Shown: piece after piece, positions 1 to 64,000 of the stretch
How positions within the stretch are numbered: the first letter of the stretch is position 1
Layout of the letters: each line of letters starts with the position of its first letter
Origin: a candidate division CSSED10-310 bacterium
GTDB taxonomy: Bacteria > CSSED10-310 > JAFGJC01
NCBI GenBank assembly: GCA_016927905.1
Contig: JAFGLW010000013.1
Span: 159,810-223,809, forward strand
Reading direction: 5' to 3'
Length of the DNA: 64,000 nt
The notes under the pieces: generated by a model
What the model saw: only the letters and a program-made list of their open reading frames with translations
Told to the model about the DNA's origin: nothing
Databases searched by the model: none
Program-made: the position numbers and the translations under genes

Positions 1-2874
1 GATTTCCTTAACGGTACGACCGGTGATGATCTTGTGCATCATCGCGAATGCGGGTCTCAACGCCGGCGGAATAATGGGGCCTCGGGTCAGGTGCGTGATG
101 CTTGATTCTGGAGGCAGGATTATTTCTCCGAGGGGAACCGGCGTATCCCGGTTCCGGGCTTCCAGATACCCCTTGCGGATCAGCCCGAGAACCGTCAAAT
201 CGAAAACCGGTTTGGACATACCCATCGAGGAGGATGCCAGATCGGTGCGGAGTTCATCCAGGGGAATCTCGGTTTTCAGCAGATGGCTGGAATCGTCCGA
301 AACCGGCGGGATCCGATCCATGATGGCTTTTGCCCCCGCGCAATTCCGTGCCGATACGGACAGCAGATACTCCTTTTCAACCCGCGTCGCCATGCCCAGC
401 GGCATGACGATCCGGTTCAAGGCCGACTCCAGTGTATCATCTCTTCCCGGTCGAATCTCGCCGATCCGCCCCGGCAATATGAATTTCTCCAGCAGCAGAT
501 CCATCAGGATCCGCCCGCTGAACTCCATTTCCGGGGCGACCTGGTGATGATCCGGGAACCGCGCGGCGAAAGCCGGTTTGAGTATGCTGGATATCCACTG
601 ATCGAAATGATCGAATCCCGGATCGGGATGCAGCTTCCGGTACCCGGAAGCGAGGTACAGCGTGCCGGAAAGGTAGCAGTGCATCATGGTTCGCTGGATC
701 CGGGGAAGCAGTGTGCCGATACGGTCGTTCAGCTGGCGGAGCAGCTGCGGGGATTCGGCTGAATCTCGATCGGCGAGATCTTGGGCCATCCTTCGGCAGA
801 TGAACAGTTCCAGGAATGCATCCAGCATGTCCGGGTTTTCCGGGATTGAAGGCAGGCAGAAACCCCAGTTGCCTGAGAAGAAAGCGCTTTCTTTGGCCAG
901 GAAACCCTGGAGCGAAAGTTTCTGGTTGTCCAGGTCGCCCAGCCAACCCAGCACCAGGATGAAATCCAGATCGGCACTCCGCAGTTTTTCCCGGAATCCG
1001 GCAAAGATTTCCGGCCGGATCTCCCCGGCATGACTCAGAGTGACCCCGACTCTCCGAATGGTGTTTTCCCAGCGCACCGAATCTCTCTCCCCGGTCCGGT
1101 TCAGAATGAGGGCCAGCGGAAACTTCCCGTGAGCCAGTGTGGCGTAAGCGGTCCGGACGATTTCCACCGAAAGCGGTGACAAATCCCGTTTCTGGCGTTG
1201 AATTTGAAAATCGAGGGTTTCCGAAGCTTGGGTGTCGATGTCGAGGGTGTAGATATTGTCCAGAACGGTTTGACCGGAAATCAGGCGCAGGTGGCCGATT
1301 TTTCTGAGTATTTCCGAGAGAATCCTGTCGTGGAAGTATTCGTAGTTGATATCTCCGGCGGGCAGCGATGCATCGATGGTCCGATACAGAATCATATCGG
1401 CCAGCTCCCGGACGGTCCGGGTCTCCTTCAGCGGGGAAATAGCCAGTAGAATCAATATCTTGATGATGCGAAGGGCGCATTCCCGATCGGCCGGATCGGT
1501 GAAGACACCGGTGATTCTGGGCTGGAAATGTCCGGTATAGGCCTGATGGAAGCGGGAAAACCGGGGGGAATCGGACAGCCGGTCCTGAAAATGGTCGAAT
1601 ATGACATCCGGAGTCAGCAGGTGATCCGGAGGTTCACCCAGAATTCCCGGAATATTGTCTTCCGGTCTGCCCCGTATCCGGGCGTTCAGAAAATCCACGA
1701 TTCCCCGTCGCTGAGAAAAAAGATCGGAATTTTTATCCAGCAGCTCAAGCGTTTCCGGGTGGACCGGGTAGATCTGAATGAATTCATCCAGCCCCAGATT
1801 GATCCGGTTGAACGCCCGGCGGATGGTCTCGAATACCGCTTTGATTTCCGTCGGATCCCCTTTCCGTCGGATCAGGCGCCGTGAAACCAGTTGACGCAGG
1901 TGTTTGGAAGTCAGCCGGAGGCGGTGGGAATACCGGTCCTTGATTTTTTTGAATACCGGTTCGGGTATATCTCCGGTCCGTTCCAGATTCTCCTGGAGCG
2001 CTGCGATGATCCAGATGGGCAGATGCCGGGAGATTTCACCGAGAAATTGGAGATACCGGGTATCCTCGTTCAGGGATTGCACATCCGGTTTCGATTTGAG
2101 GAATTCGGACAGCTCGTCAATTACAAGCACCACGCCGTCCCAGTTCGAATTCCGGAGTGAGCGGATCAGTTCATCCATCACTGTTCTGCGGTCCGGTGCC
2201 ACCTTGAATGGCACCGGCTCCTCCCGGTCATCAAGATACTGATGGATCAGGGTATGGGCCGAAGCCGGATCTTCCCGCTGGATTCTTTCCCAGGAATATT
2301 CCCTGCCCAGGCGACGGGCGAGAAATCCTGAAAAATCCGCCTGGTGAACCGGGAGGATATAACGGTCGAACAGGGACAGAAACCTCCGTGTATGACTCAA
2401 CAGCAGGGGGATCCCCTCGCTCGCGGCGGTCACTTCCACCGAACCCCACACGATTTCCTCCAGTGACAGGTCGGCGGTGAAATCGGTCAGCGCGATGACC
2501 ACCGGTAGATATCGTTTTCCGGCTACCGATTCTCCGATGAAAGCCAGATCCGGATCCTGGCCCGCGATGGTGGTCCGGGCCCAGTTGTATTTCAGAGCCA
2601 GAGTCAGAACGGACAGGAGATGGCTTTTTCCGGAACCGTAGTTCCCCGTTATGAAAAAACCGCGTCCTTCGGGGCATGACAAAGCCGGAAAGATGACCGC
2701 CAGGATTTCCCGGATATCTTCGGTGACGACGAAGGTGTTTGCCAGCTGTTCCAGAGCGGCTCGGCCGACCGGATCATCCGGATCAAGATCCCGGGTATCG
2801 GCAATTTCAATGACGGTCTGAACTTCAGGAACCTCGATCAAATCGCCGATACGGACTCGATTATCCTGTTTCAC
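1..2874 (-). CDS. Large P-loop ATPase, BrxC/PglY/DUF6079-like; 3' end runs off the window (>=958 codons)
   Basis: Missing from the ORF track because no stop falls in the window. Read manually in one frame from GTG at 2874 (overlapping the upstream TAG): VKQDNRVRIGDLIEVPEVQTVIEI..., Walker A GNYGSGKSHL (~2615-2645), Walker B VVLVIDELSEF (~2100-2135), IYPVHPET. Confidence 0.8.
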   Translation of the reverse strand, partial: MKQDNRVRIGDLIEVPEVQTVIEIADTRDLDPDDPVGRAALEQLANTFVVTEDIREILAVIFPALSCPEGRGFFITGNYGSGKSHLLSVLTLALKYNWARTTIAGQDPDLAFIGESVAGKRYLPVVIALTDFTADLSLEEIVWGSVEVTAASEGIPLLLSHTRRFLSLFDRYILPVHQADFSGFLARRLGREYSWERIQREDPASAHTLIHQYLDDREEPVPFKVAPDRRTVMDELIRSLRNSNWDGVVLVIDELSEFLKSKPDVQSLNEDTRYLQFLGEISRHLPIWIIAALQENLERTGDIPEPVFKKIKDRYSHRLRLTSKHLRQLVSRRLIRRKGDPTEIKAVFETIRRAFNRINLGLDEFIQIYPVHPETLELLDKNSDLFSQRRGIVDFLNARIRGRPEDNIPGILGEPPDHLLTPDVIFDHFQDRLSDSPRFSRFHQAYTGHFQPRITGVFTDPADRECALRIIKILILLAISPLKETRTVRELADMILYRTIDASLPAGDINYEYFHDRILSEILRKIGHLRLISGQTVLDNIYTLDIDTQASETLDFQIQRQKRDLSPLSVEIVRTAYATLAHGKFPLALILNRTGERDSVRWENTIRRVGVTLSHAGEIRPEIFAGFREKLRSADLDFILVLGWLGDLDNQKLSLQGFLAKESAFFSGNWGFCLPSIPENPDMLDAFLELFICRRMAQDLADRDSAESPQLLRQLNDRIGTLLPRIQRTMMHCYLSGTLYLASGYRKLHPDPGFDHFDQWISSILKPAFAARFPDHHQVAPEMEFSGRILMDLLLEKFILPGRIGEIRPGRDDTLESALNRIVMPLGMATRVEKEYLLSVSARNCAGAKAIMDRIPPVSDDSSHLLKTEIPLDELRTDLASSSMGMSKPVFDLTVLGLIRKGYLEARNRDTPVPLGEIILPPESSITHLTRGPIIPPALRPAFAMMHKIITGRTVKEI

Positions 2875-3479
2875 TATTCGGTTTGTGAATTTTTGTTGAA
2901 TATAAACTCAAACGGGTTTGTTGATTTCTGGCCGTCTGCTGGTCCCGGGTTTTCACCTGTTTTCTTGCGTTCCTGAGCCATTTTCAGCGCCCGGATCAGG
3001 GGGTTCTCCTGCATTTCCGGGTCATCCACCGAAGGAATTGTTTCCGGTGATTCGTCCGAGGGCGGATCGCCGGTTTCGGAAAACTTGTGATCGTGCGGCG
3101 GAGCGTATTCATGGCCGGCGGTACCGCCATTGTCGGGAGATTCCCGGTCGGCCTGCAAAACCCGCCTGGGTACAGCGGCCTGCCCGGATTCATCTCCACC
3201 GATATCCGATATCTCCCCGACCGGTTCCCCCGCGGCGGGACTCCCGGGTGAAAAATCGACAGAAGTTCCCCTTTCAACACCCATCTCGTCCATTTTCATG
3301 CTTTTTTCCGCCGGCGTATCCGGATTGTCGGGTTTGGCGGCCAATCCCGACAAAACCGCGCGGCAGGCCGATTTCTGCGGCTGGTAGAATCCGAAATACA
3401 GCACGGATACGCCCAGCGCCAGGCTCACTGAGAACGCCAGCGTAAACGGAACCAGAAACGAAAAGCTTTTTCGCGACAT
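2874..3479 (-). CDS. Hypothetical protein with N-terminal membrane anchor and acidic, low-complexity body (201 aa)
   Basis: Hydrophobic N-terminus FLVPFTLAFSVSLALGVSVLYFGFY; stop overlaps the start of the downstream ATPase (TAGTG). Confidence 0.6.
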   Translation of the reverse strand: MSRKSFSFLVPFTLAFSVSLALGVSVLYFGFYQPQKSACRAVLSGLAAKPDNPDTPAEKSMKMDEMGVERGTSVDFSPGSPAAGEPVGEISDIGGDESGQAAVPRRVLQADRESPDNGGTAGHEYAPPHDHKFSETGDPPSDESPETIPSVDDPEMQENPLIRALKMAQERKKTGENPGPADGQKSTNPFEFIFNKNSQTE

Positions 3480-3605
3480 GATCTTAAACAGTCTATCCTT
3501 GATTTCTGCTTACCCCCCGAAAGAATTTCTTCGACGAAGCACCTCCAGAGTGAACATCTGATGTCCGGCGGCGGTTCCTGAAAATTTCTCCGGGGGAGCA
3601 AGCGG

Positions 3606-3965
3606 TCAATGCACGATCAGATCGGTAAAAGGAGATGCATAGATCAGGATCAGGGCGATGACCAGTGTGTAAAGAGCAAGCGATTCGATGAGCGCCAGTC
3701 CGATGATCAGAAGCGTTTGAATATCCTTGTAGGCCGTCGGCTGCCTTCCGATGCTGTCCATGGCACGGGCAATCGCTTTCGACTGGGCGATCCCGCAGAC
3801 GGCCGAGGCAATCGCCATGGCGAATGCGCAGGATGCGGCCACGACACTGAAGAAATACGCCTTGTCGCTCATGGCGGCACCACTCGATTCCGCAGCCAGA
3901 ACCTTGCCTGAAGCGCATGTGATCATGAGAATCAACAAGAGGTACATCCAAACCTTTCGCGTCAT
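3606..3965 (-). CDS. atpE: F0F1 ATP synthase subunit c with signal-peptide-like N-terminal extension
   Basis: Loop GRQP, ion-binding helix LIESLALY; AAGGAG RBS before ATG 3965. Confidence 0.93.
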   Translation of the reverse strand: MTRKVWMYLLLILMITCASGKVLAAESSGAAMSDKAYFFSVVAASCAFAMAIASAVCGIAQSKAIARAMDSIGRQPTAYKDIQTLLIIGLALIESLALYTLVIALILIYASPFTDLIVH

Positions 3966-4030
3966 AGAAATACTCCTTCCAGCCAAAGATGGTTCATCGG
4001 TTCCGATATCCGGGTGTGCAAGGTCATCTC

Positions 4031-4741
4031 CTAATGCTCTTCCTCTGCAACCGCACCGGCGATATACATCATGGATAACATAACAAAAATAAACGCCTGT
4101 AAAAAGGACGTGAATATGGCAAACATCATCATCGGGATCGGAACAATGTAAGGCACTAATATAAACAGGATGATGATGATGATGTCCTCACCCATGATAT
4201 TACCGAAAAGCCGGATGGACAGCGACATCACCCGGGCCGTATGACTGATCAGTTCCAGCGGGAACAACAGGGGCGCGATGGCCGGCATGGGACCGGCGAA
4301 ATGTTTCAAATACTTGACCAGCCCGTTATCCTTGATGCCCTGATAATGATAATAGAAAAAAACCACGAGAGCGCACGCCAGGGTGACATTCAGGTTGCTC
4401 GTGGGTGATTTGCAGAACGGGAACAGACCGATCAGATTACCCAGCAATATGAACAGCGCCAGGGTTGTGATCAGGGGGAAATATCGCGGCCCTTTCGGGC
4501 CGATGACCGAGGTCAGGAACCCATTGATCAGATCGAAGAACGACTCGATGATATTCTGCAGACCGCTGGGTATCAGCGACAGCCGGCTGCGGACGAAAAG
4601 AGACAGTCCCACCAGCATTCCGATCACCAGAACAGTCTGGACAACATGATCCGGGATGGCGGGTGGTTCCACCGGAAGACCGAGCAGTTGGTTTATTTTC
4701 TGAGTCACCCACAGGGTATGCTCGATCGTTCCGCCCGCCAT
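4031..4741 (-). CDS. atpB: F0F1 ATP synthase subunit a
   Basis: PTSNLN, SLSIRLFGNIMGE (conserved Arg), FLQAFIFVMLSMMY. Confidence 0.96.
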   Translation of the reverse strand: MAGGTIEHTLWVTQKINQLLGLPVEPPAIPDHVVQTVLVIGMLVGLSLFVRSRLSLIPSGLQNIIESFFDLINGFLTSVIGPKGPRYFPLITTLALFILLGNLIGLFPFCKSPTSNLNVTLACALVVFFYYHYQGIKDNGLVKYLKHFAGPMPAIAPLLFPLELISHTARVMSLSIRLFGNIMGEDIIIIILFILVPYIVPIPMMMFAIFTSFLQAFIFVMLSMMYIAGAVAEEEH

Positions 4742-4745
4742 CGTT

Positions 4746-5117
4746 TTATTCTCTCACCTGTTTCAAGCCCAAGGATAGGAAGGAAATAATGGTGGAAACA
4801 ACGATTGCAGTCAAGCCCCAAATCAACCCGATCCCGCTGACATGCAATTTGACCATCAGAAAATACAGGATAAAACCCCAGAAACAGAGTTTAACCAGAA
4901 ATCCCGGTACCAGAAGATATTTCAGCGCTGATCTTCCGGGCTTGAACAATCCGGTGGTCAGGAGGCAGATGGCGGCAAAATTCAGTGCGCCGATCACACC
5001 GCCACCTGCAATACCGGCGGTCATCTCCGGATGACCGGTCATTCCGGAAATCAGGCACATCAGCGCCAGGATCGCCGCTCCGGTTCCGAAAACACGCACT
5101 GTCAGTCGCCGGATCAT
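4746..5117 (-). CDS. atpI: ATP synthase protein I (4-TM accessory subunit)
   Basis: Hydrophobic ~123 aa, GGVIGALNF motif, directly upstream of atpB; ATG overlaps the atpZ stop (ATGA). Confidence 0.8.
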   Translation of the reverse strand: MIRRLTVRVFGTGAAILALMCLISGMTGHPEMTAGIAGGGVIGALNFAAICLLTTGLFKPGRSALKYLLVPGFLVKLCFWGFILYFLMVKLHVSGIGLIWGLTAIVVSTIISFLSLGLKQVRE

Positions 5118-5404
5118 TGATTGTGCAACCTGCCGATCATCCGGAACAGGGTATAAAATGCGGATGCGATGCCGATGCCCAAACCGGTGAGTATTCCGTA
5201 GGGATTGGAGTTGAAAATCGAATCGAACCACAAACCCATGATCAGCCCGATGCAGATGCAGACAACAAATTCGATTCCGATGGATGCCGCCCGGCTGATT
5301 TTGCCCCACGGCGGCCGGCTGCTTTCGGAAGGTCCATCCGGGGTATGAAGAACTCCCGAGCCGGGTTCTGGTTTTTCCGGTGCGTTGCCGGCCATATTGG
5401 ACAT
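5114..5404 (-). CDS. AtpZ/AtpI-family (AtpR-like) 2-TM ATP synthase accessory protein
   Basis: IGIEFVVCICIGLIMGLWFD...PYGILTGLGIG pattern; first gene of the atp cluster; start supported by the promoter 7 nt upstream. Confidence 0.8.
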   Translation of the reverse strand: MSNMAGNAPEKPEPGSGVLHTPDGPSESSRPPWGKISRAASIGIEFVVCICIGLIMGLWFDSIFNSNPYGILTGLGIGIASAFYTLFRMIGRLHNQ

Positions 5405-5411
5405 GCAGTCA

Positions 5412-5440
5412 ACTGTAAGGCAAGAATGCTCCGAATACAA
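5412..5440 (-). promoter_or_regulatory. Sigma70-type promoter for atpZ-I-B-E (leaderless)
   Basis: TTGTAT-17 nt-TACAGT, then 7 nt to ATG 5404. Confidence 0.6.
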
Positions 5441-5482
5441 CATGAGACGGTCGAGCCGGATGATCCGCAGTCCCGGCCGCTC

Positions 5483-5511
5483 TTGCACGTGAAACAGTCA
5501 AACCGTAAGAT
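5483..5511 (+). promoter_or_regulatory. Sigma70-type promoter for the GT-C-like gene (leaderless)
   Basis: TTGCAC-17 nt-TAAGAT, then 7 nt to ATG 5519. Confidence 0.55.
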
Positions 5512-5518
5512 CAGGATG

Positions 5519-7090
5519 ATGTCCAGCCGGATTCGAATTGTGACGGCGCTCCTGATACCGGCATTGTGGTGCCTGCCGGTCGTGACGGGTTATCTCTCCT
5601 CGGTCGAACCGGACCGCGTATTTCTCGGGTGGATGCGATCGGACGATTTCCATCGTTACGGCAGTTTCATCGAACAGACGGCGAGATTACAGCGGGTTCT
5701 GTACATGGATTATTCCACGGTTGAGCATCAATCACCCCGGATGATTGCCCTGTATTTCACCGTGCTCGGATGGATCAAACGCCTGACCGGCTGTGCCGCC
5801 CAGGACCTGTGGCTGTGGTCGCGGCTGGCAGTCGGTGCCGTGTTCATCCTGACCCTTTACAGAATCCTGTCCGTTAACCTGAAGCCCGACAACACCCGAA
5901 TCGTCACGACTTTCCTGCTGATACTGACATCATGCGGGTGGGAATGGCTCACCCGTCCGTCCGGTATTCAGCTTCCCCGCTGGAACAACTTCTGGATGGA
6001 CGGATTCTCCACGTTCAATTCCTTTCACAATCCATTGAAAATAGCCGGAATCGCGCTGGGATTGATGTTTTTTCAGCTGCATTTGCAATATGAACGGAAG
6101 GGAACAGCACGATCCTGGCTCCCGTGTGCCCTCATGTTCCTGATCCTGTGGGGCGTCCATCCCAACAGCGCCGTTCCGGTCTATTGCGGGCTGGTGGTTC
6201 TGGCGGCGCTTCCGGCCGGGCGCGCTGCGCCGGCCGGCCTGCGGCGACGCTGGCTTCGCATTCTGCCTTACTTCGCTCCGGCCGCCGTGGTCATGGCATA
6301 TATCGTCTGGATGAATACCGATCCCATGACTTCGCATATCATCCGGCAATATCGAATCCCGTTCTCCTCGGAACCGCTCCGGACATACATCTTCCGGTAC
6401 GGTTTCATCCTGCCGTTCGGTATCTGGGGCATCTTCAGCGCGATCTGGCGGCGGAATCCCTTTGAGTATCTGATGATCGGCTGGCTCGGGGGAGCGGTGT
6501 TTTTTTCGCTGTATCCGTATATGACGGGATTGCTTTATCAGCACATGGTTCACCTGCCGCTGGCTTTTTTCGCCGCCGAACCGCTCAGCGCGATCTTCAA
6601 GAAAACCGGTTCCGTCAGCCGTCTGGGTTTGATCGGCTTGCTTGCCGGGACTTTCCTTATGGGGGACGCCGCGGTTCTGATCCAGGCCAGCCGTCAAACG
6701 CGGGAAGATGTCTGGCCGACATCCCTGTACGCCTCCCGGTTTGAACTGAATGCCATGGATTTTCTCAGGGATCTTCCCCAGGGTAATGTTCTGGTAAACC
6801 GGGATACCGGCAACAAGATCGGGTGGCTGTCACTTAAAAACGTGTTCCTGGGGCACTGGGGAACCACACCGGACAAGGGCCGCAAGACAAGAGAACTGAG
6901 GATGTTCTATGATCGGGGAACCACCCCATCCGACCGGATCAAGATCCTGAACCGGTACCGCATCCTGTACATCTGGTATGGTCCCCGCGAAAAGGATCTG
7001 GGACCGCTCGATGCAGCCCTCCCACTGGAATTAATCTATCGGAACCGGGATGTGGACCTCTATCGGATTCAAGCGCCGATGGAACACTGA
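5519..7090 (+). CDS. Polytopic membrane protein, probable GT-C-fold glycosyltransferase
   Basis: About 11 TM segments, DD in the first loop (RSDDFHRY), C-terminal soluble domain ending ILNRYRILYIWYGPRE...LIYRNRDVDLYRI. Start could also be 5516. Confidence 0.6.
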   Translation: MSSRIRIVTALLIPALWCLPVVTGYLSSVEPDRVFLGWMRSDDFHRYGSFIEQTARLQRVLYMDYSTVEHQSPRMIALYFTVLGWIKRLTGCAAQDLWLWSRLAVGAVFILTLYRILSVNLKPDNTRIVTTFLLILTSCGWEWLTRPSGIQLPRWNNFWMDGFSTFNSFHNPLKIAGIALGLMFFQLHLQYERKGTARSWLPCALMFLILWGVHPNSAVPVYCGLVVLAALPAGRAAPAGLRRRWLRILPYFAPAAVVMAYIVWMNTDPMTSHIIRQYRIPFSSEPLRTYIFRYGFILPFGIWGIFSAIWRRNPFEYLMIGWLGGAVFFSLYPYMTGLLYQHMVHLPLAFFAAEPLSAIFKKTGSVSRLGLIGLLAGTFLMGDAAVLIQASRQTREDVWPTSLYASRFELNAMDFLRDLPQGNVLVNRDTGNKIGWLSLKNVFLGHWGTTPDKGRKTRELRMFYDRGTTPSDRIKILNRYRILYIWYGPREKDLGPLDAALPLELIYRNRDVDLYRIQAPMEH

Positions 7091-8187
7091 ACCGCCAGGG
7101 AATGAAATGCGGCGCGCACCCGGTTGAATCCCTCGCCGCTTCCTCCATGATAGGAACGGTTCGTCAACAAGATGATGATCAGGTCCCGCGCGGGATCGAT
7201 CCAGAAACTCGTGCCGCTGAAACCGTTGTGACCGAATGCGCGGTCGGAAAGCGCCCCGCCGGTCGAAACACTCGAGCACGCCATCTGCCATCCCAGGCCT
7301 CTGGAAGCGTTCAATCCGGGTGTCTGGTTCCGCACGGATTCGCGGACAGATTTTTCGTCGAGTATCCGGATTCCGTCCAGGATTCCTCCGTTCAGGATGC
7401 ACCGGCCGAAACGAAGCAGGTCATCGGCGGTGGAAAACAGTCCTGCGTTTCCGCCTTCCCCCCGGGCCGTGTATGCGTTGCCATCCTGCACTTCACCATG
7501 GAGTCTGTGCCGGCGCCAGCCGGTATAGAATCTCCCGGACTCACCCGCCATATCCCGTTCGGTCCGGTTTCCCATCTCCGTCGGCGCGATGCGGCGCTTC
7601 AACCGGGCCGGGGGATTGAACATGGTGTCATTCATAAGCAGGGGCTGGAAGATGTCGGACCGGGTATGGGAAGTCAGAGACCGGCCGGTCAGTCTTCGAA
7701 CGATCTCGCCCAGCAGGATGTATCCCGGGCAGCTGTAGATCACTTCTGATCCGGGTTGTGCCTTAAGTGGAGTTCTTGCGATGGCGTCGATCATTCCGGC
7801 TGTGTCTTCCGCTTCCAGGTAGAGTGGTTTCCAGGCGGGGAGACCGGAAGTGTGGGTCAGTAGCTGGCGGATGGTGATGGACCGTTTATCTGGGGAATTC
7901 AGTTCATCGAGAATCCGGAAGACCGGGGATTCCAATTCGAGGATTCCCGCCTGGCACAGCCTGAGAATCGAAGTGGTCGTGGCGACCGGTTTGGTCAGGG
8001 AGGCGATGTCATATATGGTAGACGGATCGGCGGTATTATCCGGTTTTTCCGGATCCGGCACGCCGAATCCCCGGCGGAACAGGATGGTACCCCCGAGACA
8101 TATGATTACCGATGCACCGGGGAATGTGCCCCTGTCCCGGTGACCGGTCAGGAATTCAACAATCGGCTGAAACGCGGGGCGATTCAT
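7069..8187 (-). CDS. Serine hydrolase, beta-lactamase class C/AmpC family
   Basis: SxxK (IASLTK), LLTHTSGL, YSCPGY, FGHNGFSGT motifs. Confidence 0.9.
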   Translation of the reverse strand: MNRPAFQPIVEFLTGHRDRGTFPGASVIICLGGTILFRRGFGVPDPEKPDNTADPSTIYDIASLTKPVATTTSILRLCQAGILELESPVFRILDELNSPDKRSITIRQLLTHTSGLPAWKPLYLEAEDTAGMIDAIARTPLKAQPGSEVIYSCPGYILLGEIVRRLTGRSLTSHTRSDIFQPLLMNDTMFNPPARLKRRIAPTEMGNRTERDMAGESGRFYTGWRRHRLHGEVQDGNAYTARGEGGNAGLFSTADDLLRFGRCILNGGILDGIRILDEKSVRESVRNQTPGLNASRGLGWQMACSSVSTGGALSDRAFGHNGFSGTSFWIDPARDLIIILLTNRSYHGGSGEGFNRVRAAFHSLAVQCSIGA

Positions 8188-8575
8188 ATCCCGATCGGGC
8201 GGCCGGCTGGTCCGGCCCGGCATGATTCCGGGAAATCATGATGATACCCATCAGAATGAGAATGATTCCCGCAATCTGAATGGCCGAAAGATGTTCTTTG
8301 AAAAGGAAGTAACCGGCGATACCGATGATGGCAAATCCGGTGCCGGTCATGATGGGATAGGCGATGGAAATGGGGATTTTGATCAACGCCTGGGTATATG
8401 CCAGGACATTGAGTGCGAACATGAAGATCCCGATGATCACGGGCCAGGAAGTCAGGTAATGTCTCGCCGCCGCCGCCATCCCGCCGCTCTGGGGAGCTTG
8501 GATCATTCCCGCTTTCATCAGCAGGTTCGCCACGGCATTGAACACCAGCGCCACAATGAGAAATAGAATATGCAC
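8156..8575 (-). CDS. SMR/DMT family small multidrug-type transporter
   Basis: 4 TM segments, IPISIAYPI, FKEHLS; EmrE/EamA-like pattern. Confidence 0.8.
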   Translation of the reverse strand: MHILFLIVALVFNAVANLLMKAGMIQAPQSGGMAAAARHYLTSWPVIIGIFMFALNVLAYTQALIKIPISIAYPIMTGTGFAIIGIAGYFLFKEHLSAIQIAGIILILMGIIMISRNHAGPDQPAARSGYESPRVSADC

Positions 8576-8587
8576 GGCAATACCCTC

Positions 8588-9598
8588 TCAATACTTCTTG
8601 GGGTCGAACGCGTACCGGACACCTTCTCCGATAAGATTCAACAGCGAAAGCGTGATAAATAATGCAGCCGACGGAAATGTAGCCAACCACCAGGCCGTTG
8701 TAAAGTGCCGTTTGCCCTGGTTGAGAAGTTCCCCCCAGGATGCGGTCGGCGGAGGCACCCCGAAACCCAGAAAATCCAGCCCGGCCAGGCCCATGATTCC
8801 GCCGGCCACGGCGAACGGGGAAAATGTGATGACCGGATTCAGGGCGTTGGGAAGAATCTGGCGGAAAATGATTTTTCCAGGTTTCATTCCCAGGGCCCGG
8901 CACGCTTCAACAAATTCAAACTTGCGCAACCGGAGGAATTCCGCCCGGATATAATAGGATATCCCCACCCATCCGAACAGGCTGGACAACACGATCAGAA
9001 GCCAGATAGTGGGCTGGAAAATGGCGATCAGAATGATCAGAAGGAAGAAATACGGTACCGCAGTATATATCTCGATGATTCGTTGCCCGATAAAATCCAG
9101 CCTTCCGCCGGCATATCCCTGAACCGATCCGAACAGAATTCCCAGAATGTAAGACAGGATCCAGACACAGGTCGCATATAACATCGACACCCGGAATCCA
9201 TAGATGATCCGGGTCAGGACGTCCCGGCCGCGGTCATCAGTACCGAGCGGGTTCAAGCGGGAGGGGGGAGCCGGAAAACGGGGGACATTCTTGTTTATTT
9301 CGTACGGGGACCAACGGATCGGCGGGAACAGAATGACCACCCGGTCGGAGGCGCGGTATTGAAAGGTTTTGTAATCCATCACAATCCGGTCCCGGACACC
9401 GAATTCTGCAGGATGGTATGTCCGAATCATCGGGAAATAAAATTTTCCCCGGTACATCATGAAATACGGTTTGTTGTTGGCGATCAGTTCCGCGGCCATG
9501 CCGATGCAGAATATCAATCCGAACAAGATCAGAGATCCATATGCGCTTCTGCGGCGCCTGAACGCCCGGAAATACCGTCGTGTTTCTGCGCTGGACAT
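8588..9598 (-). CDS. Peptide ABC transporter permease (OppC/YejE-like)
   Basis: LGTDDRGRDV, EAA loop FVEACRALG, ILPNAL, SWGELL. Confidence 0.92.
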   Translation of the reverse strand: MSSAETRRYFRAFRRRRSAYGSLILFGLIFCIGMAAELIANNKPYFMMYRGKFYFPMIRTYHPAEFGVRDRIVMDYKTFQYRASDRVVILFPPIRWSPYEINKNVPRFPAPPSRLNPLGTDDRGRDVLTRIIYGFRVSMLYATCVWILSYILGILFGSVQGYAGGRLDFIGQRIIEIYTAVPYFFLLIILIAIFQPTIWLLIVLSSLFGWVGISYYIRAEFLRLRKFEFVEACRALGMKPGKIIFRQILPNALNPVITFSPFAVAGGIMGLAGLDFLGFGVPPPTASWGELLNQGKRHFTTAWWLATFPSAALFITLSLLNLIGEGVRYAFDPKKY

Positions 9599-9611
9599 AT
9601 CTTCGAATCCT

Positions 9612-11507
9612 TCAGACAAAATCGATCCTGGGATCGATGACCGTATAGATGAAATCGGACAGGATGTTGCCGAACAATGTAATCAGGCTGATGATGACCA
9701 GGTCGCCCATGATGACGTTGAAATCCCTGGAAAGAACCGATGTGTAACCGAGCAGGCCCATCCCGTCCAGATTGAATATCATTTCCAGCAGCATGCTGCC
9801 GGTGAAAAATATCCCTAGAAATCCTCCGATTCCGGTGGCGATGGGGATCAGCGCGTTGCGCAGTGCATGTTTCAACACTACGGTCCGGCTGTCCAGACCT
9901 TTGGCTCTGGCGGTGCGGCAGTAATCCTTGGAGATTTCTTCGATGATGGAATTTTTCATCAATAAAGTCAGCGTGGTGAATTCGGCGATCATGTAGCAGA
10001 TCAGCGGCGCGATGAAATGGTGGATCCGATCCAGGATTTTCTCCCACAGGCCGAGATCGAAATAGTTGTCCGAATACAGGCCGCCGATCGGAATCAGACT
10101 GAAAAACGAGCCGCCGCCGAAAAATACGATCAGCAGAATTGCCAGCATGAATCCGGGTATCGACCACATCAGGAAAAGCAGAATGGAGGTTCCATAATCG
10201 AACGCGGAGCCGTCCCGAACCGCTTTGGCGATGCCCAGCGGGATACAGACCAGATAGGTGGCGAAAAACGATATGACCCCGAACTGGATGGATACGGGCA
10301 TCTTGGAGATGATGACGTCGATGACCGGCTGGTCATAGGTGAAGGACTGACCGAAATCCAGCGTCAGAATGTTTTTCAGCCAGATGCCGTACCGGGTATG
10401 CGTGAATGCCATGAGCAGCCTTGCAGGTCGTGATATCTCGGTATAGATCAACCGGTTGTCTCCCCACCAGGCTTTCAGGATCTCGATATTGGATTCCGGC
10501 TGACCGCCCGGAACCGGAAGTTCGAATTTTCCGGCTGATAAACCGGACAGCAGGTCCAGGAACGGCTGCGTTTCACGGGGCGGCAGGTTCAGGATATGCG
10601 ATACGGTTGCCGGAACCGCAAGCTGACCGGCACGCATCAGATTCTCTTCCGCCTGCATATCCCCCCGCCCGAATGCCTTCAGATTCTCAAGGATAGCGGA
10701 TTCGTCCGTTTTCTCCTGAAATTCCGCCCACCAGACGGCAAGCTGTTCCCGGGATGAAACAGCCGATTCGCCGGCATGCCTGGCGATGACATCCAGAAAC
10801 ACCTTCGACACGGGATTGCAAAATCCCCGACCGGGTCGCTTGGACGGATGCGAAAGCTCCCACTGCATGATTTTGATCCGGCGGATGATTTCCGACTGGC
10901 GGGATTGCTCCAGCTCAAACACGGTGCCGAAAAGTGTGCTCACGGCTTCGATCTTTGATTTTAGCCCTCCGTCCGGATCGGTATCGGTAGCCAGCGCGGT
11001 CGGAACGCTCAGAATCGATTCCGCGTGGCGTTTCAAATAACCGGTATCCGCCCTCGCGATTAATTCCAGGAGTCCCGTGTCGGATCCACGCTCATCCAGA
11101 AGAGCCGGGATCAGCACCGGATAGAGAACGGTTCCGCGCTGATTCAATTCACGTATTCCCGGATTCTCGGATGCGGTATCGAACGTCATCAGCGCTGTGA
11201 CCAGAACATCGATACCGGAGTTCCGGCGGTCGGGAATCCGGGTGTTCAGAATGACCGGTTTGTCGAAACCGTATTGTTTCCGCAGAGATTCGATGATCTC
11301 CTGATTGACCCCTGTGTCGCATGCGACGGTTACCGCAGCACTCAGACCGCTGCCGCCGCGGTAAGCCCGCCCGCCGTACCGGATCTGCCGGATCATCTGT
11401 TCAACCGGGCCGCCGGGCGCCAGGTTCAACACGATGAATACGATGACGGTTATCCCGAAAAAAGTGGGGATGATGGCCAGCAGGCGTCTGAGAAAATAAC
11501 CTTTCAT
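9612..11507 (-). CDS. Peptide ABC transporter permease (OppB/YejB-like) with a ~280-aa extracytoplasmic insertion
   Basis: YFLRRLL, APGGPVE, LDFGQSF, DYCRTARAKGL, HALRNAL, DPRI; 631 aa versus roughly 310-360 for typical members. Confidence 0.9.
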   Translation of the reverse strand: MKGYFLRRLLAIIPTFFGITVIVFIVLNLAPGGPVEQMIRQIRYGGRAYRGGSGLSAAVTVACDTGVNQEIIESLRKQYGFDKPVILNTRIPDRRNSGIDVLVTALMTFDTASENPGIRELNQRGTVLYPVLIPALLDERGSDTGLLELIARADTGYLKRHAESILSVPTALATDTDPDGGLKSKIEAVSTLFGTVFELEQSRQSEIIRRIKIMQWELSHPSKRPGRGFCNPVSKVFLDVIARHAGESAVSSREQLAVWWAEFQEKTDESAILENLKAFGRGDMQAEENLMRAGQLAVPATVSHILNLPPRETQPFLDLLSGLSAGKFELPVPGGQPESNIEILKAWWGDNRLIYTEISRPARLLMAFTHTRYGIWLKNILTLDFGQSFTYDQPVIDVIISKMPVSIQFGVISFFATYLVCIPLGIAKAVRDGSAFDYGTSILLFLMWSIPGFMLAILLIVFFGGGSFFSLIPIGGLYSDNYFDLGLWEKILDRIHHFIAPLICYMIAEFTTLTLLMKNSIIEEISKDYCRTARAKGLDSRTVVLKHALRNALIPIATGIGGFLGIFFTGSMLLEMIFNLDGMGLLGYTSVLSRDFNVIMGDLVIISLITLFGNILSDFIYTVIDPRIDFV

Positions 11508-13366
11508 GGCGGGAACGGAGCGTCCGTGTCCGATTTGCTGTCCCGCACCCACCAGTACCGGGCGGCCCCGATACCGTATTCAAAGTACGGCGCGCCGGTT
11601 ACCGGCGAAGTCATCATATTGATCCGCCGGTTGACGCCGATGAGATCGCATTGCGGTTCGGTTAAAAACGTATAGGGCTGTTCCCGGTGCAGGATCCGGT
11701 GGATCTGCCTGAATTTCTTCACGCGGACTGCCTTGTCGATTGTCCGGACGCCTTCCTCACTCAACCTGTCCACCTCGGGATCAATGAACGTCACCAGGTT
11801 GTTCCCGCCCAGTGCGGCCGATCGGGAATGCCAGATACCCCGGGGATCGGGGTGTATCATACCGGTCCAGCCCATGGTGAATGCGTCGAAAGCCTTGTCG
11901 TCAGTCAGTTTCTGGAAGCTGTTCCATTCCACCGTTTTGATATTCATGATGCACCCGACGGACCGGAGATCCTCCCGAATGATGGATGCCATCGCTTCCA
12001 TCGACGGGCTGTCGGACGGGATGAGCAGGGTGAAGATGAAATTCCGTTTCCCGCCTTCGATGGTTTGATCCAAAATGGTATCCCGGTCGTGATCGTCCCA
12101 TCCTGCCTGTCTCAGAAGATCCAAAGCGGAGCCGGGATCGAAATCCAGCGGTTCGATATCCGGATCGGAATAATCCGAGCGGTTGCCGAACGGCGATGTG
12201 CAACGCATGTCATAGCCGTACCGGTATTTGCGGACATACAGCTCCCGATCGATCATATGGGTCATGGCCTGCCGGACTTTTGCGGATCCGAAAAGCGGGT
12301 GCGGGACGTACACCCCGGCCTGCAGATCGGACCGGTCGGGATCGATGAGGTTCCACCCGATAAAATTGTATCCGCGGGGAACCTTGTTCCGGACCTCGAT
12401 TTTCCGGATGGCGCCGCTTTGAAAAACCGGGCTGCCGGTCTCCCGGACCCACTGGGATGCCGTGAATGCGTAAAAATCGATGTCTCCCCGCTTGAAATGT
12501 TCAAAGGCGATTTTGCTGTCCTTGATGATTCTGATCTGAAGAAATTCAAAGTTATGGCAATTCCGAAAATGGGGCAGCACATCTCCCCACCAGTCGGGAT
12601 CGCGTTTCAGAAGAACGCGTTTTCCCCGGATCCATTCCACAAAAACATACGGGCCGCATCCCACCGGATGAAGCGCGGCATTGGGAACGGGATTTACCTT
12701 TTTCTGTTTGTACTTCGAGATCATGTAAGGTTCATAGATGTGCCCGGGCAGAACGATCAGCGTACCGATCATCTGGAAATTCAGATAATAGGTGTCGGTC
12801 GTTTCAAATCGAACAGTCCGGTCATCCAGCGCCCGGATCGAACGCACGGAGCTGTAATAGGAGCGATTGTGGGCGGTGGGATAATCTTCGTCGAAGAACG
12901 CCTGGAAGGAAAACAGGACGTCAGCGGCCGATACGGGCTGACCATCCGAAAAACGCGACCGCGGATCCAGATGGAACGTAAATGCCTGTCCGCCCGAAGG
13001 CAGTTCCTCGATCAGCCAGCCGTCCGCCAAAAACGGCAGCGGTTCGTCGGTATCGAGATCCCAGGTGACGAGCGTTCCCATGATGAACTGGTTGATGTCG
13101 GATTCATAGCTGTCTTTGGATGTCAGGGGATTCAAATGGGCGGGATCGCCCGTGATCTCAAATGTCAGCCAGCCGCCCCGGCGGGCGTTTTCCGATCCCG
13201 GAGTAAACCGTGCACTCCGATAATCGAACCGGTGTACGATCGGGCGGGATTCGATGCCGGATCGGATTTCAGGAACAGGCGGTTCAGCATTGCCCGGGCA
13301 GACGCCCCGGGACAGGATCAACACTGCCAGAACCCACATTTTTCCCGGACCGATGGTCACGGTCAA
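11504..13366 (-). CDS. Peptide ABC transporter substrate-binding protein (family 5, OppA/YejA-like)
   Basis: LNPLTS, FSDGQPVSAADVLFS, PVGCGPYVF, VRQAMTHMIDR. Confidence 0.92.
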   Translation of the reverse strand: MTVTIGPGKMWVLAVLILSRGVCPGNAEPPVPEIRSGIESRPIVHRFDYRSARFTPGSENARRGGWLTFEITGDPAHLNPLTSKDSYESDINQFIMGTLVTWDLDTDEPLPFLADGWLIEELPSGGQAFTFHLDPRSRFSDGQPVSAADVLFSFQAFFDEDYPTAHNRSYYSSVRSIRALDDRTVRFETTDTYYLNFQMIGTLIVLPGHIYEPYMISKYKQKKVNPVPNAALHPVGCGPYVFVEWIRGKRVLLKRDPDWWGDVLPHFRNCHNFEFLQIRIIKDSKIAFEHFKRGDIDFYAFTASQWVRETGSPVFQSGAIRKIEVRNKVPRGYNFIGWNLIDPDRSDLQAGVYVPHPLFGSAKVRQAMTHMIDRELYVRKYRYGYDMRCTSPFGNRSDYSDPDIEPLDFDPGSALDLLRQAGWDDHDRDTILDQTIEGGKRNFIFTLLIPSDSPSMEAMASIIREDLRSVGCIMNIKTVEWNSFQKLTDDKAFDAFTMGWTGMIHPDPRGIWHSRSAALGGNNLVTFIDPEVDRLSEEGVRTIDKAVRVKKFRQIHRILHREQPYTFLTEPQCDLIGVNRRINMMTSPVTGAPYFEYGIGAARYWWVRDSKSDTDAPFPP

Positions 13367-13461
13367 AGCGTAAGCCAGAGACCCGATTCAGTCAATAGAT
13401 CCCGGCCGGTAATCCGGCATTGCATCAAACCGGATTCACCGTGTACATTGAGCGTTGAATC

Positions 13462-15018
13462 ATGACGGAAAAACCCAGGACAATCCCGTATTCAATCAAA
13501 ATACTCGCCGTACTGCTCGTACTGTTCGGCGGATCGATCCGCTGCATCCGGCTGGAAACCAATCCGAACGGGCTGTATTGCGACGAAGCCGCTAACGGTT
13601 ACGATGCCTGGTCTCTGGCCCGGACCGGAAAAGATATCTGGGGGAATCGGTTTCCAGTGGTCATGAATCATTTCAACATGGATCACCCGGAATCCCTGTA
13701 TTCCTACTGCTGCATCCCGGTGCTGGCGGTGATGGGATTGAATACGGGCAGTCTTCGGCTGACGACAGCGCTTCTGGGAACGATTTCCCTCCTGATTCTC
13801 TGGCTGCTCGCAGCCGACCGGCTGGGGAACCACGTCGCGCTGTGGGCCGTGCTGTTTCTCGCGGTTTCCCCCCTGCACCTGCATTTCAGCCGCGTGGGAA
13901 TGCGTCATATCACCGCACCCCTTCTGATGATGCTGGGATTCTGGCTCCTGCACCGGTCCCTGACCCGCACCGGTCTGCTTCCACTTGCGGGGATGGTCCT
14001 CGGATTGTCGGCCAATACCTATCTGCCGGCCAAATTCGCCGCACCTGTTCTGATCGGATGGCATTTGATTCTGTATCAAAAAGAATTTTCGGCTCGATTC
14101 GGTTCCCGGAAAAGAATCGCCGTCATGGCGCTCCTGTGCTTTTTATCCATATATGCCTGCTTTCTGGGTGCCGCCGTCAAGGCGCCCGGCCAGTCGACCA
14201 ACTATACCGGCAAATCGCTCCTGATCAGCCGGTATCCCATCATCGATCTGGGCCGGAACCTTCTGACCTATTTCGGTCCGGATTTTTTCTGGGGTCCCGG
14301 CGATCCCAATCCCAGACACCACGTTCCCGGTGAAGGCGCAATGCTGAAGACGACTGTCCCGCTCTTTCTGGCCGGGCTGGCAGCGGGAATATGGCGGCGG
14401 AACCGGCACGTACTCTTTTTCACCGGCTGGATGGCGACAGGCATGCTTCCAGCCGTGTTCACATGGGAAGGCTCACCCCATTTCGGGCGGGCCATCACCA
14501 TCCTGCCTGCCGGGGAGATTTTGATTGCATGGGGACTGGTTTCGACCGTTTCACTCATCCGATCCGCCGTGGCAAGACAACCGCTTCGCATTGCCGCTTA
14601 CGTTCTGATCGTTCTGATACTGGGGACCGATGCGGTCCGGTATCTGCACCGGCAGCTTCACGAATATCCCCGCTATGTGACGGGACCCTGGGAGTTCGGA
14701 TTGAAGGAGGCGGTGAGCAGCGCACTGGATCACCGGGAACCGGATAACCGGATATTTTTAACGCCCCGTATAAACCAGGCTTTCATCTTTGCCCTGTTCT
14801 TCGGCGGGCAGACGCCCGAGGATTTTCATGCCCGGGGAGAACTGTATCCGGCAGCAGTGGCTCCGGCCGACCTGAACCGGGCGGTTGAGTTTCTGCCCGA
14901 TGCGGTATATGTGGTGAGACCGGACGATCTTTACGACGCCCGGATACTGGATATTGTGGTGGATCCGGAGAACCGGGTGGTGTGGAAAGTGGTGACGGGT
15001 GTTGAAACGGATCGATAG
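13462..15018 (+). CDS. ArnT/PMT-like GT-C glycosyltransferase (family 39/83-like)
   Basis: GLYCDEAANGYDAWSL motif followed by multiple TM segments. Confidence 0.82.
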   Translation: MTEKPRTIPYSIKILAVLLVLFGGSIRCIRLETNPNGLYCDEAANGYDAWSLARTGKDIWGNRFPVVMNHFNMDHPESLYSYCCIPVLAVMGLNTGSLRLTTALLGTISLLILWLLAADRLGNHVALWAVLFLAVSPLHLHFSRVGMRHITAPLLMMLGFWLLHRSLTRTGLLPLAGMVLGLSANTYLPAKFAAPVLIGWHLILYQKEFSARFGSRKRIAVMALLCFLSIYACFLGAAVKAPGQSTNYTGKSLLISRYPIIDLGRNLLTYFGPDFFWGPGDPNPRHHVPGEGAMLKTTVPLFLAGLAAGIWRRNRHVLFFTGWMATGMLPAVFTWEGSPHFGRAITILPAGEILIAWGLVSTVSLIRSAVARQPLRIAAYVLIVLILGTDAVRYLHRQLHEYPRYVTGPWEFGLKEAVSSALDHREPDNRIFLTPRINQAFIFALFFGGQTPEDFHARGELYPAAVAPADLNRAVEFLPDAVYVVRPDDLYDARILDIVVDPENRVVWKVVTGVETDR

Positions 15019-15022
15019 CGGG

Positions 15023-16300
15023 ATGCGATACCGGAGGATTCTGCCGCGACTGGTGGTTCTGCTGCTGCTGATCACCGCCTGCCGGAACAGCCCGACTTCC
15101 GGTCTCCCCTTGGACATCGAATCCCGGATCCAGATTCTCGATACCGCCGGGAACACGCTTCCCCGGGTGAAGGGTTTCACCTTCGTACGCCCGGAACAGG
15201 TGGTTGTTCTGCGGTATCACTGGCATGTCCTCGGGGATGCGCCTGTGGCCGGGAATCCGAGGATACTGGTCCACCTGACCGATTCAGGCGGCGCCATCGT
15301 ATGGCAGGACGATCACGACCCGGTTCCGCCGGTCCGGTCCTGGCGCAAAGGGGAAAATTATGTTTACGACCGGCTGGTCTGCCTTCCGGATATGGTTCCC
15401 GAACCGGATCTCCGATTGTCGGCCGGCATATACCAGACCGGGCCGCCATCTTGTCATTTTCTGATTCGGCAGGGGGATGATCATGTTCGGAAAACCGAAC
15501 TCTGCCGACTGCATTTTCATCAGGGAACCCGGGTGGTTTATGCCGAGGGCTGGGATATGCTGGAACAGGATGACCCGTCTCTGTCCCTGGGGAGATGGAC
15601 ATATCAGAAGGCGGAATGGCTCATCGGCAATCCCGGAAAACCTTTTTATCTGCGCATTCGGGGAACGGCACGGCCCGACTGCTTTGACAAACCGCAGAAG
15701 ATGACCGTGACGGTCCGGGATGCCGTTCTGGGCACGGTCATCATGTCGGATTCCGAAATTGACCGGGTTTTCCGGGTGGATTTTCCGGATCTGGAAGCTG
15801 GCGGGTCGATCCCGGTGGGAATCGTTCTGGACCGCACATTCGTTCCGGATGAATGTGACGGCAATGGTGATCTGAGACGGCTCGGGGTCCGGCTGCAGCC
15901 TCCGGAACTCGGACAGGCGTCGTTCCAAAATGGTTTTTATTCCGAGGAGCGTGACAGATGGCTCCGATGGCGCTGGATGGGTTCGGAGGGTTTGATCGAG
16001 TTCATCAATCCCCATGCACCGTGCCGGTTGTTCCTGTCGATGGATACCGCGTTCGACCAGTGGAATGCTCCGCCGGAGATTCGGCTTTTCCTAAACGGCC
16101 GGCCCCTGACCGAGTTCCGGCTCATACCCGGTGAATCCAACCGGTTGATCGATCTGAATCCGGAACAGTTGGATCCGGAACCGATTTTTCTCCTGGCTGT
16201 CCGGACCGACCGGATTTTCGAAGAACATGCCGGGAAGGAAGGAATCGGGCGTCGGCTGGGAGTGAGGGTCAAAAAAGCGCTGCTGATCCCGGTCGATTGA
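15023..16300 (+). CDS. Hypothetical lipoprotein with tandem beta-rich domains
   Basis: Lipobox LITA-C after MRYRR; two internal repeats ending RRLGVR(L/V). Confidence 0.65.
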   Translation: MRYRRILPRLVVLLLLITACRNSPTSGLPLDIESRIQILDTAGNTLPRVKGFTFVRPEQVVVLRYHWHVLGDAPVAGNPRILVHLTDSGGAIVWQDDHDPVPPVRSWRKGENYVYDRLVCLPDMVPEPDLRLSAGIYQTGPPSCHFLIRQGDDHVRKTELCRLHFHQGTRVVYAEGWDMLEQDDPSLSLGRWTYQKAEWLIGNPGKPFYLRIRGTARPDCFDKPQKMTVTVRDAVLGTVIMSDSEIDRVFRVDFPDLEAGGSIPVGIVLDRTFVPDECDGNGDLRRLGVRLQPPELGQASFQNGFYSEERDRWLRWRWMGSEGLIEFINPHAPCRLFLSMDTAFDQWNAPPEIRLFLNGRPLTEFRLIPGESNRLIDLNPEQLDPEPIFLLAVRTDRIFEEHAGKEGIGRRLGVRVKKALLIPVD

Positions 16301-16498
16301 ACCAATCCGCCCGCGGGGACCCTTGATCGTGCAGGCTGGATTTGATATGATACAAATGGAAATAGACGTTTTCTGCGTGTTGAGAATTTCAGGCATTCAA
16401 GCGTCACGCGAAACATAAAAGTATCCATTTTTGAGTGCCGGGCACTTCTTGAAAAAAAACTGTTTTAGAACATGCGACTCGCGGGGAAGGAGTGGTTG

Positions 16499-18409
16499 AT
16501 GGAAAACGATTCTGATTCCGAGCGGAATGCATCGGCAAAAGAAAAGCTGTCCTGGGACCGTGAAATTGCCGCAGTTCTGGAACGCCATCTGCCCGATGAT
16601 CAACTCATGACGGTTCTGAAGGAAATTCTGGAGAAGGCGGATCCCGGGATCACACGTATTTTCCAAAATTCGATCGATCTGGAATCGGCCCGCCGGGAGC
16701 TGTACCGGCATCTATCCGGGATCGAAGAAGCGGTTTATGAGGGGAGAGACGGTTTGTCCGGAATTCAGCGGGCGGCGGTGGAGGATTGTATCCGGGTCTT
16801 GAAAAATGTATTTGCGCCGGTCAATGAAACCACCACCCGGACCGGATCGGTTCGATCGTTGTGGCACCTGTTCAAACGGACCGATCCTGATGTTTCTCCG
16901 CCGGCAGGTCCCGGATTTATCCTGGAGTTTATCCATCTGTTTCACGGGATTAACGGAAGATTTCCGATAAACAGTTTCAGCCGGAGTATAGATGTCAATT
17001 TCTCGCGGTTTCTGAAAATGGAAGGGCGGGACGCCGCCCGGGAGCGTTCCAGGATCCTGGACCGGTTTGGCGTCATTCTGAATCGTCATTTCAAGCGGTA
17101 TCCCTCGGGGCTGGAACCGGAGGTCATTTCGGAGCGGGAGCGGAACCGAGACCGCATTCTGAAGTATTTCAAGGGCTCTCTGGATGACTGGACCGACTGG
17201 AAATGGCATATCAAGCACCTGATCAAAAGACCGGATACCCTGTTTGACCTGCTGCAGATGCGGAAAGGCTATGCACAGGCGGTCAAGGAAGCCTGGCAGC
17301 ATAATATCCCCTTCGGGATCACGCCCTACTATCTCAGTCTGATGCATTACCACAGCCGGGGTCAGTTTGATCACGCCATACGCCGGCAGGTGATCCCCCC
17401 GCCGACATACGTCAGGGCGATGGTGAATCACAGCGAGGAAAAGGAGTTTTATTTTGATTTCATGGGCGAGCATGATACATCGCCCATCGATCTGGTGACC
17501 CGGCGGTATCCCCGGATCGCCATCGTCAAACCCTTCAATACCTGTGCGCAGATATGCGTTTACTGCCAGCGCAACTGGGAAATCCAGCAATGCATGGCTC
17601 CGGAATCGATGGCCCGCAGGGAATCCCTGAACCGGGCGATCGAATGGTTCGAAAATCATCCGCATGTCGGTGAGGTTCTGGTTACCGGCGGGGACCCAAT
17701 CATGATGTCCGACAGAAGCCTGAACCGCTTGCTGTCCCGCCTGGCCGGTATCGATCACATCTACCGGATCCGGATCGGTTCGCGAACGCCGGTGGTGCTG
17801 CCCTTCCGCTGGACGGATCACCTCATCGACAACTTATCCGGGCACATCGAACCGGGCCGCAGGGAAATCGTCCTGGTCACCCATTTCGAGCATTCCTTCG
17901 AAATTACACCAGAGGTGGCCGAGACCGTCGGCCGGATCCGCAGGAAGGGAATCAGCGTTTACAACCAGCAGGTCTTCACAATCGAAAATTCCCGCCGCTT
18001 CGAAACGGCAAAGCTGCGGTGCGATCTGAGACGGGCCGGAATCGATCCCTATTACACCTTCATGCCCAAGGGAAAGCAGGAAACCCTCGATTATCTGGTT
18101 CCGATCGCCAGGATCCTGCAGGAACGCAAGGAGGAAGCCAGGTTGCTGCCCGGAATCGACCGGACGGACGAACCGGTGTTCAACGTCCCGAAACTGGGCA
18201 AAAATCACCTGCGGGCCAAGCAGGACCGGCGTCTGATCATGATCAAACCGGACGGATCGAGGATCTACGAGTTTCATCCGTGGGAAAAACGATTCACCGA
18301 TCTGTCCACTTATATCCACACGGATATCCCCATTTACGACTATCTAATTAAAATGATCGAGCGGGGGGAGGACCCGGAGAATTACAACAGCATCTGGAAC
18401 TACTATTGA
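16499..18409 (+). CDS. KamA-family radical SAM aminomutase (lysine 2,3-aminomutase-like), long form
   Basis: CAQICVYCQR (CxxxCxxC), ITPYY, LVTGGDP, RIGSRTPV; AAGGAG RBS before ATG 16499; ~200-aa N-terminal extension. Confidence 0.88.
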   Translation: MENDSDSERNASAKEKLSWDREIAAVLERHLPDDQLMTVLKEILEKADPGITRIFQNSIDLESARRELYRHLSGIEEAVYEGRDGLSGIQRAAVEDCIRVLKNVFAPVNETTTRTGSVRSLWHLFKRTDPDVSPPAGPGFILEFIHLFHGINGRFPINSFSRSIDVNFSRFLKMEGRDAARERSRILDRFGVILNRHFKRYPSGLEPEVISERERNRDRILKYFKGSLDDWTDWKWHIKHLIKRPDTLFDLLQMRKGYAQAVKEAWQHNIPFGITPYYLSLMHYHSRGQFDHAIRRQVIPPPTYVRAMVNHSEEKEFYFDFMGEHDTSPIDLVTRRYPRIAIVKPFNTCAQICVYCQRNWEIQQCMAPESMARRESLNRAIEWFENHPHVGEVLVTGGDPIMMSDRSLNRLLSRLAGIDHIYRIRIGSRTPVVLPFRWTDHLIDNLSGHIEPGRREIVLVTHFEHSFEITPEVAETVGRIRRKGISVYNQQVFTIENSRRFETAKLRCDLRRAGIDPYYTFMPKGKQETLDYLVPIARILQERKEEARLLPGIDRTDEPVFNVPKLGKNHLRAKQDRRLIMIKPDGSRIYEFHPWEKRFTDLSTYIHTDIPIYDYLIKMIERGEDPENYNSIWNYY

Positions 18410-18433
18410 GACTGTGCAGAACCAAATAAACAA

Positions 18434-18455
18434 GCGGGGATGAAACCATCCCCGC
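18434..18455. terminator. Hairpin between convergent genes, probably a bidirectional terminator
   Basis: GCGGGGATG-AAAC-CATCCCCGC perfect 9-bp stem, with an A-rich tract on the left. Confidence 0.75.
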
Positions 18456-18475
18456 CTGTTCAATTCAATATCCGT

Positions 18476-20857
18476 TTAATGCCAGCCGAACGAGAACATC
18501 CCGTAATCACCGAACAACTGTGTGATACCCGGGTCGGTCATGGCAGCGTACCACAGGATTCCCGTTGCTGAGCCGACATTGCCAGGCCATGTGAAACTGG
18601 GCAGCACGTTCAATGTCGCCCTGCCGGGAGTGATCGCCAGCGTGTAATGGTCGAATGCTCCGAACGACGGCGCGAAGAACAGCAGCCCGTAGACATCCAG
18701 AATCACGAACACCGGAATGTCGGTGTGGGTTTCACCGCCGGGATTGCAGATATAGACATCACAAAAGCACACGTCACCCGCGGTGAAATCGGTCTGAGGC
18801 ATGAATACTTCGCAGCCCAGCGTGTCGCATTCTGGAGTCGCGGTGGGGGGGATTGGGGTGTCGGTGGGCGGAATGGGTGTATTTGTCGGAGCTCCGGTGG
18901 GAACCGTCGCGGTCGGCGGCACGGGTGTGCTGGTCGGGATGGGCGTGTTGGTGTTCGGGGCGGGGGTGTCGGTGGGCGGCACCGGCGTATTGGTGGGAAC
19001 ACCCGTCGGAACGGTCGGCGTGGGCGGCGCGGGGGTATCGGTGGGGGGAACCGGCGTGGCGGTCGGAGGGATCGGGGTATTGGTTGCGGGTCCGGGCGTT
19101 TCGGTGGGCGTAGGTGTGGGCAGGGTGATGCCGAAAAAGGTCATGATGTTATACAGCAGCAGGCCGGGCAGCTGCCCGCCGGCCTGCTGCATCAACCCGC
19201 CGTACTTGATGCTAGCGCCGACGGTTTTGTATGAGCCGCCATCGTAGGCTACTCCGTTGTAATAAACCGGGCTGCCGTTTTCGAGGAAAGAGAAAGCGCC
19301 AGCCAGGGGGGCGATTCGATCGATATAGCTGTTGTATGTCCCGCCGGTCTGATAATCCCAGGCCAGGCCCTCGGTAAATGATCCCGCAACACCGTTGATG
19401 GGCCCGGCATCACCGGTGCCATCCGCCAGCCCGTCGATGTGGAACAGGTCATGAAACGCGGTCTGGGCATCGTAGGCCCAGGTGTCCCCGCCCTCCATAT
19501 AGGCGTTCCCTCCGGCCTGCAGATAGGAGGCCAGGAAATCGCCGTCCGACGGGGAAAGGGCATGGTTGGTGCTGTAAACACCCAGACACACGAAAACGGA
19601 CGAATAGGTCAGCAGCGCAGACGGCATCGCCGTGCCGTAGATCACATCGGCGCTCATGTTCGTCAGTTCGTCGCGAATGACCGGGCCGGAATTGTGCGAA
19701 TTGTCCAGGTCGATGATCATTACATCGTGCGGTGCGATCACGTTCATCTCATGGTATCCGGTATCCGGATGATAGGCGGTGTTGGGCGACATGGCGACAT
19801 CCACCGCGATGATCCGATACTCGACCAGATCTCCGATATCGACCGTTCCGGTAAGCGTTGCCACGTAATCCCCGCGTTCCGTCATGGGTATCTGCTGGAA
19901 CCCGCCACCGTTGATCTGAAACTCCACGGTCGCGGTATCGATACCCTGGTTGTCGGTGATCTCCGCGGAAATGACCGGCGGCCAGAACATCGGCGATATT
20001 TCGGTCAGTGGAACATGTTCGATGGCCGGCGGCACCATATCCGGTTCGACATTGAACGAATATGTCTCATCCGGCGCACCCACTGGTATGACCCGGTTGC
20101 AGTAGTCGTTGACGACATCCAGATAGTAATACACAGTCGTTCCATGGGACTGTGTGGGGATATCGGCTGAATAGGTGTTCCCGCCGACCAGGGACATCAC
20201 CAGTTCGGTGAAGGCCGGGCCGCCGTCGGTGTTGTATGCCAGGATCGGGTAACCCGGCGCGATGGGCGATCCGGACGTGAAATCGGCTTCGATCGGAATG
20301 GGTTCATAGTTGATTTCCGTGTCCGGATGGGGTGTGTGGTCGATATTCACGACTTCCTGAAGGTTGGTTGTGATCTGGGTGATGACCTGCGCCTCGTTGA
20401 ATCCAACCACCGTATAGGTGACCTCGAAATCGCATTTCAATACCGCATTGTGGGGAACATAATGGGTGGGTCCCGGGGAAAATGCATAGTATACGACGCG
20501 GTTCGGATCGGCCAGGACCGGATGGGTCAGACCGTGTTGGTTCACCCAGGTCAGGCAGTCTGCGACACTCCGGCCGACGCCGATTGAGAGAACAACCATC
20601 CCGTCGGGACCATAGGTTTCATACATTTCCTGCAGATGCGGAGCCTCCGCAATGCAACTTCCTCAGGTCGGTGTCCAGAAGGCCAGGACGATCACCATGC
20701 CCGTATAATCGTAGAGTGATACCGGATTGCCGTAGGCATCGTTCAAGGTGAAGTCCGTGACGAAATCACCCACCTCGTAAACAGCCAGTGCCGGTGCTGT
20801 CAATGCGAGCATCGCACACAGCGCGGCAATGCCAAATGTTATACGCCGGTTTTTCAT
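18476..20857 (-). CDS. Secreted multidomain selenoprotein: signal peptide, TlpA/AhpC-like thioredoxin fold (U65-G-S-C68), Ig-like domains, Pro/Thr linker, conserved C-terminal domain (~793 aa)
   Basis: ORFs 20663..20881 and 18476..20626 are in the same frame, separated only by TGA (20665-20663): LAFWTPT-[UGA]-GSCIAEAPHLQEMYE. GAGGAGG RBS before ATG 20857. SECIS-like hairpin follows the UGA. Confidence 0.85.
18835..19130 (-). repeat. Pro/Thr-rich linker of ~7-aa TP(V/I)PPTx repeats
   Basis: [30 protein letters not shown]...; boundaries approximate. Confidence 0.85.
20631..20665 (-). promoter_or_regulatory. Putative bacterial SECIS element
   Basis: UGA-GGAAGU-UGCA-U-UGCGGA-GGC-UCCGCA-UC-UGCA: 6-bp upper stem, G-led apical loop 17 nt after the UGA, 4-bp lower stem. 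Confidence 0.7.
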
Positions 20858-20929
20858 GGTTTCCTCCTCTGGTGAATACATATCCCTAGTGTTCAGGGAA
20901 AATTCCCCACCCTTGATGAGCCCGGTTGA

Positions 20930-20958
20930 AGGTTACGGTTATTTTTTTGTTGAGTCAA
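20930..20958 (-). promoter_or_regulatory. Sigma70-type promoter for the selenoprotein gene
   Basis: TTGACT-17 nt-TAACCT. Confidence 0.5.
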
Positions 20959-20980
20959 TAGCTCAAGATATTTTCCGGTG

Positions 20981-21009
20981 TTGTATGCCCGGGGTCCGCC
21001 GCTTATAAT
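20981..21009 (+). promoter_or_regulatory. Sigma70-type promoter for the TonB-dependent receptor (leaderless)
   Basis: TTGTAT-17 nt-TATAAT, then 7 nt to ATG 21017. Confidence 0.65.
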
Positions 21010-21016
21010 CCGTTTC

Positions 21017-23335
21017 ATGTGCCGGCGGTGGCTGTTGATATCCGTTGCGGGTTTCTGCCTGCTTGCCTGTCCCGTTATCCGGGCGGCCCGGCTGACCGGT
21101 GTGGTGACCGACGCCCTGACCGGCGTTCCGGTTGAGGGCGCTGCGGTGTCTCTGCTGCCCGACTGCGCCGTTGTTTCCACCGACATGAACGGCGCATTTG
21201 CTTTCTCGAACGTCGGTCCCGGCCGGTATGAACTGGAGGTGTCGGCGCGCGGCTATTCGTCCGCGGGGCTGGAACACATCGATATCCGCCGTCGTGAAAC
21301 CGGTGTCCGACATTTCAAGATACCGCTGGAGCCGGTCAGTTATACAGCCGAGATTCTGGTCACGGCCGAACCGGTTGAAGTGCGCTTCAGAGACATCATG
21401 ACAACCGAAATCCCGGTCGAACTGCTGGCGGACGAACCGGGAGCGCTGGAGGATCCGGTGAAGAAAGTCCAGACCCTGCCCGGCGTTGCCGGTTCGGCGG
21501 ATTTCATGTCCGTTTTGTATGTCCGGGGCGGCGCATCGGATGAAACCATGCTGTTTCTGGACCGGAGCTACCTGTTGAATCCGTATCATCTGGGCGGGGC
21601 GTTCACGGTTTTTTTCGAGGATCTGGTGGACAAGGTGGAGTTTTATACGGGTGGTTTTCCAGCCCGGTACGGCAATGCCCTGTCCGGGGTGCTGGATGTC
21701 ACCTACCGGTCGGGCGATCGGGCGAAGTTCCGGGCCATGGCGGATCTGAGCCTGATCAGCGCCAAGATCCGGCTTGAGGGCCCGATACAAAAGAGCCGGA
21801 TAAGCTATCTCCTGGCTTTCCGCCGATCTTACTGGGATTATGCAGCCGAGATGGCGGACCTGGATGACGATATCGCCGCACCCTATTTTGGAGACCTGTT
21901 CGGGAAGATCACCTATTTCGCCTCCACACGCCGGATATCGCTCTCGATACTGGACGGTGCCGATGGGCTGGAGCGGTTCACGCTGGAGGATTCCGCCGAA
22001 AACCCCGATGCGGAGGACAGCACTTTTTTCTATCTGAACCGGAGCCGGCTGGTCGATCTGACCTGGGAGGAATGGTTCAATCCAATGTGGAATCTGACCG
22101 GAACCGTTTCCCATTCCATCATCGGCACCGAAGCCGATCTGACCGGTACGGACCCCATCCGGGCCGAAGCCGATATCCGGTTTCTGATGTCCGATATCCA
22201 GATCAGCCGCGAAACCGAAACGGTGCGGTATTCGACCGGCATCCAGGCGGGAAAAGCCCGGATCCGGCTGAATTCCTTCCTGTCGGATTATTGGTACTCT
22301 ACATCCGGTGCCCGTCAGAGCGGGAACGATAATCCCGGCAGATCCTCTATTCAATTTACGGAGTCCTTCGCCTTCCAAGCGATCTGGTCGGAATTGGAGT
22401 GGGCGGCTTCGTGGGACCGGCTGATGCAGGCGACTGCGGGAATCAGAGTGGACCGGTGGGAGTCGACAGGGGAGATCACGCTGGCACCCCGGCTGAACCT
22501 GATGGCGGGGATGACGGACCGGATCCGCCTGAGAGCTGCTGCAGGAATTTTCTACCAGTACCCCTATGATATTCTGGAGAGCGCCACGGTGTACGGAAAT
22601 CCCGACCTGAAATCGGAGCGAGCCAGACACCTGATCCTCGGGCTGGAAGGCGATGTCACATCGTTTTTCAAGATCCGGGCAGAGGGTTTTTACAAATGGT
22701 ATGACCGGAGTATCGTCAATCACGACACGAGAGAGGCGGCATGGGAAGCCCTGAAGCGGGGTAACCCGTTCGTCAATGAAGGACGTGGATTTGCCTATGG
22801 AGGCGAATTGTTCTGCCAGTTGTTTCCCTGGAGGTTTCTGGATGGATGGTTCACATACGGGTATTCGCTTACCCGGATCGCCAACCCGCTGCATCGGGAA
22901 AATCCCGAATGGTATTACCCGTTGCAGGACCAGCGGCACACCGCGCACCTGGTTCTGAATGTCCGGCCCCTGGCGGGATGGATTTTCTCCGCCCGGGCCA
23001 GTTTCAACACCGGCCGGCCCAATACCGAGATCACCGGCTGGGATCTCGAGCTGGACCGGGATCCGCCCCACTTTCCAATCTGGGTGGCCCGTTACGGATC
23101 GCTCAACGCCGACCGGACGGACAGCTATTTCAGGCTGGATTTACGAATACGGCGGATGAAAAGATTCCGAAACAGCGAGCTGTCGGTCTATGTGGACCTG
23201 ATCAACGTCACCAACCGGAAAAATGTTTATGTGGAGACTTACGATTCCGGGGATCCCCAGGAAACCGAGCCAGAGCCGGAACCGACATACAACCTGCCTT
23301 TTATACCGGTTTTCGGGATCGGCTATCAGTTCTGA
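21017..23335 (+). CDS. TonB-dependent outer-membrane receptor with N-terminal carboxypeptidase-regulatory-like domain
   Basis: Signal peptide; GVVTDALTGVPVEGAAV; plug region LPGV...LYVRGG...GGFPARYGNALSGVLD; C-terminal GIGYQF beta-signal. Confidence 0.9.
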   Translation: MCRRWLLISVAGFCLLACPVIRAARLTGVVTDALTGVPVEGAAVSLLPDCAVVSTDMNGAFAFSNVGPGRYELEVSARGYSSAGLEHIDIRRRETGVRHFKIPLEPVSYTAEILVTAEPVEVRFRDIMTTEIPVELLADEPGALEDPVKKVQTLPGVAGSADFMSVLYVRGGASDETMLFLDRSYLLNPYHLGGAFTVFFEDLVDKVEFYTGGFPARYGNALSGVLDVTYRSGDRAKFRAMADLSLISAKIRLEGPIQKSRISYLLAFRRSYWDYAAEMADLDDDIAAPYFGDLFGKITYFASTRRISLSILDGADGLERFTLEDSAENPDAEDSTFFYLNRSRLVDLTWEEWFNPMWNLTGTVSHSIIGTEADLTGTDPIRAEADIRFLMSDIQISRETETVRYSTGIQAGKARIRLNSFLSDYWYSTSGARQSGNDNPGRSSIQFTESFAFQAIWSELEWAASWDRLMQATAGIRVDRWESTGEITLAPRLNLMAGMTDRIRLRAAAGIFYQYPYDILESATVYGNPDLKSERARHLILGLEGDVTSFFKIRAEGFYKWYDRSIVNHDTREAAWEALKRGNPFVNEGRGFAYGGELFCQLFPWRFLDGWFTYGYSLTRIANPLHRENPEWYYPLQDQRHTAHLVLNVRPLAGWIFSARASFNTGRPNTEITGWDLELDRDPPHFPIWVARYGSLNADRTDSYFRLDLRIRRMKRFRNSELSVYVDLINVTNRKNVYVETYDSGDPQETEPEPEPTYNLPFIPVFGIGYQF

Positions 23336-24467
23336 CCGGAGTTTCGTTCCACAATTCCTCAAAGCGCCCCGCGAACCGCCCGTTTTCCATGAGCACTGCA
23401 TCGTCGGCATAGATCCGTCCTTCACGCCTGAGATCGTGAAGCAGGTCCCAGTGGATGGCGGACCGGTTTTTGCCCAGTGTTTCGGCGTAAGAGTCGCCGA
23501 GAGCGAGGTGAATCGTTCCGCCCATTTTTTCGTCGAACAGAAGATTCCGTGTGAACCGCTTGATCTCCCAGTTGGTTCCGATACCCAGTTCGCCGATGCG
23601 CCGGGCTCCGGGATCCGTGTCCAGCATCTTCATCAGGAACGATTCGTTGGTTTCCGCCGACGCCTTGGCGACCCGGCCCCGCCTGAATTCCAGCCGGATG
23701 CCGGCGGCTTCCTGTCCCAGGTAGCAGCCGGGATAGGAGAACTTGATCCAGCCGTCCACGGCGTTCTCGACCGGGCCGGTATAGATTTCACCGTCGGGCA
23801 TGTTGACCTTCCCGGAGCTTTCACAGATGATGCGGCCCTCCGTACCCAGCCGCAGATCGCACTCCGGCGTTTCAATCCTGAAAACCTTTGTGCCGGCCAG
23901 TTCATGGGTCATTTTCTGCTGACGCAGCCGCAGGTTCCGCCATCGCTCGACAGCGTCTTCGTACACCAGGAATCCGGCGTGAAATATAAAGTCGGCGAAT
24001 TCCTGGATCGACATGGCGGCGTCCTGGGCATAGGCATGAGTGGGATAGCTGGTGACGTTCCACCGGATCCGTTCCTTGCGGATTCTGCCCAGTTTCCGCC
24101 TGGCCAGGCGCACCATTTTCAGCTTCGCCGGATCCACCCAGGTCAGGGATTTGGTGTTGGGTTCCGCCGTGACATGCAGGGAAACATCCGTGTGCCTGAC
24201 ACGGAATTCATCGATCTTGTGCACGTGGGACAACTGATCGGGCCCGGCATGTCGGTAAAATATTCCGGAAGCTGTCGGGAACACCGGAGCGATCACCGGG
24301 AACGCGCCCGCCTCCAGGCAACGCCGATACAACGCCAGCATCAATGGCTCACCGTCAATCTCGCCGGTGATCTCCACCCGCTCCCCCGGTTTGACCTCCG
24401 TGCAGAAATCGACGATTACCTCCGCCCAACGCATGATTCTTGGATCCTGCCAGAACAGCTCCTTCAT
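23301..24467 (-). CDS. Aminopeptidase, M29 (aminopeptidase II/T) family
   Basis: NMPDGEIYTGP, IGELGIGTN, LFDEKMGGTIHLALG, SAIHWDL. Confidence 0.92.
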   Translation of the reverse strand: MKELFWQDPRIMRWAEVIVDFCTEVKPGERVEITGEIDGEPLMLALYRRCLEAGAFPVIAPVFPTASGIFYRHAGPDQLSHVHKIDEFRVRHTDVSLHVTAEPNTKSLTWVDPAKLKMVRLARRKLGRIRKERIRWNVTSYPTHAYAQDAAMSIQEFADFIFHAGFLVYEDAVERWRNLRLRQQKMTHELAGTKVFRIETPECDLRLGTEGRIICESSGKVNMPDGEIYTGPVENAVDGWIKFSYPGCYLGQEAAGIRLEFRRGRVAKASAETNESFLMKMLDTDPGARRIGELGIGTNWEIKRFTRNLLFDEKMGGTIHLALGDSYAETLGKNRSAIHWDLLHDLRREGRIYADDAVLMENGRFAGRFEELWNETPVRTDSRSRKPV

Positions 24468-24521
24468 CCGAACCTCCAGTGGAAAAAATGACCTGCCGGG
24501 ACACTGCTTCCCGGGCGGCTA

Positions 24522-24550
24522 ACGCTATGTCCGGAAGACGCTGATGTCAA
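24522..24550 (-). promoter_or_regulatory. Sigma70-type promoter for the aminopeptidase
   Basis: TTGACA-17 nt-TAGCGT. Confidence 0.55.
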
Positions 24551-24614
24551 GTTCGGGGAAGTGGATCGGTCTGAAAACGGGTGAACCGCTCCAGATGCGT
24601 TGTTGGAATTGAAC

Positions 24615-24643
24615 TTGCATTATTCAAGGTGATGGTTTCTAAT
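24615..24643 (+). promoter_or_regulatory. Sigma70-type promoter for the C25 peptidase gene
   Basis: TTGCAT-17 nt-TCTAAT; AAGGAGG RBS before ATG 24741. Confidence 0.5.
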
Positions 24644-24740
24644 GCCCGATTGACCGGATGGTGTCTGTTTTAAACAACTCTCCGGTATTGTCCAGATTTT
24701 GTCAGAAGAGCGTTTCTGACTCCTCAAGGAGGATTAATTT

Positions 24741-26957
24741 ATGAAGCTCAGCACAACGATTGGTTTGCTTGTATGCCTGCTGCTTTGCCTTCCGGCATCC
24801 ACAGCGGCGGAAGGCGGCTCCGCGAATTGGATTGATTTCGGGAGCGCTTTCGCAGGGAACGCTCCGGATGTCCAGGCGCAAAGTTCCTGGGACGGCATCG
24901 ATATTTGGATTCAGGTTCCGGGCGTGAATGTCCGGGATGTGAAGACAAAAAGCGGTGTTTATACCCGGCTGGCATTCGATGACGATGCATTCCGGGGAGC
25001 GATCGGATCACCCCGGATACCGGTGATTCGGAAATTCGTCGAAATTCCTTATGGAGCCGAGATCGATCTTGAAATCCTGTCGGAGGATGCCGCCACGCTG
25101 GACCTGGCGACCCGGGGATTCACCCATCCCCTCGTTCCGGTCCAGGCGCCCGTGCCGAAGCTGCCCGGAGCCCTCGAAGCTGCGCCGTTTAATTTGGATG
25201 CGTCCGTCTATGGACGGGACAGCTTTCTGGTCGGGCAGACGGTGAGAATACAAAAAATCGATGCGCTGCGCGGGTACCGGATTGCGGTGCTGGAAATCTG
25301 CCCGGTCGATTACAACCCGGTGCAAAACACGATCCGGGCGGCGGGTATGATCCATGTCCGCCTGAATCTGACCGGATCCGACCGGGCACTGACGGAAAGC
25401 CGGGCGTTGCGCTACGCCACGCCGGTGTTCGAGCAGCTCCTGTCCAATATGACCTTGAATCATGGCGCTTACCGGAATTTCCAGTTTCCGCCCGATGTTC
25501 CCATCGGGTACCTGATCATCTGCCACGACGATTATATCGCCGCCTATGATCCGTTCGTACAGTGGAAAACGCTGTGCGGCTGCGACGTGACCGTCACACC
25601 CACCTCAGTGACCGGCACCGGAACGGCCAACATCAAGAACTACATCCAGGAAGCCTATGACACCTGGACCAATCCGCCAGTGTATGTCCTCCTGGGAAGC
25701 GATACCGATACGGTCGCCTGTTTCACCGGTGAAAGCTCCGGTTCGGCGGACGACAACCAGTACAGTGAACTAGAGGGCACCGGTCACTGGACACCCGATA
25801 TCATGATCGGCCGGTTCCCCGTCCGGAGCGTAACCGATCTGGAAAACATCCTGGAAAAAGTTCTGCAGGTGGAGCAGATGACCATGCCGTCGACGGACTA
25901 TTTCAAGGATTCGGTATGGCTGGCATCCAGCGATCACAGCACGATGCTGGAAGCGACCCATGAATGGTGCTTCGACAACCATGTCTATCCCCTGGATCCG
26001 GTCAACAATACCTTCCATGCCGTTTATGAACGGCTGGGGGGCGGCACCCAGGATTTCGCCGACAACGTCGATGCAGGGCGCGGGATCGTCTGCTATTCGG
26101 GTCACGGTTACGGCAACGGTTCCGGAACCGCCAGCGTGCATTTCGTTCACGAGAATGTTTCAGCGCTGACCAACACGGATCTGTACGGGCATGTGATGGT
26201 ATTCGCCTGCGGCACCAATTTGCACGATCAGGAGATTTCCTTCGGGGAACGCTGGCTGCTGGAACCCGACAAGGGATCCGCCTCCTACTGGGGCACTTCG
26301 GACAGCTCCTACTGGGACGAGGACGACTGGGAACAGCGGGAGATTTACCGGAGCCAGCACGAGGACCTGATTCACACCTTGTCGGCAATGTATTTCTGGG
26401 GCCTGATCGAGGTTTACAATCAGGGATCGTCCAGTTCCGGATATTATTTCGATATTTACAACCTGATGGGGGACCCCTCATCCGATTTTCTCACGCGGAT
26501 ACCGCAAACGATGGTCCTGGACTGTCTGCCCACAACCACGCCGAACGAGCAGGATTTCGTTCGACATCACGGTTCGGGTGGACGGGACACCTCGGGCGGG
26601 CGCGCTGGCGGCCGTCAGCATGGGCGGCGTCCTGCTGGGGGCGGCTTATTCGGATGCGAGCGGTGTGGCCACAGTGCATTTCACCCCGCCGGCTCCCGGA
26701 TCGGCCTTGATCACCGTGACCGGTCACAACCTGATACCCCATCAGCAGGAACTGCTGATCACGGCGGCCGGCTGCGGTGTCATGGTCCTGGACGACAGCC
26801 TGTACAATTGCATCGATCTGATCACCATCCGCCTGTGGGATTCGGATTTGAATCTGAATCCCGGCGATCTGGATACGGCCGAAATCGATATCGCCTCCGG
26901 CAGCGAGCCGACTCCCGAGACGGTAATATTGACGGAAGTGTCCCCGGACAGCGGTGA
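24741..26957 (+). CDS. Gingipain-family (peptidase C25) cysteine protease, N-terminal part: signal peptide, propeptide, catalytic domain. Frameshifted after ~26559; the tail to 26957 is probably out-of-frame
   Basis: GAIGSPRIPVIRKFVEIP propeptide; IKNYIQEAY, YVLLGSD, IMIGRFPV; catalytic His (SGHG) and Cys (VFACGT); YNLMGDP. Confidence 0.85.
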   Translation: MKLSTTIGLLVCLLLCLPASTAAEGGSANWIDFGSAFAGNAPDVQAQSSWDGIDIWIQVPGVNVRDVKTKSGVYTRLAFDDDAFRGAIGSPRIPVIRKFVEIPYGAEIDLEILSEDAATLDLATRGFTHPLVPVQAPVPKLPGALEAAPFNLDASVYGRDSFLVGQTVRIQKIDALRGYRIAVLEICPVDYNPVQNTIRAAGMIHVRLNLTGSDRALTESRALRYATPVFEQLLSNMTLNHGAYRNFQFPPDVPIGYLIICHDDYIAAYDPFVQWKTLCGCDVTVTPTSVTGTGTANIKNYIQEAYDTWTNPPVYVLLGSDTDTVACFTGESSGSADDNQYSELEGTGHWTPDIMIGRFPVRSVTDLENILEKVLQVEQMTMPSTDYFKDSVWLASSDHSTMLEATHEWCFDNHVYPLDPVNNTFHAVYERLGGGTQDFADNVDAGRGIVCYSGHGYGNGSGTASVHFVHENVSALTNTDLYGHVMVFACGTNLHDQEISFGERWLLEPDKGSASYWGTSDSSYWDEDDWEQREIYRSQHEDLIHTLSAMYFWGLIEVYNQGSSSSGYYFDIYNLMGDPSSDFLTRIPQTMVLDCLPTTTPNEQDFVRHHGSGGRDTSGGRAGGRQHGRRPAGGGLFGCERCGHSAFHPAGSRIGLDHRDRSQPDTPSAGTADHGGRLRCHGPGRQPVQLHRSDHHPPVGFGFESESRRSGYGRNRYRLRQRADSRDGNIDGSVPGQR

Positions 26958-29730
26958 ATTCCTGGGCACGATCATGACATCGGGCACCCAGGGCGGAACG
27001 GGATACCTGCTCCTGTCGCACGGAGACATGATCACGGCGCATTATCACGATGAAGACTGCGAGGGCAGCCCCGCGGATGTATACGACACAGCCGATGCGG
27101 ACTGCCAAGCGCCGGTCATCAGCGGTGTCGCCGTGACGGGGATCGGAGTCGAGACCTTCACGGTGACATGGACCACCGACGAGCTGTCCACCAGCATCCT
27201 GACTTGGGGCGACACCGTTCCGCCGGTGAATGTCGAAACCGATCTCATGATGACCACCGACCATGAAATCGTTCTGGAAGGGTTGTCCATGTGCACGGAA
27301 TATTTCTTCAAGGTAGGCAGCACCGATGCCGCGGGGAACACCGGCGAAGACGATAACATGGGCAGCTACTATTCCGTCACCACGCTTCAAGAAATCATCT
27401 TCCTGGAAGTAAACCTGGAAACCAATCCGGGCTGGTCGGTCGAGGGTCAGTGGGCATACGGCCGGCCCACCGGGCAGGGTGGCGCTTACGGTAACCCGGA
27501 TCCGGCGGCCGGATATACCGGCGACAACGTCCTGGGTTACAACCTGAACGGGGACTACCCGAATGACATGCCCGCAACCCTCTATCTGACCACCACGCCG
27601 TTTGACTGCTCCGCAGCCACGGATGAACTGACCTTCGGTTTCTGGGCGTGGCTGGGAGTCGAGCAGAGCGCATACGATCACGCCAATGTAGAGATCAGTG
27701 TGGACAGCGGCAGCAACTGGCAGAGTCTGTGGGAAAACTCCGGCACACTGGAAGGCGGAAATTGGGAGTACTGGGAATTCGATATCGCGGCCGTCGCGGC
27801 GGGACAGCCGGATGTCCGGATCCGCTGGGGAATGGGCCCGACCGACGGCGGCTGGACCTACTGCGGCTGGAACATCGACGACATCAAGGCTTCCTACACT
27901 TCATTTTGTAACGTGCCGCTCCTGGTCCACGACAGCCATGTGATCGACGATTCCGCCGGCAACAACGACGGGCAGATCAACGCCGGCGAAACCATTTCCA
28001 TGCCGGTTACGCTCCGGAACAACGGCGTCGATGCGTTTGACGTGACCGGTGTCCTGACCACGACCAATCCGCACGTCACCATCACCGAGAACACGGCCAA
28101 TTATCCCGACATACCGCAGAGCGGCACCGGGACGTCCCTGACCGATTATGTTTTCACGGTCAGCGAAGAGGCGGTCGACGGGGAGGTGATTCCGTTCACG
28201 ATCGCCTGGAGCACGTCCAATGACGCCATGGGCACCACCGGTTTCAACGAGATGGTGGTGGCACCCGGCCTGATCTTCGAAGCGGTCTACGTGGATGACA
28301 GCGCGGGTGATTCGGACGGGATACTGGATCCAGGCGAAACCGCCCGGTTGATCGTCACCATTCAAAACCTGGGCAACGGCACCGCACATGACATCACGGG
28401 TGTCATGAGTTCCGATCAGCCGGCATACATCACCTTCGACGACGATACGGCCGGGTTCCCGGACCTGGAAAGCGGGCAGTCGGGCGTCAGCATGGATCCG
28501 CATTTCACGTTGACCATCGACGGGTCCATTCCGGACCACACCATGGTGACCTTCACCCTGAATATCGCCGCGCAGGGGTACACGACTTCCGACACATTCA
28601 TGCTGGAAGTGACCACCTCGACATTCTCGCGGCGTTATTTCTGGCCGATGGACTGCGATCCCGGGTGGACCGGGGAAAGTAACTGGGAGTTCGGGACGCC
28701 ACTGGGCAACGAGGGTGACCCGGACGCGGGGTACACCGGTGTCGCGGTTTATGGATACAATCTGGCCGGAGATTACGAGAGCGACATGCCGGAAACAAAC
28801 CTGACTTCCGAAGCGATCGACTGCTCGACCTTGTCCAGTGTGGAGGTGCGGTTCATGCGATGGCTGGGTGTGGAAAGCTCCCAGTACGATCACGCATCGT
28901 TCCGCGTGTCCAGCAACGGCACGTCCTGGCAGACCGTATGGGATCATTCGGGCGCGACTTTCACCGATGACGACTGGGTGCCGATGGAATTTGACATTTC
29001 CGCGGTTGCCGACGGCCAGGCCTCGGTCTACCTGCGCTGGGTGATGGGTACAACCGACTCCTCCCTCACCTACTGCGGGTGGAACATCGACGATGTGGAG
29101 ATCTGGGCGGAGGGAATGGGAATGCCGCCAACCTACACACCACTGCCCCCGACCCGCACCCCGGTTCCGCCCACCGAAACCCCCGTTTCGCCAACGAATA
29201 CACAGGCACCGCCTACCGAAACGCCGATGCCGACCAATTCACCGGTTCCAACCGGCACCCCGGTTCCGCCCACCGAAACCCCCGTCCCGCCGAGTGCGAC
29301 ACACGCTCCGACCGATACTCCGGTCCCGACCAGCACCCCGACCGTGCAGTTTCCCACCGCGACGCCCACCGAGGGTCCCGACCACATCGTTCTGGATCTG
29401 GAACTGAGCGGCGAAATGTTCCGGGCGGGAGACGATTTCCTGCTCACACGGCGGGCCATCAATCCCGGACCCCAGGTGACACTCGACGAGTGGATCATCC
29501 TGGACGTCTACTCCCTGTACTTTTTCTATCCCAGCTGGTCCGAAATACCCGACTACACGGTCACAACTCTGGCACCCTATTCGGACGACACGGTCATTGT
29601 TCTGGAGTTCGCGTGGCCGGAAGGTGAGTTCGGGACGGTGACGGGTCTGCGGTTCTGGGGCGCGTTCGTCGATCCGGTCGTGATGCAGATCGTAGGCGAT
29701 TACGACATGGTCGAATTCGGTTACAACTGA
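26560..29730 (+). CDS. C-terminal part of the same C25 protein: Ig/FN3-like and beta-sandwich repeats, Pro/Thr linker, conserved C-terminal domain
   Basis: Frame resumes at TTC GAC ATC ACG (FDITVRV) after a TTCG duplication; no RBS or signal peptide of its own; duplicated W.G..NWEFG.P.G...DP..GYTG..V.GYNL.GDY...YCGWNIDD domain. Confidence 0.82.
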   Translation, partial: FDITVRVDGTPRAGALAAVSMGGVLLGAAYSDASGVATVHFTPPAPGSALITVTGHNLIPHQQELLITAAGCGVMVLDDSLYNCIDLITIRLWDSDLNLNPGDLDTAEIDIASGSEPTPETVILTEVSPDSGEFLGTIMTSGTQGGTGYLLLSHGDMITAHYHDEDCEGSPADVYDTADADCQAPVISGVAVTGIGVETFTVTWTTDELSTSILTWGDTVPPVNVETDLMMTTDHEIVLEGLSMCTEYFFKVGSTDAAGNTGEDDNMGSYYSVTTLQEIIFLEVNLETNPGWSVEGQWAYGRPTGQGGAYGNPDPAAGYTGDNVLGYNLNGDYPNDMPATLYLTTTPFDCSAATDELTFGFWAWLGVEQSAYDHANVEISVDSGSNWQSLWENSGTLEGGNWEYWEFDIAAVAAGQPDVRIRWGMGPTDGGWTYCGWNIDDIKASYTSFCNVPLLVHDSHVIDDSAGNNDGQINAGETISMPVTLRNNGVDAFDVTGVLTTTNPHVTITENTANYPDIPQSGTGTSLTDYVFTVSEEAVDGEVIPFTIAWSTSNDAMGTTGFNEMVVAPGLIFEAVYVDDSAGDSDGILDPGETARLIVTIQNLGNGTAHDITGVMSSDQPAYITFDDDTAGFPDLESGQSGVSMDPHFTLTIDGSIPDHTMVTFTLNIAAQGYTTSDTFMLEVTTSTFSRRYFWPMDCDPGWTGESNWEFGTPLGNEGDPDAGYTGVAVYGYNLAGDYESDMPETNLTSEAIDCSTLSSVEVRFMRWLGVESSQYDHASFRVSSNGTSWQTVWDHSGATFTDDDWVPMEFDISAVADGQASVYLRWVMGTTDSSLTYCGWNIDDVEIWAEGMGMPPTYTPLPPTRTPVPPTETPVSPTNTQAPPTETPMPTNSPVPTGTPVPPTETPVPPSATHAPTDTPVPTSTPTVQFPTATPTEGPDHIVLDLELSGEMFRAGDDFLLTRRAINPGPQVTLDEWIILDVYSLYFFYPSWSEIPDYTVTTLAPYSDDTVIVLEFAWPEGEFGTVTGLRFWGAFVDPVVMQIVGDYDMVEFGYN
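29120..29376 (+). repeat. Pro/Thr-rich linker of TPVPPTx repeats
   Basis: PPTYTPLPPTRTPVPPTETPVSPTNT...; boundaries approximate. Confidence 0.85.
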
Positions 29731-29750
29731 TCACGGATTAAACTGAGTCA

Positions 29751-29786
29751 AGCGGTCCGGTATTCATGTTCCGGACCGCTTTTTTT
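29751..29786 (+). terminator. Rho-independent terminator after the C25 gene
   Basis: AGCGGTCCGG-10 nt loop-CCGGACCGCT followed by a T tract. Confidence 0.88.
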
Positions 29787-29826
29787 GACACGAATATAAT
29801 TCTAAAAGCAATCTCATTTCGGATTG

Positions 29827-29855
29827 TTGCCCGTCAAAACGGGGACGGCTATAAT
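29827..29855 (+). promoter_or_regulatory. Sigma70-type promoter for the three-gene membrane/TPR/DUF2142-like operon
   Basis: TTGCCC-17 nt-TATAAT. Confidence 0.55.
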
Positions 29856-29893
29856 GCCGCCGTCATGGAGAATTGCGGTTGAATCGGGTCGGA

Positions 29894-30574
29894 ATGCCGG
29901 TCCGGGAGAAAGTCCTGATCTGGCTGCTGGTCGCCGCGCCGTTTCTGGCGGCCGCCGGATACTGGGTTACAAACGGGTTTTCGGCAACGATGATCCGGAA
30001 CACCCGGGTGGGAGCGCCCTGCCCACCGCTGAAGACCGGCGACATCCTGAGCCAGTCCCTCACGGTGCCGGACGGCCGGCTGGACCGGGTCATGCTGCTG
30101 TTCGGAACGTACCGGCGGATCAACCGGGGCCGTGTCCGGGTTTCACTCGCCGGTGATAACAGCCCTTCGGACATCAGAACGGTGGATCTGGACATCAGCC
30201 GGCTGGTCGACAATGAATGGGCGGTGATCGAATTCGGTGATTTCCGTGCCGATCCGGGCAGTGCAGTCACGCTTCAGATCGAAGCGGTGGATGGTTCCGC
30301 GGGGAATGAAATCACCCTGTATCATGACGGTACGGGCCACTATGCGGGTGGTTCCCTGGCCCGTAATGGCGCGCTGCTGCCATTCGACCTGGTATTCCGG
30401 ATTCAACGGGAAGAATACCTGCCCGGCATCGTATCGGCGATCGTGGCGGACCGGGCACCCCGGCACGGCATCCTGCTGGTTTCGATCCTGGGTTTGCTGG
30501 TTTGTGCGGTATCGGTCCTGCTGGGGATCGGTCTGATTGCCATCCGGATGCGTGGGAACGGGGTAACGAAATGA
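29894..30574 (+). CDS. Hypothetical membrane protein: N- and C-terminal TM segments flanking a beta-rich periplasmic domain
   Basis: TM VLIWLLVAAPFLAAAGYW; soluble SQSLTVP...DLVFRI; C-terminal TM. Start uncertain (29873 or 29894). Confidence 0.62.
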   Translation: MPVREKVLIWLLVAAPFLAAAGYWVTNGFSATMIRNTRVGAPCPPLKTGDILSQSLTVPDGRLDRVMLLFGTYRRINRGRVRVSLAGDNSPSDIRTVDLDISRLVDNEWAVIEFGDFRADPGSAVTLQIEAVDGSAGNEITLYHDGTGHYAGGSLARNGALLPFDLVFRIQREEYLPGIVSAIVADRAPRHGILLVSILGLLVCAVSVLLGIGLIAIRMRGNGVTK

Positions 30575-31500
30575 TCCGGTGGATCTGCGAAAACGTTTTG
30601 GCTTTTATCCTGCCGGCCGGGCTGGCGGCAGTTTTCGGATTCACCGTGCGGACTGCCACCGGAATCCTGCCGGAATCCCTCGACCGCGCATGGCACGTCA
30701 CTGGAGCGGCTTTCTGTGAAATCCGTCATGATCATGACGGCGTGATCCGGAACCTGGCGACGGTTCTCCGGAACCGGGATCGAGTGCCGGAAGCAGTTCG
30801 GAGCTGGCACGATGAATCAATGCGCCGGAGCGGGATGCAGAAGCTGATGGAGGGGGATTTCGCAGGGGCTGCGGCGCGGTTCGGGCAATACCTGGAAAGA
30901 CATCCCCGGCATTACCTGGTGACCGTCAACCGGGGGATTGCCCTGCAGAAGCTGGGTGATGTCGAATCGGCCCGTTCGCTGTTCACCCGGGCTGTCGAAC
31001 TGATTCCTGAAAATCACGACGCCTATCTCGCCCGGGGCCACCTGGCGCTGTTCACCGACCGCCTTGAGGAGGCACGGCCGGATTACGAACGGGCTCTGGA
31101 GCGGTCGGGTCGGCTGGGTCCAGTCCGGGTGGATATCGGGGATGCGTTCCGGCTGGCCGGGGACTGGGAAACCGCAAGTACGTTTTACCGGGCCGGTTCC
31201 GCCATGGATCCGATGGATCCGTTCAGCCTGGTCCGGATGGCCGAGACGGCGCTCTATCTGGACGGGGATCGGTTCCGGGCGCGGGAATATCTCGATCTGG
31301 CGGTGAACCTGATTCCCGGCTGGGAATCGGTTCTGCTGCTGAAAGAGCGGATCGGCACCTGGTCGCCCGGGGATGCGCGTCCGTACGTTCCCCTGGTGGT
31401 GATCCCGCCGGGACCCATTGAATCCTGGGAAATGCAGCCCAGCCGGCTGCTGGTGGAGTGGCAGCGACCGGAATGGAGGGGATATGCGGATCACCGGTAG
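30571..31500 (+). CDS. Membrane-anchored tetratricopeptide-repeat protein
   Basis: TPR consensus, e.g. NRGIALQKLGDVESARSLFTRAVELIP; ATGA overlap with the upstream stop. Confidence 0.8.
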   Translation: MIRWICENVLAFILPAGLAAVFGFTVRTATGILPESLDRAWHVTGAAFCEIRHDHDGVIRNLATVLRNRDRVPEAVRSWHDESMRRSGMQKLMEGDFAGAAARFGQYLERHPRHYLVTVNRGIALQKLGDVESARSLFTRAVELIPENHDAYLARGHLALFTDRLEEARPDYERALERSGRLGPVRVDIGDAFRLAGDWETASTFYRAGSAMDPMDPFSLVRMAETALYLDGDRFRAREYLDLAVNLIPGWESVLLLKERIGTWSPGDARPYVPLVVIPPGPIESWEMQPSRLLVEWQRPEWRGYADHR

Positions 31501-32833
31501 AATCTGGCCGTTCATCGCCGCGTATATCTTGGCTGCGCTGCTGATGGTTATATTGACACCCCCGTTCCAGCTGCCCGACGAGCCCACCCATCTGGCGGAA
31601 TGTCTGGATGCCGCGGCGAAACCGGATGAACACCGGGTTATATTGGAAATGGAAATACTGCGGCAGATGGCACGGTACAAATTCTGGCAGTACATCGCGC
31701 TGCCTGAGCCCGAATCGGTTCCGCTGCGTTTTTACGACGCGCCACTGCTTCGAATCCGTCCCACCCAGGCAACCAAGCCGGAACTGTATTTTATTCTGGG
31801 TGGCGGTCTGATCAAATTGTTCCGGATTCATGATTCGGTGATCGCCATGTACCTCCTGCGGATCCTGGGAATCGGGCTGGGTCTGGCGGCCGCACTGATC
31901 CTGGTGTTAACCGCGAAGCTTGCCTGCGAAGACAGTCGGGTACGTTTTCTGGCGGTCGGGACCCTGTTTGTGCCCCAGTTCGTCTATATGTCAGGATCAG
32001 TCAATCCCGCCAACCTGTCCTGGATCGCCGGCGGTCTGATTCTGGCCGGGAGCTTGCAGATAGCCGGATCACCCAGAACCGCAGCGGGTTACGGCCTCAT
32101 CCTGCTGGGCATCGTCCTGGCACTGGCATCCCACCGGGCCGGTCTGATCACACTTCCCGCCGCCGCGGTTGCGTTGATCATCCACCTGGTCCGGTCCCGC
32201 AGGCGGATCGCCGGACTGTCCCGGACCCTGTCTTTATCGATTTCGCTGGGGGCGGGAACGGCGGCTCTGGCTGCCTGGCTGATGGCGGCGGGTTGGTTTC
32301 CAGGTATCGTCAGGGCGGCTGCCGGCCACCTGGCGCGGATGTTCGCAGCTGTTCTGGTCGGGCCGGTGCCGATCTCCCGGTCCCCGGCGTGGTGGCTGCA
32401 CTGTCTGACCGTATTTCACAAGGGTGCCTGGATGGTGTTCGGGTGGTTCGCGGTGTTTGCCCATCCGGCGGTTTACGGGTTCCTGGCCCTGATTTCCATC
32501 GGTGCTCTGGCGGGAACCGCGCTCCTGATCGCCGACCGGTTCCGCCCGGATCGGATGAAACTGCTCGGGACTGCGCAGCTGGCGGTGCTGCTGGCGGCGA
32601 TCGCCGGAGGGTTGTGGTTCGGGGCGGGGCAGTATGCCGTCCGGGGCCAGATCGCCCAGGGTCGGTACATGTTTCCCGCACTGCCTGCATTTGCAGTGCT
32701 CTACGCCGCCGCCTGGATCCGGCTGACTGGAAACCGGACAGGGATCTGGACCGTCCGGGCGGGGATTGCCGTTCTGTGGGCGGTGTTCGTCTGTTCAGTC
32801 ACACTGGTGTTCATCCCGGCGTTCTACCTATAA
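31484..32833 (+). CDS. DUF2142-like polytopic membrane protein (GT-C-like)
   Basis: TPPFQLPDEPTH motif, QGRYMFP motif, about 11 TM segments. Confidence 0.72.
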   Translation: MRITGRIWPFIAAYILAALLMVILTPPFQLPDEPTHLAECLDAAAKPDEHRVILEMEILRQMARYKFWQYIALPEPESVPLRFYDAPLLRIRPTQATKPELYFILGGGLIKLFRIHDSVIAMYLLRILGIGLGLAAALILVLTAKLACEDSRVRFLAVGTLFVPQFVYMSGSVNPANLSWIAGGLILAGSLQIAGSPRTAAGYGLILLGIVLALASHRAGLITLPAAAVALIIHLVRSRRRIAGLSRTLSLSISLGAGTAALAAWLMAAGWFPGIVRAAAGHLARMFAAVLVGPVPISRSPAWWLHCLTVFHKGAWMVFGWFAVFAHPAVYGFLALISIGALAGTALLIADRFRPDRMKLLGTAQLAVLLAAIAGGLWFGAGQYAVRGQIAQGRYMFPALPAFAVLYAAAWIRLTGNRTGIWTVRAGIAVLWAVFVCSVTLVFIPAFYL

Positions 32834-32858
32834 ACCGGAACCGGATACCGGCGGTATA

Positions 32859-34751
32859 TCAGTAGCTGAATTCCACCATGTCGTACTCCCCCATCAGGGT
32901 CATGGTTTCCGGATCCAGAAGCGCACCCCAGAACCGGAGACCGGCTGCGGATCCCCCGACTTCAGGCCAGGTGAAATCGAACACGGTTTCCGTATCGTTG
33001 AATCCCCGGTCCAGATACCGGTTCATGAAATCCAGACTTTCGGTCCATCCCGGCCAGAACCAGAAGGATCCGTAAATATCCAGCAGGATATACTGGGACA
33101 CCGTGCAGCCGGCACCTGTATTGGTAACCCGGCAGGTGAAAATGAATGGATCGCCGGACCTGTAGACCGTCCGATTCAGCTCCAGGTCGATCGCCGGTTC
33201 GGGCGGGCCCGCGGTGGGAGTTGAAGTCGGTGGCGCCGGCGTGGCGGTCGACGGGATCGGGGTATCGGTCGGGGGGACGGGTGTATCGGTCGGGGGAACG
33301 GGCGTATCGGTCGGGGGGACGGGCGTGTATGTGGGGATGGGGGTGTTGGTTGCCGGTGCGGATGTGTTCGTGGGCACGCCGGTGGGAACCGTTGCCGTGG
33401 GCGGAACAGGCGTGGATGTGGGCGGCACCGGCGTTGCTGTGGGCGGGATCGCGGTGTTGGTCGGCACGCCGGTGGGAACCGTTGCCGTGGGCGGAACGGG
33501 CGTGGATGTGGGCGGTACCGGGGTTGAAGTCGGCAAAACGGGCGTGGATGTGGGTGGATTGGATGTGACAGTGGGGGAGGGAGTTGCGGAATGTACCGGC
33601 GTGGGGGTCGGTGTGTTCCCGCCTTCCGGCACCGGGATAAGCTGGGTGACGCAATGGATCGAGCCGCCGCTGGTGATGGAGCTGTCCGAGTTGATGGCGA
33701 CTACCGTCGTTCCCGGCATGGCGGCCTGGTAGACGGAAACTGCGGCGGTGTTCAGCGAGGGGAAGCTGGAATATTCCGGGATCAGAACCGAATCGTTCAC
33801 GATCAGGGAATTGGTGTAGGTATACCAGGTGTATCCGGAATAGGTGCAGTCCACCCGGATGACGGTCAGCCCCCATCCGGCGAAATCGGCGGCGATGGTC
33901 TCCAGAGTGGGATCAAACGTGGGGCTGCTGTCCGCGTTGGCGACCAGAACGGTGTGGTCGTCCAGCAGCTTGGCGATCATGTCGATGTGTCCGGTTCCGT
34001 CGGCGGGGAAATCGGGATATCCCACATAATCCACCACCCGGATCGTGTGCACTCCGAAATAATCCATGATCGCGTCGTGCACTTCCGCCTCGGTCAGATA
34101 ATCGTTCCAATTATAGGTTGCCCGCGTCATGTACAGGATGCCGGTCGTGTCCACCATGACGTTGCCGCCGTCCAGGATCAGCCAATCGCTTCCGGTGCCG
34201 GCGGTGTTGATGGAGTAGCAGTTCATCCCCAGGAAGCCGGCCAGACAGCAGGGCAGGGCGTCATCAAGGGGACGCTGTTGATAACGGCGGTACTGGGAAT
34301 CAACAATTCCCGTCGTTCCGCCCGGCAGGTGGATCCCGAAAGGGCCGTAATCCCGCATCCAGACTGAATTTAATGGGCAGGTGTTGATCTGCATATACAT
34401 TTCAGCCGGGACGCCGGAGATGGATGCGGGTGCGGAACTGCCCGTGCACCAGATTTCCGCCCCGGCCGCGGCGCCGGCCTGGGCGATGGCGGTCAGCATC
34501 GTGGTATACGCCATCCAGCTGATCACTACAGCCTCGGCGGGTTCATACTCGGCCGGCAGATGCGATCCTGCCGGAGGGAGATCCCGGTTGGGATTTTCAT
34601 ACCACTGTTCGGGCGGCAGGGTGACCTCGTTTTCACCCAGCCAGATGGGAAGCGGTTCATCCGCCGGTCCAGCCAGGATCGGGAGGGGAAACACAATCCG
34701 GACCGCCGCGATCGGCAGCAGCGTAAAAATCAGGAGTTTGATTGATTTCAT
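32859..34751 (-). CDS. Secreted agmatine/peptidylarginine deiminase-family enzyme with Pro/Thr linker and conserved C-terminal domain
   Basis: [31 protein letters not shown] (Asp/His/Cys catalytic set); N-terminal signal peptide. Confidence 0.92.
33205..33610 (-). repeat. Pro/Thr-rich linker with an internal duplication ([21 protein letters not shown] twice) and 21-bp units
   Basis: Translation of 32859..34751; near-identical DNA blocks around 33370-33430 and 33460-33520. Confidence 0.85.
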
Positions 34752-34930
34752 GGTATCCTCATTTGGGTGAAAAGAGCCAGATCCAGCGTGCCGGTGTACG
34801 CAAAAATCATACCCTGCCGGCAGGATGAAGGCCTGAATATCCGATCCGGGCGCGACCGCCGGTCGGGTCTTCCCAGTCGCGCCGGATTCCGGGTGAAAAA
34901 CCGGCCGATGAATGCTATCTTCGGCTGGTT

Positions 34931-35698
34931 ATGTACGTTCCGGAGCTATCGGTACTGACCTATCTGATCCTGGCGGCGGCGGCGTTTTTCGGCGGGTGGG
35001 TGGATTCCATCGCCGGGGGCGGGGGCATGATCACGGTTCCCGCGCTGCTGTCTGTGGGGCTGCCGCCGCATTTTGCGCTGGGCACCAACAAGCTCCAGGC
35101 CAGTTTCGGCAGTTTCACCGCTGCGACTAACTATGCCAGCCGGGGTCTCGTGCCGGTGAAACGGGTTGTCGCCGGGATTCTGTTTACGGCTTCGGGATCG
35201 GTTCTGGGCACCCTGGCCATCCAGAGTATTTCAGCGTCCTTTCTGGAACGGCTGCTGCCCGTGATGCTGCTTGTGATCTTCATCTACATGCTGGTGTCGC
35301 CCGAGCTGGGTTCTAAAGACACCACCCGACGGCTGAACGCCGGCATATTCTATTTTCTGTTCGGCACGGCCATCGGGTTTTACGACGGGTTTTTCGGGCC
35401 TGGAACCGGCTCGTTCTGGACCGTGGCGTTCGTAATTCTGCTGGGATTGAACCTGAAAAGCGCGACCGCCCACACCAAGGTGATGAATTTCACCAGCAAC
35501 ATCGTATCACTGGCGGCGTTCATCCCGGGTGGCCACGTCCTGTTCGGGGTGGGCCTGGTCATGGGGGTGTGCCAGGCACTGGGCGCGCGGATCGGTTCTG
35601 CCATGGTGATCCACTACCGAGTCCGGTTCGTCCGGGTGATGTTCACTTTGGTTGTGGGTGCCACCATCGTCAAGCTGCTGGTTTCGCAGTATTTTTAA
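34931..35698 (+). CDS. TSUP family transporter (TauE/SafE/YfcA-like)
   Basis: DSIAGGGGMITVP, ALGTNKLQ, GFYDGFFGPGTGSF. Confidence 0.92.
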   Translation: MYVPELSVLTYLILAAAAFFGGWVDSIAGGGGMITVPALLSVGLPPHFALGTNKLQASFGSFTAATNYASRGLVPVKRVVAGILFTASGSVLGTLAIQSISASFLERLLPVMLLVIFIYMLVSPELGSKDTTRRLNAGIFYFLFGTAIGFYDGFFGPGTGSFWTVAFVILLGLNLKSATAHTKVMNFTSNIVSLAAFIPGGHVLFGVGLVMGVCQALGARIGSAMVIHYRVRFVRVMFTLVVGATIVKLLVSQYF

Positions 35699-35727
35699 GT
35701 TTGTCTCGAGGGTTCAGGAGGTATCGG

Positions 35728-36795
35728 ATGGTCAATCGACATTTTCGTTTTGTTGTGATCGTGGCGGTTCTGGGTTGTGCCGGCTGCGTGATCTCCCCGG
35801 ATCACAAATCTCCGGCGGCAAATCCCGATCTGGACCGGTGTGTTGTTCTGGTGGAAACCGGCGATTATTCCGGAGCGCTGGTTTATTGCCGGGCCGCCGC
35901 CGAAGCCGATCCCATGTCGTTTCCGGCGCATGCCTACCTGGCGCAGGCTCTGTTCGAGTCGGGTGATCCGGCCGGAGCGGAGATGGCGTATGTGCGGGCT
36001 CTTGAAATCGATCCGGACTCGCTCAAGACGCGGATGGAATATGCCGGCGCGCTGGCGGTGCTGGGCAGAACCGATGCGGCGGTGTCTCAGTACCGGGCTG
36101 TTTTGATCCGGAAACCCGATTACGGGGAGGCGATCCTGCGACTGGCGGCCCTTTACCGGGATAGCCTGAATTTCCGCGATGCCGCGTCGCTGTATGAGCA
36201 GGCGGTAAATTTGTTCCCGCAGAACGAATCCCTTGTTTTGATGCTGGGGGAGACTTGCATTGCGGGGGGGCGGACCGGTGCGGCGGCCGCCACTTACCGG
36301 TCCGGTCTGGAACGAAATCCGGAATCGCCCCAACTCCTGGCTGCGCTGGCATCTGCTCTGGAACGCCTGGACGATCTGCCGGGGTCAGCGGCGGAGTACC
36401 GAAAACTGAAGGCGGTCAAACCGGATTACCCGGACGTCGGATATCTGCTGTCCCGGGTGTTTTATATGGGGGACCGGATCAACGAGGCCGCAAAGGAACT
36501 CCGGGAATATCTGAACTCCAATCCCGGATCGGCGAAGGGGCACCTGCTGATGGGCCGGATTCATGAGAAAATGCATGATCCGGTCTCCGCAAAGGCGTCG
36601 TACCTGAGTGCGGTGCGGCTGGATCCGAACAGCGGCGAGGCGCATGTTCTGCTTGGAAATGTGCTGCAGGCCGGGGGGGATGAAGCCGGAGCCATCGCGG
36701 AGTATCGGGCGGCGCTGCGGATTGATCCGGACGACCGCATTGCCAAGCGGAATCTGAAACGGTTAATCGGCGGTTCCGGCCGGGGCTGGGACTGA
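35728..36795 (+). CDS. TPR-repeat lipoprotein
   Basis: AGGAGG RBS; lipobox-like GCAG-C; about 8 TPR units. Confidence 0.82.
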   Translation: MVNRHFRFVVIVAVLGCAGCVISPDHKSPAANPDLDRCVVLVETGDYSGALVYCRAAAEADPMSFPAHAYLAQALFESGDPAGAEMAYVRALEIDPDSLKTRMEYAGALAVLGRTDAAVSQYRAVLIRKPDYGEAILRLAALYRDSLNFRDAASLYEQAVNLFPQNESLVLMLGETCIAGGRTGAAAATYRSGLERNPESPQLLAALASALERLDDLPGSAAEYRKLKAVKPDYPDVGYLLSRVFYMGDRINEAAKELREYLNSNPGSAKGHLLMGRIHEKMHDPVSAKASYLSAVRLDPNSGEAHVLLGNVLQAGGDEAGAIAEYRAALRIDPDDRIAKRNLKRLIGGSGRGWD

Positions 36796-38757
36796 TACCA
36801 GGAATTCCACGATATCCCGGACTGCGATACCGTCCTGGCCGGCGTCTTTCGACGCGTCCTCCAGCATTCTCAGGCAGAATGGGCAGGCGGTGGCCACGGC
36901 ATCCGGTTTCAGATCGACCAGCTGTTTCCAGCGTTCGGCGTTGATCCGCCGGCCTTCCTCCTCCAGCCAGAACATGCCGCCGCCGCCGCCGCAGCAGAAG
37001 CTGTGTTCCCGGGTTTCGGCCGGTTCGACGAGCCGGATGCCGGGGACGCCCCGCAGCGCGTCCCGGGGCGGTTCGTACAGGTTGTTGGCCCGGCCCAGAT
37101 AACAGGAGTCATGAACGGCGACCCGCATGGATGCACCGGCATCCACCCGGATCCTGTGCTGTTGAAACAGCGACTGGATGAGCTGGGAATGGTGGAGCAC
37201 TTCGTACCGAGCGCCGAATTTCGGGTATTCATTCTTGAAGGTGTTATATCCATGGGGGCAGGCGGTCAGGATTTTTTTGACACCCAGCTCGTTGAACAGC
37301 TCGATATTTGTCTGGATGAGGGTCTGCCCGACAGCTTCCTCGCCCAGGCGGCGGGCGGTTTCCCCGCAGCAGCTTTCTTTTTCCCCCAGTATGCCGAACG
37401 AAACACCGGCGGATTTCAAAAACCGGATCAGGGCTCGGCTGACTCTCTGGGCCCGGTCGTCGAACGATGCGGCGCAGCCCAGGAACAGGAGGTATTCCAC
37501 GTCCGGATGATCGGCGAACCGCGGGATGTCAAGGTCTCTGGCCCAGTCCATCCGAGTGGCCGCGCCCACTCCCCAGGGATTGGCGTTCGTTTCCAGGCCT
37601 TTGAACACCCGTTTGAGTTCAGTGGGGAAAGTGCCCTCCATCAGGACCTGGCTCTGGCGGAGCTGGACGATCTTGGGGAACTGCTCATTCTTGACCGGGC
37701 AGACCTGGACGCACGCCCCGCAGGTCGTGCAGGACCATATTTCCGAGCCGGAATAGGTGCCGGCCATAAGGGGTTTGAATCCGTTGTCCGGTTTCAGAAA
37801 ATGCTCCTGTCCCTGGGCCAGCAGGGTTTCCCGCATGTGAATGATGATGTTCTTGGGCGAGAGGGCTTTCTCGGTGCGGTATGCCGGGCAGTAATCCTGG
37901 CACCGGCCGCAGTCCATGCACGCGAAACCGTCCAGGAGATCTTTCCAGGTGAAATCGGTCAGTTTCTCCACCCCGAACACTTCCGCCTCTTCGCTTTCGA
38001 TATCCAGCGGTTTGACGCTGTTGACCGGGTTGCGGTTGCGGAACGCGATGTTGATCGGGCCGGTGATCATGTGGATGTATTTTGAATGCGGCACGTAGGC
38101 GACGAACAGGAACACATTCACGATGTGCAGCCACCAGTGAATTCTGACATTCAGTTCCATTGCCGGGGTAGTGGTCAGGATAACCCGGGTCCAGTCCGCC
38201 ACCGCCGTTCCCGCGAACGACCACCGGGCATGGCCTGGATGCAGTGCGATCAGGCCGCCTTCATACAACAGGAATGTCGCGGTGACGGTGGTGAGAAACA
38301 GGTAGATGTATGCCGAATCCAGTGTGGTGTATGTGTATGAATCCGGTCTGAAGATATACCGCCGGATGACGAAATACAGGACTGCGAGCAGGACCATGAC
38401 CGCGAATATATCCACCCACAGGGACCAGATATGACCCGTCAGGCCGTGCCCGAACGGGATGAAATTGGCCTTAAAACCTTCCAGAATATGGGTGATGCTG
38501 ACCATATCGAATGTCAACGACCCGTACAGAATGAAGAAATGAATGAGTCCGGTGGCGATCCGTTCTTTTTTGACGGAACAGCGCAGGAAAAAGAATGAGG
38601 TGACCGGGTCGACGATCCGCCGCCATCTGCTGTCAAACCGGTTTTCGTTCCGGCCCAGCCGGACCAGCCGGTACCTCATGACGAGCGGTCTGGAGAACCC
38701 GTAAACCGTCAATCCCAGCAACGCGACGAAAACCAGAATTTCAACGACGGAAAGCAT
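36763..38757 (-). CDS. Membrane-bound Fe-S oxidoreductase (HdrD/GlpC/FadF-like; putative ETF:quinone oxidoreductase)
   Basis: N-terminal TM region, CMDCGRCQDYCP and CTTCGACVQVCP ferredoxin motifs, two CCG domains. Confidence 0.9.
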   Translation of the reverse strand: MLSVVEILVFVALLGLTVYGFSRPLVMRYRLVRLGRNENRFDSRWRRIVDPVTSFFFLRCSVKKERIATGLIHFFILYGSLTFDMVSITHILEGFKANFIPFGHGLTGHIWSLWVDIFAVMVLLAVLYFVIRRYIFRPDSYTYTTLDSAYIYLFLTTVTATFLLYEGGLIALHPGHARWSFAGTAVADWTRVILTTTPAMELNVRIHWWLHIVNVFLFVAYVPHSKYIHMITGPINIAFRNRNPVNSVKPLDIESEEAEVFGVEKLTDFTWKDLLDGFACMDCGRCQDYCPAYRTEKALSPKNIIIHMRETLLAQGQEHFLKPDNGFKPLMAGTYSGSEIWSCTTCGACVQVCPVKNEQFPKIVQLRQSQVLMEGTFPTELKRVFKGLETNANPWGVGAATRMDWARDLDIPRFADHPDVEYLLFLGCAASFDDRAQRVSRALIRFLKSAGVSFGILGEKESCCGETARRLGEEAVGQTLIQTNIELFNELGVKKILTACPHGYNTFKNEYPKFGARYEVLHHSQLIQSLFQQHRIRVDAGASMRVAVHDSCYLGRANNLYEPPRDALRGVPGIRLVEPAETREHSFCCGGGGGMFWLEEEGRRINAERWKQLVDLKPDAVATACPFCLRMLEDASKDAGQDGIAVRDIVEFLVSVPAPAGTAD

Positions 38758-38770
38758 GATCCCTCCGGAA

Positions 38771-39736
38771 TCAGTTCAGAATCTTGATCAACTCTTCCTT
38801 CAACACCGGAACGACCTTGAACAGATCACCCACGATGGCGAAATCGGCCTTGTTCATGATCGGAGCGTCGGGATCCTTGTTGACGGCGATGATGAACCGG
38901 GACGACCCCATCCCGGCGAAATGCTGAATCGCGCCGGAGATCCCGCAGGCGATATAGAGTACCGGCGAAACGACTTTCCCGGTCTGACCCACCTGGTGTT
39001 TGTAGGGGATCCAGTCGGAATCGACAGCCGCCCGGGATGCGCCCACCGCGGCATTCAGAACTTGCGCTAGGTCGCGGATCACGCCGAATCCTTCCGGACC
39101 GCCCACGCCGCGTCCACCGGATACGATGATATCCGCTTCGGTCACGTCCAGCACGCCTTGTGCGGCCTGGATGGCCTGTTTGACCTGAGCCCGGATGGAT
39201 GCGGTATCGGGATCCAGGCGGACAACCTGAGCCTGCTGCCCGGACGGTGATGCCGGTTCAAAGACATTGGGTCGCAGGGAAATGATTCTGGGTGATCCCG
39301 GCAGTTCCACTTCCGCCAGCAGTTTGCCGCTGTATACCGGCCTTACAACACTGACCGGATCGCTGTCGTAGTGGATCCGAATCACGTCCGAAGCCAGAGC
39401 GCCGTTCAGTCTGGCGGCCAGCCGGGCGGTCAGGTCGCGGCCCATTCCGGTAGCACCCATCAGGATAATGTTCGCGCTGCATTGCCGGGCCGCATGCGCA
39501 GCGGCCGCGGTATAAGATTCGCTGTTGTATTTTCCGTATCGTTCGCCTTCCACCGTGTATACCGTCGAAAATCCCAGCGCTCCCAACTCCCCGGCAAGTT
39601 GCGTTTCAGTCAGAAGAAGGGCGGCAGCCGGGACGGACCGGCGCCTGGACAGTTCCATTGCCGCACCAGCCGCTTCACGGGTTGTTTTGTGGATGGTGCC
39701 GTTACGGGTTTCGGCGATAACCAGTATTCCTGTCAT
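38771..39736 (-). CDS. etfA: Electron transfer flavoprotein alpha subunit
   Basis: IIVSGGRG, GASRAAVD, QVGQTGK, GISGAIQH. Confidence 0.95.
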   Translation of the reverse strand: MTGILVIAETRNGTIHKTTREAAGAAMELSRRRSVPAAALLLTETQLAGELGALGFSTVYTVEGERYGKYNSESYTAAAAHAARQCSANIILMGATGMGRDLTARLAARLNGALASDVIRIHYDSDPVSVVRPVYSGKLLAEVELPGSPRIISLRPNVFEPASPSGQQAQVVRLDPDTASIRAQVKQAIQAAQGVLDVTEADIIVSGGRGVGGPEGFGVIRDLAQVLNAAVGASRAAVDSDWIPYKHQVGQTGKVVSPVLYIACGISGAIQHFAGMGSSRFIIAVNKDPDAPIMNKADFAIVGDLFKVVPVLKEELIKILN

Positions 39737-39772
39737 TCCAGGTCTCCTTCCAGTCCGTCCGGACACACCGGT

Positions 39773-40546
39773 TCAAATGATTTTCGCTTCATCAGACAAC
39801 CATGCGACCGCATCCCTGGCTGTCGCGTCCGGTTCACCTTTCACCACCCGTCCCGCCTGCCTGGCCGGCGGCGATGACAGGATTTTGACGCGGCTTCTGG
39901 GCGGTTCGAACGCGAGATTCAGATCGGACAGCGTAACGGATTTGATTTCCTTTGTTTTGGCCCGTTTGATCTTGATCAGCGTGGGATACCGGGGTTCGTT
40001 CAGGTCCTTGGAGCAGGACACGATGGCGGGCAACGTGGATTCAATTTCCAGAGATCCCCCGTCCATTTCCCGGACTGCTGTGAGTTTCGACGATTCGACC
40101 GATAGTTTTCCCACATTGCCGACATGAGGCAGATCCAGGTACTCGGCGATGACGGCGGCCAGCGCATCCTCCTGGGTGTCGATCCATTCCCGGCCGCATA
40201 ATACCAGGGACGGGTTCAGGGGTTTGATGGCTTCGGCCAGGATCCGTCCCTTGGTCACGATGTCGGTTTCCACCGCCCCGGGATCGGTGATCATCATCGC
40301 CCGGTCCACGCCCATGGCCAATGCGGTCAGAACCGCCGATTCCGCTTCGGCCGGACCGATACAGATCCCCACGACCTCCCCGCCGGTCGATTCGGCGATC
40401 GACAGAGCCTCCTCAACCGCAAATTCGTCATATGGATTCAGAATGAATTTAACGTCCTCCGTCAATATTCCCTGGGGTCGTGACGGATCCGGCCGGACGA
40501 CGGCCTCCGTGTCCGGCACCTGTTTCAAAATCACCACGATGGTCAT
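39773..40546 (-). CDS. etfB: Electron transfer flavoprotein beta subunit
   Basis: KQVPD, NPYDEFAVEEAL, ALAMGVD, NEPRYP. Confidence 0.95.
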   Translation of the reverse strand: MTIVVILKQVPDTEAVVRPDPSRPQGILTEDVKFILNPYDEFAVEEALSIAESTGGEVVGICIGPAEAESAVLTALAMGVDRAMMITDPGAVETDIVTKGRILAEAIKPLNPSLVLCGREWIDTQEDALAAVIAEYLDLPHVGNVGKLSVESSKLTAVREMDGGSLEIESTLPAIVSCSKDLNEPRYPTLIKIKRAKTKEIKSVTLSDLNLAFEPPRSRVKILSSPPARQAGRVVKGEPDATARDAVAWLSDEAKII

Positions 40547-41715
40547 GTCCTGGATCCTCCCGTGATCCGTTGCAGTCCCTGCGCCTCTTCCCGGTAGTTC
40601 CTGGCCGGTTCGGTCCCGTCCAGAACCCGCGCGGCGGCATCCCGCAGCGCGCCCATCTCGTCTCCTCCGGGATAGGCCAGAACCGGTGCAGCCCATTCGA
40701 TCCGCTCCCGGATCCAGGTCAGGATCCTGCGGTCGTGGGTGATGCCTCCGGTCAGCACGAACGCGTCGATTGTTCCGTTGAATACGGCCAGCAGGGAGCA
40801 GATTTCCTTGGATATCTGGTAAGTCATCGCCTGCAGGCACAATTCGACCCGCTCCCGTGTGATGCCTGGTTTGAGCAGGTTCTGTTCCGTTTCCGGAGTC
40901 GTCTGGTTATCCAGGAACCGCTCCAGGAAGATGAGATCGGAAGTCCCCAGATAGGCCACAAGCCCGCCCCGGCCCTTGACTTTCAGTTTCAATTCGGCAG
41001 GCGAGTACTTCCCGGACAGGCACATCTTCAGAAATCCCCCCACCGGCACGCCGCCCGAGCGCTGCGGCGTAAACGGTCCTTCCCCGTCCAGCGCGTTGTT
41101 GACATCAACCACGCGGCCGTGTTTGTGCGCACCGATACTGATACCGCCCCCGCCATGCATCACGATCATGTCGCATTCCTCATAGGGCTTCCCGATCCGC
41201 TCCGCCGCCAGCCGGGCGACCCGTTTCTGGTTCAACGCATGCAGGATGGATATTCTTGGGTTTTCGGGCATTCCGGAAAACCGGGCGACCATTTCCATTT
41301 CATCGACCACGACCGGGTCGGCGATGAACGCGGGGATCTGCAGCGGGGCGGCGATGGAATGAGCCAGCAACCCGCCCAGATTGGAAGCATGTTCGCCGTA
41401 GTGGCCGTTGCCGAGATCGTGAAGAACCGCATCGTCCACCCGGTATGTTCCGCTGGGAATGGGTCGAAGAAGACCGCCCCGCCCGATCACCGCATCCAGG
41501 GTATCCGGAGAAACTTTCATGTCCCGGATGGTTTGATTCAGCAGCCCGGATCGGAAGGAAAGCTGGGCGGTTATGGGTTTCGAATCGAATTCCTCCAGGT
41601 TTTTCGGGGAATACCGGACGGTCTTGTGGAACATTTTCTTTGCTCCTTCGAAATACGAAATCTCGTCGCTGGTCGATCCCGGATTGACCACCAGAATTCT
41701 GTAATCCTTACTCAA
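40543..41715 (-). CDS. buk: Butyrate kinase family protein (divergent)
   Basis: NPGSTS, GRGG, HASNLG, DPVVVDE, HALNQK, GEGPFTP, LTGGI. Confidence 0.88.
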   Translation of the reverse strand: MSKDYRILVVNPGSTSDEISYFEGAKKMFHKTVRYSPKNLEEFDSKPITAQLSFRSGLLNQTIRDMKVSPDTLDAVIGRGGLLRPIPSGTYRVDDAVLHDLGNGHYGEHASNLGGLLAHSIAAPLQIPAFIADPVVVDEMEMVARFSGMPENPRISILHALNQKRVARLAAERIGKPYEECDMIVMHGGGGISIGAHKHGRVVDVNNALDGEGPFTPQRSGGVPVGGFLKMCLSGKYSPAELKLKVKGRGGLVAYLGTSDLIFLERFLDNQTTPETEQNLLKPGITRERVELCLQAMTYQISKEICSLLAVFNGTIDAFVLTGGITHDRRILTWIRERIEWAAPVLAYPGGDEMGALRDAAARVLDGTEPARNYREEAQGLQRITGGSRT

Positions 41716-41775
41716 GATCTCCTCCTTGCCGGTTATAAAATGATCGGAACGAACGTCTCGATTAAGATGCGAAAT

Positions 41776-42909
41776 CTAGCATAAAAACGAATTCCGGGCA
41801 ACAGCCTGGCCGGAACCGAAAAACGGCGGTGTTTCGATCAGTATCCGGACGATCGTTTCCGCTGCCCGGCCGGTTCCAAAGGGATTAACCGGAATTTCGG
41901 GAAACCCCGTTCCATCCATCCGGATCAGGTTTTTCAGTATGGTATCCTTTCGGCGGCCGCCCAGGACGGCAACGCCCAGGTCGAACAATTCACGGTATTC
42001 GGATGTATCGTCCAGCGCCAGGCACGGTTTCCCCGCGTAAAACGCCTCCTTCAGAACACCGGATGAATCGGTCGCCACCAGGTGGGCGGACAGGAGCAGG
42101 GACAGGAAATCCAGGTAGGACAGGGGCGGTAACTCGATGATCCGGTCGTTCCGTTTCAATACCGGTTCCAGCCCGAATTCGGCGATGCGGGTCCCGGTTC
42201 GCGGGTGAACGGGAAAAACCAGAGGGCGGGGCCACGCGGAAAACGCAGACAGGATTTCCGCAAGAATGGCCCGGTCATCCACCGATTCGGCCCGGTGAAG
42301 CGTAACCAGATCATAACAATCGGGCAGGTTCAATTTGGTACGGAGATCATCGAACCGGTCTTCCGCTGTTTTCCGGTTGATACAAAATGTATCCAGGGTG
42401 ATGTCTCCGGACAGGAAGATCCGTGCTTTTTCGACACCTTCCCGCTCCAGGTTTTCCACTGCCCTGGGAATGGGCGCAAACAGGTAATCCGCGCAGTGGT
42501 CGGCCATCTTCTTGTTGATTTCCTCGGGACGCCAGATGCATTCCCGCATTCCGGCCTCCACATGGGCGTTCGGGATGTGGCGGTAATAGGCGGCCAGGGA
42601 CGCCGCCAGGGTCGTGTTGGTGTCACCCATGCTGATGACCCGGTCCGGCCGGCATTTTTGCAGAACGGGATCGAGACGGGAAAGGATCAGTCCCGTCTGA
42701 ACGGCGGGAGGGGCGGATCCGACGGCCAGGTTGACATCGATGGGAGGAAAATCGAAATCCCGGAGAAAAATCCCGGACAGGTTCATGTCGTAATGTTGTC
42801 CGGAATGGATCAGGAAAATCTCGATGCAGCCCCGGTCGCGGATGGCTTTGAGAAGCGGAGCGCATTTGATGAAATGGGGGCGGTTCCCCAACACGATCGC
42901 CATTTTCAT
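41776..42909 (-). CDS. wecB: UDP-N-acetylglucosamine 2-epimerase (non-hydrolysing)
   Basis: GNRPHFIK, HSGQHYD, HVEAGMR, PEEIN, TDSSGVLKEA. Confidence 0.92.
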   Translation of the reverse strand: MKMAIVLGNRPHFIKCAPLLKAIRDRGCIEIFLIHSGQHYDMNLSGIFLRDFDFPPIDVNLAVGSAPPAVQTGLILSRLDPVLQKCRPDRVISMGDTNTTLAASLAAYYRHIPNAHVEAGMRECIWRPEEINKKMADHCADYLFAPIPRAVENLEREGVEKARIFLSGDITLDTFCINRKTAEDRFDDLRTKLNLPDCYDLVTLHRAESVDDRAILAEILSAFSAWPRPLVFPVHPRTGTRIAEFGLEPVLKRNDRIIELPPLSYLDFLSLLLSAHLVATDSSGVLKEAFYAGKPCLALDDTSEYRELFDLGVAVLGGRRKDTILKNLIRMDGTGFPEIPVNPFGTGRAAETIVRILIETPPFFGSGQAVARNSFLC

Positions 42910-42928
42910 TGCTGCAGAACCATCCCAG

Positions 42929-43738
42929 TCAACCTTCCCCGGTCACCCGGAACCGGCCTGCAATCCATCTGCCGGCCTGGTAAATCCAGCCGCTGAACAC
43001 AACCGCCAAAAACAACCCGATCACGACCGCCGATCCGGTTGCGCATGTGCCGGAAAAGGAGTTCAATCCGTATTCAGCCGGTGATGCGGCCATTTCCCGG
43101 AACAACCTTAAAATATCATCCGACCGGAGCATCCAGAAGTTGGGGACATGACCGGCCGGATATCCGAACCCGAACCGGTTGACCAGCTGTGTGCTCACGA
43201 TGGTTCCCATTTCGAAGAAATCTCCGGTCAGATTGGTAAATGACGCCAGGCCGATGATGAGACCCGGACCCAGAGACCAGAATGCTTTCCTGGACAGGGA
43301 ATACACAAACAGAAACACCCCGGGAAACACCGACAGGATGAACGGTGACAACACGCAGATGAAATAGCTGATATCCCCTGCCGGCTCGAAACCGGTCAGC
43401 CGGCCCGCATACCGGGTTGTCCGGGGCTCGATGAACGGAAACAGACGCTGCAGGGCCGCTGCGCCGTATTCCCGGCCCAGGATCAGTTCGGATACCGAAC
43501 CACCCGAGCAGACGCATCCCGCGCAATGAAACAACTCATGAACGGGCACGTAGATGAACCATGTAATAGTCAGAGACAGCCCGATTTTCAAAACGAGCGG
43601 CACACGGTTTTTCCGCTGCGCCTGGATAATGTCCACCAGCCGCATCAGATCGTAAAACGCCCGGTTCCAGCCTGAAAACAGAAAATTCATGAGTTTTCTG
43701 TTAGGAGAATGTTCAGGCGGTTGCAGCGGAGCGGTCAT
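42929..43738 (-). CDS. Hypothetical integral membrane protein with HExxH motif (putative metallopeptidase)
   Basis: YVPVHELFH at the end of a TM segment; about 5 TM segments. Start uncertain. Confidence 0.6.
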   Translation of the reverse strand: MTAPLQPPEHSPNRKLMNFLFSGWNRAFYDLMRLVDIIQAQRKNRVPLVLKIGLSLTITWFIYVPVHELFHCAGCVCSGGSVSELILGREYGAAALQRLFPFIEPRTTRYAGRLTGFEPAGDISYFICVLSPFILSVFPGVFLFVYSLSRKAFWSLGPGLIIGLASFTNLTGDFFEMGTIVSTQLVNRFGFGYPAGHVPNFWMLRSDDILRLFREMAASPAEYGLNSFSGTCATGSAVVIGLFLAVVFSGWIYQAGRWIAGRFRVTGEG

Positions 43739-43889
43739 GATTTTATGAGAGTATCCGTTCGCACCCGGCAGGTCAACCGGTTCGGACGTGTAAGCGTCAT
43801 TGCATGACGGATTTCCCGCCGCCCGATGGGTACGGTGGACATCCAGGGAAAATATGCCATAATGAACCGGATTTGCAGCGGAGGGCGGC

Positions 43890-45062
43890 GTGAGCGTCAA
43901 ATCGGGATTGCAGAGATTACTGGAAACGGAGATATCACGTTACCGGGGAAGCAGCCTGGGACTGGTCTGCAACGCCACTTCGGTGAACGAATCGCTGCAG
44001 CATTCGGTGAAACTGCTTCACGAGCACCCGGATGCCCAACTGGGCGCGATATTCGGGCCGCAGCACGGCATATTCGGCGAAACCCAGGACAACATGGTGG
44101 AATGGGAGAGTTACCGGGACACCCAGACCGGTCTGCCGGTATACAGTCTGTACAGCCAGACCCGGATCCCGTCACCGGACATGATGGAAGAACTGGATGT
44201 CATGATTTTCGACATGCAGGATGTGGGCGCGCGGTATTACACGTTTATTTATACCATGGCCCACGTGATGACCGCCTGCAAGCGGGATGGCAAGAAAGCG
44301 GTTGTCCTGGACCGGCCCAATCCTCTTGGCGGGGAGCAACTGGAAGGGAACCTGCTCAAAAACCGCTATGCCTCCTTTGTGGGGATGTACCCGATCCTGA
44401 TCCGCCACGGCATGACGGTGGGTGAACTGGCGCTGATGTTCAACCGGGAGTTCGGGATCGAATGCGACCTGGACGTCATCCCCATGGACGGATGGGAACG
44501 GCGCATGTGGTTTGATGAAACCGGTCTGCCGTGGGTGATACCGTCTCCCAACATGCCCACCCTGGACACCGCCATCGTCTATCCCGGCATGTGTCTTCTG
44601 GAAGGAACGAATCTTTCTGAAGGACGGGGAACGACCCGACCTTTTGAATTGTTCGGCGCACCCTTCATCGATCCCAACCACCTGGCGGCAGCACTGAACA
44701 ACCTGGAACTGCCGGGAGCCGTATTCCGAGCGGTCCGGTTCCGGCCCACGTTCCAGAAATGGAAAGGCATCGTATGCGGAGGAAACCAGCTGCACGTGGT
44801 CGACCGGAACCGTTTCAGGCCGGCTCTGACGGCCATTTCGATCATCCGGAAGATCCGGCACATGTATCCCGAGCATTTTCGATGGCGGCTGCCGCCCTAT
44901 GAATATGAATATGAGAAATTACCCTTCGATATTCTGTCCGGCAGCTCCAAACTCCGGCGAATGATCGACTCGGATGCTGAAATCGGGGAAATAACCGAAA
45001 CCTGGGCAGGCGATGAAGCGACATTCAGGAATCTGCGGGCTAAATACATCCTGTATTCATGA
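43890..45062 (+). CDS. namZ: Exo-beta-N-acetylmuramidase NamZ (DUF1343) family
   Basis: GPQHG, FDMQDVGARYYTF, LDRPNPLGG, HGMTVGELA, SPNMP, SEGRGTTRPFE. Confidence 0.92.
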   Translation: MSVKSGLQRLLETEISRYRGSSLGLVCNATSVNESLQHSVKLLHEHPDAQLGAIFGPQHGIFGETQDNMVEWESYRDTQTGLPVYSLYSQTRIPSPDMMEELDVMIFDMQDVGARYYTFIYTMAHVMTACKRDGKKAVVLDRPNPLGGEQLEGNLLKNRYASFVGMYPILIRHGMTVGELALMFNREFGIECDLDVIPMDGWERRMWFDETGLPWVIPSPNMPTLDTAIVYPGMCLLEGTNLSEGRGTTRPFELFGAPFIDPNHLAAALNNLELPGAVFRAVRFRPTFQKWKGIVCGGNQLHVVDRNRFRPALTAISIIRKIRHMYPEHFRWRLPPYEYEYEKLPFDILSGSSKLRRMIDSDAEIGEITETWAGDEATFRNLRAKYILYS

Positions 45063-45101
45063 TCGCCGGCCCGAGCGCTCATCGCGTGATCCGGCCGGCC
45101 C

Positions 45102-47453
45102 GTGACGACTTCCCGGATCGATGAAATTCTGTCCACCCTGACGGGTTCCTCCCGGAAATCCCGCTGGATCACCGCCTTCCGCCGGATACCCGGCGCGGCG
45201 GCGCTGTGGGTGGACCTGCCCGGGGACCTTCATCCGGAACTGGTCCGGGCGATGGAATCGCTGAACATCCGGAAGCTGTACAGCCACCAGGCGGAAGCGT
45301 TTCATGCGGTCCGGAACGACCGGGATACCGTCATCGTCACTCCCACCGCATCCGGGAAGACCTGGTGTTATAACCTGCCGGTCCTGGATGGCCTGCTCAA
45401 AAACCCGGCACGCAGGGCAGTTTATGTGTTTCCCACCAAGGCGCTGTGTCATGACCAGCTGCACGAGCTGCAGCGGATCAACCGGAAGCTGGCCCATCCG
45501 GTGCATGCCGCCACCTATGACGGCGATACCCCTTCGGGATCGAGGCAGCAGATCCGGAAATCGGTGCAGATTCTCCTGACCAACCCCGACATGTTGCACA
45601 CAGCCGTTCTGCCGCATCACACCAAGTGGCAGCAGATGCTGGGCCAGCTCGATGCGGTGGTAATCGACGAGCTGCACCACTACCGGGGCGTGTTCGGATC
45701 TCACCTGGGGAACGTCATCCGCCGTCTGCTGCGCATCTGCACCTTCTACGGCTCCAATCCAAGGTTCATCCTGTGTTCCGCGACCCTGGCCAATCCCCGC
45801 GAACTAGCGGAAGCCGTGACCGGGCGGTCCGTGCATTTGATCAACCGATCAGGCGCTCCGTCGGGGGAGCGGAACTTCCTGCTGTACAATCCACCGGTGA
45901 TCGATCCGGAAAAGTGGATCCGGCGGTCGTACCTGGCCGAGGCGGTGGAGATCGCCCGGATTTTTCTGGAGGGAGGAGCGCAGACCATCGTGTTTGCCAG
46001 AACCCGGTTGAATGTGGAAATTCTCCTGAAGGAATTGCGCCGGGCTATGAAAGAGATGCCGGAGGGAGCCGTAAGGGGGTACCGGGGAGGGTATTTGCCG
46101 GTGGAGCGCCGGGAGATCGAAAGCGGGTTGCGGGAGGGGACCATCCGGTGCGTCGTGGCGACTTCAGCGCTGGAATTGGGAGTGGATATCGGCAACCTGG
46201 AAACGGCGATCCTGGCGGGTTATCCCGGAACCATCGCCAGCACCTGGCAGCGGGCCGGACGGGCGGGGCGGCGGGAGGGCGGATCCGCAACCGTCCTGAT
46301 CGCCTCATCGGCGCCGCTGGATCAATTCATCGTCCGGAATCCCGATTACTTCTTCGGATCCGGCGTGGAACACGGGCTGATCAATCCCAATAATCTGCTG
46401 ATCCTGCTGGAACACATCCGCTGCGCTGCCTTCGAGCTTCCGTTCGCCCCGACCGAACTGTTCGGCGACCGCCCGGAAACACGGGAAATACTGGAGTTTC
46501 TGGAGGAGGAGGGGGATGTAATCAACACCGCGGGTCGATGGCATTATTCCGGCGGAACCTACCCGGCGGCATCGGTCAGCCTTCGATCCATCTCCAGCAC
46601 CCGATATCGCATCGTTGACAGCTCCGGCGGCGCTCCCGTTTTGATCGAGGAAATCGATGCGGTTTCCGTGCCGTTCCTGCTGCATCCCGAAGCGGTATTT
46701 CTGCACGAAGACAAACAATACCTCGTGCACGGAATCGATCCGGAAAACCTGACCGTTTCGGTGGTTTCGACCAGAACGGACTATTTTACGGTTCCGGTGG
46801 AGCAGTCCAGCGTACTGGTCGTTGAGACAGCCGCATCGTCCGATGACCTGTATCCGGCGCACTACGGCGAACTGGAAGTGTGCTCGAAAGTAGTGGGATA
46901 CCGCAGACTGAAGTTTCACACCATGGAAAACGTGGGTGGTGCCGCCGTTGATCTGCCGGAAAACCGCTATCGGACTGCCGGGTTCTGGATCACATATCCG
47001 GTCGACCCGGAGAATCTGGAGAACAAACAGCGGTTTGAGGAGCTGGTGGATGCGCTTGCCGGCGGTCTGTCCGCCATGCACAGCGTGTCATCGGTGCTGC
47101 TGATGAGCGAGCCGGGCGATCTGGGAACATGGCTGTCCGGCGGCCGTGGCCGGTGGACCGTCCAACGATCGTATCTGGGATCCATCGATATCCAGGTCCC
47201 GGAATCCCTACGGACGGCGCACCCGGAGATCGATTTTGTCATTTTCGACCGTCATCCCGGCGGAGTCGGTCTTTCGGAACAGTTGTTCGTCCTGTTTGGC
47301 GCTCTGATCGATGCGGCTGTCCGGCTGGTGGAGGAATGTCCCTGCCGGACCGGTTGTCCGGCGTGCGTCGGTCCGGTATATCTGAAAAAAAGCTTGGTCA
47401 AAAACCGGGCGGTGCAGGTTCTGAAACGGATTCAACAGGGTATCCGGCGTTAA
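45102..47453 (+). CDS. DEAD/DEAH helicase with C-terminal DUF1998 (MrfA/YprA/SftH/Hrq1-like)
   Basis: TPTASGKT, DELH, SAT, TSALELGVDIG, QRAGRAGR; terminal CPCRTGCPAC. Confidence 0.92.
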   Translation: MTTSRIDEILSTLTGSSRKSRWITAFRRIPGAAALWVDLPGDLHPELVRAMESLNIRKLYSHQAEAFHAVRNDRDTVIVTPTASGKTWCYNLPVLDGLLKNPARRAVYVFPTKALCHDQLHELQRINRKLAHPVHAATYDGDTPSGSRQQIRKSVQILLTNPDMLHTAVLPHHTKWQQMLGQLDAVVIDELHHYRGVFGSHLGNVIRRLLRICTFYGSNPRFILCSATLANPRELAEAVTGRSVHLINRSGAPSGERNFLLYNPPVIDPEKWIRRSYLAEAVEIARIFLEGGAQTIVFARTRLNVEILLKELRRAMKEMPEGAVRGYRGGYLPVERREIESGLREGTIRCVVATSALELGVDIGNLETAILAGYPGTIASTWQRAGRAGRREGGSATVLIASSAPLDQFIVRNPDYFFGSGVEHGLINPNNLLILLEHIRCAAFELPFAPTELFGDRPETREILEFLEEEGDVINTAGRWHYSGGTYPAASVSLRSISSTRYRIVDSSGGAPVLIEEIDAVSVPFLLHPEAVFLHEDKQYLVHGIDPENLTVSVVSTRTDYFTVPVEQSSVLVVETAASSDDLYPAHYGELEVCSKVVGYRRLKFHTMENVGGAAVDLPENRYRTAGFWITYPVDPENLENKQRFEELVDALAGGLSAMHSVSSVLLMSEPGDLGTWLSGGRGRWTVQRSYLGSIDIQVPESLRTAHPEIDFVIFDRHPGGVGLSEQLFVLFGALIDAAVRLVEECPCRTGCPACVGPVYLKKSLVKNRAVQVLKRIQQGIRR

Positions 47454-47517
47454 TCCCGGCCAGCGGCGGATCCGGAATTTTCTGCGACCGGGAGATGGAT
47501 CACCTGTTCCATCCCGG

Positions 47518-48231
47518 TCATGATTTCCGTGTGATTTTCCGGATCCTGTAAAGCACGGCTTTCAGCAGTGGAATATCGGATGAGGTGATCCGGGATCGGT
47601 ACAGGATATCTTTTATGGCGGTCATAGCGCTGTTTTCCCCGTTTCCCTTGAAGAAATCCAGTTCCTGCAGGGTCTGGTGCATCAGTTCGATGACGGCTTG
47701 ATACTCGCTGTTCCGGGGCCGGGCGGGACGATTTTCAGCGGGTTTTTCGCCGAGGGACTGATATATTTCATAGAGTGCCACGGTAACGGAATGCGCCAGG
47801 TTGAAACTCAGGTTTTTCGGATTGGGAATGGTGGCCAGGTAGTGGCACAGATCCACTTCCTCCCGGGTCAGCCCGTTGTCTTCCCGGCCGAACACGAGAG
47901 CGATCCGGTGTCGGGACAGTTCATTGTTCAGTTCACGGGCAAGCGTGTTCAGGGATCCGGGAGACTGGCGGTGCGATCTCGGCTGCTGGACCATGCCCAC
48001 CACCAGCTGTGTATCGGCGACCGCCGCTTCAAGCGATTCGAAGCGCTGGAGATTCCGGATCAGATCAAAGCCGTAAAGGGCCATTTGTCTGGTTTCGACC
48101 GCCGAGCAGTCCAGTTTCCCGACAATTTTCATGATTTCGACACCGTAATTGAACGCCGACCGGGCGGCGGAACCGACATTTCCGGGGTATATCGGTTCAA
48201 CCAGCACAATCTCGACATTTGACAAAACCAT
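47518..48231 (-). CDS. trmJ: SPOUT RNA methyltransferase, TrmJ/TrmH family
   Basis: LVEPIYPGNVGSAAR, VFGREDNGLT, SFNLAHSV. Confidence 0.85.
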   Translation of the reverse strand: MVLSNVEIVLVEPIYPGNVGSAARSAFNYGVEIMKIVGKLDCSAVETRQMALYGFDLIRNLQRFESLEAAVADTQLVVGMVQQPRSHRQSPGSLNTLARELNNELSRHRIALVFGREDNGLTREEVDLCHYLATIPNPKNLSFNLAHSVTVALYEIYQSLGEKPAENRPARPRNSEYQAVIELMHQTLQELDFFKGNGENSAMTAIKDILYRSRITSSDIPLLKAVLYRIRKITRKS

Positions 48232-48366
48232 TTGATCTCTCCTAAATTAATGAGGGTACTTTTCAATTTTTTTTCACGCAAGTGTCAGTCAATAAAATCT
48301 TCTCCTCAATACAGCCGGGAGCGAATCGGAAAGAACCGGAAAGATGGTGATACCCTTGGGGGAACG

Positions 48367-49407
48367 ATGAAGCGTTTGGGGGAGCTGCTTGTTGATGACG
48401 GGCTCGTCAGCAGGGAAGACCTGGACAGGGCTCTGAATCGACAGTCATCATCCGGTGGGCGGCTGGGTACCAATCTCGTGGAGATGATGCTGATCGACGA
48501 TGTTGTTCTGGGTGAAGCCCTGTCCCGGCAGCTGGATGTGCCCTTCGTTCATCCCAGGGAGCTGGAATCGATCAGTGCCGATGTCCTGGAAATTCTGACG
48601 GTGCCTCTGGTGGAATTGTTCAAGGCCGTGCCGTTCAAATGGGAAGGTCAAAGGTTGCATTGCGCCATGCTCGATCCGTCGGATATCCAGGCGGTCGACA
48701 ATCTTTCCCACAGGCTGGGCTGTGCCGTAAAGCCATACGCATGCGCTGAATCGATCCTGTACCGCGCCATGTCGGTTCATTATCAGATTCAGCCCCCGGC
48801 CAGGCGGTCCGTGGAAGCGAACAGCATCGTTCACGGCAATGTTCTGCCCAGCAATTCCGGGTTGATTTCCCTGGACGATGAAGGGCAGTTCACCCTGGTT
48901 GACCGGGGGGATATTCTGGGCAGCCGGACCAAGACGATGTTTATGGATGCCGCAACCAAAACCGCGGTTGTGGGTTATTTTCTTCAGTTTCTGAGTTACA
49001 TCACAGACAAAATCGCTTTCCTGGCGTATGACAGAAAAAAGAATTATCTCTGGCGCGACGCCAAGGTATTTCAGGAGGGACGGCAGGGTATCGCCTGCGG
49101 CGAAACCGTGAACCGGTCCAAATTCTGGCAGAAATACCTGGACAAACCGGCATTCGTCTTCATCCGCCTGCCCCAGCCAGGGAACGAGATGAACTGGGTC
49201 GTTCCGCTTCTGGACATGCCGGACGTCAAATCCATTTTCCTGGCTCCGCTGACCATCTCGAAGCGGGTAACCGGTGTGGTGATCGGAGGCTCCAGTTCGG
49301 TAACGCGGATGGAGGAGGAACTGGAGACGATCCGGAAGCTGTACCTGATTGCGACCAGCACGCTCAAGATCCAGGAATTGCGTAAACTCATCGAGAATGT
49401 TCTATAG
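48367..49407 (+). CDS. MshEN/T2SSE_N-domain protein without an ATPase domain; C-terminal GAF-like region
   Basis: RLGELLVDDGLVSREDLDRALNRQ...RLGTNL...LSRQ; AMLDP; no Walker motifs. Confidence 0.78.
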   Translation: MKRLGELLVDDGLVSREDLDRALNRQSSSGGRLGTNLVEMMLIDDVVLGEALSRQLDVPFVHPRELESISADVLEILTVPLVELFKAVPFKWEGQRLHCAMLDPSDIQAVDNLSHRLGCAVKPYACAESILYRAMSVHYQIQPPARRSVEANSIVHGNVLPSNSGLISLDDEGQFTLVDRGDILGSRTKTMFMDAATKTAVVGYFLQFLSYITDKIAFLAYDRKKNYLWRDAKVFQEGRQGIACGETVNRSKFWQKYLDKPAFVFIRLPQPGNEMNWVVPLLDMPDVKSIFLAPLTISKRVTGVVIGGSSSVTRMEEELETIRKLYLIATSTLKIQELRKLIENVL

Positions 49408-52400
49408 GGGCAGTTCCGCTCTTTGGTTCCGTTCGGTTTGTCTGCGCAGGGGTGGTGTCCTGCGGATGGGTCCGGCGGTATTGCGGATATTCAGGCGTTT
49501 GCGGACCAGCAGCTGGACCCGTTCCGCAACCAGCGTCGGCACTCCGAATTCCATCACCACGCAGCCTTTCAGAAGAAACGGTCCCCGTCCCCGGAGCAGT
49601 TCCCGGGCGTTTTGACGGAACGACACGGGAAAGAACGTCGTCTCGAACCGCCCCCACTCATCGGAAAAGGTGATGAAGGTCATCAGTTCGCCGGTGGATC
49701 GGGTCCGGGTTTTTTTCCCGATCACGCGCCATCCCAGCATATACGTTTCGCGCCCGGCGCGTGCGGCCAGATCGACGGACCGGATGACGGGTCTCAGGCG
49801 CCGGGCCTGCGCGGTTTCGTCGGGGAAGATGCGGAACGGGTGGGCGGAAGGGGTCAGTCCCAGGATCTCCAGTTCCCAGATCAGAATCTGAGGCAGGGGC
49901 GGGTCGGGCAGGGAGGGCATTTCATTCCATAGATCCCGAAACCGCTGCGGATCGAAATCCGCAGCCCGGGATTCCTTCAATCCGGCATAATATATTTCAA
50001 TTCCCCACAGCAGCTCCGGAATGGTCCGGCCCAGAGATCGCATTGCGCCGCACATGGCCAGGTTGCGGGCCTCGTCGGCGGTCATCCGGGCCGGCCGGAG
50101 CAGATCGATGAGATCCCGGTAGGGGCGGGATGTTTTTCTGAAACCGATGATCCGCTCGGCGGTTTCCCGGCGGAGAGATTTGACCTGCATCAGCCCCACC
50201 CGGAGATGCCCGTCCGCCCCGGTGAACCGGTATTCGCTTCCGTTGATACACGGAGAATGAATGATGATCCCCAACCGGCGCGCCTCTTCCAGGTATTCCA
50301 AAGATCCGTAGTATCCACCGCCGCCGGTCAGCACGGCCGCCATGAATTCCGCAGGATGATGGCTTTTGTAATACATGCTCTGGAACGATTCCATGGCAAA
50401 CGAAGCGGAATGCGCCTTGCAGAAGGCATAACCGGCGAAGGATTCGACCTGGCGGTAAATCTCGTCGATCACGGAATCGGGAATACCCTTCCGTCGGCAT
50501 CCCAGGTAGAACCGGTCCCGGTAATCCTCCAGGTGGAGCCGGTTCTTCTTGAACGACATCAGCCGCCGCAGATCGTCCGCTTCGCCCAGCGAAAGTTCCG
50601 CCAGTTCCGATGCGATCCGGATCACCTGTTCCTGGTAGATGAGACATCCCCGCGTGTCCGAAAGGATTGGTTTCAGGAGCGGATGGAGCACGGTTTCCGC
50701 CTCCAGTTTCAAATGCCGGCGAAGATAGGAATGCTTGCCGCCGTAATTCGACACGCCCGGCCGGATGATCGAAGACAGGGCGGTCAGGCATTCGAAATCG
50801 TCGCATCGCGCCTGCCGGATCAGGTTGATCATTGCGGGGCTCTCAATGTAAAAACAACCGATGGTGCGGCCCGCCCGCATCCATTCCCGGGTGCGGGAAT
50901 CACTCAGAAATATCCGGGGATCATCCGGAACCGGACGACCCTGCTGCCGGACGGTCCGCACCGTTTCGGAGATCACTTCCAGCCCTTTCTGCCCCAGGAT
51001 GTCGATTTTCAGCAGGCCGGCTTCCTCCACGGGGACCATCGACCACTGTGTGATCGCCAGGCCCTTGTCCCCGCGCTGCAGCGGCATGTAACGGGACAGT
51101 GCATCCGGAGCGATCACCAGCCCGCAGGGATGCGTCGCCATATGGCGCGGATATCCCCCGATCCGCTGAACGATCTTTCGAAGACCGGCAAAGGGTTCCC
51201 GGTCCAGCGGCAGATCGCGGGTTTCAGGGGAGGCCGCCAGCTTCTCTTCAAGATTCCCGACATCGGAAAAATGGGGCAGGCGCTTGATGAATTCGTCCAC
51301 TTCCCCCCTGGGCAGGCCCAGCGCCACCGCCGCTTCCCGAAAGGCCCCCCGCAGCTGGAACGTCACATGAGTGCCGATCATGGCCACACGGTCCCGCCCA
51401 AAAAACTCGAAAATATAATCCAGCACCGTTTCGCGGTCCTGTGTTCCGAAATCCAGATCAAAATCGGGCAGGGACGTGCGCTGATCGTTCAGAAACCGCT
51501 CGAAAAAGAGATTGTGAGCCATCGGATCCACATGGGTGATATACAGACAGTACGAAACAATGGAATTGGCCGCCGATCCCCGCCCCAGACAGGGCATGAA
51601 CCGGGAGCGTGCCTGATTGACGATGTCGCGGCAGATCAGGAAATAATCCGACAGCCCCATCTTCCGGATCACCTCCAGCTCACGTTCCAGTATCCGACGC
51701 GCACCCGCTGCCGATCCGGGGCCGTACCGCTCGGATAACCCCTTCAACGCCAGCCCGCGCAGATACAGGTGGGCGTCGCCGTTTCCAGGTACCGGAAACC
51801 GGGGCAGCTTGCGCCGGCCCAGGTCCAGATCCACCCGGCATTCCCGTGCGATCCGAACGGTTTCCTCTAAAATGGCGGACTCCCCGTGAAACCGCGCCGA
51901 CATTTCCATGGCGGAAGCCAGATACGCGGTCGGCGTCAAGGCACCCCGGGGAATCCTGCCGACAGTGGTTTTCAGGCGGAGAGCGGAAAGAAGACGATGC
52001 ACCGGATACTCTCGGGCAGATACGAACCGGACGGCATTGGTCGCCGCCACCGGCAGCTTCAACCGGGACGCCATCTCCAGGCGCCGGTCACGTTCCCACC
52101 GGCTTCCCGGCGTGCCCCAATGGTGCACCTCGACATGGGAAACCCCGCGACGCCCGAATTCGTTCACCCGCCGCCGCAATACCGGTTCATCACCCGTCAA
52201 AACGAATACCGTCTCCGGCAATTCCGCCACCCGGGCCTCCCAGTCAAAACCATCTTCCATGTGACGGGCCGTGACCAGGCGGCAGATCGCCTGGTACCCT
52301 TCACGGTTACGGGCCAGCAATACCGCGCGCCTGCGCCCGGACAGCACCCGAAAATCCCGGCCCGGGAGGATCACGGGGGTCGGTTCCGTCAACTCCACCC

Positions 52401-52593
52401 CCAGAATCGGCCGCACACCCTCACGGGCGCAGGCACGTAAAAACGGAACAGCGGCGTACAGCCCGTCGGTATCGGTCAGGGCAAGCGCTTCCATCCCCAG
52501 CTTCGCGGCGGTCCCCGCCAGCTCCTCCACCCGGCTGGCTCCGTCCAGCATGGAATAATTGGAATGAACGTGCAGGTGAACGAATCCGGTCAT
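49402..52593 (-). CDS. dnaE2: DNA polymerase III alpha, error-prone DnaE2 type
   Basis: HLHVHSNYSMLDG, GRGSAANS, LPDFDLDF, FCKAHSAS; degenerate PHP residues; near an imuB-like gene. Confidence 0.85.
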   Translation of the reverse strand: MTGFVHLHVHSNYSMLDGASRVEELAGTAAKLGMEALALTDTDGLYAAVPFLRACAREGVRPILGVELTEPTPVILPGRDFRVLSGRRRAVLLARNREGYQAICRLVTARHMEDGFDWEARVAELPETVFVLTGDEPVLRRRVNEFGRRGVSHVEVHHWGTPGSRWERDRRLEMASRLKLPVAATNAVRFVSAREYPVHRLLSALRLKTTVGRIPRGALTPTAYLASAMEMSARFHGESAILEETVRIARECRVDLDLGRRKLPRFPVPGNGDAHLYLRGLALKGLSERYGPGSAAGARRILERELEVIRKMGLSDYFLICRDIVNQARSRFMPCLGRGSAANSIVSYCLYITHVDPMAHNLFFERFLNDQRTSLPDFDLDFGTQDRETVLDYIFEFFGRDRVAMIGTHVTFQLRGAFREAAVALGLPRGEVDEFIKRLPHFSDVGNLEEKLAASPETRDLPLDREPFAGLRKIVQRIGGYPRHMATHPCGLVIAPDALSRYMPLQRGDKGLAITQWSMVPVEEAGLLKIDILGQKGLEVISETVRTVRQQGRPVPDDPRIFLSDSRTREWMRAGRTIGCFYIESPAMINLIRQARCDDFECLTALSSIIRPGVSNYGGKHSYLRRHLKLEAETVLHPLLKPILSDTRGCLIYQEQVIRIASELAELSLGEADDLRRLMSFKKNRLHLEDYRDRFYLGCRRKGIPDSVIDEIYRQVESFAGYAFCKAHSASFAMESFQSMYYKSHHPAEFMAAVLTGGGGYYGSLEYLEEARRLGIIIHSPCINGSEYRFTGADGHLRVGLMQVKSLRRETAERIIGFRKTSRPYRDLIDLLRPARMTADEARNLAMCGAMRSLGRTIPELLWGIEIYYAGLKESRAADFDPQRFRDLWNEMPSLPDPPLPQILIWELEILGLTPSAHPFRIFPDETAQARRLRPVIRSVDLAARAGRETYMLGWRVIGKKTRTRSTGELMTFITFSDEWGRFETTFFPVSFRQNARELLRGRGPFLLKGCVVMEFGVPTLVAERVQLLVRKRLNIRNTAGPIRRTPPLRRQTERNQRAELPL

Positions 52594-52615
52594 GACGGGC
52601 GCTGCACCCGGGGAG

Positions 52616-52634
52616 AGGCGAAAAAAAGACGAAA
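52616..52634 (-). promoter_or_regulatory. Direct-repeat box upstream of dnaE2 (candidate operator)
   Basis: AGGCGAAAAAAAGACGAAA on the + strand; 18/19 identical to the box at 55053-55071. Confidence 0.6.
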
Positions 52635-52687
52635 ACATTCCCGGGTGCGGGGGTTTGGATGGAAGGGAGCGGGGGGATTCATACCGA

Positions 52688-53842
52688 TTATGAAGGCTGG
52701 AACAGCCTGTTGAAAACCGCGGAATAGATGCGTTTCAGCTTGAACAGGCTTTCGACGCAACAGGACTCGTTGACCTTGTGAAGGGTGGTGTTTTCCAGGC
52801 CGATCTCGAGAACCGGGACACCCAGTGAAGCGAGGAACCGGCCGTCGCTGGTTCCGCCCTGCACACACTTTCGGGGTGTTCGGCCGGTAACCGATTCGAT
52901 GGATTCCGAGCACAGGCGGATGTAGGGTTCGTGGACCGTATAATAGGGGTCGGCCAGCCAGGACAGTTCCAGTTGGTAATCGGTGTTCCGGGCCAGGCCC
53001 GCTTCCCGAAGTGTGCGGTGCAGGTCGGTTTGGAGGGATTGAAGGGACTGGGAGGGTGTGGTGCGGATATCGATCCCGATTGTCGCCCGGTTCGGTATGA
53101 CATTGTCCTTGTCGCCGGCATGAGCGGTGGTCACGGAAAGGGTGGGATCCGCGAAATCCGTCCGGATGTCCCGGGTGAAGGTTGTCCGGCTCAATGCCGT
53201 GACCGCTCCGGCCAGCTTGAGGATCGGGTTGTCGCCTTCCTCGGGTCGAGCACCGTGGGCCTGGATGCCCTTGAAATGAATCCGGCCCCAGCAGGCGCCC
53301 CGGCGTCCGATTTTCAGGTCGAAGCCGGTGGGCTCGCCGACCAGGCCGTAATCGAACCGGAATCGGCGGTGCAGGTTCTGCAGGAGCGGTGCGCCGCCGC
53401 GTCTGCCGCCGTTTTCCTCATCCGCCAGGATCGCCAGGACCAGGGTGCCCGGGCGGCGGCGGGTATGGGCGGCCAGTTCCACAGCCGCTCCGATCGCCGC
53501 GGCAATACCGGTTTTCATGTCGCAGGCCCCCCGGCCGTACAGCATGCCGTCCCGGATCAGGGGTGTGAACGGTGCGGTCACCGTCCAGGATTCCGGGGGT
53601 CCGGGTGGAACCACATCCCAGTGCCCGATCCAGCATACCGCCGGCTCGTTCCCCTCCATTGCCGCAAACAGGGAAGGAGCTCCGGAGACGGTTTCCGTCC
53701 AGCAGGTCATCCCGTGCCCGGCCAGGAACCGGGAAAGATATTCCACGGCCTGGGGCTGGGTGCCCGGCGGATTCGTTGTGTCGATGGCGATCAGTTCCTG
53801 GGCAATCTTCAGAACCGCATCATCTGTCATCCTGTTCATCAT
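52688..53842 (-). CDS. M20 family metallopeptidase, DapE/ArgE-like
   Basis: GHWDVV, GRGACDMK, ADEE, GEPT, GIQAHG, GGTSDGRF, LHKVNE. Confidence 0.88.
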   Translation of the reverse strand: MMNRMTDDAVLKIAQELIAIDTTNPPGTQPQAVEYLSRFLAGHGMTCWTETVSGAPSLFAAMEGNEPAVCWIGHWDVVPPGPPESWTVTAPFTPLIRDGMLYGRGACDMKTGIAAAIGAAVELAAHTRRRPGTLVLAILADEENGGRRGGAPLLQNLHRRFRFDYGLVGEPTGFDLKIGRRGACWGRIHFKGIQAHGARPEEGDNPILKLAGAVTALSRTTFTRDIRTDFADPTLSVTTAHAGDKDNVIPNRATIGIDIRTTPSQSLQSLQTDLHRTLREAGLARNTDYQLELSWLADPYYTVHEPYIRLCSESIESVTGRTPRKCVQGGTSDGRFLASLGVPVLEIGLENTTLHKVNESCCVESLFKLKRIYSAVFNRLFQPS

Positions 53843-53874
53843 AGCATTCGCAAGGGCAAATGAAAGCATGCCGG

Positions 53875-55041
53875 TCACCCCAGTGCCGCGGCCAGCCGGA
53901 CCGATACGTTCGGATCCGGAAAACGCGTGCGGGTGCTGTCCACGGCGCGAAGGACACGGTCCCACTTGGCCCGGCGGGCGGCATCACCCAGGGGCAGCTC
54001 CGACGGACAATACCGGATATTGCGCGCGACCAGCGCCAGGCTCCGGACACGGACTCTCCGGTAATAAAGCTGCCCGAATAGAACCCGGGCCGCCCGGAAC
54101 AGCTCCGGGTCCCGATGACTGGGCAGCGGCAGCGCCGCCTGCCGCTGGACCAGAACGCCGTCGGCATACAGAATGCGCAGAAGCACGTGTTGCGCGGAGC
54201 GCTGCCGCCGCCGCAGCTCGTTTCCCAGGCGGCCCGCCAGATGAGCCAGGCGACTTTCCAGAATACCTGCATCCAGAATATCCGACGGGAAAATCTCCCG
54301 GACACAAGGTTCTTCCGGGCGGCCCCGGGGCCGCACCCTGCCGCCCTCCACCCCCCGGGCCCGTTTCCAGAGAACCGCGCCGAGAGATCCGTATAGGTGC
54401 ACCAGAATCCCCTCCGGAATCCCCGCAAGATGCCCGATGTTCCGGATACCCATCCGGCGGAAACGGTCCGAAAGACCCGGTGTCATTCCCGGCAGCCATT
54501 CGACCGGACAATGCATCAGAAACCGCATCTCACACCCCGGCCTGACCTCCCGGAAATTCCCCAACTTGGCCGCCCGGCACGCCACGGCGCTGACCGCCTT
54601 GTCCGCAGCCAGTCCCACCGAAACACTCAAATTCAACTCATCCCGGATTTCCCGCTGAAGCCGGCGGGCAAAATCGGCCGGCGGCCCGAACAACATCCCG
54701 CAACCGGTGTAATCCACAAACAGGGCGTCCAAAGCCGAACGCTCCACCCGGGGCGAATACCGGCCCAGCAGACCGAATAATGCCGCCGACGCCTTACGGG
54801 CCAGATTCCAGTCCACCTGAACCAATGCGCCGCCGGGACACATCCGTTCCGCCTGCGCCATGGTGATGCCCCCGTGAATGCCCGATGCACGGGCCTCATA
54901 CGATGCCGCCACCACATAACCGCGGCTTTGCAGATTGCCCACCACCACCGGCCGGCCCCGCAATCGGGGCGCCTTCAAACGGGCCATCGACGCGAAGAAA
55001 TCATCCCCGTCGACATGCAGAATCGCCGGTTGACTCGACAT
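53875..55041 (-). CDS. imuB: Y-family polymerase homologue (DinB/ImuB-like), probably catalytically impaired
   Basis: HVDGDDFFAS and SYEAR motifs present; the conserved S-x-D-E motif reads ALDA (Glu to Ala). Confidence 0.75.
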   Translation of the reverse strand: MSSQPAILHVDGDDFFASMARLKAPRLRGRPVVVGNLQSRGYVVAASYEARASGIHGGITMAQAERMCPGGALVQVDWNLARKASAALFGLLGRYSPRVERSALDALFVDYTGCGMLFGPPADFARRLQREIRDELNLSVSVGLAADKAVSAVACRAAKLGNFREVRPGCEMRFLMHCPVEWLPGMTPGLSDRFRRMGIRNIGHLAGIPEGILVHLYGSLGAVLWKRARGVEGGRVRPRGRPEEPCVREIFPSDILDAGILESRLAHLAGRLGNELRRRQRSAQHVLLRILYADGVLVQRQAALPLPSHRDPELFRAARVLFGQLYYRRVRVRSLALVARNIRYCPSELPLGDAARRAKWDRVLRAVDSTRTRFPDPNVSVRLAAALG

Positions 55042-55047
55042 ACGGTT

Positions 55048-55076
55048 ATGATAGGCGAAAAAAAGGCGAAAGTCAA
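55048..55076 (-). promoter_or_regulatory. Sigma70-type promoter of the imuB-like gene with a direct-repeat box (55053-55071) filling the spacer
   Basis: TTGACT-17 nt-TATCAT, then 6 nt to ATG 55041; spacer TTCGCC-TTTTT-TTCGCC. Confidence 0.68.
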
Positions 55077-55092
55077 TAGTGAAATATACGTG

Positions 55093-55116
55093 AAAAAAAA
55101 CCCCGGGAATCCGGGG
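55093..55116 (-). terminator. Rho-independent terminator downstream of tRNA-Val
   Basis: CCCCGG-ATTC-CCGGGG followed by T8 on the - strand. Confidence 0.85.
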
Positions 55117-55122
55117 TCGATC

Positions 55123-55195
55123 TGGGCGCTAGCAGACTTGAACTGCTGGCCTCTGCCGTGTGAAAGCAGCGCTCTTCCAGCTGAGCTAAGCGCCC
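55123..55195 (-). tRNA. tRNA-Val (anticodon CAC), CCA not encoded
   Basis: GGGCGCT-TAGCTCAGCTGGAAGAGC-G-CTGCT-TTCACAC-GGCAG-...-GTTCAAGTCTGCT-AGCGCCC-A forms a full cloverleaf. Confidence 0.95.
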
Positions 55196-55205
55196 GCGAA
55201 ATCCA

Positions 55206-55234
55206 AATATAACAATCCCGCGCCGGCGGGTCAA
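55206..55234 (-). promoter_or_regulatory. Sigma70-type promoter for tRNA-Val
   Basis: TTGACC-17 nt-TATATT. Confidence 0.6.
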
Positions 55235-55235
55235 G

Positions 55236-56216
55236 CTACTTTCCAAGAGTCGCCACCATCACCGCCTTGATGGTGTGGACCCTGTTTTCGGCTTCATCGA
55301 AAACCCTGGAGCGGTTCCCTACGAAAACCGCGTCCGAAACCTCGCAGATATCCGGGAACCGGCGAGCGAGTTCGGTTTCGAGGTTATGGAATGCGGGCAG
55401 GCAATGGAGAAAAATCGCATCCGGATTTCCGGTGGCTTCGATCATTTCCGGTGTGATCTTGAACGGTTTGAGCAATCCGATCCGCTCGGTGATCTTGTCT
55501 TCTTCGCCCATGGATACCCAGACATCGGTGTATAGGGCATCCGCCCCGTCCACTCCCTGAGCGATATCGGAAGTGATGGTGATGGAACCGCCGGTGCAAG
55601 AGCAGATTTCCCGGCACCGGGAGACCAGGTTGTCCGCGGGATAAAGCTCGGGCGGCGCGACGATCCTGAAATCCACCCCCATTTTGGCGGATCCGATCAT
55701 CAGGGAGTTGGCGACGTTGTTGCGGCCGTCTCCGACATATGCGAACGCGATGCCCTCCAGCGCGCCGAATTCCTCAATAACCGTCATGAAATCCGCCAGG
55801 ATCTGAGTGGGATGGTACCGGTCGGTCAGGCCGTTCCAGACCGGAATGCCGGCGTGTTTCGCCAGGAGTTCGACCGTCTGGTGGGCGAAACCCCGGAACT
55901 GTATTCCGTCGAACATACGTCCCAGCACTCTGGCGGTGTCGGCAACCGATTCCTTCTTGCCCAGCTGGATATCGCCCTTGCCCAGGTATTCGGGATGAGC
56001 TCCCTCGTCGACACAGGCCACGGTGAAGGCGCACCGTGTGCGGGTGGACGGTTTTTCGAATATCAACGCGATGTTTTTTCCTTCCAGATTACGGGTGTGG
56101 ATTCCACAGGTTTTGTTCTGTTTCAGTGACAGGGACAGATCCAGAAGATAACGGATTTCGCCGGGACTGAAATCCAGCAAAGTCAGAAAACTTCGGCCTT
56201 TCAAGTTCATGGGCAT
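55236..56216 (-). CDS. argF: Ornithine carbamoyltransferase
   Basis: [31 protein letters not shown]; AAGGAG RBS. Confidence 0.95.
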
Positions 56217-56258
56217 GAGCAATCTCCTTGCACACCCGCAGGAGAATAGCGGGTTGAG

Positions 56259-56732
56259 TTAAGAATCCGCCGGATGAAAAACAACGACATGATCGGTCAA
56301 TCGCCCGGACCGGTAGATAAATTTTCCTGAAAAAAAACGTTCCTGATTCAGCAGGGGCAGAAAGATCCGGTCGCCTTCCCACAGGGGCAGATCCGCCAGA
56401 TCGACGTCCTCTATCCATTTCAGTTCACCTTCCGGCGAAGCATGCATCGAACCCCGGAAATTTTCAACGGTAAAGACGAAAACGATCCAGTCATTGGCCC
56501 CGTCAAACCGGGGGAAGGTGAGAATGCCCCGCATGCGGGGATCGACCGCGACCAGCCCGGATTCCTCGTGGATCTCCCGCACCGCGCATTCTTCCGGAGA
56601 TTCGCCCGGCTCCATCTTACCGCCCAGCCCGTTCCATTTCGATTTGTGGATGTCGGCCGGTTTCTTGTTTCGAAACAGCATCAAAGTCCGGCCGTTTCTG
56701 CGCAGATAGCAGAGCGTGGCGTTGATGGTCAT
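56259..56732 (-). CDS. NUDIX hydrolase, 8-oxo-dGTP diphosphatase (MutT/NUDT1-like)
   Basis: Nudix box GGKMEPGESPEECAVREIHEESG; WEGD motif. Confidence 0.9.
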   Translation of the reverse strand: MTINATLCYLRRNGRTLMLFRNKKPADIHKSKWNGLGGKMEPGESPEECAVREIHEESGLVAVDPRMRGILTFPRFDGANDWIVFVFTVENFRGSMHASPEGELKWIEDVDLADLPLWEGDRIFLPLLNQERFFSGKFIYRSGRLTDHVVVFHPADS

Positions 56733-56743
56733 GGCGGGAGATT

Positions 56744-57736
56744 TCAGGGAGATCCGTTATCGGGAGTTTCCCGGGTTTCGGTTTTGGATTTGCGGGGTCG
56801 GGTCTGTTTTTCCCGGGAATCGACACGGGAATTGAGGATCACCGCTGCTGGCTGGTCGGAAGTCAGGGCGGTTCCCGCATAGTCCTCTTCCCGAAGCGCG
56901 GATCCGCTTGTTTTTTCTTTGGGCAGAGATGAATTGTCACCTGTTTTTTTGCGAGGTCGTTTTACGCGGGGAGGTTTAGCCGGCTCCGCAGCCGATTTCC
57001 CGGGTGTTTTTCCAGCGCCAAGCGCTCTTTTTACCGGTCCGGCATCCGGTTTGGCTACAAGTGCGGGCTCGCTTTTGATTTCAGGTTTGGTTTCGGGTTT
57101 GGTTTCGGATTTGGTTTCGGATTTGGTTTCGGATTTGGTTTCGGGTGCGGATTGTTCCAAAGCCGACGGTGCCTCTGGTTTGGCCTGGCTGACCGGGCTG
57201 GTTGGAGTCGAAGCGGGTTTGGAGCTTTCCGGGCGTTCCGGGCCCCGGTGATTCCTGTATTCCATCGGTTTACCCTTGTAGCGTCGGAACTTGCCCCGGG
57301 ACCGGTGGGAGGCGGTTCCGCTGGAATCATGGCGTTTCATCGATTTTGTGGCCTGTTTTTTAGTCTGGTATGCCGCCATGGCCTCCTCATCCTCGGGATC
57401 CGGGTGATCCCTGGGCAGCCCTACGTATTGCGGGTGCCCCTCAGTCTGGTAATAGATCCGGCTGGAATAATCGTAGGCGGGTTTCTGCAGAACGGCCGGT
57501 TTCCGTCCGTTCGCGCCGCCGGAATTGATTTTCTGCATGGGTATCATGCATCGCGGGCACAGAGGTGGTATGTTGCCCACCCCGGGGACATTGCTGCCGC
57601 ATATTTCGCAACCCCATATCGTTTTCTGGGATTCCCGGTATCCGCCATTGGATTTGTATGCCAGCGGACCCTTCCCCAGATCCCCCGGAAACCGAGGTTG
57701 ACCCGAATGCTTTGATTTGCGCCGTTTACTGCTCAA
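56744..57736 (-). CDS. Hypothetical protein with a zinc ribbon and a basic, low-complexity tail
   Basis: CEIC-x11-CPRC; K/P/E/S-rich C-terminal half; GGGAGG RBS before TTG. Confidence 0.65.
   Translation of the reverse strand: MSSKRRKSKHSGQPRFPGDLGKGPLAYKSNGGYRESQKTIWGCEICGSNVPGVGNIPPLCPRCMIPMQKINSGGANGRKPAVLQKPAYDYSSRIYYQTEGHPQYVGLPRDHPDPEDEEAMAAYQTKKQATKSMKRHDSSGTASHRSRGKFRRYKGKPMEYRNHRGPERPESSKPASTPTSPVSQAKPEAPSALEQSAPETKSETKSETKSETKPETKPEIKSEPALVAKPDAGPVKRALGAGKTPGKSAAEPAKPPRVKRPRKKTGDNSSLPKEKTSGSALREEDYAGTALTSDQPAAVILNSRVDSREKQTRPRKSKTETRETPDNGSP
57074..57145. repeat. 12-bp tandem repeat, 6 copies, encoding ETK(S/P)
   Basis: TTTGGTTTCGGR five times plus one degenerate copy. Confidence 0.9.
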
Positions 57737-57850
57737 AATAACCTCCCGTAGTCAGTTTCGCTCCGATTCTCTAGGCGGCAGTCACAGTCGCCTGGAGTTG
57801 ATGCCAGAGATGGAATGCGGTCAAAATGCGGCTGAACCGTTCAGTGCGGA

Positions 57851-58582
57851 TCAGTTTTCATACCGGCCCTTGGACTCATTGATGCGAACCTTGAAAAGCT
57901 CCATCAGAGTCTTCGGGTAATCGGACATTCGGATCCGTGAATCCCCGGAATGGCTCCATTGAACCGGAACTTCAGCCACCTTGTATCCATGTTTCCGTGC
58001 GATGTGCAATATTTCAAAATCGAATCCCCATCGCTCATTTCGCTGCAACGGAAAAACTTTGCGTGCCACATCGCCATTGAACAGCTTGAATCCACACTGG
58101 GTGTCCCGTATGCCTTTCAAGGCGGGGACAACGGCCTGAATCGCCTTGTTCGCCAGCCGTCCCAACCATACTCTATACCAAGGTTGCCGGATGTTCAACC
58201 GGGATTCCGCCAGTGCTCTCGACCCGAAAGCGATCTCATACCCCTCATCCAGCCTGGCTTTCAATTTCCGGTATTCCGACAGGGGTGTGGACAGATCGAC
58301 ATCGGTGAACAGCACATAGTTGCCTTTCGATTCCACAACTCCGTGACGGACCGTATATCCTTTTCCCCGGTTCCGGCCGTTGGTCAGCACCCGGAGATTC
58401 GGCAGGGATTGAGTCAGCGTTCTCAAAGTGTTCAGCGTTTTGTCGGTTGAGCCGTCGTCTACGGCGATGATCTCGAAGGTCCATTCAGACCCTCCGAACT
58501 CCCCGGCAACCTCCTCGATACAGTGTTGAATGGAAGGTTCTTCGTTATATGCCGGTATGATGACACTCAGATCCGGTTCCAC
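57851..58582 (-). CDS. GT2 glycosyltransferase, polyprenyl-phosphate glucosyl/mannosyltransferase-like
   Basis: IIPAYNEE, DDGSTD, NRGKG, DVD, DTQCGFKLF, WGFDFE. Confidence 0.9.
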   Translation of the reverse strand: MEPDLSVIIPAYNEEPSIQHCIEEVAGEFGGSEWTFEIIAVDDGSTDKTLNTLRTLTQSLPNLRVLTNGRNRGKGYTVRHGVVESKGNYVLFTDVDLSTPLSEYRKLKARLDEGYEIAFGSRALAESRLNIRQPWYRVWLGRLANKAIQAVVPALKGIRDTQCGFKLFNGDVARKVFPLQRNERWGFDFEILHIARKHGYKVAEVPVQWSHSGDSRIRMSDYPKTLMELFKVRINESKGRYEN

Positions 58583-58661
58583 TCAATCGACCTCCCGGAA
58601 TGCCGTATCCAGGCACCGGATGGGGTTATAGCATATCTTGAAAAAAAAATTCCAATCCAAT

Positions 58662-59438
58662 TTATAATTTTCCCTGCCCGGTCAACCTCAAGATGATGCA
58701 AACGCATAGAAATAAGACTGCGGCCGAGAGCAGCAGCCGGTCGGATCGGGAAAACCGGATGGGATGCAGGCGGGTCCGTTCGCGCCGGTATCCGAAACCC
58801 TTGGATTCCAGAGCGACGGCCAGCTGGTCGGTTCGGCGGATACCGGAAACGAAAACGGGAATCAGAACCGGCAAGGTCCTTCGGATTTTTTGCAGGATGT
58901 TGCCGGTATTCAGAATGAAACCTCGGGATTGCTGGGCTTGAACGACGGTTTGAAAAGTGTCGTAAAACAGGGGAACCAGGCGGAATGCCAGAGTCAGCGA
59001 GAAACTCATGCGGTAGGGTATTCCCAGCCGGTTCAGACCCGCAGTGAAATCCTCCACCCGGGTGGTGGCCAGCAGAATCAGCCCGGCCATCAGCATGCCC
59101 GTCAGCCTGAAACCCATGGCGATGCCGTAGTTCAATCCCCGGGAGGATATCTGCAAGGGTCCCCAGTGTAACAGCACGGGGGTTCCGTCCATGTAAATCG
59201 ACCACAGGCATGTGGGAAACAGAAACAGAATTAGCAGGAGATATTTTATCTTCCACATAGCCGGGAGGGAACGCGAAACGGTTCCCAGGCAAGCGACAAG
59301 TGCAATCAGGCAGCCCAGGTACAGCGGATGATTGAACAGCATGGAAACGGTGAACACGACCGACAGGGATATGATCTTGGTGACCGGATTCAACCGGTGA
59401 GCCGGGGAATTCTCAGGATTGTAGATGAACGCTTTCAT
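58662..59438 (-). CDS. ecfT: ECF transporter transmembrane component
   Basis: LAFRLVP, AQQSRG and ALESKGF motifs. Confidence 0.9.
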   Translation of the reverse strand: MKAFIYNPENSPAHRLNPVTKIISLSVVFTVSMLFNHPLYLGCLIALVACLGTVSRSLPAMWKIKYLLLILFLFPTCLWSIYMDGTPVLLHWGPLQISSRGLNYGIAMGFRLTGMLMAGLILLATTRVEDFTAGLNRLGIPYRMSFSLTLAFRLVPLFYDTFQTVVQAQQSRGFILNTGNILQKIRRTLPVLIPVFVSGIRRTDQLAVALESKGFGYRRERTRLHPIRFSRSDRLLLSAAVLFLCVCIILRLTGQGKL

Positions 59439-61146
59439 TCCGTGTTCCACCGGGACGGCACAGATCGACAAACTCGTCGACACTCCGGACGACCATATCG
59501 AATTCCAGACCGAGCCGGGTTACCGGCGGCGGTTTCAATCCGGTTTTTATCAGGATATCAATGCGTCCGAAAACATCCCGGACCGGTCCGTCCGTCAGGA
59601 TCGATCCGTTCTCCATGACGATCACCCGGTCTGCGAACTGGGCGGTCAGGGTCATGGAATGGGTGATCATGATTACGGTATGACCCCGGCGGTTTAGGCG
59701 GGTCAGGAGATCCATCATGCGGATTTGATCCGGGTGATCCAGACCGGTTGTCGGTTCGTCCAATATGAGAATCTGCGGATGCATCGCCAGGATACTGGCC
59801 ACAGCCAGTCTCTGGGATTCACCCTTGGTGAGCATGAATGGGTCCCGGTCGTCATAACCGGTCAGACCGACCGTTTCAAGTGCTTCGGCAACTCTCGCGT
59901 CAGCCTCCCGGTCGTCCAGGCCGAGGTTCACCGGACCGAATAACACTTCCTCCCGGACGGTGGGACGGAAAATCTGGTGATCCGGATTTTGAAACACGTA
60001 CCCGACCGTACCCGCCAGTTCGGCTGCCTTCCATTTCTGAACCGGGATACCGCCCAGAAGCAGGGTTCCGGATCCGGGTGACAGCAAACCGTTGAAATGC
60101 TTTGCCAGCGTTGTTTTGCCGGATCCGTTCTGGCCGGCCAGGGTCACGAATTCCCCCCGGTGAATGACCAGATCGATGCCGTTTAAAACAGGCTGCCGGT
60201 CGTAACTGAACAGAAGATCCCGGATTTCGATGACCGGATCGCCGGTCCGGGGAGATCGTTCCCGGGCAACCAGGATTTCATAGCGTTTCGGATCGGGTGT
60301 TTGAGCGGATTTGCGGATTGTTTCGGCTGCTTCCGCCGGTTCCGAAAGGGCCGGTTCCAGTCCCAGTTTCCACAAACATTCCTGGATCTGGGGCATCCGG
60401 ATTCCGCAACGGTTCAACTGACCGGGATGGCGCACCAGTTCCACCGGTGTGGCGTCCCGGACGATCCGCCCCCGATCCATCAGAACCACCCGATCGGCCT
60501 GGCGGATCAAATCGGGGGAATGATCGATCAGAATGACGGTTCGTCCCTGGTCCCTCAGTTGTCCCAGCATGCGGTACACCATATCCCGGCTTTCCGGATC
60601 CAGGTCGGTGGTGGGTTCGTCCAGTATGATGACCGGCGGATCCAGCATCATGATCGTGGCGATGGCCAGCCGCTGCTTCTGACCGCCGGACAACGTGGCT
60701 GGATCCCGGTCCCGGAGACCGGTCAGCTGAAACTGGGTCAGAATGCGGTCCATCCGCTTCGCGATCCGGTCCGGCGGTACAGCCATGTTCTCCGGGCCGA
60801 AAGCCAGATCGAGCTGGATGCTTGTGGAAAACAGCTGCGACTCGAAATCCTGAAAAACCATCCCCACATCCCCCGCCAGCGACGCGACCGACCGGGTTCG
60901 GATGTCACTCCCGAAAAGATGCACCGTTCCGGAGAAACTGCCTTTGGTGAACCGGGGAACAATCCGGTTGATTGTCCGCACCAGCGTTGTTTTCCCGCTT
61001 CCGGTACGGCCCATGATCATAACGAATTCTCCGGCCCGGATTGAAAGGGAGATATCCTGCAATGCGGGTTGTTCGGCCAGGGGATACTGGAAGCCCACGC
61101 CGGAAAGTGCAACCGCCGGATTCCGGGACGGTTCGGGAATGCCCAT
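59413..61146 (-). CDS. ECF transporter ATPase with two fused ABC domains
   Basis: GRTGSGKT/LSGGQKQR/LDEP and GQNGSGKT/LTKGESQR/LDEP. Confidence 0.92.
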   Translation of the reverse strand: MGIPEPSRNPAVALSGVGFQYPLAEQPALQDISLSIRAGEFVMIMGRTGSGKTTLVRTINRIVPRFTKGSFSGTVHLFGSDIRTRSVASLAGDVGMVFQDFESQLFSTSIQLDLAFGPENMAVPPDRIAKRMDRILTQFQLTGLRDRDPATLSGGQKQRLAIATIMMLDPPVIILDEPTTDLDPESRDMVYRMLGQLRDQGRTVILIDHSPDLIRQADRVVLMDRGRIVRDATPVELVRHPGQLNRCGIRMPQIQECLWKLGLEPALSEPAEAAETIRKSAQTPDPKRYEILVARERSPRTGDPVIEIRDLLFSYDRQPVLNGIDLVIHRGEFVTLAGQNGSGKTTLAKHFNGLLSPGSGTLLLGGIPVQKWKAAELAGTVGYVFQNPDHQIFRPTVREEVLFGPVNLGLDDREADARVAEALETVGLTGYDDRDPFMLTKGESQRLAVASILAMHPQILILDEPTTGLDHPDQIRMMDLLTRLNRRGHTVIMITHSMTLTAQFADRVIVMENGSILTDGPVRDVFGRIDILIKTGLKPPPVTRLGLEFDMVVRSVDEFVDLCRPGGTRNESVHLQS

Positions 61147-61147
61147 C

Positions 61148-61900
61148 TTACAGCAATATCGTTCCCAGAACGGTGCAGGCGATGAATGGCAGAAGCAGCA
61201 CCGGCGTGGCGACTGAGATTGTCAGGAAACCGAATCCGGTTAAAAACCCAAGTGAAAGCCCGCCCGTCGCACCGACGGCCGTCAGAACCAGACCCGGCAT
61301 GGGCATTAATCCCGGAGCGGTATCTTCCGGCTGCAGTATTTCCTGATAAAGCAGGCCCCATTTCCGGGTCCGCTCATACAGGATCTTCAACAGCACCGGA
61401 ACGATGATACCCGCCAGGATGGCATTGTTAATCGTGATGACCGATCCCAGAATGTGGAACGGAACGAATCCCAGAAGATCCACTCCCCAGCCGATGGTGA
61501 AACCGCAGGTCATGGAAGCCAGGAGAATCGCCGATATCGCCCCGAACCAGCTCCGTGTCGATCCGCTGAACCGGATCTCCCCCGCCAGAATCCGATATGC
61601 TTTGTACGGGATCAGGCCGAACAGGAAATTGCCTGCAAACCCGAATATGGAGCCCAGTCCGAGCGTGCCGAAAAAATCCGCGATCAGGTTTCCGAATGCC
61701 GCTCCCCATGCGGCTGCCGGCCCGAAAAGAAAACTGCAGAAAACCACGAACGCCACTCCCGGGCGGATTTCGGTGAACCCGGGAATGATGGTGGCGACCT
61801 TCAGCGGCATGACCGTCGCTGCATATATCGCCGCCGTTACGGCGGTCAGGACAACCATTCGGGTTTCTTTCCACATCAAGATTACATCGCGCATTCGCAT
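61148..61900 (-). CDS. queT: ECF S-component, QueT-like
   Basis: MWKETRMVVLTAVTAAIYAA, PGFTEIRPG, FGPAAAWGAAFGNLIADF. Start may be 61894 or 61876. Confidence 0.7.
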   Translation of the reverse strand: MRMRDVILMWKETRMVVLTAVTAAIYAATVMPLKVATIIPGFTEIRPGVAFVVFCSFLFGPAAAWGAAFGNLIADFFGTLGLGSIFGFAGNFLFGLIPYKAYRILAGEIRFSGSTRSWFGAISAILLASMTCGFTIGWGVDLLGFVPFHILGSVITINNAILAGIIVPVLLKILYERTRKWGLLYQEILQPEDTAPGLMPMPGLVLTAVGATGGLSLGFLTGFGFLTISVATPVLLLPFIACTVLGTILL

Positions 61901-62053
61901 TTCCCTTTGATGATCGTACCCGAATCATTGTATTGAAAAATCGGCAAACATCAACCGGATGGAGGGCATCCGCCGTCCCTGCGGCCGGCGTTGCCTGGGC
62001 TGATCGGTTCCGGTAACATGACAGCGTGTTCGGAACGTGAGGAGGTATACGGA

Positions 62054-62824
62054 ATGCCCGAAAAGCCACAGGATATCGGGAAGATCGTGGTGGTCATGCC
62101 GGCGTATAATGCCGGGCAAACCCTGACCCAGACCTACCGGGATATTCCCAGGGAGTGGGTGGACGAGGTGCTATTGGTGGATGACTGCAGCCGGGACAAT
62201 ACCGTTCAGATCGCCGAAACACTGAATATCAAGTGTTTCACCCACCGGTGGAACAGGGGGTACGGCGGCAATCAGAAAACCTGCTATAACGCCGCGCTGG
62301 AATCGGGAGCGCAGGTCGTGGTCATGCTGCATCCCGATTACCAGTATGACCCGAAAATTATCCCGGACCTGGTCCTGCCCATCTCTCAAAATGACGCCGA
62401 CGTCGTTTTCGCATCCCGCTTTCTGGGTAATCCCCTGGCTGGAAATATGCCGCTGTACAAATACCTGTCCAACCGGATCCTGACCTGGATCCAGAATCGC
62501 GTACAGGGTACCCGGTTCTCGGAGTGCCATACCGGATACCGGGCCTATTCACGCAATATTCTGGAAGCGGTTCCCTATGAACGGAATTCAGAGGGATTCG
62601 TGTTTGACAATGAGATCATCAGCCAGTTTATCCTGGCCGGCGCTCGGTTCCGGGAGGTCCCGGTGGTCACTCGATACGAAAAGGATTCATCGACCGTTTC
62701 CTTCGGTCAATCCCTGAAATACGGACTGGCGGTCCTGTGGACGCTCCTGAGATTTTCCCTGCATAAACACGGGTTGTGGTCCTGCCGCAAGTTCACCTTC
62801 GAAACACATCATGAAACCGGTTGA
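62054..62824 (+). CDS. GT2 glycosyltransferase (DPM1-like)
   Basis: VVMPAYNA, DDCSRD, NRGYGGNQK, HPDYQY; GGAGG RBS. Confidence 0.9.
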   Translation: MPEKPQDIGKIVVVMPAYNAGQTLTQTYRDIPREWVDEVLLVDDCSRDNTVQIAETLNIKCFTHRWNRGYGGNQKTCYNAALESGAQVVVMLHPDYQYDPKIIPDLVLPISQNDADVVFASRFLGNPLAGNMPLYKYLSNRILTWIQNRVQGTRFSECHTGYRAYSRNILEAVPYERNSEGFVFDNEIISQFILAGARFREVPVVTRYEKDSSTVSFGQSLKYGLAVLWTLLRFSLHKHGLWSCRKFTFETHHETG

Positions 62825-63569
62825 TCCTCGCAGCCCCGAAACCGGTTCCCGGAATCCGGATTCCGGTGGCTTGAGAGACGCTGTTCGGAACCACTTCGAC
62901 GGCATCGCCTCCCGGTACGAAAAATATAAAGACCATTCCAGATATTACTACCGGCAGCTTCAGAAGCTGTTGTTGGAGCTGGTTCCGGATGCCCGGACAA
63001 AACGTATTGTGGAGATCGGATGCGGGCCGGGCGGGCTTCTGGCCGGCCTTCACCCCCTGCAGGGTCTGGGGATCGACATCAGCCCCAGAATGATCGCCCT
63101 GGCCAGGGATCGCTGGTCGGAAAGGCCTGAACTGCAGTTCCGGGAGGGAGAGGCGGAAACGCTGGAACTGACCGGACTCTGGGATGCCGTCATCTGCGTG
63201 GATGTCCTGGAACACCTGTACGATGTGGAAGCTGCCATGAAACGACTTGGCATCCAACTTCCACCGGGAACCTGCCTGATCGTCATCTGGGCCAACCGGT
63301 TCTGGACACCCGTTCTCCACCTGCTGGAAGTTTTAAGGCTGAAGATGCCGGAAGGTCCCCATAAATGGGAATCCCCCGGCATCGTTCAGAGATTTCTTGT
63401 GAAAAATCAATTCCGGATACTCAGCAAGGGCAGCCGGTGTCTCATTCCGGTGCAGCTGCCCGGCTCAGATTGGACCAACCGGCTGTTTCACAAGGTTCCC
63501 GTTTTGAATAAGCTGGGTCTGATCCGGTTTGTCCTGGCGGTCAAGCGGGACGGTTCCGCTTCCGGCTAG
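62811..63569 (+). CDS. Class I SAM-dependent methyltransferase
   Basis: VEIGCGPG, GIDISPRM, DVLEH. Confidence 0.88.
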   Translation: MKPVDPRSPETGSRNPDSGGLRDAVRNHFDGIASRYEKYKDHSRYYYRQLQKLLLELVPDARTKRIVEIGCGPGGLLAGLHPLQGLGIDISPRMIALARDRWSERPELQFREGEAETLELTGLWDAVICVDVLEHLYDVEAAMKRLGIQLPPGTCLIVIWANRFWTPVLHLLEVLRLKMPEGPHKWESPGIVQRFLVKNQFRILSKGSRCLIPVQLPGSDWTNRLFHKVPVLNKLGLIRFVLAVKRDGSASG

Positions 63570-63976
63570 TCCCGTGGCGGCGCACCCTTCTCGACGGTGC
63601 AAGTGGCGTCGATTCCACCCCGGGTGGCATATACGGTGCGGATTTTCAGCCAGGCCGGTTCCAGGAGTGTCCAGATATCCTGAAAAATACGATTGGTGGC
63701 ATGCTCCTGAAATATCCCCACCGAACGAAACGATACCAGATAGAGTTTCAGGCTTTTCAATTCAATACAGCTGCCGGATGGAATGTAATCGATGATGATC
63801 CGCCCCATGTCCGGCAATCCGGAAAACGGGCAGACCGCTGAAAATTCATTCGTTTCATACCGGATCTGCTGCGTTTCTCCCCGGTAGGGAAAAGTTTCCA
63901 AAAGGTCGGTTCGAATCGAATCCGGCGGATCCGCTTTCAAATTGAATGCCCTTTTTCCAACCATGATAGGCTGCAT
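63566..63976 (-). CDS. queF: preQ0 reductase (NADPH-dependent 7-cyano-7-deazaguanine reductase, type I)
   Basis: EFSAVCPFSGLPD, ELKSLKLYL, HATNRIF, TRGGI. Confidence 0.93.
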   Translation of the reverse strand: MQPIMVGKRAFNLKADPPDSIRTDLLETFPYRGETQQIRYETNEFSAVCPFSGLPDMGRIIIDYIPSGSCIELKSLKLYLVSFRSVGIFQEHATNRIFQDIWTLLEPAWLKIRTVYATRGGIDATCTVEKGAPPRD

Positions 63977-64000
63977 CCTTTCCGAATCGTGAATGAAGGC

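Follow-up and report, generated by a model that had tools for sequence, protein, structure and literature searches.

The window analysed here is a stretch of 64,000 nucleotides from the genome of a CSSED10-310 bacterium. Three genes in the window encode exported proteins that end in one homologous domain (the tail), and the window contains exactly three copies of this domain. The genes and their features are listed below. The E-values of the tails (~1e-43 to 1e-50) were obtained against an HMM built from the ~100 copies in the same genome.

18476..20857, minus strand: gene of an exported, thioredoxin-like selenoprotein (793 codons, one TGA read through, translated with TGA=U).
20783-20857, minus strand: signal peptide of the selenoprotein, starting with MKNRR at 20857.
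20663-20665, minus strand: Sec codon of the selenoprotein (in-frame TGA, context FWTPT-U-GSC).
18821..19141, minus strand: Pro/Thr linker of the selenoprotein (107 aa, 64% P+T).
18479..18856, minus strand: C-terminal domain of the selenoprotein, Cys-rich subtype (E 4e-50, falls in the Cys-rich clade).
24741..26563, plus strand: N-terminal part of a C25 (gingipain-family) protein with signal peptide, Propeptide_C25 (PF08126, E 3e-11) and Peptidase_C25 (PF01364, E 5e-44).
26564..29730, plus strand: remainder of the C25 protein, read in the +1 frame, with a C25 C-terminal Ig-like domain, two choice-of-anchor J / MAM-like domains, linker and C-terminal domain.
29116..29373, plus strand: Pro/Thr linker of the C25 protein (86 aa, 60% P+T).
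29347..29727, plus strand: C-terminal domain of the C25 protein, Cys-poor subtype (E 8e-43, the sequence used for folding).
32859..34751, minus strand: exported deiminase-family protein, Porphyromonas-type peptidylarginine/agmatine (630 aa, N-terminal signal peptide).
33192..33635, minus strand: Pro/Thr linker of the deiminase (148 aa, 61% P+T).
32862..33236, minus strand: C-terminal domain of the deiminase, Cys-poor subtype ending in ..VEFSY-stop (E 1e-47).

The three tails align over ~120 columns with 25-34% identity and 22 invariant columns. The tail of the selenoprotein exhibits the motif C..LGC..MP..GDxCxC..CNPG..FFAPSF..FTWP..WYAAMTDP..FGWH-stop, and that of the C25 protein exhibits L.LELS..F.AGD.F.L..NPG..ILDVY..FFYPSW..FAWP..FWGAFVDP..VEFGYN-stop. 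The original prediction had described a homologous tail of this kind on three enzymes, preceded by long Pro/Thr linkers and joined to unrelated catalytic parts. All three points were confirmed, the three ORFs lie where they had been placed, and the tail coordinates that it gave are accurate to ~30 nt. The catalytic parts are PAD_porph at aa 65-373 of the deiminase (Pfam, E 4e-35), the propeptide and peptidase domains of the C25 protein, and the thioredoxin-like motif T-U-G-S-C of the selenoprotein.

The claim that all three proteins have signal peptides holds directly for the deiminase and conditionally for the other two. The signal peptide of the selenoprotein is linked to the tail-bearing ORF only if the TGA at 20663-20665 is read as Sec. 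The genome encodes a tRNA-Sec (contig C25:35024-35119), and contig C15 encodes a paralogue of the selenoprotein with the identical layout of signal peptide, T-U-G-S-C motif and tail. The C25 protein is divided between an ORF with the signal peptide (24741-26957) and a tail-bearing ORF without its own signal peptide (26578-29730), which are joined only via a +1 frameshift. A TTCG-TTCG duplication, read in the sequence at 26556-26563, breaks the reading frame.

The HMM of the tails, searched through the host genome (3.1 Mb, 2542 genes) as had been proposed, identified 99-100 full copies. The tail-bearing proteins represent 3.9% of the genes and 8.4% of the coding residues. Of these proteins, 73-81 passed a crude signal-peptide test; most of those that did not are either truncated or begin with a recognisable signal peptide. 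A lipobox-like motif occurs in only ~8. The cargo in the host genome consists of ~69 families, and the cargo across the tail family is of extracellular type (beta-helix, Chlam_PMP, Kelch, S8, C25, FG-GAP, VWA, RHS and astacin). The Cys-rich and Cys-poor sequences form two subtypes, and the domain has conserved cysteines.

The tail is present in 11 of the 14 CSSED10-310 genomes, with 59 to >107 copies per tail-bearing genome, and in none of the 27 genomes outside the phylum. All data on the tail family come from MAGs. The reference library of 1.84 billion proteins contains 2755 tail representatives. Lineage specificity had been predicted, and so had a link to CSSED10-310; both were borne out. 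The host genome is itself a CSSED10-310 MAG. This phylum lies outside the FCB group; it is placed as a sister of Acidobacteriota and predicted to be Gram-negative in PMC8248873. The assumption of a diderm host also agrees with a gene for an outer-membrane TonB-dependent receptor within the window and with secretins encoded in the genome.

The tail lies at the extreme C-terminus (<=4 residues from the stop) in 95 of the 100 copies in the host genome and is C-terminal in about 142 of the best 150 matches from the reference library. It is never N-terminal in intact genes. The tail had been expected always at the C-terminus, with internal copies named as counting against the proposal. This expectation stands for these copies, but ~5% of copies are internal and occur as cargo-tail-linker-cargo-tail fusions, which we read as tandem genes that have fused or as errors of assembly. 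They nevertheless show that a tail placed elsewhere than at the C-terminus still folds and is kept. The strict C-terminal placement suits a secretion signal as well as it suits an envelope tether, and it could also have originated from historical 3' cassette shuffling at linker-coding repeats.

The AlphaFold (AF2) model of the C25 tail exhibits an all-beta sandwich of 8 strands (pLDDT 97.2, pTM 0.87). Foldseek returned only generic Ig-like matches (best E about 1e-3, TM about 0.5), the best of which are RhoGDI, complement MG domains and factor XIII barrels. A porphyran-binding CBM and GH-associated Ig-like domains are also included in the list. The top 50 matches are all soluble Ig-like sandwiches, with no outer-membrane barrel among them. 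These matches, the conserved cysteines and the acidic composition speak against an anchor of the autotransporter or small outer-membrane beta-barrel kind. The ideas of an outer-membrane barrel and of a T11SS-type cargo barrel were set aside on the Foldseek matches.

The tail is poor in K+R (3.0% compared to 10.9% in the proteome) and rich in aromatics (16.4% compared to 9.1%). This composition would suit an extracellular module that faces the 16 C25 peptidases of Arg/Lys type in this genome. An acidic domain would need cation bridges to bind anionic LPS, a point that speaks against an envelope tether. The predicted lack of a TM helix or tripartite signal agrees with an all-beta globular domain that has no hydrophobic helix. 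The tail does not have the motif, TM helix and basic cluster that define PEP-CTERM, IPTL-CTERM, LPXTG and GlyGly-CTERM signals.

No significant match to the tail family was found in Pfam, NCBIfam or PDB sequences, and profile-profile comparison with the T9SS CTD also gave none. A match to a characterised domain had been named as counting against the proposal. Dockerin (PF00404), SLH (PF00395), PPC (PF04151) and CBM families are absent from the Pfam matches of 76 copies at E<=10. Two sub-threshold similarities cover the first ~22 residues, namely TIGR01451 (DUF11 repeat; E 0.034, 14 bits with a cut-off of 24) and CARDB (PF07705; E 0.23, 1 of 76 copies). An MG domain of cobra venom factor is a further weak match (E 0.84). 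As no Ig-fold similarity is significant, these similarities denote resemblance in fold class and not family membership. It is possible that the tail and CARDB/DUF11 have a distant fold class in common.

The three tails do not match the T9SS models PF18962 (Por_Secre_tail) and TIGR04183 in searches at E<=10 or E<=1, and no match was found in 76 copies at E<=10. PF18962 has 0 matches in the whole host genome and 27-104 in control genomes. The hhalign comparison of the 76-sequence tail profile with an 18-sequence profile of T9SS CTDs from the control genomes gave a probability of 2%. None of the nine CSSED10-310 genomes tested has SprA_N (PF14349), whereas all six control genomes with 27-104 Por_Secre_tail copies do; a seventh control with 9 copies (G027) is without it. 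The search with TIGR04189 (SprA) gave matches nowhere, control genomes included, and was discarded. Membership of the tail in the T9SS CTD family was rejected on the missing HMM match, the hhalign result and the absence of SprA despite positive controls. Judged from these sequence comparisons, the tail is unrelated to the T9SS CTD and independent of the T9SS.

A C25 peptidase was also considered as a PorU-like sortase for the tail and is not supported. The host genome has 16 C25 peptidases, of which 10-12 carry the tail, so most are cargo themselves. Tail-bearing genomes have 8-26 C25 genes, and these genes are also numerous in the tail-less genome G011 (15); G012 has 2 and G013 has 1.

A comparison with G011, a genome of a sister lineage, exhibits an exchange of C-terminal tags on homologous cargo. 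The last cargo domain of the selenoprotein is 41% identical to the last domain of a G011 protein (E 3e-41). After this domain, the selenoprotein continues with 'FFGITLPTPTPT...', the linker and the tail, and the G011 protein continues with 'FFGLVAVPTLSGT', a TM helix and RR. Seven of ten sampled C25-family proteins from G011 end in IPTL-CTERM/exosortase-H-type signals, and one scores above the TIGR04174 (IPTL-CTERM) cut-off. Such signals follow PT linkers in the host genome too, where ~8 proteins have a PT linker, then [IV]P[AT][TM][GS], a TM helix and a basic tail. Six-frame counting of IPTL-CTERM tails with TIGR04174, a model of 27 positions, had too little power. An XrtH-like exosortase is encoded in the host genome and in all 14 genomes of the phylum. 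This enzyme was rejected as the reader of the tail, since it is present with or without the tail and the tail has no TM signal.

No partner family is enriched near the 99 tail genes (+/-2 genes, best uncorrected p 0.016), and the genome analysis identified no receptor, translocon or processing enzyme for the tail. The proposed check for a co-occurring secretion or transpeptidase gene gave none that is specific to the tail. Each of the two T2SS operons has a tail-bearing gene as its neighbour on the same strand. The order of gspD, a Big-repeat lipoprotein and a beta-helix protein with the tail is kept in five genomes, including one distant family. The arrangement at the second T2SS is conserved in G003 only. 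Genomes that lack the tail have T2SS as well, and the presence or absence of secretins is not discriminating. The occurrence of T2SS and XrtH in tail-less genomes indicates that neither is specific to the tail.

We give about an even chance to the reading that the tail is a lineage-specific module for surface retention or sorting. The tail probably holds exported proteins at the cell surface via a partner. CSSED10-310 ('Ca. Getofiota') would thereby use a self-folding Ig-like sandwich of 8 strands as a general C-terminal module for surface localisation. The cargo would be exported by Sec, for which signal peptides were observed, and would fold in the periplasm, where the Cys-rich subtype is probably disulfide-bonded. 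The outer membrane would most plausibly be crossed via one of the two T2SS, as synteny suggests. The C-terminal domain would then tether the cargo to the surface with the extended, probably glycosylated Pro/Thr linker as a stalk. The tether is probably non-covalent, with the acidic and aromatic-rich domain binding an envelope component. The tail would be the functional equivalent of the IPTL-CTERM/exosortase-H-type membrane anchors on the G011 homologues. The original prediction of an export or attachment module stands as far as a lineage-specific domain on exported cargo; dedicated machinery was not found, and we infer the function.

The tail may instead be an export signal and not an anchor, recognised in the periplasm by a translocon (T2SS or an unrecognised machine) and possibly then cleaved like the T9SS CTD. 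We consider this rather unlikely. The very strict C-terminal placement, the tail genes flanking both T2SS operons and the arrangement kept in five genomes are consistent with such a signal. So are the copy numbers per genome, which resemble those of T9SS CTDs in the control genomes, and a domain that putatively folds before export like T2SS substrates. However, no tail-specific machinery was found, the T9SS translocon is absent, T2SS also occurs in tail-less genomes, and the second T2SS arrangement recurs in just one other genome. The T2SS association is also statistically weak (about p 0.02-0.04, partly an estimate), and the length of the PT stalk, together with the exchange for membrane-anchor signals, favours tethering over release. 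It is likewise improbable that the tail is a modular, transferable cargo tag that is read by a non-FCB outer-membrane export pathway, either T2SS or an unrecognised translocon or attachment machine.

A module that binds substrates or particles (CBM- or adhesin-like), with a common environmental polymer or mineral as its target, would need no dedicated machinery, in line with the absent partner genes, and would tolerate internal copies. An aromatic-rich acidic beta-sandwich behind a PT linker is the classic layout of catalytic domain, PT linker and CBM, and the porphyran-binding CBM and GH-associated Ig-like domains among the Foldseek matches fit this layout. We nevertheless regard this function as quite unlikely: the cargo consists mainly of peptidases, adhesin-like repeats and propellers and not of glycoside hydrolases, intact genes never encode the tail at the N-terminus, it matches no known CBM family, and in the sister lineage an exosortase-type signal anchors the homologous cargo to the cell. 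It is very improbable that the tail is a C-terminal pro-domain or an intramolecular chaperone like PPC, which would aid folding or latency and be removed on maturation. Many peptidases (10-12 of the 16 from the C25 family, plus S8 and astacin) carry the tail, and its C-terminal beta-sandwich position resembles that of PPC domains, but it occurs just as much on non-enzymes (Kelch, FG-GAP, beta-helix, VWA and RHS) and has no PF04151 match. The flexible linkers of 86-148 aa between cargo and tail also argue against an intramolecular role.

An uncatalogued domain on ~4% of genes (8% of coding capacity) defines the surface and secreted proteome of this rare phylum, and the tail is an annotation handle on ~2700 protein clusters that are otherwise 'hypothetical'. 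The similar architectural role and cargo (gingipain-like, PPAD-like) without T9SS homology make the tail a natural experiment in diderm surface display. A partner, if found, would reveal either a T2SS signal that can be read or an anchoring mechanism of a new kind. If T2SS reads the tail, the tail would be the first domain-type, sequence-definable signal for T2SS targeting and retention. Whether the tag is read by T2SS or by an unrecognised machine, the system would have evolved independently of the T9SS CTD system as its counterpart and would handle about 4% of the proteome. Because the domain is small and predicted with very high confidence, expression and structural study are possible without culturing the organism.

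The resemblance to the T9SS CTD is functional only. Both are Ig-like beta-sandwiches at the extreme C-terminus of Sec-exported proteins, and both occur on tens to >100 unrelated cargos per genome, including C25 peptidases and the Porphyromonas-type deiminase. The tail has ~120 aa and 8 strands compared to about 75-95 aa in the T9SS CTD, and it is acidic and poor in Lys/Arg, whereas T9SS tails from the control genomes end in K/R. The IPTL-/PEP-CTERM signals (XrtH, TIGR04177; TIGR04174) occupy the position of the tail on homologous cargo of the sister genome and also follow PT linkers, and the presumed common outcome is surface localisation of many unrelated proteins. These signals consist of a ~30-residue motif, a TM helix and a basic tail cut by a membrane transpeptidase, whereas the tail is a soluble acidic beta-sandwich of 120 residues without a TM segment.

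The E-set, MG and CARDB/DUF11-like Ig folds have the '..pGD.f.l.v.v.N.G' signature of the first strands in common with the tail, as the weak matches to TIGR01451, CARDB and the cobra venom factor MG domain exhibit. These domains are usually internal repeats, whereas the tail occurs singly at the terminus and has conserved motifs of its own (LDVYG, FFxPSW, FxWP, DP and FG[WY]-stop). The type I dockerin is also a small, almost always C-terminal module behind a flexible linker on dozens of secreted proteins per genome, and since protein-protein binding does the tethering, this layout requires no processing enzyme. The dockerin, however, has a Ca-binding, duplicated helical EF-hand-like fold and a cohesin partner on scaffoldin, whereas the tail is a beta-sandwich, its cargo is not CAZyme-centred, and no repeated cohesin-like receptor was recognised in the host genome. 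The CBMs of Cellulomonas-type cellulases and the PPC domain are likewise aromatic-rich terminal beta-sandwiches with a PT linker. The tail differs from them in its strict C-terminal position, the lack of a family match and cargo that is mostly not glycoside hydrolases, and no single CBM family comes near its copy number in a genome of 3 Mb.

The three proteins of the window that end in the shared domain, a C-terminal beta-sandwich of ~120 aa, are encoded by the following features.

18476-20857, minus strand: selenoprotein gene (ORF 18476-20626 extended upstream through one in-frame TGA)
24741-26957, plus strand: 5' ORF of the C25 protein (signal peptide and Propeptide_C25/Peptidase_C25)
26578-29730, plus strand: tail-bearing ORF of the C25 protein (+1-frame continuation of ORF 24741-26957)
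32859-34751, minus strand: deiminase gene (signal peptide and PAD_porph)

The original prediction had assigned a signal peptide, a Pro/Thr-rich (PT) linker and a homologous tail to all three proteins. The linker and the tail are present in each of them. The linkers are 86-148 aa long with 60-64% Pro+Thr, and each is followed by a tail of ~120 aa; the tails share 25-34% identity and 22 invariant alignment columns. All three match the profile of the ~100 copies in the genome, themselves included, at E-values of 1e-43 to 1e-50, and the profile built from the three tails alone matches many further copies at E-values down to about 1e-43. Similarity by chance is excluded. The signal peptide is encoded directly only in the deiminase ORF. 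That of the selenoprotein is reached by translation through the TGA, which lies within a thioredoxin-type FWTPT-U-GSC motif, to a start at 20857. That of the C25 protein is reached only across a +1 frameshift, where the two frames meet at a TTCG-TTCG direct duplication (26556-26563). The duplication splits this gingipain-family gene of ~1660 codons into a peptidase half and an Ig/MAM/linker/C-terminal-domain half, both of which look intact. Either a fault in the assembly or a genuine recent inactivation of the gene could explain the frameshift.

The three-sequence profile matched 109 places in the 3.12-Mb assembly, and 100 full-length copies were identified on six-frame ORFs. In a simple gene call, 99 of 2542 genes carry the domain; they make up 3.9% of the gene set and 8.4% of its coding residues. 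Its cargo forms 69 families in this genome once the domain is masked. The original prediction proposed to test that the tail is always C-terminal, after a PT linker and on signal-peptide proteins. For 95 of the 100 copies the stop lies at most four residues after the domain, but a few copies are internal. Two regions (C21:29159-35478 and one on C24, reverse-strand ORF positions 32700-35334) run from the domain into the next cargo region without a stop; the overlapping frames there suggest frameshifts or misassembly at repeated linker/domain sequence. A strongly P/T-rich linker precedes about half of the copies. A crude signal-peptide test is passed by 73-81 copies. Most of those that fail it either start with a recognisable signal peptide or are interrupted, by the end of a contig, by a frameshift or at a Sec codon. 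A lipobox-like motif is found in only ~8 of the domain-bearing proteins.

The tree of the copies exhibits a Cys-rich clade, which includes the selenoprotein tail, apart from a small clade found mostly on C25 peptidases. The other two tails of the window, those of the C25 protein and the deiminase, fall in the poorly resolved remainder. The domain is rich in aromatic residues (16.4%, proteome 9.1%) and contains 12.9% acidic residues. Lys and Arg make up 3.0% of the domain over all ~100 copies versus 10.9% of the proteome, and the linkers are also nearly free of both. This scarcity would make the domain and linkers poor substrates for the Arg/Lys-specific gingipain-type peptidases that the same cell secretes, and may be a protection in a milieu rich in such enzymes.

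All sequence data come from MAGs. The domain was identified in 11 of the 14 genomes examined from the phylum, which has been named 'Ca. Getofiota' (PMC11382960). These genomes cover the whole order of the window genome and one other family, and each has from 59 to more than 107 copies, the upper count being capped. None of 27 genomes of other phyla contains it. An exhaustive HMMER search against 1.84 billion representative proteins gave 2755 matches at E<=1e-3 and 2333 at E<=1e-10, and the related loci belong to MAGs labelled candidate division CSSED10-310 or to unlabelled MAGs, which bears out the resemblance to CSSED10-310 proteins named in the original prediction. Among the best 150 of the 2755 matches, only about eight have the domain in a non-terminal position, and these are fragments, read-throughs or cargo-domain-PT linker-cargo(-domain) fusions. 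One of them, MBN1878803.1 on a 280-kb contig, is an example of the cargo-domain-linker-cargo-domain fusions that occur on long contigs of other MAGs and resemble the two regions of this genome. The cargo of 70 family members sampled from this reference library includes beta-helix/NosD, Chlam_PMP, Kelch, subtilase, sortilin/BNR, FG-GAP, C25, LTD, metallophosphatase, RHS, astacin, PETase-like and VWA domains, and is typical of surface or extracellular proteins. Source annotations name the cargo only (e.g. FGE family, DUF6923). No published description of the domain was found, and the genome announcement (PMC8248873) does not mention it. The domain family is very large, lineage-restricted, C-terminal and autonomously folding, and is carried by Sec-exported proteins of a diderm.

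Two paralogous exported selenoproteins of the genome, that of the window and a paralogue at C15:~90830-92963 (plus strand), have the same layout: a signal peptide, a thioredoxin-like ...T-U-GSC motif with in-frame TGA, a large cargo and the C-terminal domain. The genome encodes a tRNA-Sec at C25:35024-35119. An Oar-like TonB-dependent receptor gene (20978-23335, plus strand) divergently adjoins the selenoprotein gene of the window. Its product has a CarboxypepD_reg N-domain, an 'LYVRGG' plug motif and a C-terminal ...GIGYQF, and its presence is direct evidence that the bacterium has an outer membrane; a link between receptor and tag is not implied. Most genomes of the phylum have a strongly expanded set of Peptidase_C25 genes, with 16 copies in the 3.1-Mb genome of the window and 8-26 in the other domain-bearing genomes. 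The family does not co-vary with the domain, because G011, one of the three genomes without the domain, still has 15 copies (G012 has two and G013 one).

G011 also shows what can stand in the place of the domain. Seven of ten sampled C25-family proteins in this genome end in a VPTLS-like motif, a TM helix and a basic tail, and these C-termini match both the XrtH-substrate model and IPTL-CTERM (TIGR04174, one at 24.8 bits, above the cut-off of 20.5). In the window selenoprotein, the last cargo domain shares 41% identity (E 3e-41) with the last domain of a G011 protein that has such a tail, and the alignment stops exactly where PT linker and domain are exchanged for VPTLS and TM helix. An XrtH-like exosortase (TIGR04177, 79.6 bits; signature TIGR04178 above cut-off) is found in 14 of 14 phylum genomes, and full-length exosortases in G011 and G012 only. 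In ~8 proteins of the window's own genome, a PT linker leads into [IV]P[AT][TM][GS], and the chain then ends in a TM helix and basic residues (RRK).

C28:358647-359207, minus strand: XrtH-like short exosortase, 186 aa (TIGR04177/TIGR04178)
C20:744-4688, C15:26974-28452 and C9:13541-14482: examples of genes with such tripartite tails

The exosortase-type tails look like a second, minor sorting system alongside the beta-sandwich tag. Judging by the exchange in G011 and the parallel of the tripartite tails in the window's own genome, the domain occupies the position of a cell-anchoring signal. This position is the strongest argument for localisation of the cargo to the cell surface by the domain.

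In a search for a partner that recognises the domain, such as a receptor, translocon or processing enzyme, the genes up to two positions away from the 99 domain genes showed no enriched family. The genome encodes three secretins, two of them in T2SS operons and the third in a PilMNOPQ locus, and both T2SS operons are flanked by a same-strand gene with the domain.

C19:22523-36429, plus strand: T2SS operon gspE, F, G, H, K, L, M, D

Downstream of gspD lies a conserved lipoprotein with three Big-type Ig repeats and a PT tail. The same order was found in 12 of 12 secretin loci examined from other phylum genomes (L116-L127), and the lipoprotein, a conserved but unassigned T2SS-associated component, is 375-415 aa long in domain-bearing genomes and 608-662 aa, with more repeats, in domain-less ones. 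A beta-helix protein with the domain follows it in G000, G002, G004, G006 and the distant G010; the second arrangement of T2SS and domain gene recurs in G003 only. Since the T2SS is also present in domain-less G011, this synteny is a hint on the outer-membrane route and not an identification of the recognising partner.

The cargo may cross the outer membrane via the T2SS, and the domain may then retain it at the surface, the PT linker serving as a stalk. The domain could alternatively be an export signal, or a pro-domain, or a CBM-like binder of environmental material. The fold touches on this last alternative. The AlphaFold2 model (76-sequence alignment; pLDDT 97.2, pTM 0.87) is all-beta with eight strands, and Foldseek against PDB gave generic Ig-like/E-set sandwiches only (E about 1e-3, TM about 0.5): RhoGDI, factor XIII barrels, GH3 FnIII-like domains, complement MG domains and one CBM. 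Neither a T9SS C-terminal domain nor a membrane barrel is among the top 50. A match to a characterised domain would have spoken against the original prediction, and none is significant in Pfam, NCBIfam or PDB sequences: the three tails have zero matches in Pfam and NCBIfam, 76 copies give no recurring Pfam family at E<=10, and the best match of the PDB-sequence profile search has E 0.84. Sub-threshold matches to TIGR01451, CARDB and the MG domain all lie in the first strands ('..GD.F.L.....N.G') and suggest a shared fold class only. Surface retention is the preferred reading.

The T9SS was excluded on three counts. The domain is without a match to the T9SS C-terminal-domain HMM; hhalign of the two profiles, the T9SS one being built from control genomes, gave 2% probability; and Por_Secre_tail and SprA_N were not found in the CSSED10-310 genomes searched, except for Por_Secre_tail in G001. 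Each of six control genomes gave 27-104 Por_Secre_tail copies and a single SprA in the same searches. G001, from the family of the window genome (MAG 69% complete, 520 contigs), has 11 Por_Secre_tail matches and no SprA; these matches are probably on contaminating contigs from an FCB-group organism. The C25 gene and the Porphyromonas-type deiminase gene lie 3 kb apart in the window (24741-34751), a closeness that echoes the gingipain/PPAD pair. The tail itself differs from tripartite sorting signals, dockerin, SLH, PPC and known CBMs in having none of their features. The domain is related to no catalogued domain, and it is independent of the T9SS.

Follow-up and report, generated by a model that had tools for sequence, protein, structure and literature searches.

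A 19-bp box that stands twice in a 64,000-nucleotide stretch of DNA from a bacterium of the candidate phylum CSSED10-310 (the window) is, judged by comparative genomics, very probably the LexA (SOS) operator of this phylum, with the consensus TTTCGCC-N4-TTTCGCC. It represents a known kind of switch in a new sequence variant, close to the alphaproteobacterial GTTC-N7-GTTC. The original prediction of an SOS/LexA-type operator is supported: there are very few matches genome-wide, they lie on DNA-damage genes, and the box is kept in orthologous promoters.

Two matching boxes in the window

The two boxes lie upstream of an imuB-like gene (AGGCGAAAAAAAGGCGAAA, 55053-55071) and upstream of dnaE2 (AGGCGAAAAAAAGACGAAA, 52616-52634), both given as they appear on the plus strand. 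At both positions, the sequence bears out the claimed identity at 18/19 bases and the shared orientation. The minus strand is the coding strand, and on it the boxes appear as TTTCGCCTTTTTTTCGCC(T) and TTTCGTCTTTTTTTCGCC(T), respectively, in the form of a direct repeat, TTTCGCC-N4-TTTCGCC, with an 11-bp period. This periodicity, noted in the original prediction, was confirmed by AGGCGAAA at 55053-55060, which recurs at 55064-55071. The 18-nt operators contained in the boxes are identical at 17 of 18 positions.

The box had been noticed nowhere else in the window, and a search for TTTCGNCTTTTTTTCGNC with up to two mismatches indeed matched just these two places; 0.05 matches were expected, and none of 100 shuffles reached two or more. 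A chance or compositional likeness, for example among T-rich promoter spacers, without operator function, might be suspected from the low-complexity spacer (a run of seven T) and from the presence of only two copies in the window. Against this stand not only the window expectation but also the genome-wide count, as the 3.1-Mb genome to which the window belongs (G000) holds three exact TTTCGCC-N4-TTTCGCC sites, whereas ten first-order Markov genomes gave one match in a single genome and none in the other nine, or about 0.1 per genome. Moreover, the part conserved across genomes is the half-sites and not the T-run, the uvrA box lies outside the promoter spacer, and a second lexA operator lies on the opposite strand. 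The chance explanation is effectively refuted, and we assign it a negligible probability.

The imuB-like gene and its promoter

The operator of the imuB-like gene (TTTCGCC-TTTT-TTTCGCC, 55054..55071, minus strand) consists of two 7-nt half-sites with an 11-bp period. It lies in a sigma-70-type promoter (55048..55076, minus strand), in which TTGACT (55076-55071) and TATCAT (55053-55048) are 17 nt apart and together match the consensus at 10 of 12 positions. As the original prediction held, the box fills the entire -35/-10 spacer, with one T common to the box and the -35 hexamer. The ATG at 55041 follows 6 nt past the -10, so the mRNA of the imuB-like gene is probably leaderless; in relatives, the imuB-like promoters share this -35/-10 frame and are followed by a Shine-Dalgarno leader. 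Directly upstream of the promoter are tRNA-Val(CAC) (55123-55195, minus strand) and its terminator hairpin (55099-55118, minus strand), and the order argF, tRNA-Val, imuB-like gene is a conserved synteny anchor.

The gene itself (53875..55041, minus strand) encodes a Y-family polymerase of 388 aa, with the Pfam domains IMS (10-155) and IMS_C (250-342). Its earlier designation as imuB is not borne out in the sense of a canonical ImuB, as the protein comprises IMS and IMS_C only and has no ImuB-C extension. Against the best DinB model it scores 201 bits (cut-off 367). The S-I-D-E motif is without its catalytic Glu here (LDA). In each of the seven order-level orthologues that were aligned (G000, G002, G005-G009), the Glu of (S/L)-x-D-E is changed to Ala or Ser, while the lexA-linked DinB retains it. 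These substitutions suggest that the Y-family member is catalytically inactive, and the 388-aa protein may be ImuB-like in role. No imuA was found in the genome, which is 86.5% complete; the ImuA model was matched by recA alone (41 bits, cut-off 150).

Sites in the genome

The genome was searched with a seed drawn from the two window boxes alone (18-mer, up to two mismatches), and five matches were returned from 3.1 Mb. One of them sits in the -35/-10 spacer of lexA, TTGAC-TTTCGCCTATCTTTCGCC-TTATAT, an arrangement that matches the one at the imuB-like gene. TIGR00498 identifies the 200-aa lexA product as LexA (193.5 bits, cut-off 111), and its alignment to E. coli LexA structures identified the AAG cleavage site, the Ser of GDSM and the Lys of TVKR. 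G000 encodes, in other words, a canonical cleavable LexA with an HTH domain, an Ala-Gly site and a Ser/Lys dyad. The second lexA operator lies over the ribosome-binding site. At uvrA (NF001503, 1179 bits, cut-off 1147), the operator is located 5-8 bp upstream of the -35.

A position weight matrix was built from 17 training sites, with 7 informative positions per half-site and 25 bits in total. The operators of the imuB-like gene and dnaE2 are the best and second-best sites of the genome by this matrix (31.7 and 28.2 bits), scores that are circular because both window sites belong to the training set; the lexA match of the seed search is not circular. In half-site 1, the first matrix position is T in 17/17 training sites, and in half-site 2 it is T in 15/17; a GTTC half-site occurs in a minority of sites (the imuB-like genes of G002 and G003 and uvrA of G000). 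Because shadow ORFs fill 92% of the genome under a long-ORF mask, the top 18 sites were checked by hand. The top sites belong to the imuB-like gene, dnaE2, lexA (two), a mobile-element gene, nrdD and uvrA. Enrichment before DNA-repair genes, as anticipated in the original prediction, was seen: lexA, with its two operators, uvrA, the imuB-like gene and dnaE2 have sites amid few matches overall. recA has no box.

Upstream of ruvB and uvrB of G000, no site of at least 14 bits was present. nrdD carries an exact box in G000, 22 nt upstream of the -35, but it was rejected as a member of the core regulon, the box being absent at nrdD of G012, G001 and G010; the G000 copy may be lineage-specific or non-functional. 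A site at C25:58063 (17.8 bits) has no credible gene downstream and was counted as noise.

Conservation across the phylum

Exact matches number 23 in 14 CSSED10-310 genomes, and 19 of the 23 lie upstream of lexA (6), dnaE2 (5), the imuB-like gene (4) and uvrA (4). A reversed control pattern gave fewer matches in most order-level genomes, and there was little excess over it in the three largest, most distant genomes. The primary lexA carries the operator at its promoter in 13 of the 14 genomes, and the promoters of LexA paralogues whose recognition helix differs have no operator in these 14 genomes.

Both polymerase genes retain the box in the relatives. In nine imuB-like promoters (the window and eight relatives), the half-sites are kept and the N4 spacer varies; the half-sites are placed between -35 and -10 in eight of them, and the promoter of the most distant genome (G001) lacks evident hexamers. 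Each of the five stand-alone dnaE2 promoters (G005, G006, G008, G009 and G012) has a box of its own, again with the half-sites kept and N4 variable, and no box precedes dnaE2 where it stands directly behind the Y-family gene (G002, G001 and G004). The motif is therefore present in orthologous promoters across the phylum, with near-invariant half-sites and diverging spacer and flanks. In several genomes, the imuB-like gene and dnaE2 are unlinked and tied together only by the common operator. None of 13 genomes has the box at recA, where the best upstream score is at most 2.8 bits in 12 of the 13 and 13.1 bits in G013.

LexA lineages beyond the phylum

At lexA loci beyond the phylum, the direct-repeat matrix reached at least 10 bits only in Sumerlaeota and Bryobacteraceae, as in CSSED10-310 itself, and at one Bacillota locus (10.2 bits). 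The LexA proteins of CSSED10-310, Sumerlaeota and Bryobacteraceae have the helix S[VL]ATVHKHL in common and cluster in a tree. At lexA of Actinomycetota, Armatimonadota and Bacillota, most loci carry the palindrome GAAC-N4-GTTC, which was found at no lexA of CSSED10-310, Sumerlaeota or Bryobacteraceae. Additionally, in the imuA-imuB-dnaE2 cassette of Bryobacteraceae, a direct repeat like that of CSSED10-310 lies right against the imuA ATG. dnaE2 is absent from the Sumerlaeota genomes examined, so only lexA promoters were usable for this lineage. Across these groups, the motif tracks the LexA lineage.

These distributions also bear on the question of which protein reads the box. Control of lexA, uvrA and the translesion polymerases might instead lie with another regulator, for example an OmpR/PhoB-type winged-helix response regulator or a damage regulator. 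The sites of OmpR/PhoB-family winged-helix response regulators are classically built as direct repeats with an 11-bp period; recA, commonly though not universally part of the SOS core, is outside the regulon; and LexA is linked to the box by association only. However, the box is on the lexA promoter in nearly every genome of the phylum and follows the LexA recognition helix over three phyla, the known LexA palindrome takes its place where the LexA helix is of the Gram-positive type, and LexA paralogues with other helices lack it. Furthermore, no gene for such an alternative regulator was noticed beside any site, and direct-repeat LexA boxes are established in Alphaproteobacteria and Balneolaeota (PMC8565304, PMC7739468). 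We therefore consider control by another regulator very unlikely and favor LexA as the protein that would bind the box.

The base-reading helix is nearly alike in the direct-repeat clade (ATVHKH) and in Gram-positive LexA that binds the palindrome (STVH[GSA]H). A tentative hypothesis, which we hold to be possible but not the probable outcome, is that an old LexA clade, comprising CSSED10-310, Sumerlaeota, Bryobacterales and possibly lineages with related 11-bp-period boxes, binds xTTCGCC direct repeats one helical turn apart. The switch from palindrome to repeat would then have come about through the placement of the DNA-binding domains in the dimer and not through new base contacts, and these lineages would, as missing intermediates, bridge the gap from the Gram-positive SOS box to the alphaproteobacterial one. 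In a quick tree, the LexAs of CSSED10-310 and SAR116 fell into the same broad, weakly resolved cluster, and common ancestry of CSSED10-310 and alphaproteobacterial LexA is possible.

dapE and the second box at dnaE2

The gene that separates the imuB-like gene from dnaE2, called unrelated in the original prediction, is dapE, which encodes a succinyl-diaminopimelate desuccinylase of the M20 family (52688..53869, minus strand; NF009557, 289.9 bits, cut-off 284). It starts 5 nt beyond the imuB-like stop codon and is single-copy in the genome, the other paralogues of G000 being just 23-24% identical. Only in G000 does dapE stand between the two genes; it is missing from the imuB and dnaE2 loci of relatives, compared with 1.5-kb flanks. 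The imuB-like gene, dapE and dnaE2 of G000 are probably in one transcription unit.

dnaE2 (49402..52593, minus strand) encodes a 1063-aa homologue of the error-prone, DnaE2-type Pol III alpha subunit with PHP, DNA_pol3_alpha, finger and HHH_6 domains. An end-to-end alignment of the product to NF004225 'error-prone DNA polymerase' scores 612 bits, short of the 939-bit cut-off, and a separate DnaE1 of about 1184 aa is encoded on contig C11. Homology supports the ATG at 52593 as the start (MTGFVHLHVHS); the ATG at 52638 of the longest ORF would put the box inside the ORF.

The 94 bp between dapE and dnaE2 hold the second operator, TTTCGTC-TTTT-TTTCGCC (52617..52634, minus strand), at a distance of 23 nt upstream from the dnaE2 ATG. 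It lacks a recognisable -35/-10 in G000, where the hexamers read AATGTT and TCTCCC, compared with TTGATT and TATAAT in the relatives; for this reason, the box is probably either a roadblock or second operator, or a relic. The proposal that the box is present twice owing to the separating gene is largely borne out, as dnaE2 is boxed where it is separate and unboxed where it is adjacent to the Y-family gene; the G000 copy is not in a recognisable promoter. A weak promoter-like match, TTTTCA-18-CATAAT (52687..52716, minus strand), is present at the dapE 3' end (9 of 12 positions, a consensus match only). If active, it would start transcription about 45-65 nt ahead of the dnaE2 operator. A perfect 9-bp inverted repeat, GCACCCGGG / CCCGGGTGC (52604..52648, minus strand), flanks the operator with its arms 27 nt apart. 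It was rejected as a repeated element, having a single match in the genome, and as an RNA structure, its fold not being significant (z = -1.43).

It is conceivable, though rather unlikely, that the imuB-like copy alone works and that the dnaE2 copy of G000 is the decaying relic of an ancestral stand-alone promoter, with dnaE2 run solely from the imuB-like promoter in an imuB-like/dapE/dnaE2 operon. The unlinked dnaE2 genes of relatives carry TTGATTTTCGCC-N4-TTTCGCCTATAAT about as far from the start codon, no strong promoter was found at the diverged G000 hexamers, and one half-site is already substituted (TTTCGTC). Nevertheless, the box has stayed nearly identical to the imuB-like operator and second-best in the genome while both hexamers diverged completely, which suggests selection on the box itself, and even a promoterless operator could still block elongation. 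We therefore favor a second operator or roadblock at dnaE2, and LexA in G000 may act as a transcription roadblock between the housekeeping gene dapE and dnaE2.

Comparison with known LexA systems

The direct-repeat LexA motif of Alphaproteobacteria is GTTC-N7-GTTC (PMC8565304, PMC3323433). The CSSED10-310 box resembles it in being a direct repeat with an 11-bp period and a TTC core, on the promoters of lexA and of mutagenesis-cassette genes. However, the CSSED10-310 half-site, TTTCGCC, is longer, its first base is usually T instead of G, and it has a conserved GCC that the alphaproteobacterial motif lacks. The recognition helices also differ (S-V-A-T-V-H-K-H in CSSED10-310 and S-K-S-G-I-H-R in SAR116, in proteins that are about 35% identical), and recA is outside the CSSED10-310 regulon, unlike in the alphaproteobacterial system. 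A GTTC-N7-GTTC LexA box is reportedly present in Acidobacterium capsulatum as well, as Mazon et al. are said to have found (2006, Microbiology 152:1109).

The Gram-positive (Cheo) box, GAAC-N4-GTTC, is read by nearly the same helix, SSSTVH[AGS]HL compared with SVATVHKHL in CSSED10-310. With its flanking bases, the Gram-positive LexA box reads CGAAC-N4-GTTCG, and the xTTCG core of the CSSED10-310 half-site resembles its GTTCG arm; the Gram-positive box is a palindrome, whereas that of CSSED10-310 is a direct repeat.

In Balneolaeota, the direct-repeat LexA motif is TTACACATATTTTWTACATA (PMC7739468). It is likewise a lineage-specific motif obtained by comparative genomics of draft genomes, with a regulon centred on translesion polymerases, but its sequence is unrelated, its regulon includes recA, and it was validated by EMSA, whereas the CSSED10-310 motif is computational only. 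A LexA motif of Patescibacteria is attributed to Sanchez-Osuna et al. 2017, as cited in PMC7739468. Our search of the full-text literature found no description of a LexA motif for CSSED10-310, Sumerlaeota or Bryobacterales; an acidobacterial variant may be contained in Erill et al. 2006/2016.

Mutasomes that lack ImuA, composed of a Y-family polymerase without ImuB-C and DnaE2, have been described for the Streptomyces scDinB2-like group and Bacteroidetes PolY2 (Timinskas & Venclovas 2019, PMC6511836). The CSSED10-310 pair is similar in that a Y-family polymerase is matched with DnaE2, that imuA was not found in the G000 genome and that the polymerase has no ImuB-C. In its features, the absence of the catalytic Glu also recalls the inactive scDinB2-like group. 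The pair differs in that the Y-family gene and dnaE2 are unlinked in several CSSED10-310 genomes and have only the operator in common.

A model for SOS control in CSSED10-310

We propose a model in which a LexA dimer would occupy one face of the DNA, with the half-sites one helical turn apart. Since the operator fills the whole spacer between TTGACT and TATCAT at the imuB-like gene, bound LexA would shut out RNA polymerase there. Once DNA is damaged, RecA would stimulate LexA to cleave itself, and the promoter would become accessible. Overlap of box and promoter was seen at the imuB-like gene and at lexA; the uvrA box lies upstream of the -35, and there is no overlap at dnaE2 of G000. The latter box may still bind LexA as a second operator or as a roadblock, and a roadblock would keep read-through from the imuB-like gene and dapE out of dnaE2 until LexA is cleaved. 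The predicted regulon is small, with translesion synthesis at its centre, and would comprise lexA-dinB, the imuB-like gene, dnaE2 and uvrA, with recA outside.

LexA is a textbook example of a transcription factor with a binding motif that evolution has altered time and again, and each new motif provides a data point on the co-evolution of a regulator and its regulon. Here, an SOS box and a compact regulon (lexA-dinB, imuB-like, dnaE2 and uvrA, without recA) are defined computationally for the uncultured CSSED10-310, a phylum without prior knowledge of regulation, and closely similar boxes with an identical recognition helix are also present in Sumerlaeota and Bryobacteraceae. The motif can be used to annotate SOS genes and SOS-controlled mobile elements in metagenome-assembled genomes of all three groups. 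Finally, two LexA types with near-identical helices and opposite site symmetry offer a concrete pair on which the change from palindrome to direct-repeat binding can be studied.

The two boxes and their gene context

The original prediction placed two 19-mers, sharing one orientation and 18 of 19 positions, at 55053-55071 and 52616-52634, and our analysis confirmed these positions, the identity and the orientation exactly. Read on the minus (coding) strand, the boxes are TTTCGCC-TTTT-TTTCGCC and TTTCGTC-TTTT-TTTCGCC, respectively, and each is made of two half-sites, 7 nt long, that recur at a period of 11 bp. A degenerate pattern allowing up to two mismatches matched nowhere in the window but at these two sites (0.05 expected), in agreement with the claim that the box was seen nowhere else there.

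All genes of the locus lie on the minus strand. A tRNA-Val gene and a terminator hairpin precede the promoter of the imuB-like gene, TTGACT-17-TATCAT, whose spacer is the first box, as had been predicted. The imuB-like gene (53875-55041) encodes a Y-family polymerase of 388 aa and starts 6 nt past the -10, pointing to a leaderless transcript. dapE, an M20 gene reaching the NCBIfam dapE cut-off (52688-53869), starts 5 nt past the imuB-like stop codon, and the second box lies in the 94-bp spacer between dapE and dnaE2 (49402-52593), whose ATG at 52593 is the homology-supported start.

The name imuB did not hold. The protein has IMS and IMS_C domains only, scores under every DinB cut-off and carries Ala or Ser at the catalytic Glu position throughout the order, whereas the lexA-linked DinB retains Asp-Glu. 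Moreover, no imuA was found in the genome. Timinskas and Venclovas (PMC6511836) have described ImuA-less variants of the type "Y-family polymerase plus DnaE2"; by its features, the predicted pair matches these and not the canonical cassette.

Distribution of the box in the genome

The host genome is a 3.1-Mb draft with 54% GC, in which the window sits on contig C22. A whole-genome scan, as proposed with the original prediction, was seeded with the window's 18-mer alone and allowed up to two mismatches; it gave few matches (five, including both window sites), among them the lexA promoter on contig C11, where the box again occupies the -35/-10 spacer (TTGAC-TTTCGCCTATCTTTCGCC-TTATAT). The 200-aa gene product is LexA (193.5 bits with TIGR00498, whose cut-off is 111), is 72% identical to LexA of another candidate division CSSED10-310 MAG and, aligned to E. 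coli LexA structures, keeps an Ala-Gly cleavage site, a serine in GDSM and a lysine in TVKR. A weaker second box covers the ribosome-binding site of lexA on the other strand, and a bona fide dinB stands immediately downstream of lexA (304.7 bits against a cut-off of 256). With three mismatches, additional sites appeared upstream of uvrA (confirmed by NF001503) and nrdD. Exact TTTCGCC-N4-TTTCGCC occurs three times, compared with a mean of about 0.1 in ten first-order Markov genomes.

The nrdD site (C13:100082-100099) is an exact box and precedes the -35 of this anaerobic ribonucleotide reductase gene by 22 nt; it is not conserved at nrdD of three other genomes of the phylum. Outside the window, at C18:64450-65242, a strong box, TTTCGCCTTTCTTTCGCG (24 bits), precedes the ATG of a 99-aa PC4-like ORF by 6 nt. 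The module around it resembles a mobile element and also has an excisionase-like HTH_17 gene plus a 379-aa protein without Pfam match; it may be an SOS-controlled integrated element.

Conservation across CSSED10-310

CSSED10-310 is a rare uncultured phylum (PMC8248873), which we compared across 14 genomes. Footprinting in these related MAGs, also proposed originally, showed that the box is kept at orthologous imuB-like, lexA, dnaE2 and uvrA promoters. Both half-sites are present in all nine imuB-like promoters (the window's and those of eight relatives), and in eight they are flanked by a -35 (TTGAyT) and a TATAAT-like -10; the most distant promoter, that of genome G001, has no evident hexamers. 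The 4-nt spacer varies (TTTT, TTTG, ATTG, TAAC, TAAT, ATAG, TTTC), and argF-tRNA-Val synteny is retained in six of the nine genomes, including the window's. Where dnaE2 is unlinked from the Y-family gene (G005, G006, G008, G009 and G012), a separate promoter, TTGATTTTCGCC-N4-TTTCGCCTATAwT, precedes it; dnaE2 genes immediately behind the Y-family gene (G001, G002 and G004) have no box. The lexA promoter carries the operator in 13 of 14 genomes, with an inverted second operator over the Shine-Dalgarno sequence in most order-level genomes, and at uvrA, 5-8 bp separate the box from the downstream -35 CTTGACA in the window's own genome (G000), G005, G006, G008, G009 and G010. Enrichment at recA was not borne out, recA being without the box in 13 of 13 genomes examined.

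A phylum-wide pattern search returned 23 exact matches, 19 of which lie upstream of lexA (6), dnaE2 (5), imuB-like genes (4) or uvrA (4); the other four comprise nrdD in G000, a site ahead of a DinB_2-superfamily gene in G007 (locus L144, contig C110) and a tandem pair in G012 (L163, C49). The tandem boxes flank a TATAAT beside a 70-aa ORF without Pfam match. Searching with the reversed pattern as a control gave clearly fewer matches in most order-level genomes.

LexA as the candidate binding protein

The association with LexA, which we judge specific, supports LexA as the candidate binding protein. The direct-repeat matrix reached at least 10 bits only at lexA of CSSED10-310, Sumerlaeota and Bryobacteraceae and at one Bacillota locus (10.2 bits). 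GAAC-N4-GTTC was never found at lexA loci of the former three groups; in the same search, lexA loci of Actinomycetota, Armatimonadota and Bacillota carried the classical palindrome, often more than once, and the direct-repeat matrix gave negative scores at nearly all of them. The recognition helix S[VL]ATVHKHL is identical in the three direct-repeat groups, that of the palindrome group is SSSTVH[AGS]HL, and no such box accompanies four LexA paralogues whose recognition helices differ. A SAR116 alphaproteobacterium combines the helix SKSGIHRIV with GTTC-N7-GTTC in its lexA promoter. A quick LexA tree groups the direct-repeat rows together (2 label changes against a shuffled mean of 16.7), and they lie with the alphaproteobacterial row in one weakly resolved neighbourhood. 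Additionally, the Bryobacteraceae imuA-imuB-dnaE2 cassette (L181, L182) carries the repeat, as GGCGAAC-AAAA-AGCGAAT, on the opposite strand and directly next to the imuA start codon (16.5 bits).

In the same Bryobacteraceae genomes, TTGAC-TTTCYCT-TTTT-CTTCGCC-CACAAT precedes the ATG of lexA by 7 nt, so that lexA is probably leaderless there. About 60-120 nt upstream of Sumerlaeota lexA (L004-L011), apparently two tandem pairs of degenerate half-sites (e.g., TTTCGCG-N4-TTTTGCC, GTTCACC-N4-CTTCGCC) flank TTGACG; the Sumerlaeota genomes examined have no dnaE2. In G004, a second lexA paralogue (L197, C39:35000-35593, together with L105 and L118) whose helix is SGASIHQH immediately precedes a divergent imuB-like gene and dnaE2, has no direct-repeat box, and may represent a second, separate LexA circuit. 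For Bdellovibrio, the palindrome TTAC-N3-GTAA has been reported; upstream of Bacteriovorax lexA (L020) stands TTACGC-TTGAC-TTACGCC, a direct repeat of 11-bp period, not that palindrome.

Proposed regulation of the polymerase genes

At the imuB-like gene, lexA and the stand-alone dnaE2 genes, the operator lies in the promoter spacer with both half-sites on one helix face. Given this position, a bound LexA dimer would occlude RNA polymerase; upon damage, LexA self-cleavage would de-repress these promoters, as expected from established LexA biology.

The dnaE2 box of G000 ranks second among all sites of the genome and shares 17/18 positions with the imuB-like operator. When it is set against the five stand-alone dnaE2 promoters, AATGTT and TCTCCC stand at its -35 and -10 positions, and the sole promoter-like match nearby is weak and located upstream. 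dapE separates the two polymerase genes in G000 only, and no terminator-like hairpin was found between dapE and dnaE2. We prefer the reading that the box acts as a second operator or roadblock, at which read-through into dnaE2 would be halted until LexA cleavage; the main alternative is that it is a decaying relic. The box is bracketed exactly by a perfect inverted repeat of 9 bp, GCACCCGGG / CCCGGGTGC (52604-52612 and 52640-52648), which is unique in the genome; the repeat's predicted RNA hairpin is not significant (z = -1.43). The housekeeping dapE, with no other close copy in the genome and no internal promoter detected, is embedded between two putatively SOS-controlled polymerase genes.

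Relation to known LexA motifs

Direct-repeat LexA motifs are established in Alphaproteobacteria (GTTC-N7-GTTC) and Balneolaeota (PMC8565304; PMC7739468), and the Acidobacterium capsulatum LexA box has reportedly been linked to lateral acquisition of alphaproteobacterial lexA, as cited in PMC3323433. The CSSED10-310 box shares the period and TTC core of the alphaproteobacterial box, but its half-site, TTTCGCC, is longer and different, and the recognition helix is Gram-positive-like, unlike the alphaproteobacterial type. In the literature that could be searched, we came across no LexA motif described for CSSED10-310, Sumerlaeota or Bryobacterales. Taken together, the genome scan, the footprint and the LexA association support the predicted DNA-damage operator. 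The box adds a new sequence version to a known type of switch and no new mechanism; it can help to annotate these uncultured lineages.
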